Of a stretch of DNA of 64,000 bases, positions 1 to 64,000 are shown piece after piece. The position numbers were made by a program, and so were the translations under genes. The notes under the pieces are model-generated. The model was not told where the DNA came from, ran no database searches, and saw only the letters and a program-made list of their open reading frames with translations. The stretch is from assembly GCA_951406725.2 (NCBI GenBank), contig OX597815.1, forward strand, positions 90,954,001 through 91,018,000, written 5' to 3'. The stretch comes from Octopus vulgaris. Its lineage: Eukaryota. Each line of letters starts with the position of its first letter. Position 1 is the first letter of the stretch.

Positions 1-1310
1 TGTGGGATTATGTCATAGGCTTTCCTATAATTTATCCATGTTATTGTTAGAGTTTTCTTTCTAGCTTTTACTTCATTTAGAACTGCTTTGTCTATATAGC
101 GTCCTTCTAGCCTTCTTCCTGCAACCTTTCTGTTCTTCTGATAGTAAACTCTGGCTGTCAACGTGCTTCTAAATGTTTTGTGAAAGCATTCCAGTTAACA
201 GCTTCCACACTGACGGTAAGCAAGTGATTAGTCGCTAGTTGCTAACTGTATTACGTATGCTCTTATCTTTATAATGAGTATTGCCCTCCCTCTAGTCATC
301 CAAACGGTATTATTCCTCCATTAAAGCAATCCTGAAATTGTTTCCTCAGCCTCTCATGTTAACTACCGAATTTCTTTAGCCAGTATCCTTGAACTAAATC
401 TGGTCCTGGGCCCTTCCAATTCGACATTTTTTCTAACCCTTTACTCACTAATGCACTAGTTAATCTTAGATCTGGCTGCTTCTCATTCACTAATTCTTCC
501 CTCACTTTATCCATACTGCATCTCCATTATGATTGGTTTATCCCAAATACTACTCCAGAACTTTCTAGCTTCTTCTGCATTAGGTTTCCCATCTTCAGTA
601 CTTCGTCCTCCACTATATATTCGGTTATAAAATCTCCTCTGGTCTGTCTCACTTGATTTATTCTGTTGATACTGATCTATTATTTTCTGATATCTGGAGA
701 GTTTTCCTGCAACTGCTATGATAGGCTGTTTCAACTCTTCTATTATTGTCCCAAATCCTTTCTCTTTGACTATCTTTCCTCGAGGCAAGATTTGCATCTT
801 TTGTTCCCTAACTTGATTGTTTTCCAGTCTTCTATTCTACTCAGAACTTTTCTCAAAGTCTTCACTTGATTTTGTAGTCTCCTTACTTCTTTACTCATTA
901 CTTCCTGCAACTCATCTAAAACCTTCTGATCTACCTCATTTAAATCACTTAAGTCGTTATTGCCAGTTGCCCCCTCTATATTGGTAGCGCTATAATAACT
1001 TTTTTCCTTTAGGTTCTTCTTTGGTTTGAGCTATATCTCTTATGTTGTTGTCGGCCTTTCCCACTGACAGTTCTTTTGTGATCTCTTCCCCTTCCAACTC
1101 TGTCATTCACTTTCTTCTCCTAATAGCATTAGCTTGATTAACTAATCTCTGCTCAATCACCTTAAACATACCCTTTTCTACCCAAATTGTTAACATCCGT
1201 TTTCTACAGCCCCCTACTTGTAGGCTCACTTTCTAAGTAGCACTGTATCCCTATCCTGTTTTCTTCGCTAGTCTGCTTCATCCTCCTTGTTCTATTATCT
1301 GCTGAAGCTA
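1..1310 (-). mobile_element. Decayed R4/Dong-type (RLE-clade) non-LTR retrotransposon, 5' half to start of RT; runs off the window edge
   Basis: Minus-strand translation gives EENRIGIQCYLESEP (~1260), KLSRYQKIIDQYQQNK..DQRRFY..PNAEEARKFWSSIWD (ORF 507-797), MSNWKGPGPDLVQGYWLKKF (~370-427), N*RLITCLPSVWKLLTG (~190-245) and WINYRKAYDIIP (1-40). Stops and frameshifts are present. The 5' end abuts an AAT-like repeat (1311-1368). Confidence 0.85.
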
Positions 1311-1368
1311 TATTATCATTATCGTTGTTATTATTATTATTATCATTATTATTATAATTACTATTATT

Positions 1369-1737
1369 TAGGCGGTGGGCTGGCAGAATCGTTAGCAATC
1401 CGGGTAAAATGCTTCGCGGCATTTCTTCCAGCTATACGGTCTAAGTTCAAATTCTACCGAGGTCGACTTTGCCTTTCATCCTTCCGGGAGTCGATAAAAT
1501 AAGTACCAGTTGAACACTGGGGTCGATGTAATCGACTCATACCCACCTCCTCCAAGCTGCCTTGGGGAACATGCTTATCGATATTTCGTCCGTCTTCACG
1601 TTCTTAGTTCAAACTCCGGTGAGTTCGGCTTTGCCTTTCATCCTGTTTTCGGTTCGATAAAATAAGTTGCAGTTGTGTACTTAGTCCATGTACTCGAGAG
1701 TCCCACCTCAAAGTTTAGGCGCTGTGCCTATAGTAGA

Positions 1738-1742
<5 letters not shown>
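1369..1742 (+). mobile_element. tRNA-derived SINE family A, one full copy plus a second partial copy, ending in (ATT)n
   Basis: A-box-like TGGCAGAATCG, B-box-like GTTCAAATT, conserved core GCCTTTCATCCTTCCGGGAGTCGATAAAATAAGTACCAG (resembles the Meta/MESC SINE domain, from memory), and tail GTGCCTATAGTAGAAAG followed by (ATT)n. Confidence 0.85.

Positions 1743-1816
<74 letters not shown>
1741..1816. repeat. (ATT)n microsatellite (SINE tail)
   Basis: Perfect trinucleotide run. Confidence 0.97.
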
Positions 1817-2275
1817 GAGTGAGAGAGCAGTGCCTGCCATCAAAGGGTAAAATATACGAAGCCCAGTATACCCATCCTGACTACCCATCTGATATGGGTA
1901 TACCAGGCACATGCATCACAACCATATGTGCGCGACAAGATAAAGTGCGCATGACCTTGCAGGTGGGGCCCAGTTAGAATTTTCTTCTGGTCGAGTAGCC
2001 CATCCCGCTCAAAAGGTCTCTGAATAAGGATTGTTAAGGATGTTGAACGAACCAACCATGTTTCCAAAGGTGAATTATCTAAACCTCTAAGAATTCCTTC
2101 CAGCACATGCTATGATGCTCCCCGACTACTTCTGCTCGTGGTCAGAGATGCACATATCGCCAACCATTAAGGGACATGGTCAACTGGTTAAGGTCAAACA
2201 GCTGACAAGCAAATCTATGGTATTGAGCAGAATATTTGCTGTGGCCTATCTTTTATACCAAGACAAAACAATGTA

Positions 2276-2278
<3 letters not shown>
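1817..2278 (-). mobile_element. Unclassified ~460-bp non-coding interspersed repeat flanked by (ATT/AAT)n on both sides
   Basis: Sharp boundaries against the ATT runs. Positions 2180-2278 match a second copy at ~24293-24388. Orientation is inferred. Confidence 0.6.
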
Positions 2279-2330
<52 letters not shown>

Positions 2331-2332
<2 letters not shown>

Positions 2333-2556
2333 GGCGGCAAGCTGACAGAATCGGTAGCATAACAAGCAAAATGCCTAGCGGTACTTCGTCCGTCCTTACG
2401 TTCTGAGTTCAAATTCCGCCGACATCGACTTTGCCTTTCATCCTTTCGGGATCGATAAATTAAGTACAAGTGAAATACTGGGGTCGATGTAATCGACTAG
2501 TTCCCTCCCTCAACATTTTAGGCCTTGTGCTTTTAGGAGAAAGGATTATTATTGTT
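2331..2556 (+). mobile_element. SINE family A, full copy
   Basis: AAGGCGGCAAGCTGACAGAATCGG head, core, then AGAAAGGATTATT tail. Confidence 0.9.
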
Positions 2557-2827
2557 ATTATGAAACAGTGGACTGCCAGAATCTTTATAAAGTTGAACAA
2601 AATGCATTGCATCATCTATTCCCATTCTTTACGTTCTGTCTTCAATTGCAAGCAAAATGAACGTTACGTTTCATACTTCCGGGAATCGCTCAAACAAGTA
2701 CTGCAGACGATTTAAATGAATAATACATTTATGGCTTTTGTGCCTATGTAAAAAAAAAAAATTAATTATACAAAATAATATTCGTTTATGTTGTGTCATT
2801 TCTGCATACATTATTTTCATTTAAATA

Positions 2828-3217
2828 TTCTTTTATTGGTTTCAGTCATTTAAATGGAACCATGCTGGGGCACCTCCTTTTAGTCGAAGACATCGACCGC
2901 TGGATTTATTCTTTGTAAGCTTGGAACTTATTCAATCGGTGTCTTATGCTGAACCGTTAAGTTACGGATACGTAAACATACTAACATTGCTTGTCAAGCG
3001 AATGGTGAGGTACAAACACAGAGACATATATAAGTATATACATATATATATATATATATATATACGAGAGGCTTCTTTCAGTTTCCGTCAACCAAATCTT
3101 CTCACAAGGCTCTGGTCGGCCCAAGGCTATAATAGACGGCACTTGCCCAAGGTGCCACGCAGTGGAACTGAATCCAGAACCAAGTAGTTGGGAAGCAAGC
3201 CTCTTACCATACAGCAA
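2828..3217 (-). mobile_element. tRNA-derived SINE family B (CORE-like), ~400 bp with internal TA tract
   Basis: Minus strand reads TGTATGGTAAGAGGCTTGCTTCCCAAC..GGATTCAGTTCCACTGCGTGGCACCTTGGGCAAGTG. A second copy lies at 50585-50999. Confidence 0.85.
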
Positions 3218-3671
3218 CAAGAGTGGAATTTAATTCATGGTTTCGATTCTTAGATAAAGTCATTCGAATTAATTTGTAGACAGAAAACAAGAATGGCCAC
3301 CATAAATACTGCTGCTCAGCTTTCCCTCTGTTTAAATGTTTTTTGTGTCTTATCGAAACAAACTAGTAATAAACAGTCTGTATCGGTAACCACAGTTTCA
3401 AAGCAATTCGCTGACGAAAACATTTTACCCAAGGGACAATGCACTTGGTTCCTTTATTTCTTGTTTTATACTATATGTGCAGTATTCAACAGCATCAAAA
3501 AACCTTAAATTTTTACCGTTTCACTACTAAAGTAGATACTTAGATGTGCTTATTTGTTTGAATAATGATTTCATGTTCGTAAAGCTACGAGTAAATTATC
3601 TCTGAAATACTTTATTTATTCGCTCCACACACGCACAACTTACACACTTACAGACACGAGCGCATGCATAA

Positions 3672-3684
3672 GTATGTGTGTGTG

Positions 3685-3748
<64 letters not shown>

Positions 3749-3762
3749 CATACATACATACA

Positions 3763-3798
<36 letters not shown>

Positions 3799-3977
3799 TG
3801 AATGTACATATATGTAATATATAAATACACTTACACATATACACGTGCATGGAATACACGCAGAGATATATACACATACATGCTGCAGGTGTGTTTCTAT
3901 TTTTATGTGTAAATATATTTGAATATATATATATATAAAATTATACGCATATCTACGTATACATATATATACCGATA

Positions 3978-4011
<34 letters not shown>

Positions 4012-4130
4012 CAGAGACATCACATGCATATACATACATGCGTATTCACATCTCTCTATATATGTATATATATATCATATAAATGTGTGTGTGTTTGTGT
4101 ATACATGAATATACATAAATATATATTTAT
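3672..4130. repeat. Compound (TA)n/(TACA)n/(GT)n microsatellite field
   Basis: Read directly from the sequence; it is the source of the YIYI/MYVC ORFs. Confidence 0.95.
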
Positions 4131-4264
4131 GTATAGCCTTTTACAAAAAAAATACAGCGTAAATTTAAGTTACGTTATATTATCATTATAGTCCCCCCAC
4201 CCCATATTATATATATATTCATACACACAAGCACAAATACGCATATATGTGTGTTTGTGTGTAG

Positions 4265-4298
<34 letters not shown>

Positions 4299-5503
4299 GC
4301 AAAGGAGAGTAAAAAATCAATTAGCAATCTTCCCCGATATCTCCCAAGTCAATCAGCCTGGCATCCTCTATTCCTCTTATCATATTTGATATCAGTGAAA
4401 CATCAAAGCTTACTTCGACAATATATATTGGTTTCCAGTTGAACTTGTCTTATTGATTACAAGATTTCTTTTCCAAATAGTTTGACTGATTAGATTCTAT
4501 CACAGTTCTCGGTAACATGGCACACATTTTTAGACTGTTGGTTGTTTTGTTTGGCACAAAATCAACCGTATTTGGTTTTGAATGAGGAGCAGTCAACTTG
4601 TAGCAGACAAAAATAATATTGATGCCATTCCCTCTTTCCCACGAATCTATTTTCAAGTTTGCAGTCACAGCTGCACCGAGAATCCTAGAACTGTAGGTCT
4701 AACGTATGTCTAAAAATATAAAAAAATATGTTCGTTACTCTCAGCCGTCCTGCTGGGGAAATCGACGTGGCAGTCATAGTAGTTGTGATAGGAGATAGAA
4801 TTGAATTTAGACCTTTGTTGTGCGGAAATAAAAAGCTAACATTAACAGCTAGCAAAAGAAACACTTGTCAGTCCCGCTAAGGAACGAAGGCAAAGTTGAT
4901 CATGAGGTTTGAACTTAGGTTTTGAGATCAAATCCAACGGTGATCAACTTTGCTTTTCATATCCTTATAAATAAAATATAGTATCAGTCAAGTACTGATG
5001 TAAATGACACTATAGACTATAACTTTTATCCACTAATTTCTGGTCGTGTGTGCAAAGTTAGATATTAATATTGCTCTAACATGAATGACTCGAATTTACA
5101 GTGGGTTGGACTGGTCATAATGCTAAGCCACCAAAATAAGACGAAGGACAGAAAATCTTTCTCCTATTGTGTACTTGGCAGTAATAGTTCGGAATATTGA
5201 TGATGATGATGATGATCACTACGACGATCGTGGTAGTGGTGGTGGTGGTGATGATGATGATGATGATGAAAGCACTCAAAAGGGAAGTCGTGTTGCTAAA
5301 CTGGAAGATGGGTTTTATGAAGTTCAACATTTTTTTCTGCTGCAGCATAACCTATATTTCCTGTATGCACTGTGCTTCTTGAAACTTGAAGGCTTAACAC
5401 TACACACACAGAGACTTCTTGTCAATTATACTTTGTTTCTACCACCCACAGCAATTTATCACAAATCCAGTTCTCAGTCTTTCTCTCCCCCTCTCCTCTC
5501 TCT

Positions 5504-5549
<46 letters not shown>

Positions 5550-6437
5550 TTAGTTCCTAATCGCGGTATTTCTTTTTTAGCTGCAAGAAGGAATCGTTCT
5601 TAATAAAGCTTTTATCGTCTTTGTATCATTTCTGGTGACGCCAACCAATATAAGAGATTCAACAATTTAGTTAAGCACAAATGCCGCTAATTCGGTATTA
5701 TATTTTCGTCAGATAATGTTTGTATTACTCCAGATATTCGAATAGATATAAGTTCTTTGAACGACAAGTTAATATCCTTGATTTCAATTTCTAGTTAAAG
5801 CAATTTTGCTCCACTTCGTTTATGGATGCGTTTTAACATAAATAATTCACGTAAAATATCGATAGAAGATTTTTTTTAATCGCTATATCCCGTCATATCT
5901 CAATTATTTGTCTACTTACGATCTCAAACAGTTTAAATGTATTTTTTTTAAACTTTAAACTGAGTTACTTTCATTCATACTTCACGTAAATTATTATTTA
6001 TATTTACTGGATTTCTTAACAGACATAGACTGGGTAAGTTTATTTCAATGAATCTAGCCAAAACAATTCATATTAATGCTTGTCGAATGCCGAAAACGCT
6101 GGTTGATTTCACTCACATGTCTGCTATCACTATCCCGGTCTGATTTACATAACTCTTCATAAAGCTTCTATTTTGTAGTATAATTAATCCATTACGTAAT
6201 CGTTCCATTCTTGTCTTCTTCTGAACATTACTAAATATATGCTAAGCAGTCTTATATACGAACAATTACCACACATAGTTTTACACGCATAAATACACAC
6301 AGACTTAATCAGATACGATTAGTCCTCCATCCGCTAAATACACACGTGCGAACAATCGTGAACACTCAACATACAGGCATGCTTGGAGACTCACGTACAA
6401 GTACCCAATAAACTGCATATAGTTCCACGAAGAACAT

Positions 6438-6479
<42 letters not shown>

Positions 6480-7859
6480 GTATGTAATAGCACATACCAC
6501 GCTCACACAATATTCGCAACCATTTGCATCCAGACACAATTCTGCAAATACTCGTAGCAACACACATCCACGCACATATCTAATCACGCATTTTACAGGA
6601 GATAATTTTACACCGTAGACAATGAAATATTCCCAGCAACCGTAACATTTATGCAGCAACACATGCATGGAAATGGTGTGTAAGAGAGAGAATCATATAG
6701 ATACTTGCTCACGAACATACACTTACAGACAGCTATCAGCAAAGCTATACATAACCAACCGAACATATTCCCATATCTACAACACATTATTTAACATAAA
6801 CCACGTACATACAGCCAGTTATGTAGTTTCAGATATGCAGTTCTATTAGTCACATGTACACTCACATACGTATATTCAAACACACAGTCACATATAGGAC
6901 CATGCAGAAGCACATATATTGTAAATCTACATGCTCACATATACGCTATCATCACTCGACTCTACTCTTGCAATCAGTGATGTACACTCAACTATACACG
7001 CAAATACACTAATATAACAATAACACAAGTATTTACATATGTTGATTACATGCATACGCACGCACAGGCACGCATAACCATATAAATACAACCGTACAGA
7101 TACACACACACACATACACATTAAGCTATAGAGACACATATAGTCTGACAAAACAATTACATACGCAACTTAATCAATAGAACATCTCTTGCTGTAAGAC
7201 AACAAGCTAAATAGTCCAAAAGAAAAACCAAGGAATTATTAAGAACTTAAATATCAACAATTTAATTTGTTATCTTCGGTGCAAAAAATCATATTTATTC
7301 TTTAATTCCATTTCATATAAACCACGTTATTGATTTCCTGTGTTCAGTTCCAATATTTAAACAATAGCTAAGAGAATTTCTGAGATATTTCCATTTCAAA
7401 TATCAAGACTAAAAACTTATTCAGACTGAAACATTTCACTAAATCATTAATTCAGTTGCTAGGGTGGTGGATTTGATTGAAGGAGAAGTACACAGTTTTA
7501 AACATCTTACAGCATTTACTTTCGTATCTCAATGTTCTTCCTGTTTGAAACGGTGGAGACGAAATGTCTTGTAGCTTTTGTTCCGATTCTTTACGTTATG
7601 AGGTCATTTGACTCCATCCTGCCAGGGTCGATGCAATAGACTATCACTGAAATGCTGGAGGCGATTTAAGCGACTACCGGTCTGTGCCAGCATGCAATGT
7701 ACTAAAACGATGCAGAAGCGCCTGGATATCTGCCCAACTCTGGGACTCTGTCAAAGGTGAAATGACACACTGGTTAGAGTATACTGCCTTCCCATCAATA
7801 TCATCTATTTAACACTCTTTAGTATTCCAATATATATACGTTAATATTCATTCACACCT

Positions 7860-8480
7860 AAGGCGGTGAACTGACAGAAACGTTAGCACGCCGGGCGAAC
7901 TGCTTAGCGGTATTTCGTCTGCCGCTACGTTTAGAGTTCAAAACGCCGAAGTCGACTTTATCTTTCCTCCTTTCGGGATAGATTAAATAAGTACCAGTTA
8001 CGCACTGGGGTCGATATAATCGACTTAATCCGTTTGTCTGCCCTTGTTTGTACCCTCTCTGTGTAGCCCCTTGTGGGCAGTAAAGAAATAGGTATTTCGC
8101 CTGCCGCTACGTTCTAAGTTGAAATTCCGCCGAGGTCGGCTTTGCTTTCATCCTTTCGGGGTCGATTAAATAAGTACCAGTAACGCACTGGGTCGATATA
8201 ATCGACTTAATCCGTTTGTCTGTCCTTGTTTGTTCCCTCAGTGTGTGTAGCACTTTGTGGGCAGTAAAGAAATAAGAATCGTTGGCATCTCTGGCACAGT
8301 GCTCAGCGGCATTTTGTCCATCTTTAGCTTCTGAGTTCAAATTCCGCCGAGGTCGACTTTACCTTTCATCCTTTCGGGGTCGATAAAATGAGCACCAGTT
8401 GAGTACTGAAGTCAATGAAATCGATTAATCCCTTCCCCCCGACCCTGCTCGCCTTGCGCCAAAGCTTACAATTAATATTC
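7860..8480 (+). mobile_element. SINE family A trimer: two Tx1-tailed units followed by an older ATT-type unit
   Basis: Junctions are TAAAGAAATA|GGTATTT at 8090/8091 and TAAAGAAATA|AGAATCG at 8274/8275. Confidence 0.9.
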
Positions 8481-8780
8481 ATTCGCACACACACGCACTC
8501 TTTTAAAAGCAAACCTCTTTAAAAAGTACAAATGAAAGAGAACCTATCTCAATGTTCAACTACTGCTCAGTTGTTACCCATGTCAAATATGCACTTCTTC
8601 GCTCAGAGGTCCGCAATTTTAATTAGGACCAAACCTTACAACAGATTTAAATCACTGAACTGGACACTTACCAATACTAATAAATTTGTGGTCTTGGATC
8701 CATGAAAATATCTTCTGACCTAAACAGTAGTTTAGCTTCAGTATCTTTTGTTTGAAATTATCCTCATTTAACTAACTTGG

Positions 8781-8808
8781 ACACACGCACGCACGCACAC
8801 ACACACAC

Positions 8809-8864
<56 letters not shown>

Positions 8865-8877
8865 ACTACACACACTA
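8781..8877. repeat. (CA)n microsatellite
   Basis: Read directly from the sequence. Confidence 0.95.
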
Positions 8878-9319
8878 CGCGTATGAATGAAATAAGTTCA
8901 AATAATAAACAAAAGTTGATTCAGTTGACTATACCCCTATCGGTTTTAGTACTTCCCGTTTACTTACAATAAAAGAAGAAAATGAAGAAAGCCTATAGCA
9001 CTGCAAAGCCTCACCATTTCATTCTTTCGTCGCCATCTCACAACTTGTTTTAGATTATAATTGTATAAGCATTACAAGACACCCTTTTACAATATTTGGG
9101 GGAAATGACTTCAGCATTTCAAAGTAATGGATCATTTATAAATGGTATATAATTCATAAAGCAAAGATTTCAGCGGGTATTCAAAAACAATGTAATGCAA
9201 CATTAAAATTTTTGTCGTATTTAAGCTATTTAAATTTTTAGTTTAAATTCTATTGATATCAACGTTGTCTGTCAACCTCGAGGATTTAATATATGAAGTA
9301 CTGTAAATAAAATATACCC

Positions 9320-9458
9320 AAATTCCGCAGAGGTTGACTTTGCTTTCCATCCTTTCAAGGTCGATAAAATAAGTATCAGTTGAGTACTGGGGTCTATGTA
9401 ATCGACTAACCAACTCACCCGAAACCGCTGGTCTTGTGCCAAAATTTAAAACCAATAT
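9320..9458 (+). mobile_element. SINE family A, 5'-truncated
   Basis: AATTCCGCAGAGGTTGACTTTGCTTTCCATCCTTTC..GTCGATAAAATAAG core plus tail. Confidence 0.8.
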
Positions 9459-10189
9459 AATATACCCAAATTATAGCATATGTGCCAATTTCAAAAATGA
9501 ATTATACAGTGTCTTTGATATTTTCTGCGTTGAACTGTTTATATTTTGACAGCAATTTGACGCAGTTGTAATTAATATGAGAAAAGTTAAACGAACAATA
9601 TTAACAACTGCCTATGTTACATGAACATTCTTCAGACATAAAGCCGATATTCAAACGTCTTTTGTGTCTCCTATTATATGTTCAAAGACACCTCAACTAT
9701 ACCTCTCTTTTATTTCTGATCAATTACGAACGTCACTTTAGTGTATATAATAACGTGTCTTATCATTCATTTTTAACATTGATGTATTGTTGGTCCATGA
9801 CTATAGAGTGCATTTATTTTTTTTAAAAAACATTTATTTTGATATATCATGTCTAATAAAGTTGTTTGTCATAAAATGTTGTAACAAAGTATATCTCATT
9901 GAATTTGCCAAATAGTAAAGATGAATCGAGTAGAAGAGAATGGACAACTGGTCGAATCGTAATGGTTATCAATCTGTCAGTTGAAGGATCGATACTTCGA
10001 ATCGCTGCACCTATGCATCTACGTGTGTATGGTAGACTTACGTAACTGACAACGCATAAGTACCTTAGATAACCTGAAACTACCTCTATAGACAACGACA
10101 ACATTCAACAGAGCAATTAAGGAGTCCTTTTAGTATTTAAATGATGTATACTTTTTTACTTTTTTACTTTGTGTGTGTATATGTATATA

Positions 10190-10233
<44 letters not shown>

Positions 10234-10304
10234 TGTATATATATGTATATAGATATATAGATATAGATATACATATAGATATAAATATTTGTACACACAT
10301 ACAT

Positions 10305-10350
<46 letters not shown>

Positions 10351-11467
10351 GGCCATCTTAAATTTCCTGAGCCCAGGAAGTTTATTAGGAGATTGGTGTC
10401 AGAGATAATGAATACAGTAAAGATGTGATGAATGCGGTGGTGGGGAAAATGGGAATTGTGAAGGACGAAGAAAGATACAAAACGCGCAATAATGCTGTGA
10501 AACTGCGAATACGCTCTGCATGTGCGATTTCGTTTGACTATATCTCTCGAAGAGGCGCTAACAGATGTCCCTATGGCTTTGTGTTTTCAGATCGCTTATT
10601 CACAGAAATGTTCAAACGAAACTGTTCCAGCTACAGCTAAGGCGTATTCGCGGGTTCATAGGGTTAAGAGACAACTGAAATTGGCAATTAACCGCTTCCT
10701 ATTCATACTGAAACGACTTTTGAGTCACCTTATACAATAGAAGGATATTTTACTATAATAGATCGTTGGAATTGAACTTAGAAAAATCATTGAACAAAAA
10801 TAATTTCCTCAATGGCTACATAAAAATAAAGTGACTAAAAGTGACGTATATATTTGTAGAATATAACACATTCATAATACACAGAGGTGAGTACTAGTAA
10901 AAAATTTGCGATTTACCATCTTAGCTGTTACTTCTTATTTGTTATTTATTCTTTATACCTCCTCTACCTCTAGCATAACGGTTTGCACCAAAAACACTTT
11001 GCTGTCAATAACTTAAACCTTGTATGACTAGTGCGTAATTCATGAGCGTCAAGATTTAATCAATGTCACTCCGTTGTTAAGGGAAATGATTCGGTCCAAG
11101 GTAGGTAGATATACAACATAGTGTTTTGTGGAACGGTGTCAGGGAAAATAACAATCATCAATAAAGCATTTTTATTTATTATATACATGACTGTATTGCC
11201 AAAGTTAATTTGGGTGGCAATTTGAAGTATCAAATTAAGACAAAATACGAACTGAATCACTCTGAATTGTTGCAGTTCACCAATGAAGGGATATACATAA
11301 TAATCGTTCAAACGATGCAACAACGAGGTTAACATAAGCTGTCGCTATCGATAATTACATAATGTTCTAGAATGGCATTTAAGACATTGGTCCGTAGAGA
11401 TATTGTAAAGATGTCTCTATATTTTATTTGAAGTTAACCACGTTGCAAAATATCAATTCAGCGCAGC

Positions 11468-11537
<70 letters not shown>
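11468..11537. repeat. (AAT)n microsatellite at the 5' junction of the R4/Dong fragment
   Basis: Perfect run. Confidence 0.97.
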
Positions 11538-11540
<3 letters not shown>

Positions 11541-12296
11541 GAAACGGAGGCTCTAATCTGTGCTGCCCAAGAGCAAGCATTAAGAACCAATTACATAAAA
11601 TACAGAATAGACAACACATCAGAAAGTGATAAGTGCAGAATTTGTAGACAAAATGATGAAACCCTATTGCATATTACCAGTCAATGTACACCATTAGCCC
11701 AGAAAGAATGTAAGAGATGTCGTAACAATATAGCAAGGATTGTCCATTGGACACTTTGCAATAAGTATGGACTTGACGGAGCAAAAAAATTGACCCGAAC
11801 AGAAACCAGACGTCATCCTCGAAAATGATAATATAAAAAAACTATGGGATTTTATGATTCAGTGCGACTATCAGATAGAGAATATGAAGCCAAACATAGT
11901 GTTAATTGAGAAAGAAAGCAAACGATGCTGGTTATAGCATGTCAAACTGACAATAAGGTATGCGATAACGGAGAAAGAAAAGTTGATAGATATAACAGGT
12001 TAGCTTGGGAGGTTAAGCAGTTGTTGTCGATGAAGAAGGTGGTAGTAATACCAATAATTGTTGGCTCACTGGGAACAGTGATTAAAAATCTTGAGAAGTA
12101 AATGCAACAAACAGGGGCTACAATAACGAAGGAGTACTTGCAGAAAACAGCACTGCTTGGAACCGCTCGAATACTCCGGAAGGTGCTCGAAAAATAAGGA
12201 GTGTTACCTTAGTTCACTGGCAGTGAACAGCTGGCACCATAGTACGTCTCCAGCGTTAGAGGCTGTGCAAAGACAATGAACAACAACAACAACAAC
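11538..12296 (+). mobile_element. 5'-truncated R4/Dong-type retrotransposon 3' end (zinc knuckle, restriction-like endonuclease, 3' UTR), decayed
   Basis: ETEALICAAQEQALRTNY; CRIC..ETLLHITSQC (CCHC); KPNIVLIEK; IPIIVGSLG; LQKTALLGTARILRKVLEK* (stop ~12197). The 3' UTR has the hairpin GTTCACT-GGC-AGTGAAC (12212-12228) and is followed by (AAC)n. Confidence 0.9.
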
Positions 12297-12936
12297 ACTC
12301 ATTAATTTTACAGTGCTACCGCTACAGTTGAGCGTTGAGTGTCATATAGAAATCAGGATACTAATTAACGGCTCTTTAAATATTGATGCACCATTCTGTT
12401 CACCATATCCTAGCAGTTCCTGGCTTAAACACATTAATTTTTAAAATGTCTTTAGAATTAGTATCAGGGTTAAATGATTTGCGTAACCAAATCCGAATAT
12501 ATTGATTTGTTTTAACTAACCACAAATGGCATTCATTTATAGGAAAATACACGTATATATTGCAACGCTTATACATTTCTTGAGTATACTAATCGCGAAA
12601 TTAAATAACATCTAATTAGATTCACACCACATAGCAAATTTACACGACCAATAACTTTCTCTTTATACAAAGAGGTTTGTGATTGTGGAGTTTAATGGTA
12701 CTTGTTAGTTTCATAATTTAAATTTGTAATCAAAATATGTTTACGCATTTGTGATGGTCTTGCTCCTGCTACTTTTGTTATTGCTTCTGCTGCTGCGGCT
12801 TCTGCTGCAGCTGCTGCTGCTTGCCTACACAATCTGGTCTGCATCGAAAACATCCTCCAGCAGCTGGGTAGAAAACAACCATTGGTTCACATATTCGTTG
12901 TTTCTGTTCAATGTCTACCCTGCTAATATTACATGA

Positions 12937-14190
12937 TTTTTATTACTCACAACGGGATATACACAGAAAGGGACAATACAAAACAAGATAAACATAAACT
13001 CGGGGAACTTAAAATACAAAAAGAAGATGAATTAAGACGAAAAAAATTTTAAAAACGAATGAAAATATGAAAAGATATAAATCAGGTGCAATGCCGACTC
13101 GACCCCCGAAGTCGAGTGGTTACATTTCGACAATTTTGTTTTCCTTTTTTCATAAATGAATTTCACAAATATTACATTTGAATTTTTCTTTTTAGTCTCT
13201 CATAATCCATTATGGTAGGTGGGCTTTCATGTAGCCGACACCATTTCACCAGTTTTACGTTCTTTGCGAAGCCCTCCATGAATTTGTCGTAACTCTCCCC
13301 AGGTATCAAAAGACCGCTATCACTTGAGTCAAAAGTGTCTCCCGCCAGCCTCACTCTCACCAGTCCCTTCATTTTCGCGATTCTTCTCTCTGCGTCCGCA
13401 CTTTTTGTATGTTATAAATGCTCACTTAAATTTATACGGTTCATTTTCTGTTTCTTCCTCTTGCATTTTCTTACTTTCAAAATTCTCCTTACCTTTTTGG
13501 TTTTCTTCTGAGTGTTCCCTTGTCTTCGATCTCTTTCTTCTTTTGGGGTTAATAACTCCCTCGCTCACCTCCTTTGATTCTTTCATTTCACTTTTCTTCT
13601 TGTCTTTATCTTTCTGGGTACAGTCCTTGTCTAATTTTTCAGCTTCTGTTTGTACTTTCTCCTGCATTTGCTCTTTTGCTCTTTTTTGTTCTTTTGTTCT
13701 TTTGTTCTTTTTCCGCTGTCTTTTCGCTTTGTGTGAATTCATATAAGATACACTCGGTCATTATGGGTTCTCTCACTCCGCATAGATAGCAATTATGTCT
13801 CTTCCCTCCACTACAACATTTAGCGTTATCTCGTTCTGAACCTCGATCTGGTAGGGGATTCTCTCGATGTCTTCGATTGCGGCGACAAGCCACATTCCGA
13901 CTCCAAACCCCCACCAGTTCAACGTATTTGTTTCACCAACTGGTCCCAGTTCAGGTTCGTCCTCTGTAGACGCCAGTACCGCTGCAACCAACCATTCCGC
14001 TTTTATTTCTGGTGGCACTCTCGAAATCCTAACTCTGACCCTGCTCATATTACAATAGCTTCTGTTACAGGCCAGGGATCTGTGTCCTTATCTCTCAACA
14101 TCTTAAGTATGTTCACTCTCAACTGTTTGTATATCGTACCCTCCCCCACGGAGATGCAGTTTTCGTAAATCTACTAGCTGACTACTTTTC
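12937..14190 (-). mobile_element. ORF1-only (HAL1-like) non-autonomous derivative of the Tx1-like lineage, frameshifted
   Basis: RISRVPPEIKAEWLVAAVL..NWWGFGV..LNVVVEGR..CYLC aligns with ORF1 of the 16.8-kb LINE (KIDLAPPELDMSWLVAAVL..NWLGMGV..LNVAVEGRKPKCFLC). The last ORF1-like piece stops at 13172. About 235 nt later comes the 3' motif TTGTCCCTTTCTGTGTATATCCCGTTGTGAGTAATAAAAA, with no ORF2 between. The 5' boundary is approximate. Confidence 0.7.
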
Positions 14191-14739
14191 TCAAAAAGCA
14201 TCAATCTGTGTAAATTCAAACTATCAAACCGAACAGGAACTCCATTGATATAATCAATTTCAAATTACTACTGTTGCTATCAGTACTTCCTCTCATTATC
14301 TGATTAAATTACATTTTTATCTGTTTTTCTTCACTATTTTCAATTATGGTAAGTGTAGATTTTTCTAGAGTATTCTAATAATAAAAAAAGGAAGGTATGA
14401 CAAATGAAGTGTATATATTTTTATATATAATACTCTAAAACCAACAATAAAAACTTCTGCCGATGTCTGTAACTCAAAAAAGGATTTAGCCCGTTTTTAA
14501 TACATCCGTTAAAAGAAAACAAAAAAAAAACGTCATTCATTTCGTGATACTTTTCTGACATTAATGCAATTTCTGTATAAAGTCTGTCTCCTCAGTAAAA
14601 TACAAAATATTGAAATCTTAAGTTGATTTACAAGAATATAGATAGTAATTATATCTCAGAAACTGCTAAAAACTTCTTGATAGATTATAATTATTATCCG
14701 GTACAATTCAAATATAGGATCTCATAATATTGTCATCTA

Positions 14740-14952
14740 TTGCATGGAGCTGGCAGAAACGTTAGCGCGCCGGGCGAAATGCTTAGCGGTATTTCATCTG
14801 TCTATACTTTCTGAGTTCAAATTCCGCCGAGGTTGACTTTGCCTTTCATCTTTTCGGGGTCGATAAATTAAGTACCAGTTGCGTACTGGGGTCGATCTAA
14901 TCAACTGGCCCCTTCCCCCAAAATTTCGGGCCTTGTTCCTAGAGTAGAAAGG
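14740..14952 (+). mobile_element. SINE family A with 14-bp TSD
   Basis: TSD AATATTGTCATCTA at 14726-14739 and 14953-14966. Confidence 0.9.
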
Positions 14953-16461
14953 AATATTGTCATCTACTGGCTAACTCATTTGCACAACTGCAACTACTAT
15001 TCATTGCCTTCATGTTTATATTTTCCAGAGATGGTAATAGTGGTTTCTAACATAGGCAACAAGTTCACAATGAGAGGTGAGGCATAGTCAGCAATATCGA
15101 CTCGAATTTTTGACTGGTACATATTTTATCAACCTCACGTCGTATGTACTGCAGTGAAATTTGAATTCAGAACATACATGTTAATATACAATCATCAGTA
15201 CAACTCATAATAAAACCATTATCTCTTAAATATTAATACCGTGTGTTCATGAGGAAAGTAAAGGATCTTAATTGAAAAAGCTGTATCAGGACATATAATA
15301 ATGTAAGTAATATTCGATAATTATGCTTTCAGTACTTTGAAAATCGATGCAATATGAACCAACTAGCATACAGCCTTCCCCTACGAAAATTGTTCGTCTC
15401 TAGTCAAAATCGATCTATATTTCTACAGTTTATATTTAACTACTCTCAGAAAGCAATGCAAACTTATAACGTCAAAGAAGGAGCAATGTTCAGAAGTTAT
15501 GACCTGGGTTATTAGATTAAGTGTTTTCTTACAATAATGTCAGACACACACCACTAACAAACAATTGTCAAATGAATGATGTAAAATTTATGCAGCTATC
15601 AGTATGAAAACCGGTTATTAGTATTGCACTTTACGTCTGATAAAACATACGTGCATACGCACGCGCTAACGCACCGACATATACACACATTAAGCGCAAT
15701 ATTCACACACAGCCAATAACATGAAGACCACACAGTCAGTTTTAATTGGCTATAGTTGTTCAAACTAAAACATTTCTGCGCCAGATTACCAAGTTAAAGA
15801 TTAACTGTGTCTTATAAGAGAGAAACAGATAAGTCAGTAAAAGTAGACAAAGAAAGATCTTGCCATTTAAATACCATTATCACATTTCTCTTATAGAGGC
15901 ATTAACTTATCTAATGCACCTTTCGGCTGTCGAAATTGATAAAAAGATTATAAAATGACCGTAAATGTTACGGAACTTAAGTAGAAGCAATTTGAAGAGT
16001 TTAAAATTAAGCACTTCTGACAGTCTCTATGAAACGTAATTGAGTCCATCAGATTAGATAGGGTCATATTCAAAACAGGATTAATGTCGATCCGGTAAGC
16101 ACAAGCAACGGGGAAAAGATATAAATACATTACATATTACATGATACTATCATCATTCTGTCAAGCGAAAATATCAAAGTTGTTCGTTCCCAAAGTTGGT
16201 GTGACTCTATTTTTGAATAATTCTTATTTTAAAGGTTCGAATATAGGGTTACTTCAAAAAGAATCTATACGTTCTTATAATGCAACAAACGTGTTGAAAC
16301 TGCGGCTTTTCATTCAATATAAGTTTTATCTAATATTAGGGGTGTACGTGCTAGATTATCTATTTGAAACAGCGATAATAAAAGTCTTACATTTCTGTGT
16401 CAGGCAGAAGGAATAAATTACCATGATAGGAAGGAATATTTGTCAGATGAATATTGTAATA

Positions 16462-16665
16462 TTCTTTACTACTACAGGCACAAGGCCTGAGATTTGTGGG
16501 GAGAGGGCTAGCCGATTACATAGACCCCCAGTAATTATTTTATCGAGCCTAAATATATGAAGAGCAAAGTTGACCTCAGCGGAACTTGAACTCAGAACGT
16601 AAGACGGACGAAACGTCGCTAAACATTTTTTCCGGCGTGCTACCGAATCTGCCAGCTCACCACGA
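16462..16665 (-). mobile_element. SINE family A, diverged copy
   Basis: Reverse complement of the head (GAGCTGGCAGATTCGGTAGCACGCCGG), core and tail. Confidence 0.8.
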
Positions 16666-16689
16666 AAAATAAGATGCGAATTTTACATT

Positions 16690-16832
16690 GAAAGGCTGAC
16701 TTATCCTTTTATCTTTTCGAGTCGATAAAATAAGTATCCGCCGAGCAATGGGGTTGATATAATCCACTTACCCACACCCCTGAAATTGCTGGCCTTGTAC
16801 CAATATATGAAACCATTATTATTATTATTATT
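16690..16832 (+). mobile_element. SINE family A 3' part, whose (ATT)n tail hosts the Tx1-like LINE
   Basis: GTCGATAAAATAAG..GCTGGCCTTGTACC..AAACC followed by (ATT)6. Confidence 0.8.
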
Positions 16833-17051
16833 CCTTCCGACGCCGATGGACGTACGTGAATCAGCTCCGTGAATTTGACACCAATTTCATTGGAAATCTA
16901 TTGATAGGTTTGAATATTTTTTAATATTTTTGTAGCCAAACCGACCGGCTTCTTGCGGAGCTCGTCGGTTGGGCGAAATTTTGCCCCATTCGGGGTGAAA
17001 TTACTGTCTATCCTTTTGAAATTGACATTTTTTGCACACACACATTACAAA

Positions 17052-18746
17052 ATGGCATTGAAACGAGCTGCTGGCTCTTCCCTCCTTCTTACAACACCCC
17101 CTCCACAAGAACAAAAAAAAATAACGTCACGGGTTACGAACAACCCATTTCAGGCCGTAAAAGGCAACAGAGCTCCTCCTTCCGAACCGGAGAGCACGCG
17201 CTCGGTTCAAAAGGAGGAGGAAGAAAAAACAATTACAAAAATCATCACAAACATTGACACGGAGAAAAAAGAAAAAACTTCCAACAATTTTGCTTCTGCT
17301 GCGAAGCAAATTTCGGAGGAAGTTAAGATAACTCTAGAAGATGTGAAAAGAGCGAAGGAGTTGTTGAGGAAGGATGGCAATGGCATCTTCCTCAATACTC
17401 CACAAGAGGTGATTGAAAGCACCAACAAGAAAACAATAATTTACAAAGTTTTCGACAGAAAACTAAAAAGAATAACAAATGCCACACCCCAACAGTTGGA
17501 GATAGCTCTAAAGCCCATTTGGGCCCAAAAGAGCTACGTAACCAAGGGGAAGCGTTTTGGAACCGTGGAGGTTCGCTTCCCAACAGAGGAGCTTGCAAGG
17601 GCGAACGCCATTTCGCCCTTGCAAACTGAGAATTTGTTACTAGTTCCGACCCACCTCGGGCGAAGAGTAACAAAAATAAAAATCGACCTCGCCCCCCCTG
17701 AGCTAGATATGTCATGGCTGGTGGCAGCTGTCCTCTATGATATAGAGGACACTACCACCATTCTAGATGTCAGGAGAGTGAGGGCGAAAAACTGGTTGGG
17801 GATGGGAGTGCTGCTTCTTGCGCAAATTCAGCAAGACAATATAAGTAAAGTCCCTGATTTCGTAAGTTTGCCGGACGGCACCAGGCTAAACGTTGCTGTG
17901 GAGGGGCGAAAGCCAAAATGTTTTCTCTGCAGCAGCGAAAGCCACTTAAAGAGGGACTGTCCCATTCACAAAAAGAGGATGGAGGCTTTCAGCAAGAGGC
18001 AGCAGCAACAACAACAACAACAACAACAACAACACAAGCAACAACAACAGAAACAACAAAAACAGCAAGAAACACCAAAGGCTGCCACACCACCAACACC
18101 ATCACCAACACCAGCACCAAGACGAACAACACCACCTCCAACAACAACAACCACCACCAAACCAACACCGACAACCACCACCAAACCAACACCGACACCA
18201 GTACCGACAGCAGCGACATCAACAGTAACAGGAGCAGCGGCACCACCGATACCGGCGGAACCAAAAACTTTTCGTCCTGCTACTGAAGCAGACCCCTCAA
18301 CCATTCCTTTGCCGGATGAAGAGATCTCGGATTGTGCGAGCTCTGATTCCAACAAAGGAGAATGGAACATAGTGCCTCTAAAAAAGAAAAGGAGGAAAAA
18401 ACAAAAAGATTTACAGGGGAAGCACGAACAAATAGTACTTCCCAACATCAACAACAACATCAACAACAACACACACTCACAACAACAAACAACAACAACA
18501 ACACTTTCGACACCACTACTGCCACTACCACAGACACAAACAAACACAGACACATTTACAGACACGATTACAGCAGTGAATACAAGAAACCAGGAACTGG
18601 TTGAGTATTTGAAAAACAAAACAAGCACAAACATTACAGATTTCATAATACCTACACACAACACACCACCAGCACACATTCTCACAATAAAAATAAACAA
18701 AACAGTTTACAACGAAATAAAACAAATATTCCCTAAGGATCGTTAG
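17052..18746 (+). CDS. LINE ORF1p (gag-like, zinc knuckle), 564 aa from first ATG
   Basis: Uninterrupted frame (the track starts at TTG 16953; the first ATG is 17052). Contains CFLCSSESHLKRDC (CX2CX4HX4C), poly-Q, a Pro/Thr linker and basic KKKRRKK. Confidence 0.9.
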   Translation: MALKRAAGSSLLLTTPPPQEQKKITSRVTNNPFQAVKGNRAPPSEPESTRSVQKEEEEKTITKIITNIDTEKKEKTSNNFASAAKQISEEVKITLEDVKRAKELLRKDGNGIFLNTPQEVIESTNKKTIIYKVFDRKLKRITNATPQQLEIALKPIWAQKSYVTKGKRFGTVEVRFPTEELARANAISPLQTENLLLVPTHLGRRVTKIKIDLAPPELDMSWLVAAVLYDIEDTTTILDVRRVRAKNWLGMGVLLLAQIQQDNISKVPDFVSLPDGTRLNVAVEGRKPKCFLCSSESHLKRDCPIHKKRMEAFSKRQQQQQQQQQQQHKQQQQKQQKQQETPKAATPPTPSPTPAPRRTTPPPTTTTTTKPTPTTTTKPTPTPVPTAATSTVTGAAAPPIPAEPKTFRPATEADPSTIPLPDEEISDCASSDSNKGEWNIVPLKKKRRKKQKDLQGKHEQIVLPNINNNINNNTHSQQQTTTTTLSTPLLPLPQTQTNTDTFTDTITAVNTRNQELVEYLKNKTSTNITDFIIPTHNTPPAHILTIKINKTVYNEIKQIFPKDR

Positions 18747-18880
18747 GGAAAAGTTTCTCTCAGAAACTTTACAAAAATATTATTGAAGCACCCGTGCAAA
18801 AGCACAAGGGAGCCACCCCCACCACCAACAACAGTAAGTAGAGCCTTTTTTCTCCTTTTTTTCCCCCTAACTTTTGAAAC

Positions 18881-21800
18881 ATGGCAAATCTTAGAACCGG
18901 TTGCTTGAATGTGAGAGGCCTCGGGTCACCTTGGAAACAGGGTCACCTGTTAAACGACCTGAGGTTTCATGATGTGGATGTAGCAGCCATCAGTGAAACC
19001 AGGCTCTCCGACCCGCAGGAACTCGCAGCCCTTTTCGGCGGATACGAGATATTTCTATCTCCGTGTCGGCCGGGAGCGGGCGGTGGTGGTACTGCGGTGT
19101 TGTTTCGGAAGGGCCTGGACCTGAAAATAAGGACAGTCTTCTTGGATCCGGAAGGTAAGTTGGTGGTCCTCGACGTCGACGGTAGTGACGGCGGTGCTTT
19201 CAGACTGCTGGCTGCCTACGCTCCGACAGGAGCAGGGCAGTCGGATTATTTCAAACGTCTGGAAGTTTTCCTGGGAACGTCACGCACTCTAGTACTAGTT
19301 GGGGATTGGAACGCTGTCTTAGACGAACGTTTCGATCGGGTGGGCAGGGGAGCGTCTGATAGGAGAGGGGGAGGGTGCAAGAGCCTCGCCAACCTACTCG
19401 GCCGCTTTCAGCTGTCCGACAGGTTTCGACTAGACAACCCGAATGTGCCAATGTGGACTTGGACAAACCGCATCGGGTCGTCTAGATCGTACTTAGATAG
19501 AGTGTTTTGTAGGCCAGCGGATAAGGACAGCGTAGGGTGTCCACAATTCCACCTAGTCGAATATACGGACCACAAATTAGTGATCTGTACGGTCGACTTA
19601 GATAGGCTACATAGACAGGGACCCGGCTACTGGAAGCTGAACGCGTCGTTAACGGCGTGCAAAGCTTACAGAGACCGGATTAGTTTACTAGTTAAGCGGG
19701 CGCTCACGGGGGCAATCATCAACAACAACTGGTGGTTTGCCCTCAAGAGAGCAATTAGAGTAGAGTCGATTAGGTATAGTAAGACTCTAGCTATTGAACG
19801 TAGGAAGAGAGAGCGGGATTTAGTTAAGAAACTAGACGAGGCTCTTGACACTGGCATCGCGACCGACGTGTTGGCGGCAAGGTTGGCCCTCGACCAACAC
19901 TTCGACGCCAAACACGAAGGCTGCGTTGTCAGAGCTAAGGCACGTTCGCTAAGCGGGGAGGGGACTAGAGCCGCTCGATGGGCCCGCGTGGCGGAGGCGA
20001 AGCGAGGCAACAGAGCAACCATTCGGTCTTTGGTGGACCAGAACGGGCGCGAGGTTACCCAACCGAAGCAGATGTGTACGGTGCTTCAGCGGCACTTTGC
20101 TCAACTGTTTGGGACGAGCGGTGGAACGGACACCAACGGTACAGACTTCGGTGTGTACCTGGACGGACTGCCGCAACTCTCGACAGCGAGGCAGAGTGCT
20201 GCGAAGGACCGATATCTGCCTGGGAAGTACAGGAAGCGATGAAGAGTTGCACGAGAGGTAGATCGCCGGGTTTGGATGGTCTGCCCTACGAGCTTTACTT
20301 TTCAATGCCAGACTTGTTTGCGGACCTGTTGGCAAACGTCTACTGCAACTGGCAGCAAAACGGGAGAATTCCTGCTTTTGTCTGTCGAGGGGTGGTGGCT
20401 TTGCTAAAGAAGGACCCAAACAAGGGGGACGTTATAGGGAATTTCCGGCCCATCACTCTGCTCAATGCAGAGTTGAAGATTTTGGCCAAGGTGCTAGCCA
20501 AGAGATTGGCGCTTGTCGTGGACAAGCTGGTCGGCGAGACGCAGACATGCGCCGTGCCGACCAGGTCGATACACGACAACCTCCATCTCATGCGCTACAT
20601 CATAGAGAGGGTGGGTAACGACGCTGGCGCGGGTGGGGCTTTGATCAACTTGGATCAGAGTAAAGCCTTCGATAGGGTCGACCATCGGTACCTGGCAGCT
20701 GTCCTCAGGGCAGCCGGCTTCGGTCCAGTCTTCCGCGGGTGGATCGCTGCTTTATACAGCAACATCTGCTCGGTGATACGGGTGAACGGTCACCTTTCGG
20801 AACCGTTCGACATCTCGCGTTCGGTCCGCCAAGGATGCCCTCTCTCCTCCCTCTTGTACATTTTGACTCTCGAGCCATTACTGCGCAAGTTGGAGGCTTT
20901 GAGGGGTATCCCGCGCGATCTAGGAGGCGGAAACAGCGTGTCTGCTTATGCCGACGACGTCACCGTGGTGGTGTCGAGCCACAGGCACATTGGCCTGATT
21001 GGCGAGACGCTAAACCAGTACGAAGCGGTGACAGGGGCAAAGATTAACGCGGAAAAGTCTGTGGGCTTGCAACTGGGCACCTGGAGAGGCAAGCCCATGC
21101 CGTCCAACAGCGTCGTAGGGCGCTGGACAGACGGACCCGTTAAACTGCTCGGGGTCTGGTTCGGTCCGGACCTCCAGGTGGATAAGAACTGGGAAGAGGT
21201 GACGAGCAGGGTGGCACGTCTCACCCAGAAATGGGCCGAGAGGAAGCTGTCCCTGAAAGGTCGAGCGGAGGTGGCGAATGCGTACATCGCATCCGTCATC
21301 TATTACCGCTTGACCGTCGTCCCTTGTCCCGACCGCTGGTTGGCCAAGCTGGTACGTCTGCTCTTCGACTTTTTGTGGAAGGGTCAGGTGCCACTGGTCA
21401 GGCGATCCATCTGCTGTCAACGACCGCTGAACGGAGGCCTTGGAATGCCGTGGTTACTGTTGCGCAGACATGCGCTCAGGCTGCGGCATCTCAAGCGCTT
21501 CCTAGACGGTGAACAGGTGTGGTCGTCTTTTGTCAGACGCGATTTTCCGCAGCTCGTCTCTTTGACGGAACTGCAGACCTGGATCAAACGTAGACCGAGA
21601 AAGGGCGCTTGGCACCTCGAGTGCCGTCAAGCCCTCTCCGCCCTCCGCCAGGCGGGCAATGCGGTCGGTTACAGCTCCACTCTAGCGTTCTATAGAGGGT
21701 TAGTGGAGGAAAAATGCGACGACGTTCTCGGGGAAACTCTAGGCGTTGAAGATGACGAACTGTGCGGTCTGTTCGGGAGGACTTTCGGGCCGGGGCCGAT

Positions 21801-22314
21801 GGATAATTTCCAGAGGTCTCTCGCTTGGCAGTGCTACCGAGGGGCTCTGCCTGTTCGAGATAAACTCTACCGGCACGGAAGTGCCGTCAGCCGGGCCTGC
21901 CCGAGGTGTTGCCAGGACGACGAAACCGTCCTGCACGCACTCGTCCAGTGCCCGAGTATTGCTGAAATATGGGTTTATGTCGAACAGCTACTGTCACGTG
22001 TAGGACGGATCCGACTATCGGCCGAATCCATAGTGAAGATTGCCCCGCCGACCTCCTTTAACAAGGAGGGCGAGGCCGTTTTCTTGTGCCTAGTGGCTGT
22101 GGCGAAAGAGGTCGTGTGGTGGACTCGTTTGAAAGGGCTAAAGACAGACACTTTCCTCTTTGGTCAAGGCCTCATCAACTTTTTCAAGTTTCACTTGAAA
22201 AGGAAGATGAGGTTAGAGAGGAAAGTGCTGTCCGATAGCAAGTTTTATGAAAGGTGGGTGAATTGTGCGAGACTGGCCTGTATAAATGGACCAGTTCTCA
22301 GGTTTCGCCTGTGA
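18881..22314 (+). pseudogene. LINE ORF2p (APE endonuclease, reverse transcriptase, CCHC); one -1 frameshift near 20180; ~1144 aa if repaired
   Basis: APE motifs LNVRGL, ISET, AYAP, GDWN, YLDRVF, TDH and GPGYWKLN. RT motifs SPGLDGLP, NFRPITLLN, DQSKAFD, RQGCPLS and YADD. C-terminal CPRC..ETVLHALVQC. The frames join as LPQLS/DSEAECCEGPI. Confidence 0.92.
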
Positions 22315-22595
22315 TTTCAAAGAAAAAGGTAATGTAAAAGGAGAAGAAAGGGGACTCTCTACACCCCCTTTTTTTGACCAGGCTCCCGTTGGCTTTTGTA
22401 GGGTTTTTTCCACCAGGAACCTTTCGAGACGTCTCCCCCTTTTGGGAGTTTTTCATTGTTGAATTTTATAAGTTGTTATAAAGATTTTTACTCGATGTTT
22501 TTAAAAAACGGCAAAACCCTTTGTAACCTTTCGTCCTGTCTTGTCCCTTTATGTAATCATGCGTGTCAGCCCTTGTGGCCAATAAAAAAGAATTG

Positions 22596-22654
<59 letters not shown>

Positions 22655-22669
22655 GATTATTATTATTAT
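22596..22669. repeat. (ATT)n microsatellite between the Tx1 3' end and the R4/Dong fragment
   Basis: Read directly from the sequence. Confidence 0.97.
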
Positions 22670-24245
22670 TTTCTCTTTATCACCGGTTTTGAAGCCAATA
22701 TTTTTCTCACTCGCCGCAGGTACTCTCTTTTTGTATTTTCCTTCATGTTGTGGTGTTTGATTCTATCTACCTCAAGTATTCCCAGGTATTGAGAATTGAG
22801 GTTGAATTGTCTTCCTCATTTCACCACTTGGCAACCATATGCCTTCTGTCCTGACAAGCTTTCCTCGTCTCATCCCAATTGTAGCACATTTTGAGAGTCC
22901 AAACTCCATCTTGATATCATCGAAGAAAATCTGCATAAACTGAACTAGGCTGTCCAGTTCTGCCTCAGTGTTTGTGAATAGTTTCAGATTGTCCATGGAT
23001 AACAAGTAGTTTAGTTTCCCTTACCTCTTCTCAGATCATACCCCAACTTTGTTTTCTATAGTATTTCACTCAAGGAGATTATTCCCAGCACGAATATCAG
23101 TGGGGATATACTCTCCCCTTGGAAGATTCCTCTCTTGATTTTCACCTCTCCTAATACTTGCTCCCGTGTTGTCAATTCCGTTCTCCAGTATTTCATGCTA
23201 TTCCATATAAGGCTTCTCATATACTCTGCTACTCCATACATTTCCATTGTTCTTATTATCCATGAGTATGGTATATTTCTCCATCTTTTCCAGCTCTTTT
23301 CACCTACGCGAACATCCCCAGTTATGGCCATATCTATGATTTTAGTTTCCTTTTTTCCTTTATCTAGCACAAAAATGTCTCGTCTCGGAGCATCAACAAG
23401 GAAATCACATTGGATTGTCTCACAAGATCTTATATTCATTGTTCCCAGCGACACCTTCTGGTTCATATTTGAACCACTTTTATCTCTTCCCAGAACGTAC
23501 TTTCACACTGTCCCCAGTTAACAAACTTAGCCACGTTATCATACCTCCTTTTATATTGCATTTGAACCTGCTTGCTACACTCACAACATGCTAGGCTGTT
23601 TGGTTTTTTTCTACCACACATCTTGCAAGGGGGCGATTCACTGCTCTTATTTCTTTGGAACTTGATATAACTGGCGCTGTATGTCAATGCTTCAGTGCAT
23701 CCTTTCAGGTCACCTTTCCTAAGCCACCACCAAGTGTGGTATTGCCTATGCATTGTTTTCATTTACCAGTTGGTTATTCTTTGTTTTTCATCTTTCTTAA
23801 ATGTTTTTGAGTATGTCACATTTTCAGTAGGTATCGTGTTGCTCTTTCTAGCAGCGGCAAGCAAGGGTTCACTCTGCTATTTGATGTACCAACCCAGATT
23901 ATTCATCTCGTGGACAACACAGATCTTGCATCCTATGAGGCCTCTTCCTCCCTCTGTCCTAGGCATATAGAGTCTATCGATATAGTCTCCTTGCTGATTG
24001 TCATCACTTTCCTGGTTTTCCTATCCATTTCCTCTAGCTCGTTCTTTGTCCACCTAACAACACCAACGACGTATCGCATTAAAGAAACGGACCGTGCAGT
24101 CATTGCCCTAATCTTTTTATTTCCATTGAGTCTACTTCGTATGATTACTCTCGTTATTCGTTGATATGCTCGCCTTAAGCTTTCCTTTATCTATTTCCTT
24201 CATTTTGTCATACTCCAAAATACCCAGATATTTATAACCATCAAT
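22670..24245 (-). mobile_element. Decayed R4/Dong-type retrotransposon fragments in permuted order
   Basis: The order is GYKYLGILE (~24230), WWWLRKGDLK, CKMC, YKRRYDNVA, RRDIFVLDK..IIDMAI..EKMEKY (~23275). It then returns to RT: PYSWI..IKRGIFQGESISPLIF..MDNLKLF..MEFGLSKCA..EYLRRVRKIL. Confidence 0.85.
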
Positions 24246-24289
24246 CACAGCACTCTTTCTCGCCATTGAGTTGTAGTTCCGCACCATCA

Positions 24290-24500
24290 TGCTCAACTGA
24301 TTAAGATCAAGCAACTGACCAGCAAATCTGTGGTATTGAGTAGAATATTTGTTGTAGCCCAAATTTTAAACCAAGACAAAATGTACATGACAACACTTCC
24401 AATTAATTAAGATCAAAAACCATGAGAGCCACTGTTGGTACTGCATCAGAGTATTTCTTGATGCAGTACCAGACAGTGGCTCTCATGGCTTTTAACCTTA
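24290..24500. mobile_element. End fragment of the 1817-2278 repeat family, with terminal inverted duplication
   Basis: Matches 2180-2278. Inverted arms at 24420-24448 and 24459-24488. Confidence 0.7.
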
Positions 24501-24762
24501 TACTTATTCTTATCATCATCATCACCACCATCATCATCATCGTATTTCAATTCTCAGAGCTCCGGGTTTCAATTGTTCTGTCTCCGAGCATCGATTAGGG
24601 AATCACATCGAATTGTAAAATCTCACCGAATTTTATATTCATTGTTCTCAGTGACGGCCACTGGTTCATGTTTGTACCATTTTTGTACTTTTCCGTACTT
24701 TTCACACAGTCCCCAGCGAATTATTATTGTTATTATTATTGTTGATGTTGTTATTATTATTA

Positions 24763-25345
24763 CAGCGGCGAGCTGGCAGAAACGTTGGCACGCCGGACGA
24801 AATGCTTAACAGTCTGCCGCTACGTTATGAGTTCAAATTCCGCCAAGGTTGACTTTGCCTTTCATCCTTTCGGGGCCGATAAATTAAGTACCAGTTACGC
24901 ACTGGGGTCGATGCAATCGACTTAATACGTTTGTCTGTCCTTGTTTGTCTCCTCTGTGTTTAGCCCCGTGTGGGTAGTAAAGAAATAGGTATTTAGTCTG
25001 CCGTTACGTTCTGAGTTCAAATTCCGCCAAGGTTGACTTTGCCTTTGATCCTTTCGGGGTCGATTAAATAAGTACCCGTTACGCACTGGGGTCGATGTAA
25101 TCAACTTAATCCGTTTGTCTGTCCTTGTTTGTCCTCTCTGTGTTTAGCCACTTGTGGATAATAAAGAAATAGGTATATCTTCTGTCGCTATGTTCTGAGT
25201 CCGAATTCCGCCGAGGTCGACTTTGCCGTTTATCATCAAGGTCGATAAATTAGGTACCAGTTGAGTACTGGGGTTGATGTGATAGACTAATCCCTCCCAC
25301 CAAATTTGAGGTCTTGTGCTTCCAGTAGAAAAGACTATTATTATT
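24763..25345 (+). mobile_element. SINE family A trimer (two Tx1-tailed units plus one ATT-type unit)
   Basis: Junctions AAAGAAATA|GGTAT at 24987/24988 and 25171/25172. Confidence 0.9.
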
Positions 25346-25413
25346 ATCATTATTATTATTATTGTTGTTGTTGTTGTTGTTGTTGTTTTTGTTGTTGTTG
25401 TTGTTGCTACTGT

Positions 25414-25626
25414 TAAGGGGGCCAGCTGGCAGAATCGTTAGTGCGCCGGAAGAAATGCTTCGTGGTATTTCGCCTGTCGCTGCGTTCTGAGTCCAAATTC
25501 CACCGAGGTCGACTTTACTTTTCATCTCTTCGGGATCGATAAATTAAGTACCAGTTGAACACTGAGGTCGATGTAATTGACTCACTCCTCTCCCAAAATT
25601 GCTGCCCTTGTGAAAAAATTTAAAGC

Positions 25627-25660
<34 letters not shown>

Positions 25661-25702
25661 ATTATTATTATTATTATTATTATTATCATCATCATCATCA
25701 TC
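25414..25702 (+). mobile_element. SINE family A with (ATT)n tail
   Basis: Head, core and tail are all present. Confidence 0.88.
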
Positions 25703-25879
25703 AATCGTTTAACTCAGGCTTTGCTGGAACTCTTAGAGTCTTGCTTGCATAGCAGGTTTGCTATCTGCTGTCTACGATATCAAGCTGTTTGTTTTTGTCA
25801 ACTGTCTAATACCTTCCTGATGGCTCTGGCCATACCAAGGAGGAGAACTTTTCGTAAGAACACTACTAAGCACATTACT

Positions 25880-25905
25880 GTTGTTATTATTATTATTATT
25901 ATTAT

Positions 25906-25990
<85 letters not shown>

Positions 25991-26017
25991 GGTGGTGGTA
26001 GTAGTAGTAGTAGTAGT
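25880..26017. repeat. Compound (ATT)n-(AGT)n-(GGT)n microsatellite
   Basis: Read directly from the sequence. Confidence 0.95.
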
Positions 26018-26664
26018 GTTATTCAAAATCTACTGAGATCGACTTAACCTTTCATCTAATCGAAATCGATAAAATAAATACCGGTTGTGCTCTAGGGTGG
26101 ATGCAATCGACCAATCCCACGCCACCCCGAATATCAGACCTTGTGCCTATCGTAGAAAGGGTGATTATTATTGGTGTTCTTATCATTATTGTTTTTGTTG
26201 TTGTTTTCGTTGTTGCTGCTGCTGCTGTTGCTATTATAAATTAATGCCTGCTTGCTGCCTCATGTAAAAAAAGTGAAAACATGCTAAGTAGTGGATGGTG
26301 TGACTGTTGTTTGAGTGTCGATGATGATGATGAGAAGGAGGAGGAGGAAGATGGAGAGGCTGTTTATAATAAAAATAGCTATCAACTTTATTTTGTTTGC
26401 GAGAATGAACGAAATGTATCACAACGACAAAAACAGAAAAATAAAGGTGAATGATATAGAAAAAAAATATTTGTTTATTAAGAATTACAAGTAAAATGAT
26501 TTTATAAATATTGTTAGACATAAAAAAATCCCCCAAAGTGGATAGTCACACAGGCCATTCAGTCGGTACACAACACATAATCCAGATTGTCGTAAACACG
26601 AAAACAAGTTTCTCTTAAACTGTTGTCAATCTACACTCAAAGTCGGTAACAGTACAAAAATAAA

Positions 26665-26890
26665 CTAGCCACTGCGACTATGCTAAGCTGTTAGAAAGAG
26701 CAGACAAATCTCCCTTAAATTGTACCATCCTGTCTTGAGAAAAAAAATAGGAAGATTATACTGGATAATGTAGTTCTAGATACAAGATGCCTAAACGAAA
26801 ATACATAAATGAATAATAAGATGAACATAGCTTTAATGGGTTTTTGCTCAGAGCTCTGCTCGTCTGGTTTGACATGGGATTAAACAAGGA
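26665..26890 (+). repeat. Old interspersed repeat (family D)
   Basis: Motifs TAGAAA(T/G)AGCAG..AAATCTCCCT..GGATAATGTAG..TGAC(A/C)TGGG..TAAA. Other diverged copies at ~45540-45700, 55430-55610, 57010-57200, 58250-58400 (-) and 61550-61720. Confidence 0.55.
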
Positions 26891-27671
26891 ACTGTCACCC
26901 AACTTTCATAAAATTTAGTGCAGGTCAAGCCTTCCTCTCTCGCCTTCACTGTATGCCAGAAGACAATGATGTTTCCGTTCGAAAGGAAAAGACCTGGCCC
27001 CCAACTCTTTCGGCTTTTCCCTTCTGTACAATATTACGTCGTTTCTATAATATAATTAAAGAATCATATGACGACCTTATTTTATTTTCTTCAGATACTC
27101 CCACCAAATATTGATTTTTGTCCATCCATTGATTTATTTCACTGCTTGTTGAAATAGTAGTCAGATCAGAAGCATTTTTTTCTTTTTCTTTTTCTTTTAC
27201 TATATTTCTTCATTCATGGTATGGCGAGTTCGTTAGTATTACAAGAACAAATCATATGGAATAATGGTTATGAAACAAGATTAAAAGAACACAGGGTAAC
27301 TTTAAGAGGAATTAAACAATAAAAAAAGAAATAATTTACTTTAATGTTTCTTTCATATGATCTGCTGTACTATCTATATCTAAAGCACACTCAAATACTT
27401 ACTCATACACGTTAATACACTTTTGTACGTATACATATATCAATACTAACATGAGCGTATCGTGCTATCTATATCTAAAGCACATCCACACCCTCGCACA
27501 TGCGTCAATACGTATAGAGAGGTATATATACATGAATACAAACACGTGTATATCATTATTCGTGAACATGTGATTTGTGTATAGCTGCGTGAACACATAC
27601 ATAAATTCATACAAATGTGCATATGCATATATATATATATATATACACTCATATATATGTATATATGTTTT

Positions 27672-27721
<50 letters not shown>

Positions 27722-27814
27722 GATAGGTAGGTAGGTAGGTAGATAGGTAGGTAGGTATGTAGGTAGGTAGGTAGGTAGGTAGGTAGGTAGGTATGTAGGT
27801 AGGTAGGTAGGTAG

Positions 27815-27876
<62 letters not shown>

Positions 27877-27920
27877 CAGATAGATAGGTAGGTAGGTAGG
27901 TAGGTAGGTAGATAGATAGA
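27672..27920. repeat. Alternating (GATA)n/(GGTA)n tetranucleotide array
   Basis: Read directly from the sequence. Confidence 0.96.
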
Positions 27921-27925
27921 TATAC

Positions 27926-27956
<31 letters not shown>

Positions 27957-28667
27957 ATTACACATACATGCACACATACACATACACCCACAAACATGCA
28001 TATTTACCTAACAGAGACTATCTGAGACATGTTTCTGATTCGTATATAGGTATCTCCGTACGCATACACAGATATACCTAAGCTGCATCAGACTATCAAA
28101 GACATTTTGTGTGTGTGTGTATGTGTGTGTGTGTGTGTGTGTGCGTGTGTGTGTGCGTGCGTGTTGGTAGAGAATATAGATATGATATTGATTCGTATTT
28201 TAGTTAGACTGAATATTCCTCCAAAGTACAAAGCTGGTTAACCAGTACAACAATATTTTTAACTCCATAGAAATATCAAGTGAATAATTGGATTTTCCCT
28301 TTTGAAGCACAGCAGCCATCCTTGAATGCAATTCTGAGTGTACGTTACAGTCTATTCTGCGATCTATCTCTAGAACATCAAAATATATCCCATTGCCTTG
28401 TACAGTTAATTAAACTCGGTGGAAATTTTGAAAAGTGATTAAAGAAGTTTTCTTTCTTCTCAGGTTTTACAATATTTTGCTAAAGTTATGTTGAGATGAC
28501 TGAGACAGGAAGAAGTGTAACTGCATGTATTTGCAGTACGAAAATATTTTGTTGTTTTACCGTTCATTCCGTTTTCAGTCTTTCGAAATCAGTAAATATC
28601 AGTGATCAGATAAAATTATGTATTTTGCTGTGTATTCTTGTTAACATTCTAACACACGTGTTCTTTA

Positions 28668-28710
<43 letters not shown>

Positions 28711-28729
28711 CATTATTATTGTTATTATC

Positions 28730-28788
<59 letters not shown>
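28668..28788. repeat. (ATT)n microsatellite
   Basis: Read directly from the sequence. Confidence 0.96.
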
Positions 28789-28789
<1 letters not shown>

Positions 28790-29360
28790 TTGTACTTGCT
28801 TAAAATATTTATACCAATACATAGTTATAACCATTGGAGATATTTTCCATCGAATTATTCTCAATATATTCTTAGCACAACAGGCAAAATTCTTAGCGGT
28901 ATTTCGTCCGTCTTTACGTTCTGAATTGATTTTCCGAGGATGTTGACTTTGCTTTTCATCCTTTCGAAGGTCGATCAAATAAGTACCAGTTTAACACTGG
29001 GGTTGATGCAATTTCAATTATTTCAATTAACGCTTACAATATATTCTTAGGTAGGTCAAACAACTTTCTAAAAAAACAGTAAGGGCTTTGCTTGATCAAA
29101 ACAGTACTATCAGTATTCCAGTATTCATTTAAAATATTGAAGGATTCTCGATATATCTGAACTCAAGGTCGTAGAAACAGCAAACATCTGTTGAGCTGGT
29201 ACATGAATTTATCTCGATTATAAGCAGCAAAGAAAAAGATACCGAAATTGAGTCGTCGGCTTAACATGAATGCCGGTAAGTTATACCATTATACCACGTG
29301 TTAACTTCACTCTTTTGCGCTTTTAAGCGGAGTTCCCGGTTTGAAGATAACTCTCCCTTC

Positions 29361-29778
29361 GGATCTTTTCGGTTTGAACGGCAGTTTTTTACATAATTTC
29401 TAGGTAACTAAAAAATTTTAAACTTCGTATACTGGTAGAATGTGTTTATAAAACATCTTTTTCTCTTGGCTTTATTGAGAAAATTCTATAGTTTGTAAGA
29501 TATTTGGTGTTATTTTTTCTTCAATTTCTGCAATTTCAACCAATCACTGACCTCTATTGAAGTAAAAAAAAATCTGTGCCGTATGAATATGTCCTTCGTT
29601 TAAGAAACAGATTGGGTTTATTTACATTTGTGAAGAAAAAAAGATACCCTTCCCCCCACCCCTAATCCTAGCCCTAAAACAGATTGAAATGCAATAGATC
29701 GATACTAGAATCATAATTATGGGTGACAATTTCATATGACACCGCTAGAAAAAACTGCCGTTCAAACCGAAAAGATCC
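29361..29778. mobile_element. MITE, 418 bp, with perfect 30-bp TIRs and 8-bp TSD (Merlin-like or hAT)
   Basis: TIR GGATCTTTTCGGTTTGAACGGCAGTTTTTT at 29361-29390 and its reverse complement at 29749-29778. TSD CTCCCTTC at 29353-29360 and 29779-29786. Confidence 0.93.
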
Positions 29779-30466
29779 CTCCCTTCGTCACCCAATCCCA
29801 GAAGTATGCGATGGCCATAGGTAATGCACTTCATCCTCTGAGTCATGAAAAAATCTAATAACTACTGACAAGTTGTTCACTAAATAGTAAATAAAATATA
29901 ATGGATTGGAACTAGAAAGTAACAGCATGTAGATTTAAAAGCCATAGTTAGAGATTCAATAAAACGGCAATTGTAACCAATGAATCTATAACAGATTGGC
30001 TTTATAGTACTTCTTACATAAGGAAAAAAATGTGCATGTGTAATGAAATGAATGGGTATCGCCGGCTCACTAGATTGCAGTTCAAGTCTGGTATTTACTC
30101 TAACTATTCCTAGTGAAATGAAAGATAAAACTAATCCTGACGAGATTTTGATCTCAAAATAATAGTAGTCAAATTCAAATGAATAATAAATGTTAAATTT
30201 AACACCTAAAAACTGAAATATTGCAAAAGATAATATATAATAACGTGTCACGCGATTCTAAGCTCAATGCCTCTTATTACTCAATATGACAAACATTAAA
30301 ATAACATCCTTGTGGTTATTTACCGTAATAATATGTAGTGATTAGCATAATCGGCAAAACATAGCATGTCAGCATTTAGTTTAAGTTCCGTCGTTTCGTT
30401 TGGCGATCAAAATCCTTCTAACGACGATAAATTAAGTACTAATCAGCTATACCGCTCCCTTAAATA

Positions 30467-30885
30467 TATATTTCTGTACAACCCACAAGGGGCTAAAAAC
30501 AGAGGGGACAAACAAGGACAGACAAACGGATTAAATCGATTACATCGACCCCAGTGCGTAACTGGTACATAATTTATCGACCCCGAAAGGATGAAAGGCA
30601 AAGTCGGCCTCGGCGGAATTTGAACTCAGCACGCAGCGGCGGACAAAATACCTATTTCTTTACTACCCACAAGGGGCTAAATACAGAGAGGACAAACAAG
30701 GACAGACAAACGGATTAAGTCGATTACATCGACCCCAGTGCGTAACTGGTCCATAATTTATCGACCCCGAAAGGATGAAAGGCAAAGTCGACCTCGGCGA
30801 AATTTGAACTCAGAACGTAACGGCAGACGAAATACGGCTACGCATTTCGCCCGACGTGCTAACGTTTCTGCCAGCTCGCCGTCTT
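30467..30885 (-). mobile_element. SINE family A dimer (two Tx1-tailed units) with 14-bp TSD
   Basis: TSD CGCTCCCTTAAATA at 30453-30466 and 30886-30899. Internal junction at 30652/30653. Confidence 0.92.
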
Positions 30886-32159
30886 CGCTCCCTTAAATAA
30901 ATGTGACCTTGTATCAATGGAAGAGATTTTAATTTAAATGTGGTGGGTGGCAGAATTAGCAGTGAGACAGAGAAACTGAGTTACCAGTTACACCGCTGTA
31001 CATTACGAGTTCAAGTGCCAAAATTTGTCTTTTGCCAATCAGGTGGGGATAACATATATACTGTCTCATTGCTTTGACAAAATCAGAAATCAATATTGCA
31101 CTGTTGTTATTGCGCTATAAACTTTTTTTATTAATAGATCTATAACAGAGATCTATAAGTTGGTGACTAAGCGAATGAATACTCTGATAACTGACTCAGA
31201 AATAGAAAGACTGTATTTCTGAATATCTGGACGGAAATTCTTATTCCGCTATTAAAGCTGTTGTCGTAATGATGGTTGTGGAACTTTGCTGTTTTTTATG
31301 ACACTTGGCAGACTAAATGTTGTCGGCGTTCTTGTTAAGGTACTAGGTACTCTTATTGTTGTTGAGGGTATTAGTAATACAGTTGAGTATTGAAATCCTT
31401 GGTACTACAGTTGCTGGATATTTAGAGGTTGTAGTTCTCGTTATTTGAGGTGTTTGATAATGTTGATATATTCTATGAAATGGAGGATTACAGATAAGAT
31501 CCTCTCTACTTAAAGCATAAGACCTGAAAGCTTGAGGACAGAAGTTGAACTATTATACATACCCCACTACTTAACAGGTTCTTATTTTATCGACCAGTAT
31601 GGAGGAGGAACGCATCAGGCATGCTCACTATATGTCCGAGCCACACATACACACACACATACACACAATCACAATAATACATCTGTAAGAGTTAGCACTT
31701 CCTTCTCTAAGCCTAGATTCGAACTGGAACATGGTTGAGTATGCTCCGTGTGGTCAGAGGTTTAGTCTTCTTTTTCTATTAATTAGACGGTGTATGTGGC
31801 TGGCTACTGATGTAGAATTGCTATGCTCTTTATATTTAAACGAGTTTAAATGTGAACAATATCTCTGTTTAAAATTAGTGGTTGATCCAACATAGGAGCT
31901 ATTGGAGTAATTTAATATGTTGTGAACTGTGCATTGGTATACTATATTGAATCTTCTGCATTGGGCTTGCAGCGCTCAGTCGGTTCCAAATCTGCAGTTG
32001 CAGCCATCTGTTCTAGGATGGTTAATTGGAGTGAGAGATGAGGTAGTTCTAATAGCCGACGACTGTGCGTGTGTGTGTGCGTATCTGTGTGTGTGTACAT
32101 GCACACATTATGTGGGCGATATTTTTCATACGAGACGTTCCAATTGTATCTGATCCTTC

Positions 32160-32940
32160 AAGTACTTCTCCCTAGTGTCATCCAGAGATCTTGGAGTAAT
32201 TATTGATAACAATCTAAGCTGGAGTTCCCACGCAAACAGCAAGGTTAACTTGACCCGCAAGATGTGCTCCTGGAATCTGAGAACTTTCCGATCTAGAGAT
32301 ATCTACACCACCATCCTTCTCTACTTTTGCCCGATCCCACCTTGAATACTGTTGCCCAGTGTGCACCCCCGCCCCATACGAAGCAAGTCATAATGAAAGT
32401 AGGAAAACTCCAGAGGTCAATAACAAGAAAGATAGACGGTATGAGAGGCATTGATTATTGGGGTCGACAAAAAAAATTCAATTTCTATTCTCTCCAATGC
32501 TGCCGGAAGCGTTACATCATTTGTGTTATGTGGAAAATATTCCATCAATATTGCAAAAATAATGTTGGCATCAGTTTTAAAATCCATCCAAGGCTTGGTC
32601 CCCGTGCTATATCCGCCCACTACAAAAATCGAACACGGCACACATTGTAACATTACGTCACAATTACTTTACCTCCATCGATCCAGCTCTTTTTAATACC
32701 ATACCAAAATTTGTCAAAACGGAAACGGATCCCATATAATTCAAATGTTCACTGGACAAATTTCTTCAAAACATCCTGGGCCAACTTCCTACACCCAGAT
32801 ATGTTTCCAACAATAATAACTCTTTGCTAGAGTGGGCTATGATGCTCCATATATAACTAAAAGACTTCACCGGGTGGTGCTATATAGTTAGACATGGCCT
32901 GGGCCTATACTGACCGAAACATATCAAAGTTAAAGTTACA
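32160..32940 (+). mobile_element. CR1-group LINE 3' fragment, decayed
   Basis: RDLGVIIDNNLSWSSH; RSHLEYCCPV; LQRSITRKIDGMRGIDYW; YSLQ..RYII..WKI; FKCSLDKFL; NNSLLEW. Short tandem tail AAAGTTAAAGTT. Confidence 0.85.
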
Positions 32941-33074
32941 TATGTTTACTAGATTGCTGACATTTATTAATGGGTTTTTCTCATTGTGATATGCCAATTT
33001 CTGTCATTAATAGAACTGTCGGCATTTATGATACGGGTATGCTGGTGACATAATGACATTCACTACCAGCTAGC

Positions 33075-33297
33075 ACGCGGTGAGCTGGCAGAATCGTTAC
33101 TGCACTGGACAAAATACGTAGCGGCATTTCTGCCGATTTTACGTTCTGAGTTTAAATGCCACCGAGGTCGACTTTTCTGAGCGTATATCTGGTGTCTATA
33201 AAAATAAGTACTGGTTGATAACTGGGGGTCGATGTAAATCGACTTAACCCCTTCTCAAAATCGCTGACCGGGTACCAAAATTTGAAACCAATATATT
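33075..33297 (+). mobile_element. SINE family A, diverged
   Basis: GGTGAGCTGGCAGAATCGTTAC head, core and tail. Confidence 0.8.
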
Positions 33298-33946
33298 AGC
33301 TAGCTACTCGCAATTCGCTTTTGATATATGTAATAAAATTTTCGGAGATATTAATATTTTGGAATTACAATTATACTACCTCATACTTTAGACATTTTAA
33401 TGATTCCACTTTGTAAAATTTTCCAGAAACACTTTCTTTTTCTTCTTTTCTTCTGTTTTGTAAAATCAGGCTACACGGGTATTGCTTAGCTATAGCAACA
33501 AAGAATAAGTGCGTGAACATTTTCCCTAAATGCATCAGCACCACATAATCATTAGCATAATTTGGAATGAGTTATCTTCGTTAATGTTTTTCTGTTGTCA
33601 TTTACCGTTTGCCTTACGGAAAACTCTGAAGTGTACCATGGAGTCGATTCTCATCCGACTGATCTCGCCGAATTGTTGTTTAATTACACTTATTTTATAT
33701 CGCAGTTCTTGAACAATAGACTCTTTGATTGCGAGTAACCAACAGATCAATCCTTGGTTCACTGCATTTATGACAGCGAGAATGACATAGTGATGTCTGT
33801 ATGTCAATGTAGAACAAAGATCATACGAGACCGTGTTTGATAAGTTCCATGGTTTTCTGCTTTCTCCGTCGTATATACATCCTCCTCTGACACACATCGA
33901 CGAAAGATACACCTACCTCTCTACCTAACTATACACACACACACAT

Positions 33947-33981
<35 letters not shown>

Positions 33982-34179
33982 CAAATATACATCATGTGTT
34001 GGTGTGTGTGCGCGCGCGCCAGTGTGCGCATTTGTGAGTGTTTTGTGTGAGAATGGTGCTGTACTGGTAGAACAACTAAAGCGTAAGAAATAATACCTTA
34101 TAATATTAGTTCCGACTCTTTACACGCTCAAGGTAAGTCTCACCAAGGGCAGCTTATCATCTTCGCTTGAAGTAACCGG

Positions 34180-34700
34180 AGACATTTTCGCACGTGGCGT
34201 GTATATGTGAATGGTGGTAAACATAGTAGAACGGAAGATGATAGTAATAGAAGTGGAAAAGAGGTTTAGTTTATTTGAAGTGTAAATGGGGTTGGGAATT
34301 GGTCAAGGATGCGTGTATAGTCTAAAACTAAATTATGCAAAGATTTAAAGCTTGTCAAATATTCGCTCTCTACCGGAAATAGCAGTATGCGGTTGATTGT
34401 GAGCACGTAGATGTATTATAGATGTATTTGAAGGAATGAGAGAGAAAAATTTGAACCAGAGTAACTAGAAGTTTATTATTGATGTCCCAGTGACAGTGAT
34501 GAGTGATCGGGACAGAGGAATCTACATGTTTGCAGTTACTATCTTTCAAACTGAAGTTTATGACAAGAAAGTAATCTGGGCACATGAGAGAGACTATGGT
34601 AAGGACTGGATTATTTGTATTAATTGTGTCTTCGGCGGGAACGTGATGTAGGGTTTACGAGTAAAAGCTGGGGAGTGAAGTCTAGTTGGGGTTCGATTTC
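34180..34700 (+). mobile_element. Possible highly decayed LINE RT remnant
   Basis: Weak motifs LFEV*MGLGIGQGCV (~34270-34316) and YAVD (~34386). Confidence 0.3.
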
Positions 34701-34811
34701 ACGAAGTTTGGCGAAGAAGAGGTAAATTATTCAGCAACTTTTAAAATTTTAGTACATTAGGAAGCATCACGGTGTGACATGAGGTAATTTCCTGCGTGTG
34801 GTTTGAATATT

Positions 34812-35358
34812 CTTTTCTATTCTAGGTACAAGGCCCGAAATTTGGGGGATGAAGGGCAATGTGGACATCGGTGGAATTTGAACTTAGAACGTAAAGACAG
34901 ATGAAATACCTATTCATTTACTACCCACAAGGGGCTAAACACAGAAAGGACAAACAAAGACAGACAAACGGATTAAGTCGATTACATCGACCCCAGTGCG
35001 AAAATGGTACTTAATTTATCGACCCCGAAAGGATAAAAGGCAAAGTCGACCTCGGCGGAATTTGAATTCAGAACGTAACGGCAGACGAAATAAGGCTACG
35101 CATTTCACCCGGCGTGCTAACGTTTCTTATTTCGTTACTGCCCACAAGGGGCTATACACAGAGGGGACAAACAAGGACAGACAAACGGATTAAGTCGATT
35201 ACATCGACCCCAGTGCGTAACTGGTACTTAATTTATCGACCCCGAAAGGATGAAAGGCAAAGTTGACCTTGGTGGAACTTGAACACAGAACGTAGCGCCA
35301 GACGAAATACCGCTAAGCATTTGGTCCGGCGTGCTAACGTTTCTGCTAGCTCGTCGCC
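34812..35358 (-). mobile_element. SINE family A trimer with imperfect ~22-bp TSD
   Basis: Junctions at 35127/35128 (tail|AGAAACG) and 34910/34911 (tail|GGTATTT). Flanks are TTCCTGCGTGTGGTTTGAATATT (34789-34811) and TTCCTGCCGTGGTTTGAATATT (35359-35380). Confidence 0.9.
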
Positions 35359-36723
35359 TTCCTGCCGTGGTTTGAATATTGCAAGAGAACAAAATCTGCT
35401 GTCATCCTCTATGGACCATGTGATAGTGGGATATATTTACTACATAAAATGCGGGGAGACTTTATGTTGCATTGACTTGACAGCATTAAATAGATGGTAA
35501 CAAAGCAAAATTACATCGCCAGGTTAAAAATTCTCATCTTCAAGTAAACATGTTAACCTGACTATATTCAGGATCATTACGATTCATTCCTTGTAACTGC
35601 ACGAATTATGACCGGGAATTCATTCTGTTGTGGTTTCAATTACTACCATAGCTTAGATATACATCTGCAGCCATCACATATTCAAGCAAATAAATGTAAT
35701 CTACAGAAATATTTTATTTCCCAATCTGATTTTGAACTCGAATCTGCATATTCAGAGGTTTCAAATTAAAGAAAATGCTGTAGCTTGCTACAAAATAATA
35801 TATATATATATATATATATATGTCATAAACACAAGAACTACAGTATTCTGAATGTTTTAATTTTTCCAGTATGCTTCATATTTTTTTCGACACATATATG
35901 ACATGTTACTGTGAAATATGCTCAATGTCAGACCCGGAAATAGGAACCAGTCTATACTTATCTCTTGATGAAGACGTAACAAATTAGGAATCAACTTCTT
36001 ATGGGTGTTGAAAAATGAGAGAAAGTAAAGAAAGTAGAAAAAGTCCGAAAATATAAAAAAGCAATATTGGTGCAGTGCAATTCTGGAACACTCTGATGCG
36101 CTTAAAAATTTGATGCAAGGCAGAGAAAGAAAAGTAATAAAGAAAAAAGAAACTAGAGTTGTTGTCTTCCCATATTTCCTTGTTCAGATTTGCTGCAGTT
36201 ACGTTCTTATAATGAGACATCCCAATATAGCTTCCACCACGTTCAGTGAGAAGAGGTTAAAAATATCAATACTGTGATATGTACGCGTGTATAAGAAATG
36301 CATATTCGTTCGTGTAGTCATACAAACCCATACACACACATACGTACATGCATACAGACACATACACAGACACGCGTATATCTACTCAGGCCTGCATGCA
36401 GATTCAATTTGATTTTAGGTTTTATTCTCCAGAAGTCAAAAAAAAAAAAAAAGAGCAAAGGCGGTGTAGTATTTTTGCATCAACTCTGGCACTTCTTCCA
36501 AATTAACAGCAGATATTCTGGTCGTTGTTGGCAGTATTCCCGGTCTGCTAAATAAATGAAAACACCAACGTGTCATGAAGGAAGGTATAAGAAATCTTTG
36601 CAATATTTTCTTCCTGTCATTTTTATGCAATTTTAGCAATGTATGAAGAAGTAAGAATAGATCAGATAAGATTTGTCTTTTATACCAATAGTTATTTTTA
36701 AGAATAACATTATATCACAACAT

Positions 36724-36726
<3 letters not shown>

Positions 36727-36818
<92 letters not shown>

Positions 36819-36882
36819 AATATGAGCGAATGTGCGCGAGTGAATATATACGTATGTATATGTATGTCTTACATATATATAC

Positions 36883-36924
<42 letters not shown>

Positions 36925-37375
36925 GCAAATATATGTATATATATATAGATTTAAATATATGTATATGAGTATATATATATATGTGTGTGTGTGTGTAAGA
37001 CATACATATACATACGTATATACATACGTATATATATGTAAGACGACATATATATATATATAAAATAATTTTTTGCGTAATAAGATAAAAAAATCCAAAG
37101 CTGTATAGATATTAGAGCATTTATAGATAGAAGGGCTATCTATAAATGCTCTAATATCTATACAGCCTTGTTTTTTTTTTTATCTTATTACGCAAAAAAT
37201 TCTTATATACACACGCTGACATAAACCCAACGTTGAACCCTTTATTCGCAATATTACCGAATCTGGAACTTAACTATGGTCTGTCTATAGCACTTATTCA
37301 GCATTACCTGACACCTTTGGGTCTCAATGACACCATTATCTCTTTTATATATATATATGTATGTATGTATGTATG

Positions 37376-37467
<92 letters not shown>

Positions 37468-37526
37468 ATATGCATGTATATGCAAATATATATCTATATG
37501 CGTGTGTGTGTTTGTGTGTGTGTAAT

Positions 37527-37574
<48 letters not shown>

Positions 37575-37600
37575 TACACACATATTTACATATATCTACA
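36727..37600. repeat. (TA)n/(GT)n/(TATG)n microsatellite field containing a long hairpin
   Basis: Read directly from the sequence. Confidence 0.9.
37067..37201. repeat. Near-perfect palindrome, ~64-bp arms and 5-nt loop
   Basis: Perfect 31-bp inner stem at 37100-37130 / 37136-37166 with loop AAGGG. Outer arms are AATTTTTTGCGTAATAAGATAAAA / TTTTATCTTATTACGCAAAAAATT. Confidence 0.93.
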
Positions 37601-38159
37601 TTTACATGTAAACATAGGTGCATACACATGTCTATATCATGTATGTGTGAGTACGTGCGCGTGTATGTATTTATATAGATATACGACGAAAAAGTTTGTA
37701 ATATTGCCTGTAGGATTCGAACACATCTTCTGTAAGTCATACAGCAGTGCTATACGCTGTTGCAACATCGAACTTCGTGATTCTTCTCTCACATCTCAAA
37801 AGTTGGTTTAGCGATAATTTGCGAGTTTCTTAGCAACAACAAAAGTAATTTCTATGTATATAAGTTTGTTTCTACCTTTTTCTCATGAAGAAGGGTTGTC
37901 TCCATGACCCGTTACAGGACACCCGAGACAGACAGCGGGGAGAAAGCGAAAAAGTTATCGACTCCGAATGGATGAAAAGTAAAACTGGATTCGGCGTGAT
38001 TTGAACTCAGAGTGCCGGAACAAACACTGTGTAGCGTTCTATTCGATGTCCTAAGTTATCTGCCATCACGTGGCCGACACAACTAATTTCTTTTTCTTTA
38101 CTAAATTGTTTCATCAAAGTATCACGGTTTTGAGAGGTGTTCAGTGTTTCTATACTAAG

Positions 38160-38460
38160 GGGTGGATAAAGAAGGCGAGGCGTCATTCGTAGAAGCAGAG
38201 TGAGAATTGTACACTGGTGTTAATATTGGTTGAATGGCTACTGGTGTCTATGTGAGGAGAAAAGAACGGCACTGTCTATGTGGTACAGATGATGGGTGGT
38301 CTGTAGTTTCTTCTCTGTTCTCAGAGTATTTTACGGAATTTCCATCTGAGGTTGTATGGTATGAATTTGTTTTCATTTCCCAGTCTTACGTAGCTAGTGA
38401 CATCTTGATGTAGTTTTTATAGGTGTTGGTATGGGATGGAGCTGACATACGGATTTAGCA
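38160..38460 (-). mobile_element. Possible very old Penelope-like RT remnant
   Basis: Only fragmentary resemblance to the MxPxYANL and FLDI..TSV..HP motifs. Confidence 0.25.
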
Positions 38461-39300
38461 AGACAATGGATGACAGTTGATAAAAATTAAGGATAGTGAA
38501 AGAATATAGTGTTCGAACAACAATTATTAAAGTTTGAGCTAAAACCAATAAATAAATAATTACAAGTAGATAGCAATTTAAAAGTTTAAATGTAAGTACT
38601 TAAATGTAAGGTAAAAATGTTTATCCATTGAATAATTAATATTGAACCATTAAATCAAGAAGAAGCCTTTTAGATTTTAAGAAAAGTCAATAGATAAATT
38701 ATTGTTTTCCAAACAAATCCGGCTTAATTATCATAGTTTAATAAACATATAAACACTTAAATCATTAAATAATTATATCAGGAATTTTATAATTGTGAAT
38801 GTATAAATAAATAAAATTACGTTATTTGCAATGGATAATCATGAATATTGTTATTATTTGGTGAACATTGTTAAACCTTACACTAGAAATATCTCTCGTA
38901 AGTTCTCTGGTCGTTGAATAAATAAACTGTAAAGATAATAGAATCTTCCTACTTACCTTTTGTATCGCACTAAGGGAAGTAAGTCAAATACAGTAGAAAG
39001 GAGTGCTTGAATGTCATGGGAGAAAAAGAGAGAATGAGAGAGAGAGAGAGGGAGAGAGAGAGAGAGGGAGAGAGAGAGAGTGACTGCCAATTCGCCTGGA
39101 ATATGTGAGAGAGAAAGAGTGAGTGAGTGAGAAAGAGAGGGGGGACTACCGGCACTCTTCTATCTTTACCATGACTACAACCAACAAAAATATAATTACC
39201 ACCGCCCCCACGGACAGGTATTATTATTATCATCTCTTGCTCTCCCTAACTTTCTCTTTATTTCTACGGGCTTTTTTATTTATCCTTTTTCTATTTATCT

Positions 39301-39340
<40 letters not shown>

Positions 39341-39931
39341 TCTCTCTCTCTCTTTCTTTATCTCTCTCTCGCTCTTTCTTTCTCTCTTTCTCCCTTTCTT
39401 TCTCGTTGTCTTCTAGTTCTATATCAAATAATATTTGCTCTACCTCATATACTCACGTATTTCACCAATGTTGCAATGTGTGTGTGTGTGTGTCTGTGTG
39501 TGTGTGTGTGTCTGTGTGTGTGTGTGTGTCTGTGTGTGTGTGTGTGTCTGTGTGTGTGTGATGTTTTGGCAACTTTTCTCTTGCTTATCGTCAACATGTT
39601 TTATAACTTATAAAGCGGGGCGATATATAGTGCACGTGACTGATTTGGGGTCTTATAGGCCGTAAGATTAAAATGGCTGACTGATATTCATGTTGAGCAG
39701 CTGAAGATAAAGTGCCAACTTTGCTCCGGTTCCCCTAACTGTTGAAAGGAACGGAGTGAACTCAACAAAAGCAATCAAAATACCAGATGCTAATATTAAG
39801 TCTACTACCCGGTATTTCAGAAATCAAAGGGCTGGAACACAAAAGAAACTTGTACACTTTGGACGCTTATGTTATAAATGAAATATGGCCGGAGGCACTG
39901 AATTGTAGCAAAAATATGTCTGTATATATAT

Positions 39932-39932
<1 letters not shown>

Positions 39933-40006
<74 letters not shown>

Positions 40007-40066
40007 TGTCTGTGTGTCTGTGTCTGTGTGTGTGTGTGTCTGTCTGTCTGTGCGTGTGGTGTGTGC
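39933..40066. repeat. (GT)n microsatellite
   Basis: Read directly; another run lies at 39477-39560. Confidence 0.96.
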
Positions 40067-40069
40067 GCT

Positions 40070-41995
40070 GTGGGATACTATTAAGAACCTAAAATTTAAA
40101 CGACACCCACTAAAGAATAATACTTACCAAAGAAGCTTAAAGGACCTACTACACGAACTGAAATCGCAAAAGGGAATTATTGTACACTCCGACAAAACCA
40201 GGAACTCATATAATTTGGATATTGATTTATACCACCGGTTATTGCATAAAGAATTAACGAAAAAATACAAAATAGTGCCTAATATCACTTTAAGATCTTT
40301 GGACTTATCTACCAATAAGATTATGACAAACTACAACATAGAAGAGAAAACTAAACATTTCGCACCTTCCAGACGCCGCATAACAATTAAGGACCATGAA
40401 GAAAATTTCTTAACAGACACAGAAGTTAGACTAGTCTGCCCTAATAAATCCGATCTATGTAAGCTAAGTAAATTAATCTTAGATAAATATATTCCTACTA
40501 TAAAAAATAAAATCCCTCTAGAATTATGATCAAATACCCACGACGCCCTTAATTGGTTCTCCAACATACAGAATAAAAATAGTTTTAAGTTACTACAAAT
40601 AGACATAGAGAACTCCTACTCATCAATTAACCCTACGATTCTAAATAGCGCTCTGATTTTCGCTAAAAGATATACCAAAATGACAATGAAGGAAATTAAG
40701 GTAATGACAGAAGCTAGGAAATCTATAATAAAATTCGATAACAAACTATGGGTAAGGAAGGACACCCCCAATTATTTCGACATCACTATGGGGGTTCCGG
40801 ACTCAGCACAGGTATCTAATTTTGTGTGTACTTACCTATTATCACATTTACACGAAGAATTCCCAGAGATTAGAGGAGACCTTTACAGAGACGATTCGTT
40901 AGTTATTCTTAAAAATACCTCAAATAGGAGACTTGAACTACTAATGAAAAATTATATAAGTTCTTTAAACGGTTTGGATTAACCATCACGATAGAAAAAG
41001 AGCATAATTCTATTAACTATTTAGGTGTCAATTGTAATTTAACCACGGAATTACATGAACCGTACGTTAAACCTAATACCAACTTCAAATATATTAATGC
41101 ACATAGCAACCACCCAAACTTTATAAAAAGAGGACTTGTACATGTCACTAGTAAAGGATTTTCGTATCTCTTGTCCAGCGAAGAAATCTTCAGTAAGTAT
41201 AAGGAACACTACAACATTGCATTGGAAAAAGTAGGTTATAAGCTAAAAATTAAGTACCTTTACTCAGAGCCTTAAAAAAATAACCCGAATAACATAAATA
41301 TTCATAATTATAATAATAGGAATAATAGTACTAATAAAGATAGTAGGAAGAGTGAGATTCATTATAATATTAAGAACAACATTAGATATAACGATACAAA
41401 TACTAATAATGGGAATGATAACAATACCAAGAAAATTAATCATGACGGTAAAAATTAAAATAATACACCTAAAAGAACCAATAAAGTCCCTGTTAATAAT
41501 TATAACATCAAGGTAAATAACTTATATAAATCGAATAGGAACAACCCTACCAAAGCTAATAGCAATAGTAATAAAAATAACAATAGAAAGAAGAATAATT
41601 ATAACCATAACTTTAGATCTGCCATAATACTGAGTGCAGTTTTTACACAAAAAAAAACAAAAATATTAAAAATAATAAGTGGAATAAAAATAGCCTCTGG
41701 CTAATAATCCCCTTCGCGATAAAACTAAAAACCAATATAGCTAAATCTATAATGAAGCTTATAAATAAGCACTTCAATATGAATACGAAATACTCAGGAA
41801 TCTTTAGCAATAAAATTAGAGTAGGCCATAGCCTAACTAGCAACCTAGCTACTATTATAGCCTCTATCAACAATAAAAAGCTAGACACTTTCTATGAAAC
41901 TAGGAAGAATAACAATAAAAAGCACAACAATCAATCGATTGATTCTCCAAATAACTCGCCCTCTAAAAATTCGGACAAACACCTTATAAATGATA
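40070..41995 (+). mobile_element. Decayed Penelope-like element (Naiad-like RT motifs), truncated before the GIY-YIG domain
   Basis: SDKTRNSY; ITIKDHEENF..VRLVCPNKSDL; LNWF..QIDIE; ARKSII..WVRK..FDITMG.PDSAQV; LYRDDSL; YVKPN..YINAHSNHP; KTNIAKSIMKLINKHF..IIASINNKKL. Multiple stops and frameshifts. Confidence 0.85.
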
Positions 41996-42002
41996 ATCCC
42001 TT

Positions 42003-43562
42003 CTGCAGAACAGTTTCGTCGCTCTGACCGCATCTCGGGCAAGTCGTTTCGGTATGTTTCGAACCGTGCCTGCAGAGCTTATCCCGAACATGTAATGCTT
42101 CTCGATAGCACTGCTAGGCCAGGAATCTTTCGTGATTGTTCATAGGTCCCGGCCCGAAAGTTATCCTGAACAGGCGGGTCAGGTATTCCTCGTCGACGCC
42201 CAGATTCTGTCCAGGAACCTCGTTGCACCTCCCCTCCACTATTCCTGAATAGAACGCCTTTGTTGTCATGAAGTTGCACAAGTTTGGCCCCGATGGCAGA
42301 TTTGCTTGAGAGCAACGCGACACTCGCGGTGCCATTTGCCTAGCCTCAGTCTCTGATCCACGACTGTAGTTCGGCCAAGGAGACGAGCTACGGGAAAGCG
42401 CGCCACACAAACGGCGACCACACCTTCTCACAGTCGTCCATGAAGCGCCGGAGATATTGCAGTCTCAGTGCATGCCTGCGCATCATCAAGCAAGGAAGGC
42501 CTAGCCCTCCATTTACCGGGTGTTGACAGCAAATGGATCGCCTAACCATCGGAACGCTTCCCTTCCACAGGAAGCGGGGGAGTTCCAGTTTGGTTGTGGT
42601 AGGGTCGGGACAAGGCACGACGGCCAGACGGTACTCGATGACGGATGCGATGTACGCGTTCGCCACCTCCGCCCGACCTTTTAGGGATACCTTTCTCTCA
42701 GCCCATTGCTGGGTGAGAGTGGACACCATAGTCGTTATTTCACCCCAGTTCTTCTCCATTTGGAGGTCCGGACCGAACCAGACTCCGAGCAATTTAACCG
42801 GACCGTCGGTCCAGCGTCCCACGATGCAGACGGCATGGGCTTGCTTCTCCAGGTGCCGAGCCGCAAGCCCACTGACTTTTCCCGGTTAATTTTGGCTCCC
42901 ATTACCGCTTCGTATTGTTTTAGTGTCTCACCGACCAGGTCGATGAGCTTGTGACTCGACACTATGACGGTGACGTCGTCCGCGTATGCAGACACGCTCT
43001 TACCGCATCCCAGCTCTCATGGGATGCCCCTCAGCGTCGCCAGCATCCGCAGCAGTGGTTCAAGGGTCAATATACAGAGAAGCGACGAGAGGGAGCATCC
43101 TTGACTAACCGAATGCATTATGTTAAATGGTCTGGATAGATGACCACTCACGTGAACTACCGAGTGGATGCCGCTATATAAGGCAGCGATCCAACTGCGG
43201 ATGGTGGGACCGAAACCAGCCGCTTTAAGGACAGCGTCCAAGTAGTGATGGTCTACCCTATCGAAAGCTTTTGATTGATCCAAATTGATCAGCGCGCCAC
43301 TCATGCCAGGATTCCTAATTACCCTGTCTATGGTGTAGCGCACCAGATGGAGGTTGGCATGGCGCACGTTTGTGCCTTGTCGACTAGTTTCTCAATGACA
43401 AGCGCCAACCTCTCGGCTAACACCTTGGCCAAAATTTTCAAATATGCGTTGAGCAGAGTGATGGGCCTGAAGTTATCTATGACGTTCCCCTTGTTTGGAT
43501 CTTTTTTTAGCAGTGCCACTGCTCCTCGCTTTACAAAGACGGGGATACTCCCGTTTTGCTGC
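42003..43562 (-). mobile_element. Tx1-like ORF2 fragment (sister subfamily of the 16.8-kb LINE), truncated at both ends and frameshifted
   Basis: QQNGSIP..LLKKDPNKG..NFRPITLLN; LINLDQSKAFDRVDH; SAYADDVTV; GRWTDGPVKLLGVWFGPDLQ; ends at CPRCGQSDETVL. Confidence 0.93.
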
Positions 43563-43574
43563 AGATAGATAGAC

Positions 43575-43628
<54 letters not shown>

Positions 43629-43629
43629 T

Positions 43630-43680
<51 letters not shown>

Positions 43681-43681
43681 C

Positions 43682-43747
<66 letters not shown>
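43563..43747. repeat. (GATA)n microsatellite
   Basis: Read directly from the sequence. Confidence 0.97.
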
Positions 43748-43749
<2 letters not shown>

Positions 43750-44205
43750 AAATATCAATTTGCAGAGTCGATATGGCTTGGCCCAGATTATTTTGGAATC
43801 GTCGTTCCTGCATTTTGCATCTCTAGTTTCAAACCCCACCGAGGACAACATTGCATTTCATCCTTTCAGAAGAGATCGACTAAGATAAGACTTGTCAAAA
43901 AATGCCGGATAAATTAAACCACGTCAAAAATGAATAAAAAAATTAATATTTTGCATAATTTTAATGAGAAATATATGCAAAAGTTCCCGAAATTTGACCA
44001 TATATGTCTCATTGAACTATAGAAAAACGGTATACAAATGCAGCAAATAAAGCCTGTAGAAAGGAGAATGATACTGTTTTAGTAAGCAACAACCTTAAAC
44101 AAATATTTCAGAAAGTGAAAAGTGAGGAAGACGATACAGATGATAGTCCGGTTTCATGGCATACTGATAACGTGATTACTGTTTGTGAATTTTTGTTTAT
44201 ATACA

Positions 44206-44239
<34 letters not shown>

Positions 44240-44383
44240 AGCGCGTGTGTGTGTGTCAGCGCGTGTGTGTGTATGTGACGCCATTGAGAAAGTGGCTCTG
44301 TTGATTACTTTATTTTTACTCATTTGGGTTTTAAATAATTTTAAAAAAATTTTCTCTAGAAGAAAATATTTTTAAAACATTAA

Positions 44384-44590
44384 ACATGGCCGTAATTTTA
44401 ATAACTGCCCGAAATAAAAGAGTGGAAAAAAGTTGTTTTGCTAGAGTCGATTTGTGAATTTGAACCCATATTAAATTCCCTATTATTGTGAGGAATAAGG
44501 AGAGATAACGTGAGATAAAATTGAAAATTATCAGTCTAGCACAGATTTTAGTGTTATTGTAGTCGTTGTAGCAAAACTTTTGAAGCTCGC
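44384..44590 (+). repeat. Solo copy of the arm of the 45.76-46.48 kb inverted repeat
   Basis: Shares AGTCGATTTGTGAATT..TAAATTCCCTATTATTGT..TTATCAGT..CACAGATT..TGTTATTGT.GTCGTT.TAGCA with the arms. Confidence 0.8.
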
Positions 44591-45757
44591 GATGAAGATG
44601 TTCTCTTTGATGAAAACGATTTCTATAGACTGCCGTCGTCCACTGAGAGAAAAGAAGAGAGTAGCAACAGCAGCAAAATCGTATCGAGCAAGAAGAACAA
44701 CAACTCGAACAATGACAGACACAGCACGCCAAGCAATAACAGTGTTCCAAGCTCCAACTAAATTAAATTACCTAACAACATCACAGCCCAACAATACGAA
44801 CATCGGAAACACATTATTAACAACAGCGACTCTACTCTAAACTGACATGTCTGCTGAAACCACAGTTCCAGCACAATCACCATCACCGCAGTCGAAGCAG
44901 TGAGAATCAACAAAAACTACTTATACTAGCAACAGCAGTGATGGTCGAATAATATTTACTAAAGTACCGATTCAACGTGATTAAATACATATAAATATAA
45001 CTGTATGTTTATATATTACCTTTGTACAAATAAATGTATAGATAAGTTTCAAATTTTTCCAAGTTACGTGTTATTTAATAACTTAATTCACTTTCCTTAA
45101 AGAGCCGTTTTCCTTTCCACATTGATACAGTACCATATACCTGTTACCCACCCTCTATATTTTATACATATGTTACAACAATCTCTGTTCGTGTGAACGA
45201 ACCATCTGTCTGTATGTTATCCACACCCTGACCACCCTCGAAGTTCTCACTAAACGATATTTTTTTAATAAACGTTTGTATTCTGCTTTCAATGCTTATT
45301 AATGTTTCCTCTGACACTGCTTCACCATATGACCATCACTCTAAGGTTTCCTTTTCCTTTCTCTGTTCATGTTCTCTTATATTAACCTGCAAAAATTGTA
45401 ATTGGATAGTGTGCTTCATTTTTATTAAACGCAAAGAAATAGGGCTATTATGACGTTTAACATTTTCGAGGGCTAATTAACAGTGTGTTTGAAGGGAGTT
45501 TGGGATAACCAAGAGTGACACTAACAATGAACCCTGTGTTTGAGTGGTCGCTCGAAATCATAGAATTAGAAGACAAATATTCTCTCACATAATGCAGCCT
45601 TCAATCTTAGAGCATAATCGCAATAAATGAGTGCATAGTCACGGTTGGAAAGCTTTTGATAATAGTTCTGTTTCATCAGAGATGACCTATGGCTACTCAA
45701 CAACTATTCATTGCATTAATTGTTTTATCAATAAAGCCATAACCAACAGCCAATTAG

Positions 45758-46481
45758 AAAATCATGGCCTGCAAGAATTCCCAAATATTTTGGCTTTTGA
45801 GATTAAAAGACTGGAGAAAAACTGTTTTGATACAGTCGATTTGTGAATTAGATCCCGTTTTAAATTCCCTATTATTGTCAAAGAAAGAGAGTGGCATATA
45901 AAGAGAGAGAAAATGGAAGAGTTATCAGTTGAACACAGATTCCAATGTTATTGTCGTCGTTATAGCATAATTGTTGAAGCCTGTGCTCTCGTTTCTTTCA
46001 TGCTTCAGATTAAGTAATGTGAAATAAATTTACAGCCATTTCACTCTCTAAAAATGTAACATCTATTTTGCCTAAACACACAGTTAAATTCTTTTGATAG
46101 GATGACATAATCGTGTTAAAGGATTAAGTATATTGCTGATATTTAAAGTATCGAACAAGGCAAGATGAAATAAGTCAACCTTGGCTATAGTTTTATCACA
46201 TACTGGCGTCGATATATGAATAGTCTCAAGCGGTTGTATTAGCTCAATACCACCAACTTTCCATTATGCCATAACAGCGACATTGACGCTCTATCTGTGT
46301 TCAACTGATAACTCTCCCACTTTCTCTCTCTTTATCTCTTATTTCTTTCTTTCTTGACAATAATAGAGAATTCAAAATGGGATCAAATTCACAAACCCAC
46401 TGTATCAAAACTGACAGCTTTTCTCCATTCTTTTAATCCCAAATGCCAAGATAGTTCGGAATTCTTGCAGGCCACGATTTT
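45758..46481. mobile_element. Long diverged inverted repeat or foldback MITE-like element (~215-bp arms, ~290-bp spacer)
   Basis: 45758-45972 (AAAATCATGGCCTGCAAGAATTCC...) is the reverse complement of ~46262-46481 (...GGAATTCTTGCAGGCCACGATTTT), with scattered mismatches. No clear TSD. Confidence 0.8.
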
Positions 46482-48689
46482 GACCCAAACTCTTTAATTC
46501 ACTTGCAGATTAGAATTAATAATAACGCTCTTGTTTTGTTATTCTCGCATTCTTTCATTTTCTTTCTCATGTTCTCTTTCTATCTATACACATCAATCTC
46601 TCCTTTTCTCTCTCTCTTTCTCTCATTCTCTAATTCTATTTATTCAAATAGAAGAATTTGTTCTACACTTATGCCATGTTTCCAATATAGCTTCGCATTA
46701 TGCTTCACATTATTACATGTTCATATGATTTACGAGAATACATTAAATGAAGGAATGCATTAAGTTAAAAATATAATTCCTTACACTTAAGATATGAAGT
46801 CATGGATTCATTCGACAGTGAATGTACAAATGTAGATGGACAATTTTTATTCTTTTCATTTGTTTTGGCGAAAAGATCTACTCCAATAATTTCCATACGC
46901 ACCTTAAAACCGGTGAGATAGTCGCGCGGTCAAATACCTATCAAAAGGTTATGTATATCATTTACAAATTTGCTTAGGTTCGGTAAACTTCACTGTCAGC
47001 ATTGCACAAAACTAAGGTTTATTTACGAGTCATGGACATATAGCTGTTTGAATACATCCAATATCACTAGTAAGAATTCGAAGTTAGAGGAACAAAAATA
47101 AATGAATCTTGTTATTTCGCCCAAATACGCAACTACGATTATAAAATATAAAATTTCTCGCATGAATTTTGAGGAGTGTTTCACGTGATTGAATGTACTC
47201 CCGTTCAAGAGGATTGTTAGGTATTTATTTTAACAACGAAAGATTTCAAAACTATGCAAAATCAAAACAGAAAAGATTTGAACTCTAAGTAAAAATAAAC
47301 AATTCATTAAATGTTACAGGGTTATTCAATTTCATTGCATTTATCACATTCATTCATTTGGTAATCTCATGCGAGATTTCTCTCAATTCAGCCATGATAC
47401 AGTTAAGTATGTGTGTATATGTATAGTCAGTATAGTTGTGTACGTGTGTGTATGTGTGTGCCTGTGTCTGTGAGTGTGAGCGTGTGTGTGTGTCTAATTA
47501 TCTATGCATATTTATGTATGTGTCTTCATATGTATATGTGTATATATTGAAATATAAGTATGTATATGGTTACTTGTGAAAATTGTCCAACCGACATATT
47601 TTGAAAATATTGCATTATCACGTGACACTGAATTAATTTCGATAGTTGAAAAAGAATAATGTTAATTACACTTTTTCAGATATATAAAGAGAAAATGTGT
47701 GATATATACTTCAATCAGAAGTATAAACATATGCATACACACACGTACGGACACACACATTCATACACACACACTCACACGTACTCACACATACACGCAT
47801 ACATACAAATGTATACACTTTGGAAACAATAATTAATATTTATTTAGAAGAATGCGCACAAATTCGTTTCTTTCTTAATTAGAATTCATCAGAGAATTTT
47901 TTGATGACTTCTAATTAATTGCAAGTACGATAGTGTTGGCAGAGAACGCGCTTAGTATGATATTCATCCGATATTGTTAAAATAAATAGTAGGTAGAATC
48001 GTATTGATGCTATACAGGCGTCGTGACAATAAGATTCAGAGAAACTATACATATCTATGAACAAAGAACATAGGAAGAACTGAACCTACAAGTCTAAGGG
48101 CATGAAATGTAAGAGTTCTAAAATTCCCCTGTTACTTGTAACAGCATTATTTGAAAGAGTTTACCGATACAAGTCGATGACCTTAAAGATGAGTGCATTA
48201 TACTTTATATTCTCGTCGCTTAGAAGTTATACCAGTAATACATTGCGCTTAATTCAATTGAATAATGTTTCCCACATTCTTTCTCTTCTTCCTCCTCCTC
48301 CTATTCCTCCTTTACTTTCACTGTCTTTTGTTCACAAAAAGGCTTTGTGCTTGAGGAAAAAAGATCAATATCGGTTATCTATGTAAGCACCCCAACAAAA
48401 GAAATATTATATCTAATCTTCACATTTAACAAATGTGGAGAAGTTTCACTGTCTGATTCGCTTGTAAAGCCATTTGTTATTTTACAGTTCCAAGAAAGTA
48501 GGCTTTTAAGCCAACTGTCAAAGAAGCATCTATAAAAGCATTCGTTTTGATTTTCTTTCTTTATCTTCTTCCTCTTCAGTTGCTATTTCCAAATCGCTGT
48601 GTGGAGATGACGTTATTGCTGGCCTTCCTACTAAATCGTCAAAACTTCACACAGACAAAAGAGCATTAGCAAAAAATATCATTCGCACA

Positions 48690-49090
<401 letters not shown>

Positions 49091-50584
49091 AGGTAAGTGT
49101 ATATATACTTATGTACGAACGAATTTGTTCCGTATTCAAAAAGCTGAATATTCTAATAAAATATCTTCTATGACCAGGGGTTATAAACCCTTATTTGAAA
49201 ACTTGAAATATACCTTCCATTAGGAAGCGGTCTTGATATATATAAATATATAAATAACGACTTTTTTCCCCAGATCACTAAAACTTCCCCAGTTAAATGC
49301 AGAAATATAAGAAACTTCAACAGATATGGTTGCATATTTAACAATATTTCTCCTCCACCTTTGCTTTTTGTTATTGTGGCTGCAGAACAATTGATGGAGA
49401 GTCGAGAAATATTAAATTACTTTTCTCAATAGTTTCTTTTTTCTATTTCCAGAACTAAAACTTTTATCTTTTTGCTAAATCTATTCATTCAAAACATTAT
49501 GGGTTTATTTTCTAGTTTCGTCAAATAGTTTTATTGATTAAGCACATAATGTTATGGATTATATTGGTATATCAAAATAATTCATACAACATACAATGTT
49601 CACAATTTTTCCTTTGATTACTGGACTGAAATTCCTGTTTGTACTTTGTTTACATAAGAATCCCGATTGTTACTTTAAATTATAATTGGTTACTAATGAT
49701 CATTTTCACTCTGGCTTTAATTGATTATACATACACAACTTACACAATCGCGTGAGTGTATATGTGTGTGTATATGTATATATGTTTGTACATACGTATA
49801 TGTGTGTGCTCATATTACACACATACATACATACATACATACATATATATGATTACATGTATGTATGTATGTATGTATGTATATATATGTGTGTGTGTAT
49901 ATATATATATGTATGTATACATATATCTACATATGTGTTTATGTGTGTATTTGTGTGTGTGTATATATGTGTGTTTGTGTGTGTGTGTGTGTGTGTGTTT
50001 ACGTGGGTGTGTGATTGCGTGTAAAATATATGAAGAATAGATATGTGTTTACTCGGAGCATAAATGTAATAAATAGGATTTGTTATTTTGCATTCTAGGG
50101 TCATAGGCATTCATCAAAGACTTAATAAGTATATTTTTCTTATTTTAGAACTGGATTAAAGACAAAATGTAACGTTCAGGTCTTTCATGGAAACAGTAGA
50201 CGAGGAAGTGAAACATGTACGACACGGTATTGTGTTCAAACCTTAGGTGCAGATCTCAGTCTCGATTTTCTTGACCTCGCTCATGCGGTAAAACTCGAAT
50301 CAATTCGTTTCTATAACTCCGAGGTCATGTAAAAGCTATTACATTACACTTTCTGTTAGAATAAATAAGTAATATTTTCTATTCGCCGAAAACTTTCTCA
50401 CCCTCACAAAAGACTCTTTTTATTCTCAACCATGTTGATAACCCAGTACGTAGATGTCACTTGAGTAAAATTTTATAAGTAAAATGTAGTAGGAAAAAAT
50501 GGTGTAGTATCCCTTACTATAAATACATGCCTGTTTACATACAGGCATATATATATATATATAAATATATATATATATTCCTTT

Positions 50585-50999
50585 ATTCTTTCATTCTTTT
50601 ACTTGTTTCAGTCATCTGACTGCGGCCATGCTGGAGCAGCCCTGTGAAGGTATTTTAGTCGAATGAATCGACCCCCCTCCCAGTACTTCTTTATTTCTTT
50701 TTAAAGCCTGGTGCTTATTCTATCGGTCTCTTTTTGCCGAACAGCTAACTTACAGAGACGTAAGCAAATCAACAGTGGTTGTCAAGCGCCGATAGAGGTA
50801 CAAACACAAAGCCACAAAGACACGTAGATATATGCATACGATGGGCTTCTTTCAATTTCCGTCCAACAAATCTTCTCACAAGGCATTAGTCGAACCGAGA
50901 CTATAGAAGACACATTCCCAAGGTGCCACGCAGTGGGATTGAACCCGGAACTATGTGGTCGGGAAGCAATCTTCTTACCACACAGCCACGTCTACGCCT
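50585..50999 (-). mobile_element. SINE family B, full copy
   Basis: Minus strand reads AGGCGTAGACGTGGCTGTGTGGTAAGAAG..GGGTTCAATCCCACTGCGTGGCACCTTGGG; homologous to 2828-3217. Confidence 0.88.
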
Positions 51000-52485
51000 A
51001 AATAAAAACAATGTGTGTGCGTCTATGTGTATACATGTGTGTGTGTGTATACATATATATATGCATTGATATCTGTTTTTACATTCAATTTTGCATAAAT
51101 CTAATGGATTACTTCATACGTTTGCGGAGTACAACAGAAGCAGTCATCTTTTGTTGAAGAATAATGTTATCAATTAGTGCTGGTTCCCGTCCATTGAACA
51201 TGTCAAAGCATATCCCATCTTTGTTAACAAGGTGAGGGGTAAGATAACGAAATGCCTTTGCAGTTTAGTTATTTGCACTAGTAAGCACATCCGCTCTTTA
51301 TTCTCCTGTCAAAAGCAGTATAATTTCTCTCAGCGACATATTTCGCATACTACTTGCACATTAATCATTATTAGCTTACCAACAACTTTAGTTCTGTTTA
51401 GAGTTTACTGAAACCAGTAACAGCATCATCAAAACACCATGATACATTTTTTTTTTATCCTGAACTTATCTGTAATTATGGTGGTGCTAGAACGTGCGAT
51501 AAACCTTATATAATATTCCAGCTTCCTCTTTCCCCCTCCCCCATTGTTCTGTTACGATAAAGCCATTCTTTCATTCAGTTTTCCTTCTCAGCAAAGATTC
51601 CTGTTCACTCCGCAATGTTATTATATTTCCTTAACCGCAAGTTCGCAGCCGATGCTTCTATTTAGATATTTATTTTTCACTTCATCTTTGTGTCACTGCT
51701 TCCATCCATTACTGCTTTAGATACAGTTAAGCAGTTATTCCAAAGGCAGAAATCCCTCCCTCTCCCTCACAGAGACACTGCTTTCTATATATGAGGTTTT
51801 ATTCATTTATATTTCACTTTTCATAACTATGCTTTCTTTATTACCTTATCTTTTATGATATTTTAAACTTTTTTCAATTATTCTTCTGCACCCAATCAAA
51901 AGCTTTCATGTTGTTCTTATCTTCATAAATATATACATTTCAAATAACAGATTTCTTGTAGCACTTTTTTATTTTTTGTTAGGATTGGAGGCGTAAATCA
52001 AAGTTATGTGTCAGCTTCAATAAATATAACTTACGCTCACCTGCATGCACAGAAACGCACTCAAATACACACACACACACGTGTGTCTGAGTGTGTGTGT
52101 GTCAGTGTGTGATGGTGTGAGATGGCCGAACGAAATTAGTACGTTGAACAGAAATACAATTTTGCATTTAGAGACGTGTGGGTGATGTCCCTTTGTACCA
52201 ATTTTTCCCTTGTATCGAAGTATGGGGTAAATATAATCATATAATATCATAGAAATCGGTGCTCCAGCATGGATGCATTTCAATGAATATAACTAGTAAA
52301 AGAAGACAAGATTATATTCTATTGGAATTTTATATGGTATTTCATTCACATAACTGTGAAATCCAAATAGAAATGCATTACTGATGAGAACCAAATCGAT
52401 CAATAGACAGTGTACATGTTTCGAATAAACATAGTCTATTGTCTTCTAGATAGATATAGATGCCATTTATATAGGTGTGTATGTA

Positions 52486-52517
<32 letters not shown>

Positions 52518-52523
52518 TACAGG

Positions 52524-52610
<87 letters not shown>
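52524..52610. repeat. (GATA)n microsatellite
   Basis: Read directly; others are at 54176-54243, with (TACA)n at 54620-54700. Confidence 0.96.
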
Positions 52611-54130
52611 TTGCTGAAAAAGGTAAATATTCTACGTATATTGCATTGCATATGTTATAACAGTGGACTAGAAAATTTATATATAACAAAAACGAATTAT
52701 TTTACTTTCCTTCTAGGGTAAAAAAAAGAGAAGACAACTCTCTCTGTTATGTTATATATACATGCATCTATGTGTGTATGCGTCTCTGTGTCTGCATGTA
52801 GACATATCGATCAGAGGATTATCAACTATATGGATTTCGGTGGAAATTGTGAGGTCTTTACTTTGCAAAGGTATATTATTGTCCAAAGTAAATTGAAAAT
52901 GTTACAATCGGGAACTTCAGAAACTGGGTCACAACTAAGCTTCTATGAGGAGAGCCTTTACTGTATATAATTGCACAGCCATCGCCAGACTGTCTGTTGG
53001 TGTTGACAAGTTTTGAGTTAATATGACTCTTTATTCGAACTTGAAGAATTGTTGCGACGGGATAATTATTGGTCCCCTGGGTAAAATAAGGCGGCGGGGA
53101 AGCATTTATGTATATGTAATGGAAATAGATTATTAGAATTAGTAAATATTTTGAAAGGATAATGGATGATAAATGGAATGGTGGAGGAGGGTCAAGAAAC
53201 ATGAAAAAAAAGAAAAGGAAACTGCTTTTAGGTATATATCGGGTTAGCAAAGGAAAGCTGAACAAATAACGAAGATAATATAAAGGAGACGTTAAAAAAA
53301 GCAATTTTACAGATCTACCCAATCAATGCCAATCAAAGGTTGAATGTTAAAATGTGTCTGGTGACGAGAGAACGAGATGTTATTATCGAGAGTTATCGAA
53401 AGAGAGAAAAGAGAAGGAGAAAAATATCTGAAAAGATAAAAAAAAATAAAAGCAGAATAAATGCATTTAAAGAATAAAATTGTTTTCACTTTTGTTCAAT
53501 ATCGAGATTCTTTTTACTGGAAGGGGGAAAAATGCAAAACATTATGTTAGCGAAAGTGTCAATAATGAAACTAAATACTCTATTTTAGACATTCAGTTGA
53601 AGTATGATTCCATCCAGACAAAACTTAAATAGAAGAAAAGACCAAAAAATACCGAACAAAATATAACAGCGACACTTCCTAAGCAATGTACACAAGGGTA
53701 GGTAAGATGGAACATGAGAATTCCTTTTCATTGGAAATGCTTGAGAAGCTACATGGTATAACGTGATATAAAGACAAAAAAGACACAAGTACAACTACCA
53801 TCACAAAACCATCATATCGACAGAATGACATTTCAATGGAGTTATCAAGAATCCTTTTCGTTGTTTTTTTTTCTTCTGACTGAATTTTGTTTATTTTACA
53901 CACACATGTGGAAATAGCGTAAATACATTCACACGGACACACGCATATTTTCATGCAAATGTTATAGACATGTATGTATTTTTTCTATAAGTCTTGTGTA
54001 TATGTATATATGTATATGTGTGTGTTTATATATAAATGCATATTATTTTCATTATGGACTTACATGCTTATATTTCAGTATTTACGCACAAACCCCCACA
54101 CGCACATGCATAAAGGTGTATAAGTATGTG

Positions 54131-54178
<48 letters not shown>

Positions 54179-54189
54179 TAGATAGATAT

Positions 54190-54243
<54 letters not shown>

Positions 54244-54409
54244 TCATATGTATATATTTTATATATACATATGTGTATGCGTGTACGTATATATATATTT
54301 TAAAAATATATATTTTTGATAAGGTTTGTTTTTTTCAAGAACTGAAACGTGTAAAATCTCTCAGAAAATTAAAATTTATCTTATATAGTGACGTTTTCAA
54401 ACTTCTTTT

Positions 54410-54469
<60 letters not shown>

Positions 54470-54616
54470 TGCACATATACTGGAATATATACATATATTG
54501 ACATATATTGAAACCTGCATCTATATATAAGCTTTCACGTATACATATGTTCACAAACAAATTACACGTGTCGATGTACAAATATACATACATGTATACA
54601 TATATGCATGCCATAC

Positions 54617-54647
<31 letters not shown>

Positions 54648-54669
54648 CATACATACATACATACATACA

Positions 54670-54705
<36 letters not shown>

Positions 54706-55679
54706 TATGGGTACATGCATATAAGCATATGTACATACATTTGTTTATCATGTCGACTCGTGCCATTGTTGCGTTGTTAGTTCTTAGTTTTAATGGTTAA
54801 TTACCAGTTTTGACATGGCAACCACTCCAGTTGACTTACACATACTTCTTACCCTTGAAGCCACAACTTCCAAATGCGCAATGCTTTTTTCTTTTTCTTT
54901 TTGATTTTTTTCTTTTTACATTTTTGAATTTCTTTTTTTTTCTTTGGAAAGCTTACAACGCACAATGCATGCTGGGAAGACAAGAAGAAACTGAAAAGCA
55001 TTTTTGAAAATACTGTTTGTTCCTGAAAGGCAAGATCTATTATTACTGAGCTAGCATTTTGTCATTCGTTAAAAGAAATTATTGAAATAAAGTATTGCAG
55101 ATGTAAAGAAATAAATAGATAAATAAACACATAAATAAATAAAGCTTTCGTTACTTTTTTTTATATTTTTTGTTTGTAATGTTCCTCTGTTGAAGGAGTG
55201 GCAACTTTTTCTGATGATCTCTTAAAACGTGAAGCAATTTTGAAAAAATTCTTAAAGAGAAATATTTGTTTTTATTCCTTCTTTTAATTTTGCTTTACTA
55301 TTTATTGCCCTCTGTTGTTGGGTGTTTTGTTCGTTTTAAAATTCACGAGCTGCGTGTGTTTGGTATCACAAGTGATATAACTGATATAACAGATGATACA
55401 CACCTTAATCATGAACAATCGACAGGTCATCAGCATGACCTCTCGATTACTAGAAATAACAAGATTTCCGCCTAATCACATCCGGCTGCCTTAATCAAGA
55501 AGGAAAGCATTAAATAATATCATCCCTGATATATAAAATATACCTGATGGTTACGGATGTTACACCTTTGTTCCGATCACAAATCACATAGCTGATCCGA
55601 ACCTAAACTAATCATGAATAACGGTAATAACAGCAGTAAGCACAGTTATTTTAAAATCTCCCCAAATCTAATAAGGAAA

Positions 55680-56445
55680 GAGGCAGAGGCGACGAGTTGG
55701 CAGAATCATTATGGTAGCGGAAGAAATACTTTGGAGTATTTCTTCTGCACTTCAATCTCGTCAAGATCAATCATGCTTTCGGTGTCAAAAAATAAAGTAG
55801 GAGTCAAAAACTGGGATTCATGGTATCGACTAATCCCACTTTCTTCAAAAACTGCTAGCCTTGTACCTAAATCAGAATCTATTATCAAAGGGTAAGTTTA
55901 CAGAATTTTGTTGTAAGGGAACAGTCGATTATATAGAGCACCGCACACGAATGAAATTTGTTTTATTGACTCTGGAAAAAGAAGTACTAAGTCGACTTAA
56001 CTAAATGCAGCAACGTATTTTGCTAGACATTCTAATAATTCCTTATTTAAGCACAAGTCCTGTAATATTGTTTAAAATTTTGGACACGAGCAAAACTTCC
56101 GGGGCAGAGAGTAAGTCGATTTAATCGACTCCAGTGCTCAAGTGGTAGATATTTTATCGACCCTCAAAGGATGAAAGCCAAAGTCGACCTCGGTGGAATT
56201 TAAACTCATAACGCTAAGACGGACAAAATACCGCTAAGCTAACGACTCTACCAAAACGCCGCCTTACAAGGCCAGTAATATTGAAGAGAAGTTAAATACA
56301 TCGACCATCCGTACTTGGATAGTGCTTTATTTTATTGTGGAAGGACGAAAGGCAAAATAGACCAAAGCGAGATTTGAACTCAACATGTACAGAGCTCGAA
56401 CAAATACAGCAAATTATTTTTCTAGATGCTCTAACGATTCTCCTC
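55680..56445. mobile_element. Cluster of diverged SINE family A copies in both orientations
   Basis: One + copy at ~55685-55890 and - copies at ~56070-56265 and ~56270-56440. Further relics at ~57610-57980, 59700-59900 and 62820-63250. Confidence 0.7.
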
Positions 56446-59400
56446 TATAATAATGATTTATTACATAAGCACAGGACCATACATTGAAGATAACGAAGAA
56501 AAAAGAAGAGTGGGAGTAGAAAAAGGAAATAAGTAGAAACTAAGTTAATAAAATATATAAATAACGTCATTTTGAATCCACCTCCTTAGAAACATATAAT
56601 CATAAATTATTTCTTTGCATAGCAGGGGAAGATGATCGCATTCAATATATAAAAAGTCAATGTTTTTCAAAATAAATATACAACAGCTACTCAAAAATAT
56701 CCAGAAAGAACATTCAGTGAAATATTGAAAATACCATAAAACGATAAAATAATTATTTTTAATGAAACAAAATCCTATGTACCTATATTAAAGTAAAATG
56801 GCAACAAAATTAAGTATAATTAATAGAAATCCATAAGGCATATTAAAAACCTGAAGCTAAGTTTTCCCTTTGATTGATACCAAGTGAAATTTTGCAAAGA
56901 TAGGAAATGGACGAAATTGAGAGGAAACTTAATGAATCTAAGTATATTTCTAAGGAGGTTGAGTAAATCCGTATTCACTGCGTTGGCAAGATTCGGGGAA
57001 CTCTGTATGATCATTCAATGGATAGAAATAGCAGTTGAATCTGCGTCACTCAAATTACTCACTACCATTTAAAACGCACTTTGGCTAATACTGTCCTATA
57101 TAGAGTGTTTTTTAATAAAAAGATGGTGTGGTCGTAAATAGAACACCTTGGATAAGAGATCTGTTCGATTATGTCTGACCTGGGGCTAAAAGCAAGAATA
57201 CTAAAAGTAAAAAATAAAAATAACTGGTGTATCATGGGAAATCAATCCTAGGATGAAAATTGAAACTTTTCCTCAATTGAGGAATTCAGCCCAAAAATGT
57301 AATATAATTCTCGTCTGGGTGATTTACTAATAGTGGAGCTAAGTAACATCAGTGGTTATTCCTGAAAAATAAAATAAAAAGCAGACCGTATATGTGAAAC
57401 ATTAAGCGCAGGAAATCAACCGACCAATATCCTATTTGATTTCTGACCAATGGTTACAGTGTTATACGCTTACACCGATGGATATCTTATCATTTCAACC
57501 AAGTAATTGCATGTTATGTGTACAAAGAAAGTGTTTTAATAAATATAGAAAATCATTGTTTAGCAAAATGCTATGCCATTGATACTTTTGGTAGAATAAG
57601 TTTATTAATAGGCACAAAGTCTCAGACTTGGGAAATGTTATAATCGATGAAAATGACTTAGTATTCGACTAGTATATATGTTACTGATCCTGTAGGAAAG
57701 AACGGTAAAGTTAACCTTGATAAGAATTGAATTCAGAGCATGAAAGTACACAATTGAAAATGACAAGGCGTTTCTTCCGTAATTCAACTGTTTCTGCAAA
57801 AGTTTTAATTAATATTACCATGTTTCATTTCAATATTACCATGCCCTCATTTCAAATGCTTCTGATAACTCGACGTTGCTTTTTCTACTTCCGGTGACAA
57901 TGCAATAAGTAACAGTTAGCTCCTGGGAGTCGATCTCGATCGACTTCCATCGCTATCCCCGCATTTCAAAATAGAACTGAGGATATTTTAGAAATCTATA
58001 TTTCAATACTTTAACACCTATGCCAAGAATATAAAAGTAGAGAAAATACACTTATATGATCGAACAGGTCACGTTGAATATTGAATTAAATGTCTGCTAT
58101 TTCAAAACTGAAGTTAGATTTCCCAGTGAGAATCTTTTATTCAAACATTAATCGAAACTTAACCATGAACTCAGCTGAGAGGGAAACATTATAATACAAT
58201 ATTGGTCTTTATTGGTCGGGAAGAAAGTGTGATATTGCTACAAATGTTCTTAGCCTTTAGCTTCAAGTCAGCTTTAATTGGACAGATCTATGTTCAAAAG
58301 CTTTCCAACGTCCTAAACGTGGCCATCTTGTATTTTAGTCACACATTATATATCTAAGACTACATTATTCAATGTATCCTGCCTCTTCCTTTTTATCAAG
58401 ATGGTGAATTCCATCTAGCGTTTCTCTATCCAGCCACCTTTACGTCTCCTAAATCCAATGTGTACTCACTTAAGACGGTAATATTTAACATTGGGGGAGA
58501 ATTGACTGTTAATTCACGCAATGCAGTAAAAGAGATCCCTTTTTGTCGAAAAAAGTAATATTTTGCCTGAAAAATAAAAATAAGATGTTGTAAAAGGAGA
58601 TTTTGTGTCGAATTGGCTGCAGAGAGTCGACCTGATAAGTGTATGACTTAAGCTATGCTACTAAATAAAAGTTATAATGTATTCAGAGCAAAGTTTTGAA
58701 TAATAAATCGATCCATTTATCTCATAGCGGATGAAAACAAAGTGAGAGAGGTATACTACTTTCTGTAATATTTGTTATTATGAAACATCAATTGAGCATA
58801 CGTAATCATGATCATCTTTGTTTTTTCTTATTCTCAATATGTTTAGGATTACCTTATGCAGTTTGTCCTGCTTCCTCAACAGGCCGAGTGCTCCGTATGG
58901 AAGTCCACTAACTAACTCGTGATCTTTCAATTAAGTTTTTATTTTGGTGCAAGATTTACACAAGAGGGCACATTAGATTAAATCGACTCGACATATTATT
59001 GGTACTATTTTATTCAGGGCTGATAACCAATATTATCCTTGGTTAGAGCTGATTTGAAATAGAAAATAATGTAACTCAATATCCCGAGGTATTTTTTTCT
59101 GGCCCTCCAGAATTTCTTCTACTAATCACCCTTTCATTCTTTAAATATCGGTTTCTCCCATTGTCATAGAATAACAAATTTGCAGGTTGTTTGATTTGAC
59201 TTTATACCAGATACACGTAGTATTTTGAAAGGCAACGTTGACACTAATAAAATTTGCATTCAGTATGTAGAAATGATGTCAAAGGCTACGTTACATTTCG
59301 ACTTCCCCAAAATATGAACTTAGGAGGAATAGTAGAACACTTGACTATATTATCTACAACAGATATATTCCACCACCTTTTATGTTCAAATTATACAAGA

Positions 59401-60834
59401 AAATTCCCTAAAGAGACGATAAGTAGCAGCAGGGTAGTTAGACTGTATCTATTGACCACACCTTTTCTAAGGAAAAATTTCCATATTTGCAGAAGAGAGA
59501 CAGAATTAATATTGAATTTATACTATCACAAACCGAGTCTGTGATTCAGTTCTTAGTTCTGATCAATGCAAATTCACTTTACTTCTGCTGTAAATACTCT
59601 TGCTAAAAAGAATAAAATTCTATTTCTATCCTCTCTTTAAAAATATATGATATTTTTGCCAAGACATAAAGAAACGGATAGATCAAATATATAGCGGTAA
59701 AAAGAAACTGAGACAGTAACGTCGGACTAACGAAGTACGGTATTTAGATTCGCTCTTCTACTTTGTGAGCTGAAAACATTCCGGAATTGACTTTGTCTTT
59801 TTTCATCTCTTACCATTTGATAAATAAATAGCAATAATGTACTGGAATCGATAAAATCTACAATGTTCTTCCTTTAAAATATCGCTTTGTGTCTGAAAGA
59901 AAAACAATTGTAATTTCAAATTTAGATTAAACCTACTTTACTCAATTTCACTATACTGTGTAGCTAAGGATTGATAATACATCGTTTACATGAGATATTT
60001 TGGCCAAATTTAAGATAAGCAAATGTTTATTTTATTTTTTCGACAACTATTTATCTATGAATCTATTTGTTTTTGGTTTGTTTTAACTTTTTTTTATAAC
60101 GCAGGGTAATATTTTTATTTTATGTTAAATATCTTTGTTGTTAGAATTTTATTATAAGATCTAACAAATAATTTCCTCCAAAGACTCAAAAAACATAATA
60201 ACTTTAGACAATTTCTAACATAAAAATACAACTTTCTTCATGGAAACAAAGTTTGAATTTAATCAATAAATCTATTTTAACATCTAACTACATTCAGATA
60301 ATTTCATATATTTGCAACTGAGGTTGAAAAAAGGGTTTCTAATTTTTCTTTCTTCGTGTCACTGAATTTCTCCTGGAATCTTATGTCATTCTGTTTGCTT
60401 CAGATTTAACAATAGGAAAGCTTAGAGTTTCATTATAAAATATATATCAATTATGGGGCAAAGAGTTATGTCTAGCACGTTTGATTGATTTTTAATCTGC
60501 AAATGTTTGTATTAAAATCAGCAGGTGTATTTTATTTTCAGATACTAGAGATGATATATATATTTGTAGATGTTTGTGTATGCGTATGTGTGTATGCGTG
60601 AGTTGAATGTAAGACCAGGAGAAGAAAGTAAGGAGCTAGACTGAGTCCTTTCAGATTTACCTCTTATACCTATACGCACTGAGTTCAATTTCCACTTTAG
60701 ATCAATTCAGCCGTAGGTACGGACTTACTAACTATTCAGTTCAATCACAGTGTACAAATTCTTCTACAGCCTGGGGATGAAAGGAAAACGGGTATCATAA
60801 CGACAAGCTAACTTTTCGTTGATTTAGTAAGTCA

Positions 60835-61152
60835 GTTAAGAGCCTCTTCGGTTATGAATGACCATGGGATTGCACCTAGAAAGTTTACCTCCAAGGTGTT
60901 TATGGAAGACCAACAGTAGCACATACATACCAGCTTCCCCTCTCCTTGCCACCGGTGTTATCCAAGGGAACGGGAAACGCCGGTACAGTTTGGCACTAGT
61001 AACGTTGCAACTCATTTCTACAGCTGAGTGAACTGGGGGAACATGAGATAAAGTGTCTTGCTCAAGAATTCAACATACAGCCCGGTCCCGGAAACGAACT
61101 TCTTACTTCATGGCTGGGAGCCCGACGCTCTAATCACTGAGCCATGCACCTT
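60835..61152 (-). mobile_element. tRNA-derived SINE family C
   Basis: Minus strand reads GGTGCATGGCTCAGTGATTAGAGCG (A box), GTTCGTTTCC (B box), then CTTGAGCAAGACACTT..CAGTTCACTCAGCTGTAGAAATG. Confidence 0.8.
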
Positions 61153-63849
61153 CGATATAAGAAGACAGCATATTTATATCATACTCTTGTGACATTGTAG
61201 GTTTGAAAGCTACTGCTTCTCCGGAAATATATGAAATTCGCCCCATGATATAGCTGAAATTTCTTTTTTACTAATACGCTACTACATGATGAAGATTCCT
61301 TAAATATTTCAAAGAGAAGCCTCAGGCATGTTTTATTCCACGGGAAAAATAGAACAAATTAAGAAAAGACACTAAATGAATATTTCAAAATCTGAAACAA
61401 GAATCTTTCAGTTTTTCACAAGTAGTATTGTACACTGAAAACAAACGTGAAACCATTATACCAGACATGAATGAAATGTTGTGACATTATAACCAAAACA
61501 CAATATGCACATATTTTCGCACGAATACCGCTTCAACGCCAGTGAGAAAGCCACTGTCATCGTTTAATCAGCTAGAAATATTGAACATCTCTCACTCATG
61601 TGATACTCTAACGTCTTTTAAAAAATGGCACATTGAATAATATACTCCTCGCTAAACTATTTGAAAAAGAAAAACAACGAGATTATCGCATTTAGAACAC
61701 TTTCGACCGTGGATTTATTCATGAATGAATGAATAACAATTTCAGTAAATATTCATCCAAATCAACCTCACGATACAAATGTGTGAACAAGATGAATGAG
61801 AGTGTTAGATGTTATGGACTCATTAACAAGCAGAGGATAAGAAAAGGATACCTACGAAAGAATAAAAACAAAATATTTATTTGGACTCTCAGCATACACG
61901 CACATCATACACAAAACAAAGTTTCAGTGTTTATCTTGATTTCTAACTTTATTTGAAAAATTAGTAAGAACTCGGATATTGCTCAGTATTATTGAAAATT
62001 TTAGCATCCATAATTATGTAGACGATTATATTTCCCGCGCGGTTGGGACTTTAATCTGTTATAACATCATGCAGGACCATATTATAACACTGAAACAACA
62101 TCTTTAGTAGAGAAGAGTTCAACAATATCTCGCATAAGTACATGGACGTTTTAACATTTTAAGCAAAGTTAACGAACTCGAGGAACGACATGAAAATTAA
62201 GACTTACTTCTCTTCAGGGAGTATTCAGGGAGTATAACAACAACGAAAACAAAAATAGATCACAGACCAGTTTACTGGGAAGACGGTACACAATTACTAG
62301 AGACAAAATTCACAGTCATGGATGGGGTATATTTCATGAAGAGCTTGGCGTATACAATTCAATGAAACAATATGATAGTAAACCAATAAAGACTATGTAA
62401 CTTCTATTAGAAAAGATAACAATCATTAACTGACTAGAAATGTAGACTTTGTAAACTGAGGACATTAACCTCATCATTCTTAACTGCTTGAGAACGCCCT
62501 AGAGATACTGTCTTCCCATGAAACACTATGATATATACATAGCAATCTACAATAAATTAGGAAAATAAGAATCTAACAACTAATGAAGATAAAAGCTTCG
62601 GAACTGATTGGCAAAATAAATACTGAATAAAAACTAGAAATAAAACCAACAATGAAATTAAAACGCAGCTACTTACGTTAATTTAGTCTATCGAAGAAAT
62701 GCAGATGAAATACTTGTAAAATATCTTAGGACCACCGGTGAACTGGTGAGAAGTTTACACATACAGAAACAAACATATAAGTTCGGCTTTAAGCCTATTA
62801 AAGCTAAGTACTAATACACGCACAAGAGCATAAGTTTTAGCAAAGGGTATAATCTATTCCGATATCCTCATACTTGACTGGTACTTACCTCATAGACATC
62901 AGAAGGATGAGAAACGTCAACCTCGATGGGATATGAATTTAGAATATATAAGAGCGTCGCTAAAACGTCACAATAAATTTTGTTCGTCGTGATATTGATT
63001 CTAAAACGTATTGTCTCTCTATATAGTGATTTATATTGTATGGAGAATGGTAGATAACAAGTTGGAGCTTCGGGCAAAATTCCTGATAATATTTAATTCT
63101 GGCCCTTTACGTACTGATTTCAAATCTAGCCGCAATCAAATTTGCAATTAATTTCAGAGTCAATAAAATATATAACTACTGAAGTACCACATTTTGATTT
63201 GATCGACTGTATCCATTTCAAAATGTGTGGCCTGAGACAATGCTAGATATAAATAAGCTAACGATCCGTATTCATAAGCTGAACATGAATTCACAAGGGA
63301 GTTGGCAACACAACATATGCTAAATATAATCATGATACCAGGAACAAAGGTCTTCATATATATATATCGGGTGTACAGACAATTTTGTCCAACATCCAAA
63401 CCTATCTTTTGCCTCTCTCGCTACACTTTTAATTGGTGATCCAAATTTACACCATATCTATCACTCAACCTCAATATTTGGTCTTCATTTTTGATTTAAA
63501 ATACAAAATACCCGAGCATCAAATCGTTATATGCTACACTCCTGAGGGCAAGTTAAGTTTAACATCTTCCGAACTTTATAGTGAGTGGCTGTTAGCCAAG
63601 TAACCCATTACAAGTTTTCTCAGATTCCGAATTTTCCCCTTATATTTTTAAAACAATACCTTTAGCGCTAGATAATGAAGGGCATTTTCATGGCTATTAT
63701 CGGAAACTGTATAAGCAACCCGTGGTAAAAATTTCGATAACTCAAAGAAACGGTCGTTTAATTTCGGCCGCTCACCATAGAAAATATGTCTATGTGAGTA
63801 TGTGTGTGTGTGTGTACGCACAGCATATATGTCTACATATATGGTGTAC

Positions 63850-63860
63850 CTATGTGTATG

Positions 63861-63912
<52 letters not shown>

Positions 63913-64000
63913 TGTATGTATGTATGTATGTATGTATGTATGTATGTATGTATGTATGTATGTATGTATGTGTGTATGTATGTATGTATGTATGTATGTA
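63850..64000. repeat. (TA)n and (TATG)n microsatellite
   Basis: Read directly from the sequence. Confidence 0.97.

Follow-up and report, generated by a model that had tools for sequence, protein, structure and literature searches.

Results

The 64,000-nt stretch of DNA analysed here (the window) holds four multimers of a SINE, which we call V, and one Tx1-like LINE. Their features are as follows, with junction positions counted on the V unit.

7841..7857 (5' copy) and 8472-8488 (3' copy), plus strand: 17-nt target duplication around the whole first trimer, one mismatch
7860..8090, plus strand: V SINE, full-length first unit, A- and B-box-like motifs intact
8091..8274, plus strand: V unit restarting at position 50 (GGTAT)
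8275..8478, plus strand: older host SINE remainder restarting at position 17 (AGAATCG), 79% identity to V over the shared part
16833..22595, plus strand: Tx1-like LINE with endonuclease, RT and zf-RVT
about 17052-18743, plus strand: ORF1 of this LINE
18878-22314, plus strand: ORF2 of this LINE, one frameshift
about 24763..24987, plus strand: V first unit, its own GGTATTT site gone through a 7-nt deletion
24988..25171, plus strand: V unit restarting at position 50
25172..25345, plus strand: older ATT-tailed host remainder restarting at position 50
30469..30652, minus strand: V unit restarting at position 50
30653..30885, minus strand: V full-length first unit
34812..34910, minus strand: H1-type host remainder restarting at position 50, internal deletion
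34911..35127, minus strand: V unit restarting at position 17 (AGAAACG)
35128..35360, minus strand: V first unit

All eight V units described in an earlier note on this DNA were found in the four multimers, as were its seven junctions, five resuming at GGTAT (8091, 24988, 25172, 30652 and 34910) and two at AGAAWCG (8275 and 35127). The dimer at 30469-30885 is enclosed by a 13-nt duplication, and a 14-nt duplication surrounds the whole trimer at 34812-35360. The V unit, for which the full-length copy at 30653..30885 (minus strand) served as reference, is a non-coding, high-copy element of 233 nt with variable target duplications of 13-26 nt. In its numbering GGTAT lies at position 50 and AGAAWCG at position 17. 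Position 17 falls within the A-box-like motif TGGCAGAAACG (positions 13-23), where the earlier note had placed it, and position 50 between this motif and the B-box-like motif GTTCAAATTCC (positions 77-87); from the box consensus, we take the two to be the likely counterparts of Pol III A and B boxes. A tRNA origin of the head found no confirmation, ARAGORN returning no tRNA gene in the window and Rfam no match on 30400-31000. A T4 terminator is absent from both SINE consensuses, V and H1. The 15-mer offered as diagnostic for V, CCAGTTACGCACTGG, is present exactly in five of the eight units and fails in the other three. That V always occurs within multimers is not true beyond the window: in unselected tiles, 20 of 37 head-bearing V copies are monomers.

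The joining of V tails to SINE heads is a genome-wide pattern and is not due to chance. Exact junctions of the tail to position 50 number 27,165 and those to position 17 number 2,383, and GGTAT directly follows 33,759 of the 68,216 exact 24-nt V tails in the genome (reversed-pattern control, 0). Of the 69 V tails in unselected tiles totalling 900 kb, 39 restart inside another SINE and about 43% land outside SINEs; extrapolated from these 69 and 39 in 0.9 Mb, the genome would hold about 215,000 V tails and about 120,000 self-junctions. Positions 50 and 17 dominate the SINE landings (35 of 39). GGTAT-followed tails in the tiles lie 26 times in SINEs and 6 times outside; with head-like sites making up less than 10% of YGGTAT sites, this is an enrichment in SINEs of about 50-fold, part of which is local duplication. 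The proposed target consensus TRGC/RGWAW did not hold outside SINEs, where only a pyrimidine at -1 is preferred (23/28) and no TRG consensus was found at -4 to -2.

The LINE in the window (PF03372, PF00078 and PF13966) has L1 ORF2p as the nearest solved structure, and its top Atlas cluster bears the automatic name 'Transposon TX1 ... 149 kDa protein' (score 0.97). It was rejected as the partner of V: all 29 readable of 30 close copies end in (ATT)n, and the genome gave 0 pattern matches for a 3' end of its type with the SINE terminal letters. It is a relative of the partner LINE, located in (ATT)n. A Tx1-like family that we call LINE-S shares 52-56% amino acid identity with it across parts of ORF2 and has open frames of 1101-1134 aa in some copies. 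Among the best 40 of 150 listed non-query copies of LINE-S, 38 had a readable 3' end, and 37 of these 38 are directly followed by SINE from position 50/51. Over about 60 nt its tail can be aligned with V, and it has the same GTGGGCAATAAAGAAAT ending as C-type V. A candidate source for the site-preferring enzyme postulated earlier is at hand, a family specific for position 50/51 whose tail is common with the SINE, and on these sequence comparisons LINE-S is the likely partner of V. In alignments the 3' tail of V is common to a further family as well, LINE-B, whose tail is as similar to V as that of LINE-S (score 69 vs a shuffle maximum of 45), so the assignment of LINE-S rests on the shared target. 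LINE-B sits in (TATC)n-type runs, in which its copies end, and was set aside as sole partner. LINE-type tails at position 50 were also sought by pattern, with 37 matches; of the 30 fetched, 29 were mutated SINE tails and one was a LINE-S copy.

Direct insertion of V into genomic SINE heads occurs. The double-head pattern has 166 matches in the genome, and 16 of 20 fetched double heads read target, full V and target again, with a 14-20 nt duplication from position 50; the sequence upstream is a host head in 12 of the 20 and a V tail in the remaining 8 (by eye). These double heads bear out the claim that V enters pre-existing SINE heads. Hosts that were hit are better conserved than controls at positions 51-61 (0.052 vs 0.094, p=0.027). 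The 5' joins are, as described, mostly seamless, a double head being present in 3 of the 59 composites that end in a non-V unit. Taken by itself, this rarity of double heads speaks against growth in place. A target duplication was found in 12/33 V..H1 composites, 10/23 H1 monomers and 66/132 V-ended elements, and the age of these duplications did not discriminate between models (p=0.18 and 0.78).

The last unit at three of the loci had been described as a more diverged copy, and greater divergence of terminal units was confirmed beyond the window. Terminal H1 units (n=44) diverge by 0.100 from their own consensus and V units by 0.042-0.045 from theirs, so that divergence is about two times higher in host units than in inserted ones. 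Among the 44 terminal H1 units none of 946 pairs exceeds 0.93 identity, and private alleles are shared no more than among monomers. A fixed dimer or multimer master, for which the terminal units would be expected to fall into a single clade as old as the first unit, was rejected: they are older, belong to several subfamilies and form no clades. The last V units are also slightly older than the first (0.048 vs 0.036, p=0.025). Neighbours are alike above random expectation in many arrays of at least three V units, but not in most dimers: in 43 of 52 cases, two-V neighbours have at most one private allele in common, and in the longer arrays 17 of 38 later neighbour pairs share at least two (null 1.6%) and 15 of 38 are at least 96% identical (null 0.5%). 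Local duplication thus accounts for part of the long arrays.

In most cases the head that survives is that of the incoming copy. Survival of the host head was not borne out: the host share of alleles is only 0.20 (bootstrap interval -0.04 to 0.42), against the half or so expected from a plain heteroduplex, and there is no 5'-to-3' gradient. First unit and terminal host share 8 alleles at positions 51-70 where 7.1 are expected, and a retained host head was rejected. An early signal of V-H allele sharing was dropped, as it was confounded by truncated V units. From the incoming-type heads we infer that the host head is overwritten. Heads of this type are equally predicted if whole chains are copied, which weighs against overwriting. 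Divergence along the whole unit is slightly higher in the first units of V..H composites than in V monomers (0.053 vs 0.040, p=0.004).

Which site is used varies with the tail of the element itself. The T tail allele is present at 95 of 100 listed GGTAT junctions and the C allele at 79 of 100 listed AGAA junctions (both by eye). Outside SINEs, the flank after T-type tails begins with G in 15/19 and with AGA in 0, and that after C-type tails with AGA in 6/10 and with G in 0 (T vs C, p=2e-5). Because the choice of site goes with the tail variant that each element carries, it is probably set by more than the endonuclease. Where the two duplication copies differ at GGTAT, the motif is on the 3' copy 13 times and on the 5' copy once (17 loci, some of doubtful register). 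A GGTAT encoded purely by the RNA, with no specific endonuclease, was dropped because most 5' duplication copies already carry GGTAT and LINE-S is site-specific. The letter at position 50 tracks the LINE-S subfamily (C in 27/28, G in 9/9).

Alleles in relatives were compared over the interval 29800-36600. The site of the dimer 30469-30885 is empty in organism E, whose contig runs into the head of 35128..35360; at 35326-35360, E therefore carries a SINE head, which could be part of an older composite. The search for filled and empty alleles was thus answered in part, with no relative's allele carrying an uninterrupted host SINE seen directly in this interval. Read depth at the tail end is about 100-fold lower in E than in organism B, although depth is not copy number and serves as a hint only.

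Discussion

The reading that we favour, and consider probable, is that V is a young subfamily with the LINE-S tail, likely copied by the LINE-S machinery into the heads of older SINEs, and that chains are built in place by this route. It draws on several direct observations: the shared tail, the site specificity of the LINE, the canonical head insertions, the older and diverse terminal units and the incoming-type heads. The LINE endonuclease would nick a short YR/GWAW-like site, probably between positions 50 and 51. Since neither SINE consensus has a T4 terminator, V RNA may run on beyond its tail, and its next letters would pair with the nicked DNA, a GGUAU... extension picking position 50 and an AAGAA... 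extension picking position 17. The same RNA-DNA pairing could give the weaker matches outside SINEs. The cDNA end would usually anneal upstream of the nick, where the host head is homologous to the 5' end of the incoming SINE, and overwrite that head, so that a single head remains, with its promoter intact and a new target in place. Some long arrays would later be lengthened by local duplication.

It is unlikely, in our estimation, that self-insertion founded only a limited set of source loci and that read-through multimer RNAs then served as templates from which most chains were copied in full. Copying of this kind would account for the incoming-type heads, the single duplication around whole multimers, the lack of a T4 terminator in V and H1 and the emptiness of organism E for an entire dimer, and it agrees with the over-representation of H1 as terminal unit (9/23 vs 6/72 older copies in unselected tiles, p=0.001). 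Against it, the terminal H1 units yielded no sibling pair, a result that hundreds of evenly used sources could still produce, chains end in several host subfamilies, LINE-S itself lies almost exclusively in genomic heads, and E has the SINE head at 35326-35360. We regard as very improbable the formation of each chain in one event, by a reverse transcriptase that switches from an old-type SINE RNA to V RNA where the two have GGTAT or AGAA in common. Switching covers incoming-type heads, diverse terminal units and the single flanking duplication; template jumping in vitro is documented for R2 proteins (PMC11371274), and template switching has been proposed for SINE module exchange (PMC4758252). 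It would require many old, diverged copies to be transcribed and mobilised, and it leaves unaccounted for the double heads, LINE-S at the same base and the same letters at non-SINE targets. Local tandem duplication of a 184-nt or 217-nt SINE segment, by unequal crossover or slippage, is a secondary contributor, as the kinship of later units in the longer arrays attests, but is contradicted and scarcely credible as the main route, given that most two-V neighbours are unrelated, that V is joined to different host subfamilies and that duplication cannot fix one junction base genome-wide.

Insertion of V into SINE heads by the LINE-S machinery, if correct, has consequences beyond this locus. SINE and LINE land at the same spot in the SINE head, and it is therefore likely that the SINE provides landing pads for itself, on which chains grow. 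We further propose, as a possibility that we hold to be somewhat less than probable, a self-renewing LINE-SINE loop in which the SINE is both passenger and target of one site-specific LINE, each insertion overwrites the host head and thereby rebuilds promoter and target, and the RNA letters after the tail serve as a short guide that re-aims insertion (position 50 or 17) while the enzyme stays unchanged; the record of such a loop would be some 100,000 chained junctions, to an order of magnitude. The targets of site-specific retrotransposons normally come from the host or from a transposon unrelated to them. In the present case it is probably the passenger of the element that produces the target, and the limit on target number would thus be removed. 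Dispersed SINEs may become tandem arrays in this way. With its scale and its sister LINEs at different targets, the system is a natural data set on the parts of endonuclease and RNA-DNA pairing in target choice, a question that bears on RNA-templated gene insertion. Repeat annotation is affected too, because chains inflate SINE family lists.

Ohshima and Okada (1994) reportedly described abundant tRNA-derived SINEs of octopus, OK, OR1 and OR2. V may be one of these or a SINE of the octopus genome paper, likened here by description only. The names OR1 and OR2 are given in PMC4824008 and PMC4758252. In mostly open-access literature, outside Repbase/Dfam and the original Tx1 and octopus-SINE papers, we found no description of a SINE or LINE that targets the head of this SINE.

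Related behaviour is known from several systems. In R2 the 3' tail of the template pairs with the nicked target, and 5' junctions are mainly seamless ('anneal') and sometimes duplicated ('join') (PMC11371274); R2 is of a different clade, with a 28S rDNA target and engineered homologies, and the analogy is mechanistic only. In Scapharca broughtonii, TSD1-(SINE)n-TSD1 arrays have, like those here, a headed first unit, later units head-truncated at one position and one duplication around the array (PMC11481361). There, first and inner units are tail-truncated and arrays make up about 3% of copies, whereas V units have full tails and over half of them are chained; unequal recombination was suggested there, whereas here the likely partner LINE lies at the base where later units restart. 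Squamate SINE-derived satellites and jerboa Dip/B1 multimers are likewise frequent SINE tandems, but are internal duplications or full-length tandems, with no fixed in-head site described in the available text (PMC10702118). Among sequence-specific Tx1 families are Tx1L and Tx1D of Xenopus, Keno (U2), and Kibi and Koshi (microsatellites); like them, the sister LINEs here occupy specific repeats, (ATT)n and (TATC)n, whereas none of their targets, as summarised in PMC4494074, is a SINE. The closest known system is that of the crocodilian Tx1-Mar LINEs and SINEU-3 (Kojima 2015, PMC4494074), in which, as here, a Tx1-type LINE and a passenger SINE have a common target inside a multicopy mobile element, and tandem SINE copies are put down to sequential insertion. 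The crocodilian pair inserts into a DNA transposon distinct from both, Mariner-N4_AMi, and its tandems sandwich a duplication, whereas the target of V is the passenger's own head, its joins are mostly seamless and each insertion would recreate the target.

Results

The four multimers of the young 233-nt SINE variant V that the earlier note described in the window, with their eight V units and seven junctions, are present as claimed, and the junctions map to just two unit positions, 50 and 17. Position 17 falls within an A-box-like motif, in agreement with the proposed location of the second site in a putative Pol III A box, and position 50 lies between the A-box-like and B-box-like motifs. At the 7860, 30467 and 34812 loci, a single duplication encloses the whole array.

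The self-junction phenomenon is real and genome-wide. The exact 24-nt V tail occurs 68,216 times in the genome and is followed by GGTAT (33,759), GGTAT plus a non-T letter (3,861) or AGAA (2,809); exact junctions from tail to head number 27,165 at position 50 and 2,383 at position 17, the patterns being of unequal stringency. Among the first 100 tails listed, the 3' flank is SINE in 60 (position 50 in 56), with two more recognized by eye. A third flank class, (TA)n or TATA-starting sites (L153, L166, L177, L182, L188, L192, L304 and L320), accounts for about 11 of these 100 and is not explained by the two head sites. Loci L053 and L054, 10.3 kb apart, carry one SINE insertion with identical flanks, likely a segmental or assembly duplicate. 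A content-blind sample of 90 tiles of 10 kb gave 79 tail matches, from which we excluded five near a tile edge and five without a SINE body (four LINE ends, one deleted SINE). Sequence resumes inside a SINE after 39 of the 69 usable tails, 35 of them at the two sites (25 at position 50, 10 at 17), and outside SINEs after the other 30.

A search for sites where a target duplication precedes a new head returned 166 matches, including some head minisatellites. Sixteen of 20 fetched matches read as target, full-length V and target repeated, which bears out the proposed insertion of V into existing SINE heads. Upstream of these double-head insertions stands a host head in 12 of the 20 and a V tail in 8; existing junctions therefore get reused. 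Double heads are rare, being found in 3 of 59 composites ending in a non-V unit and 1 of 54 ending in V. Head-only minisatellites with a period of ~64-67 nt lie at double-head junctions at G000:C10:17996023-17996501 and G000:C5:87874181-87875487.

Contigs of other organisms from four runs were compared over window positions 29800-36600. One contig of organism E joins 30467 directly to 30901, and contigs of organisms B and D run into the head of this dimer. At the 34812-35360 trimer, the E contig begins 35 nt within the head, so a SINE head exists there in E. E thus has an empty allele for the dimer as a whole; its head at the trimer may be that of an uninterrupted host SINE or of an older composite.

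Terminal units of composites (V units ending in an older host remainder) fall in several older subfamilies. Divergence from consensus is 0.100 for terminal units of the older subfamily H1 versus 0.042-0.045 for V units, making the hosts older, and 0.124 for H1 monomers. No clades were seen among 44 terminal H1 units. Adjacent V units are unrelated in 43 of 52 two-V pairs, and 17 of 38 later neighbour pairs in longer arrays are siblings; local duplication lengthens some arrays. The composite heads are V-type, with allele 63C in 25/34 as against 77/98 V monomers and 4/24 H1 monomers. Their host share is estimated at 0.20 (interval -0.04 to 0.42), and no gradient of host alleles was found along them.

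V insertions outside SINEs carry duplications of ~13-26 nt (59 of 109 resolved in one flank set), mostly starting with G, GG, GGTA, GGTAT(TT), AGAA or TA repeats. A pyrimidine immediately precedes the site in 23/28, and no TRG consensus is seen at -4 to -2, so the TRGC consensus once suggested does not extend to these sites. The target is predicted by the tail allele: T-type tails are found at sites that start with G, and C-type tails at AGA sites. In some insertions the C-type tail is extended as AGAAATAAGAA, and in others the T-type tail has GAAATA repeated ahead of GGTAT. At 17 loci with duplication copies discordant within GGTAT, the motif is in the 3' copy 13 times and in the 5' copy once. 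We infer from such sequences that RNA letters following the tail may pair with the nicked DNA.

LINE features and loci
16833-22595, + strand: Tx1-like LINE of a very young family, tail related to the V tail
42050-43562, - strand: fragment of a decayed sister LINE with 73% identity to the window LINE, truncated before its 3' end
L151, L177, L199, L247, L300, L317: loci of LINE-B, a sister of the window LINE, with (TATC)n ends

Many copies of the window LINE family share 99-100% protein identity, and many have frames of 1145 aa (copies at G000:C4:93.80-93.83 Mb, C47 and C50); they are inserted in (ATT)n, with head-to-tail tandems spaced ~5,870 bp apart, and named homologues occur in argonaut and cuttlefish. 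The LINE-B tail nearly equals the SINE tail. L236, the first locus of the candidate partner family LINE-S, is a decayed LINE with 52-56% protein identity to the window LINE and its 3' end at position 50. Among its best 40 relatives fetched, 37 are followed by SINE from position 50/51, one by other DNA, and two have no readable 3' end. The three related families thus have three different targets. Because the letter at position 50 tracks LINE subfamily, the sequences suggest a nick between 50 and 51, with the last letter encoded by the element.

Elsewhere in the window, 41300-42000 is AT-rich, its minus strand giving on reading the impression of a mitochondrial-type or Penelope-like remnant, and frames 39909-40979 and 41617-42024 similarly resemble a decayed RT/endonuclease element. 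Fragments at 11409-11825 and 23015-23518 resemble what we take to be RTE-type LINE proteins.

Discussion

We consider it probable that LINE-S machinery inserts V within existing SINE heads. RNA-DNA pairing would help to select the site, and the incoming 5' end, being homologous to the host head, would join it seamlessly and overwrite it. R2 offers a precedent for both pairing steps, in the part of its description covered (PMC11371274). The incoming-type heads would also be accounted for if whole chains were copied from read-through RNA, which we regard as unlikely. Template switching accounts for them as well and seems more improbable still.

Our literature search, whose scope left key subscription papers and repeat databases outside, found no description of such targeting of a SINE head by a SINE or LINE. 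A 2026 octopus repeat annotation reports active L1-Tx1 and SINE families and, in the parts covered, does not mention it (PMC13282606). Clam SINE arrays (PMC11481361) and squamate SINE satellites (PMC10702118) look similar but are described, in the sections covered, with other anatomy and causes. The Tx1-Mar/SINEU-3 pair, as far as the covered portion of its account goes (PMC4494074), works alike; unlike in that pair, the target here is the passenger's own head.

Follow-up and report, generated by a model that had tools for sequence, protein, structure and literature searches.

The question raised by this locus is whether the 3′ ends of three different retroelements in the window (the whole stretch of 64,000 nucleotides analysed here) are related and, if so, what such ends are used for. 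These elements are a Tx1-type LINE, an ORF1-only element and one variant of a SINE (type B). All three have related tails of 45-60 letters, and no end is followed by a poly(A) run. Tx1-type elements are relatives of human L1. We suppose, with a probability of roughly 60%, that these homologous poly(A)-less tails serve as an RNA signal for the ORF2 proteins of related octopod Tx1 families and that the LINE of the window is a sister of the element that moves the SINE variant. The three termini quoted in the initial annotation are present, for the LINE at 22533-22593 and for the ORF1-only element at 12937-12981 (minus strand); the string given for the SINE variant is exact at 35136-35179 (minus strand), and several of its letters differ at 8036-8090, the other example that had been offered. 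The LINE and a relative of it are laid out as follows.

16833..22595, plus strand: Tx1-type LINE of apparently full length, with an (ATT)n tract on either side; ends read by sequence, to within a few bases in the repeat
17052..18746, plus strand: LINE ORF1, 564 amino acids, one weak CCHC knuckle (zf-CCHC E 0.077, below cut-off; CCHC-domain clusters 0.92)
18881..22314, plus strand: LINE ORF2, with apurinic-type endonuclease, reverse transcriptase and zf-RVT
22315..22595, plus strand: LINE 3′ UTR, about 280 nt, without poly(A) tail
22541..22586, plus strand: LINE tail, with TTGTCCC box (22541-47), predicted hairpin GCC-CTTGT-GGC (22569-79) and AATAAA (22581-86)
22596..22670, plus strand: (ATT)n tract 3′ of the LINE, likely its split target, with an (ATT)6 counterpart at 16815-16832
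42000-43560 (about 42.0-43.6 kb), minus strand: second Tx1 copy, 73% identical to the LINE, truncated at both ends

By its sequence the LINE appears Tx1-like, as had been claimed, with the two-ORF layout and the apurinic endonuclease and reverse transcriptase of this group. ORF2, whose reading frame is interrupted by one frameshift near 20.2 kb, matches PF03372 (E 8e-18), RVT_1 (E 2e-30) and zf-RVT (E 8e-9), and its endonuclease matches L1 ORF2p chains. The top Atlas cluster bears the automatic name TX1 149 kDa family (score 0.97). Among named proteins, ORF2 is closest to one of Argonauta hians (68% identity), and no relatives were found in viral contigs, JGI metagenomes or prokaryote genomes. 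The LINE family is young and widely distributed, 60% or more of its words being present in 20 of the 24 public runs listed. A 1.8-kb contig labelled Herbaspirillum sp. (MAG) encodes a protein 68% identical to ORF2 (proteins P0005, P0121); it is probably animal DNA misbinned with bacteria.

The second Tx1 copy has lost its 3′ end and thus provides no second tail for comparison. Its 5′ side adjoins an (ATCT)n microsatellite, and its 3′ end is cut off by an AT-rich stretch at about 41000-42000, mitochondrial-DNA-like in look. A Pfam scan of 94 of the 111 other open frames in the window revealed no other LINE with a readable 3′ end; the 17 frames outside the scan lie within SINE copies or within the second Tx1 copy. 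On the minus strand, 22690-24330 holds rearranged fragments without Pfam match that resemble another non-LTR reverse transcriptase and which we take, from their motifs, to be R4/Dong-like.

The second partner in the comparison is an element with ORF1 alone.

12934..14037, minus strand: ORF1-only element, 5′-truncated inside ORF1, decayed, without ORF2 remnant
12934..12990, minus strand: its tail, with TTGTCCC box, CCC-GTTGT-GAG (GGG in sister copies) and AATAAA
12917..12933, minus strand: 3′ copy of its target duplication, 17 nt, 16/17 identical to 14038-14054
14038..14054, minus strand: 5′ copy of the target duplication

Its ORF1 shares 28-35% identity with that of the LINE (match E 1e-15), whereas none of 149 ORF2 homologue queries matches 12900-14100 (E 0.05). 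The 17-nt duplication has no further match in the window at up to 3 mismatches, and the 3′ end consists of five A followed by target sequence. Public contigs matched in four runs number 197, 222, 133 and 1, contig depth not being read as copy number. Contig cover from other copies reaches 12937 and then falls to flank level, and the last stop codon and UTR are bridged by at least 31 letters on each side in 6 of the 25 contig pieces listed. On these grounds the ORF1-only element is a multi-copy retrotransposed family and no one-off deletion. The initial reading of it as a real non-autonomous family is supported, and so is that of the LINE as Tx1-like. Derivation by deletion from the LINE of the window is ruled out, as the ORF1 proteins differ to the extent given above and the UTRs are different. 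The ORF1-only 3′ UTR also contains a long near-perfect inverted repeat (13085-13130, minus strand: CCACTCGACTTC..GGGGTCGAGTCGG), at which contig cover peaks; a strong hairpin is found at a similarly early position in the LINE UTR.

The third partner is a non-coding, multi-copy SINE of about 230 nt. In the window it has one head and core and three tail types, A, B and C, which diverge just 3′ of the core.

8032..8090, plus strand: type B tail, then SINE position 48
8214..8274, plus strand: type B tail, then position 15 of a type C SINE
24929..24987, plus strand: type B tail, then SINE position 48
25113..25171, plus strand: type B tail, then position 48 of a type A SINE
30653..30711, minus strand: type B tail, then SINE position 48
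30469..30527, minus strand: type B tail, then unique DNA; 14-nt target duplication
35128..35186, minus strand: type B tail, then SINE position 15
34911..34969, minus strand: type B tail, then position 48 of a type A SINE
16458..16668, minus strand: example of type A SINE, tail hairpin CAGGC-CTTGT-GCCTG
14745..14955, plus strand: type A SINE flanked by a 14-nt target duplication; in public contigs, B-like tails join at its position 48 (14788)
9319..9456, plus strand: example of type C SINE, tail hairpin TGGT-CTTGT-GCCA
16699..16832, plus strand: 5′-truncated type C SINE, with the LINE inserted in its (ATT)n tail

Words resembling an A box and a B box were recognised in the head by eye; ARAGORN and Rfam gave no match. 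Target duplications of 13-14 nt flank 4 of the 10 units examined, and 2 more units lie within repeats. The type B tail, of 59 nt, is present in 8 copies. Pairwise identity of head and core amounts to 88.6% among B copies, 74.6% among A and 76.9% among C. The B tail is younger than A and C and is joined to the shared head and core at a single point, so that the tail swap proposed initially is supported; stringent recognition of this tail is a further, putative step. Plain tandem duplication as the origin of the B arrays is ruled out: the B tails run on into what remains of A or C copies, and it is these older copies that the outer target duplications flank. A B-B dimer master may be the source of three junctions.

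Tail similarity was evaluated against 1000 dinucleotide shuffles each way. The ORF1-only end scores 38-64 against the B tails, values reached in all eight cases by at most 4/1000 shuffles, and one alignment is identical in 45 of 60 columns (75%). Scores of the LINE end against the eight B tails are lower (22-39): seven are reached by at most 12/1000 shuffles (three of the eight by none) and the remaining one is not significant (233/1000). LINE and ORF1-only ends score 36 against each other, reached by at most 2/1000. When a profile from the eight B tails is run over the whole window, it finds, after its own eight, the ORF1-only end at E 3e-4, the LINE end at E 0.1 and noise at E 8.2. The common terminus that had been described is therefore clear for the ORF1-only element and B and weaker for the LINE and B; similarity exceeds that of shuffled sequences in both pairings, for the LINE with seven of the eight B tails, as well as between LINE and ORF1-only element.

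The weakness on the LINE side has several aspects. In a scan of 5114 windows, the LINE end scored 30, only level with an unrelated stretch of low complexity; its alignment to B requires a 9-nt indel, and what makes the match convincing is mainly its exact position at the terminus. Raw identities to B are about equal, 40-46 of 59-61 for the LINE and 41-47 for the ORF1-only end; the reading of the LINE as a sister, not a partner, consequently rests mainly on the gaps and on the landing sites discussed below. As for A and C, their tail profiles do not match the LINE end at E up to 10, and only 1/6 was significant against shuffles, at 5/1000.

Could these tails resemble each other by convergence on a U/G-rich stretch followed by an AATAAA-like 3′-processing signal, with no common descent? 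Both coding elements do have AATAAA, B has AGTAAA, U and G abound in the tails, and an internal U-rich block of the LINE and ORF1-only 3′ UTRs scores 31, compared with 36 for the terminal block. Yet shuffles that keep the dinucleotide composition score lower, the match of B to the ORF1-only end extends over 60 columns at 75%, and poly(A) follows none of the ends, which makes convergence quite improbable in our opinion. The best local match between the 280-nt UTRs of LINE and ORF1-only element is their last 52 columns, and the tails stay alike although the ORF1 proteins have diverged so far. We thus regard the tails as homologous, tail sharing being strong for the ORF1-only end with B and weak for the LINE with B, and the observation as a whole as real and moderately supported.

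Within these tails a small hairpin is predicted, with a stem of 3-4 bp and a (C/G)UUGU loop, 14-22 nt from the end. RNAalifold chose it for ten related tails, and gave no consensus fold for 16 A/C tails. The initial annotation had described a compensated stem change between LINE and SINE. One pair is indeed altered on both sides between LINE and B, but two-sided change among the ten related tails does not exceed that in shuffles (196/500), nor does the covariation score (39/500). The hairpin is weak, at -2.8 kcal/mol in the LINE and -4.7 to -6.6 in 6 of the 8 B copies, and its ensemble probability is above 0.5 in only 3 of these 8. If the TTGTCC box pairs with the 3′ arm instead, the resulting alternative helix has 90% of cells paired and no two-sided change. 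The ORF1-only copy of the window cannot form the hairpin, a point absent from the initial annotation; CCC/GGG around the GUUGU loop is restored in sister copies from public runs X10 (8 contigs) and X11 (6), the restoring letter not being seen in run X1 and X15 contributing one record only.

These weaknesses, together with the differences in the terminal 5-12 nt and in the targets of the three elements, would suit a situation in which the tail is inherited and the fold is not read: B would have obtained a Tx1 3′ end by template switching, while the last few bases and target choice decide mobilisation. We consider this rather unlikely, given that the last 50 nt outlast the remainder of the UTR and that the loop is constant while stems flip across five tail classes. 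The CUUGU loop is also found in the older SINE tails A and C, at a similar distance from the end and with flipped stems: AGGC/GCCU in A and UGGC/GCCA in C, GCCC/GGGY in B, GCC/GGC in the LINE. The corresponding majority pairs are CG,GC,GC,AU (A), CG,GC,GC,UA (C), CG,CG,CG,GU/GC (B) and CG,CG,GC (LINE). Tails A and C are without the TTGTCC box. In the 16 A/C tails 74% of cells pair, as reached by 17/500 shuffles in a control that ignores relatedness, and the 4-bp stem is intact in 4/7 A and 1/6 C copies. Among pentaloop positions in the window, only 5% have a 3-bp stem and 2% a 4-bp stem. The A/C loop with its flipped stems, as modelled and not mentioned in the initial annotation, gives the strongest hint that a hairpin is read. 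It also leaves without support the idea that the swap to tail B brought a new signal, since the older tails have the same loop. A precedent is provided by zebrafish L2, whose proteins need a fixed loop and tolerate stem variation (PMC4176376).

Landing sites separate the three elements. B ends join SINE position 48 in 5 of the 8 copies and position 15 in 2, and unique DNA in 1. B-like tails at position 48 also occur in public contigs, in 358 (X11), 392 (X10) and 238 (X7) records, and are absent among the rows listed for run X1. In two arrays the outer target duplication is that of an older A or C copy, therefore B inserted into that copy. The LINE, for its part, sits within the (ATT)n tail of a type C SINE, which it splits. 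In 3 of 4 runs, contigs show a second, 5′-truncated LINE copy after a tail of this kind, with 16832 joined to 21986, so the (ATT)n preference is based on n=2 junctions. The ORF1-only copy lies in unique DNA, and a SINE head after the ORF1-only end is absent in 4-5 other contigs. Insertion signatures of LINE and SINE B, (ATT)n versus SINE positions 48 and 15, do not agree.

Some further features of these sites deserve mention. At the 16832-to-21986 joint, the C-type (ATT)n tail stands directly before the last 600 nt of the LINE, at about 10x flank depth in two runs; this may stem from amplification of a SINE-LINE composite or from duplication of a truncated insertion. A and C copies in unique DNA have AATATT at or near the start of their target duplications in 3/3 cases (7841/8472, 14726/14953, 35380/34811), which suggests a target preference close to (ATT)n. 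In the loose-end consensus at position 48 (14788), the loop is preceded by ACCC in two DNA runs and by GCCCC in a third, a hint that elements other than SINE B land there too.

According to the initial annotation, the LINE of the window was itself the stringent partner of both passengers. Tail homology, by shuffles and by the B profile, speaks for its family as the carrier of the SINE variant and the ORF1-only element, as do its youth and wide distribution (at least 60% of words in 20 of the 24 runs listed). Accepted bivalve SINE-LINE pairs, moreover, share only 35-61 bp at 72-95% identity (PMC11481361), and in crocodilians the Tx1-Mar families have two insertion sites within a single target (PMC4494074). 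Against this, the LINE tail is the weakest match, with its 9-nt gap, though LINE and B are both young, and the three elements have three landing contexts. Because its tail is the least similar and the insertion contexts differ, the LINE of the window is unsupported as carrier, and we judge this possibility unlikely. Target choice is set mainly by the endonuclease (PMC4494074); different landing sites therefore point to different carriers. As the three elements land in different places, we favour one tail signal used across several Tx1 families, the LINE being a relative of the partner.

With one signal and several families, ORF2p would bind the tail hairpin and read the loop as sequence and the stem as shape, by analogy with L2 elements, while the endonuclease of each Tx1 family would set its target. 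ORF1-only derivatives would keep that hairpin tail without poly(A). The SINE could have acquired tail B, probably by template switching, from a putative Tx1 family targeting SINE heads, and the new tail would have carried the new landing site along; no such SINE-head-targeting LINE is found in the window. For a copy landing at position 48 or 15, the 5′ end of the host SINE would make the unit complete, which may favour this habit.

A bolder version is that one CUUGU-loop hairpin is the RNA password of the whole octopod Tx1 radiation, that tails A, B and C all come from different Tx1 families, and that swaps kept the password and re-aimed the SINE. We put it forward as a tentative possibility only. 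If true, such swaps sent A and C to AT-rich or (ATT)n sites and B to the head of the SINE itself, and the choice of target would lie with the SINE tail. Recognition in this animal system of the L1 superfamily would then be stringent and independent of poly(A).

It is standard for SINEs to share their tails and to exchange them (PMC4824008, PMC5786205). The UnaSINE/UnaL2, ZfL2-1/ZfL2-2 and bivalve CR1, L2 and Nimb pairs are like the octopus case, whose head is putatively of tRNA type, in head and shared core (PMC4176376, PMC4824008, PMC11481361), as well as in an exchangeable tail of 35-60 nt that matches the LINE 3′ end and a hairpin, predicted for the octopus, with conserved loop and variable stem. 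The octopus differs from these UnaL2, ZfL2 and bivalve pairs in its Tx1-type partner, in a much smaller predicted hairpin (3-4 bp) and in a tail exchange that goes with a change of landing site; tail length and identity are at the low edge of accepted mollusc pairs (35-61 bp, 72-95%; PMC11481361).

Closer by LINE type are ZmSINE2/3 with LINE1-1_ZM in maize and sorghum and SINEX-3_CR with L1-1_CR in Chlamydomonas, which likewise have a LINE of the L1 superfamily, conserved last 45-50 nt and a conserved-loop hairpin common to the SINEs, comparable with the one predicted in the octopus (PMC3472496, PMC3747384). These stringent pairs show that the premise of the initial annotation, that L1-clade partners are usually poly(A)-dependent, was too strong. 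Unlike them, the octopus elements are of animal Tx1 type, without poly(A), and their hairpin energies are -2.8 to -6.6 kcal/mol, compared with -10.8 to -17.7 in the plant and algal pairs. In crocodilians, SINEU elements are also thought to be moved by Tx1 families (Tx1-Mar), the link being a common target inside another transposon (PMC4494074). SINEU has poly(A), and that work found no LINE with the SINEU-1 3′ end (PMC4494074); in the octopus, SINE and LINE are linked by a common tail, and insertion is into the head of the SINE itself. Tx1-type LINEs inside microsatellites are known from Kibi, in (TC)n, and Koshi, in (TTC)n (PMC4494074), whereas the octopus repeat is (ATT)n at a SINE tail, with a preference suggested by two junctions.

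HAL1 (half-L1), HeT-A and Ag-Sponge are, similarly to the ORF1-only element, non-autonomous LINE derivatives with ORF1 only that retrotranspose as a unit (PMC5753468, PMC5786205). They come from the L1, Jockey and CR1 clades, while the octopus element is Tx1-related and without poly(A) tail. Judging from its Tx1-related ORF1 and five terminal A, it appears to work like HAL1 without being HAL1 itself.

The 2013 table of SINE-LINE pairs, in the portion available, has no Tx1 pair (PMC3747384), and the accessible parts of PMC4758252 and PMC5804259 hold nothing further on Tx1. In the 2026 annotation of Octopus vulgaris, 13 L1-Tx1 families are counted as recently active, with no partners named in its available text, and 893 of 900 active SINE families are left unclassified (PMC13282606). 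The literature searched yielded no SINE with a tail in common with a Tx1 3′ end; Repbase, Dfam and supplements (e.g. the PMC13282606 repeat library) lay outside this search and may hold such families. Sharing of tails by SINE and LINE is thus of an already known kind, and the Tx1 case is new relative to this literature.

Evidence on whether strict tail recognition came first in the L1 superfamily and was later relaxed to poly(A) comes so far from the two cases in plants and algae. The question would become directly testable in an animal Tx1 group that has two kinds of passenger and a common hairpin tail lacking poly(A), of which several natural stem variants exist. A short tail of this type would also serve for loading RNA onto a site-preferring retrotransposon.

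The window contains other repeats besides these. Two reading frames, at 39909-40980 and 31757-31975, are presumably Penelope-like, to judge from their motifs; the frame at 31.8 kb has a weak GIY-YIG match (E 0.0024, below cut-off). Finally, a repeat of 400 nt is present in two copies, at 2827-3218 and 50593-50989, which are 71% identical.
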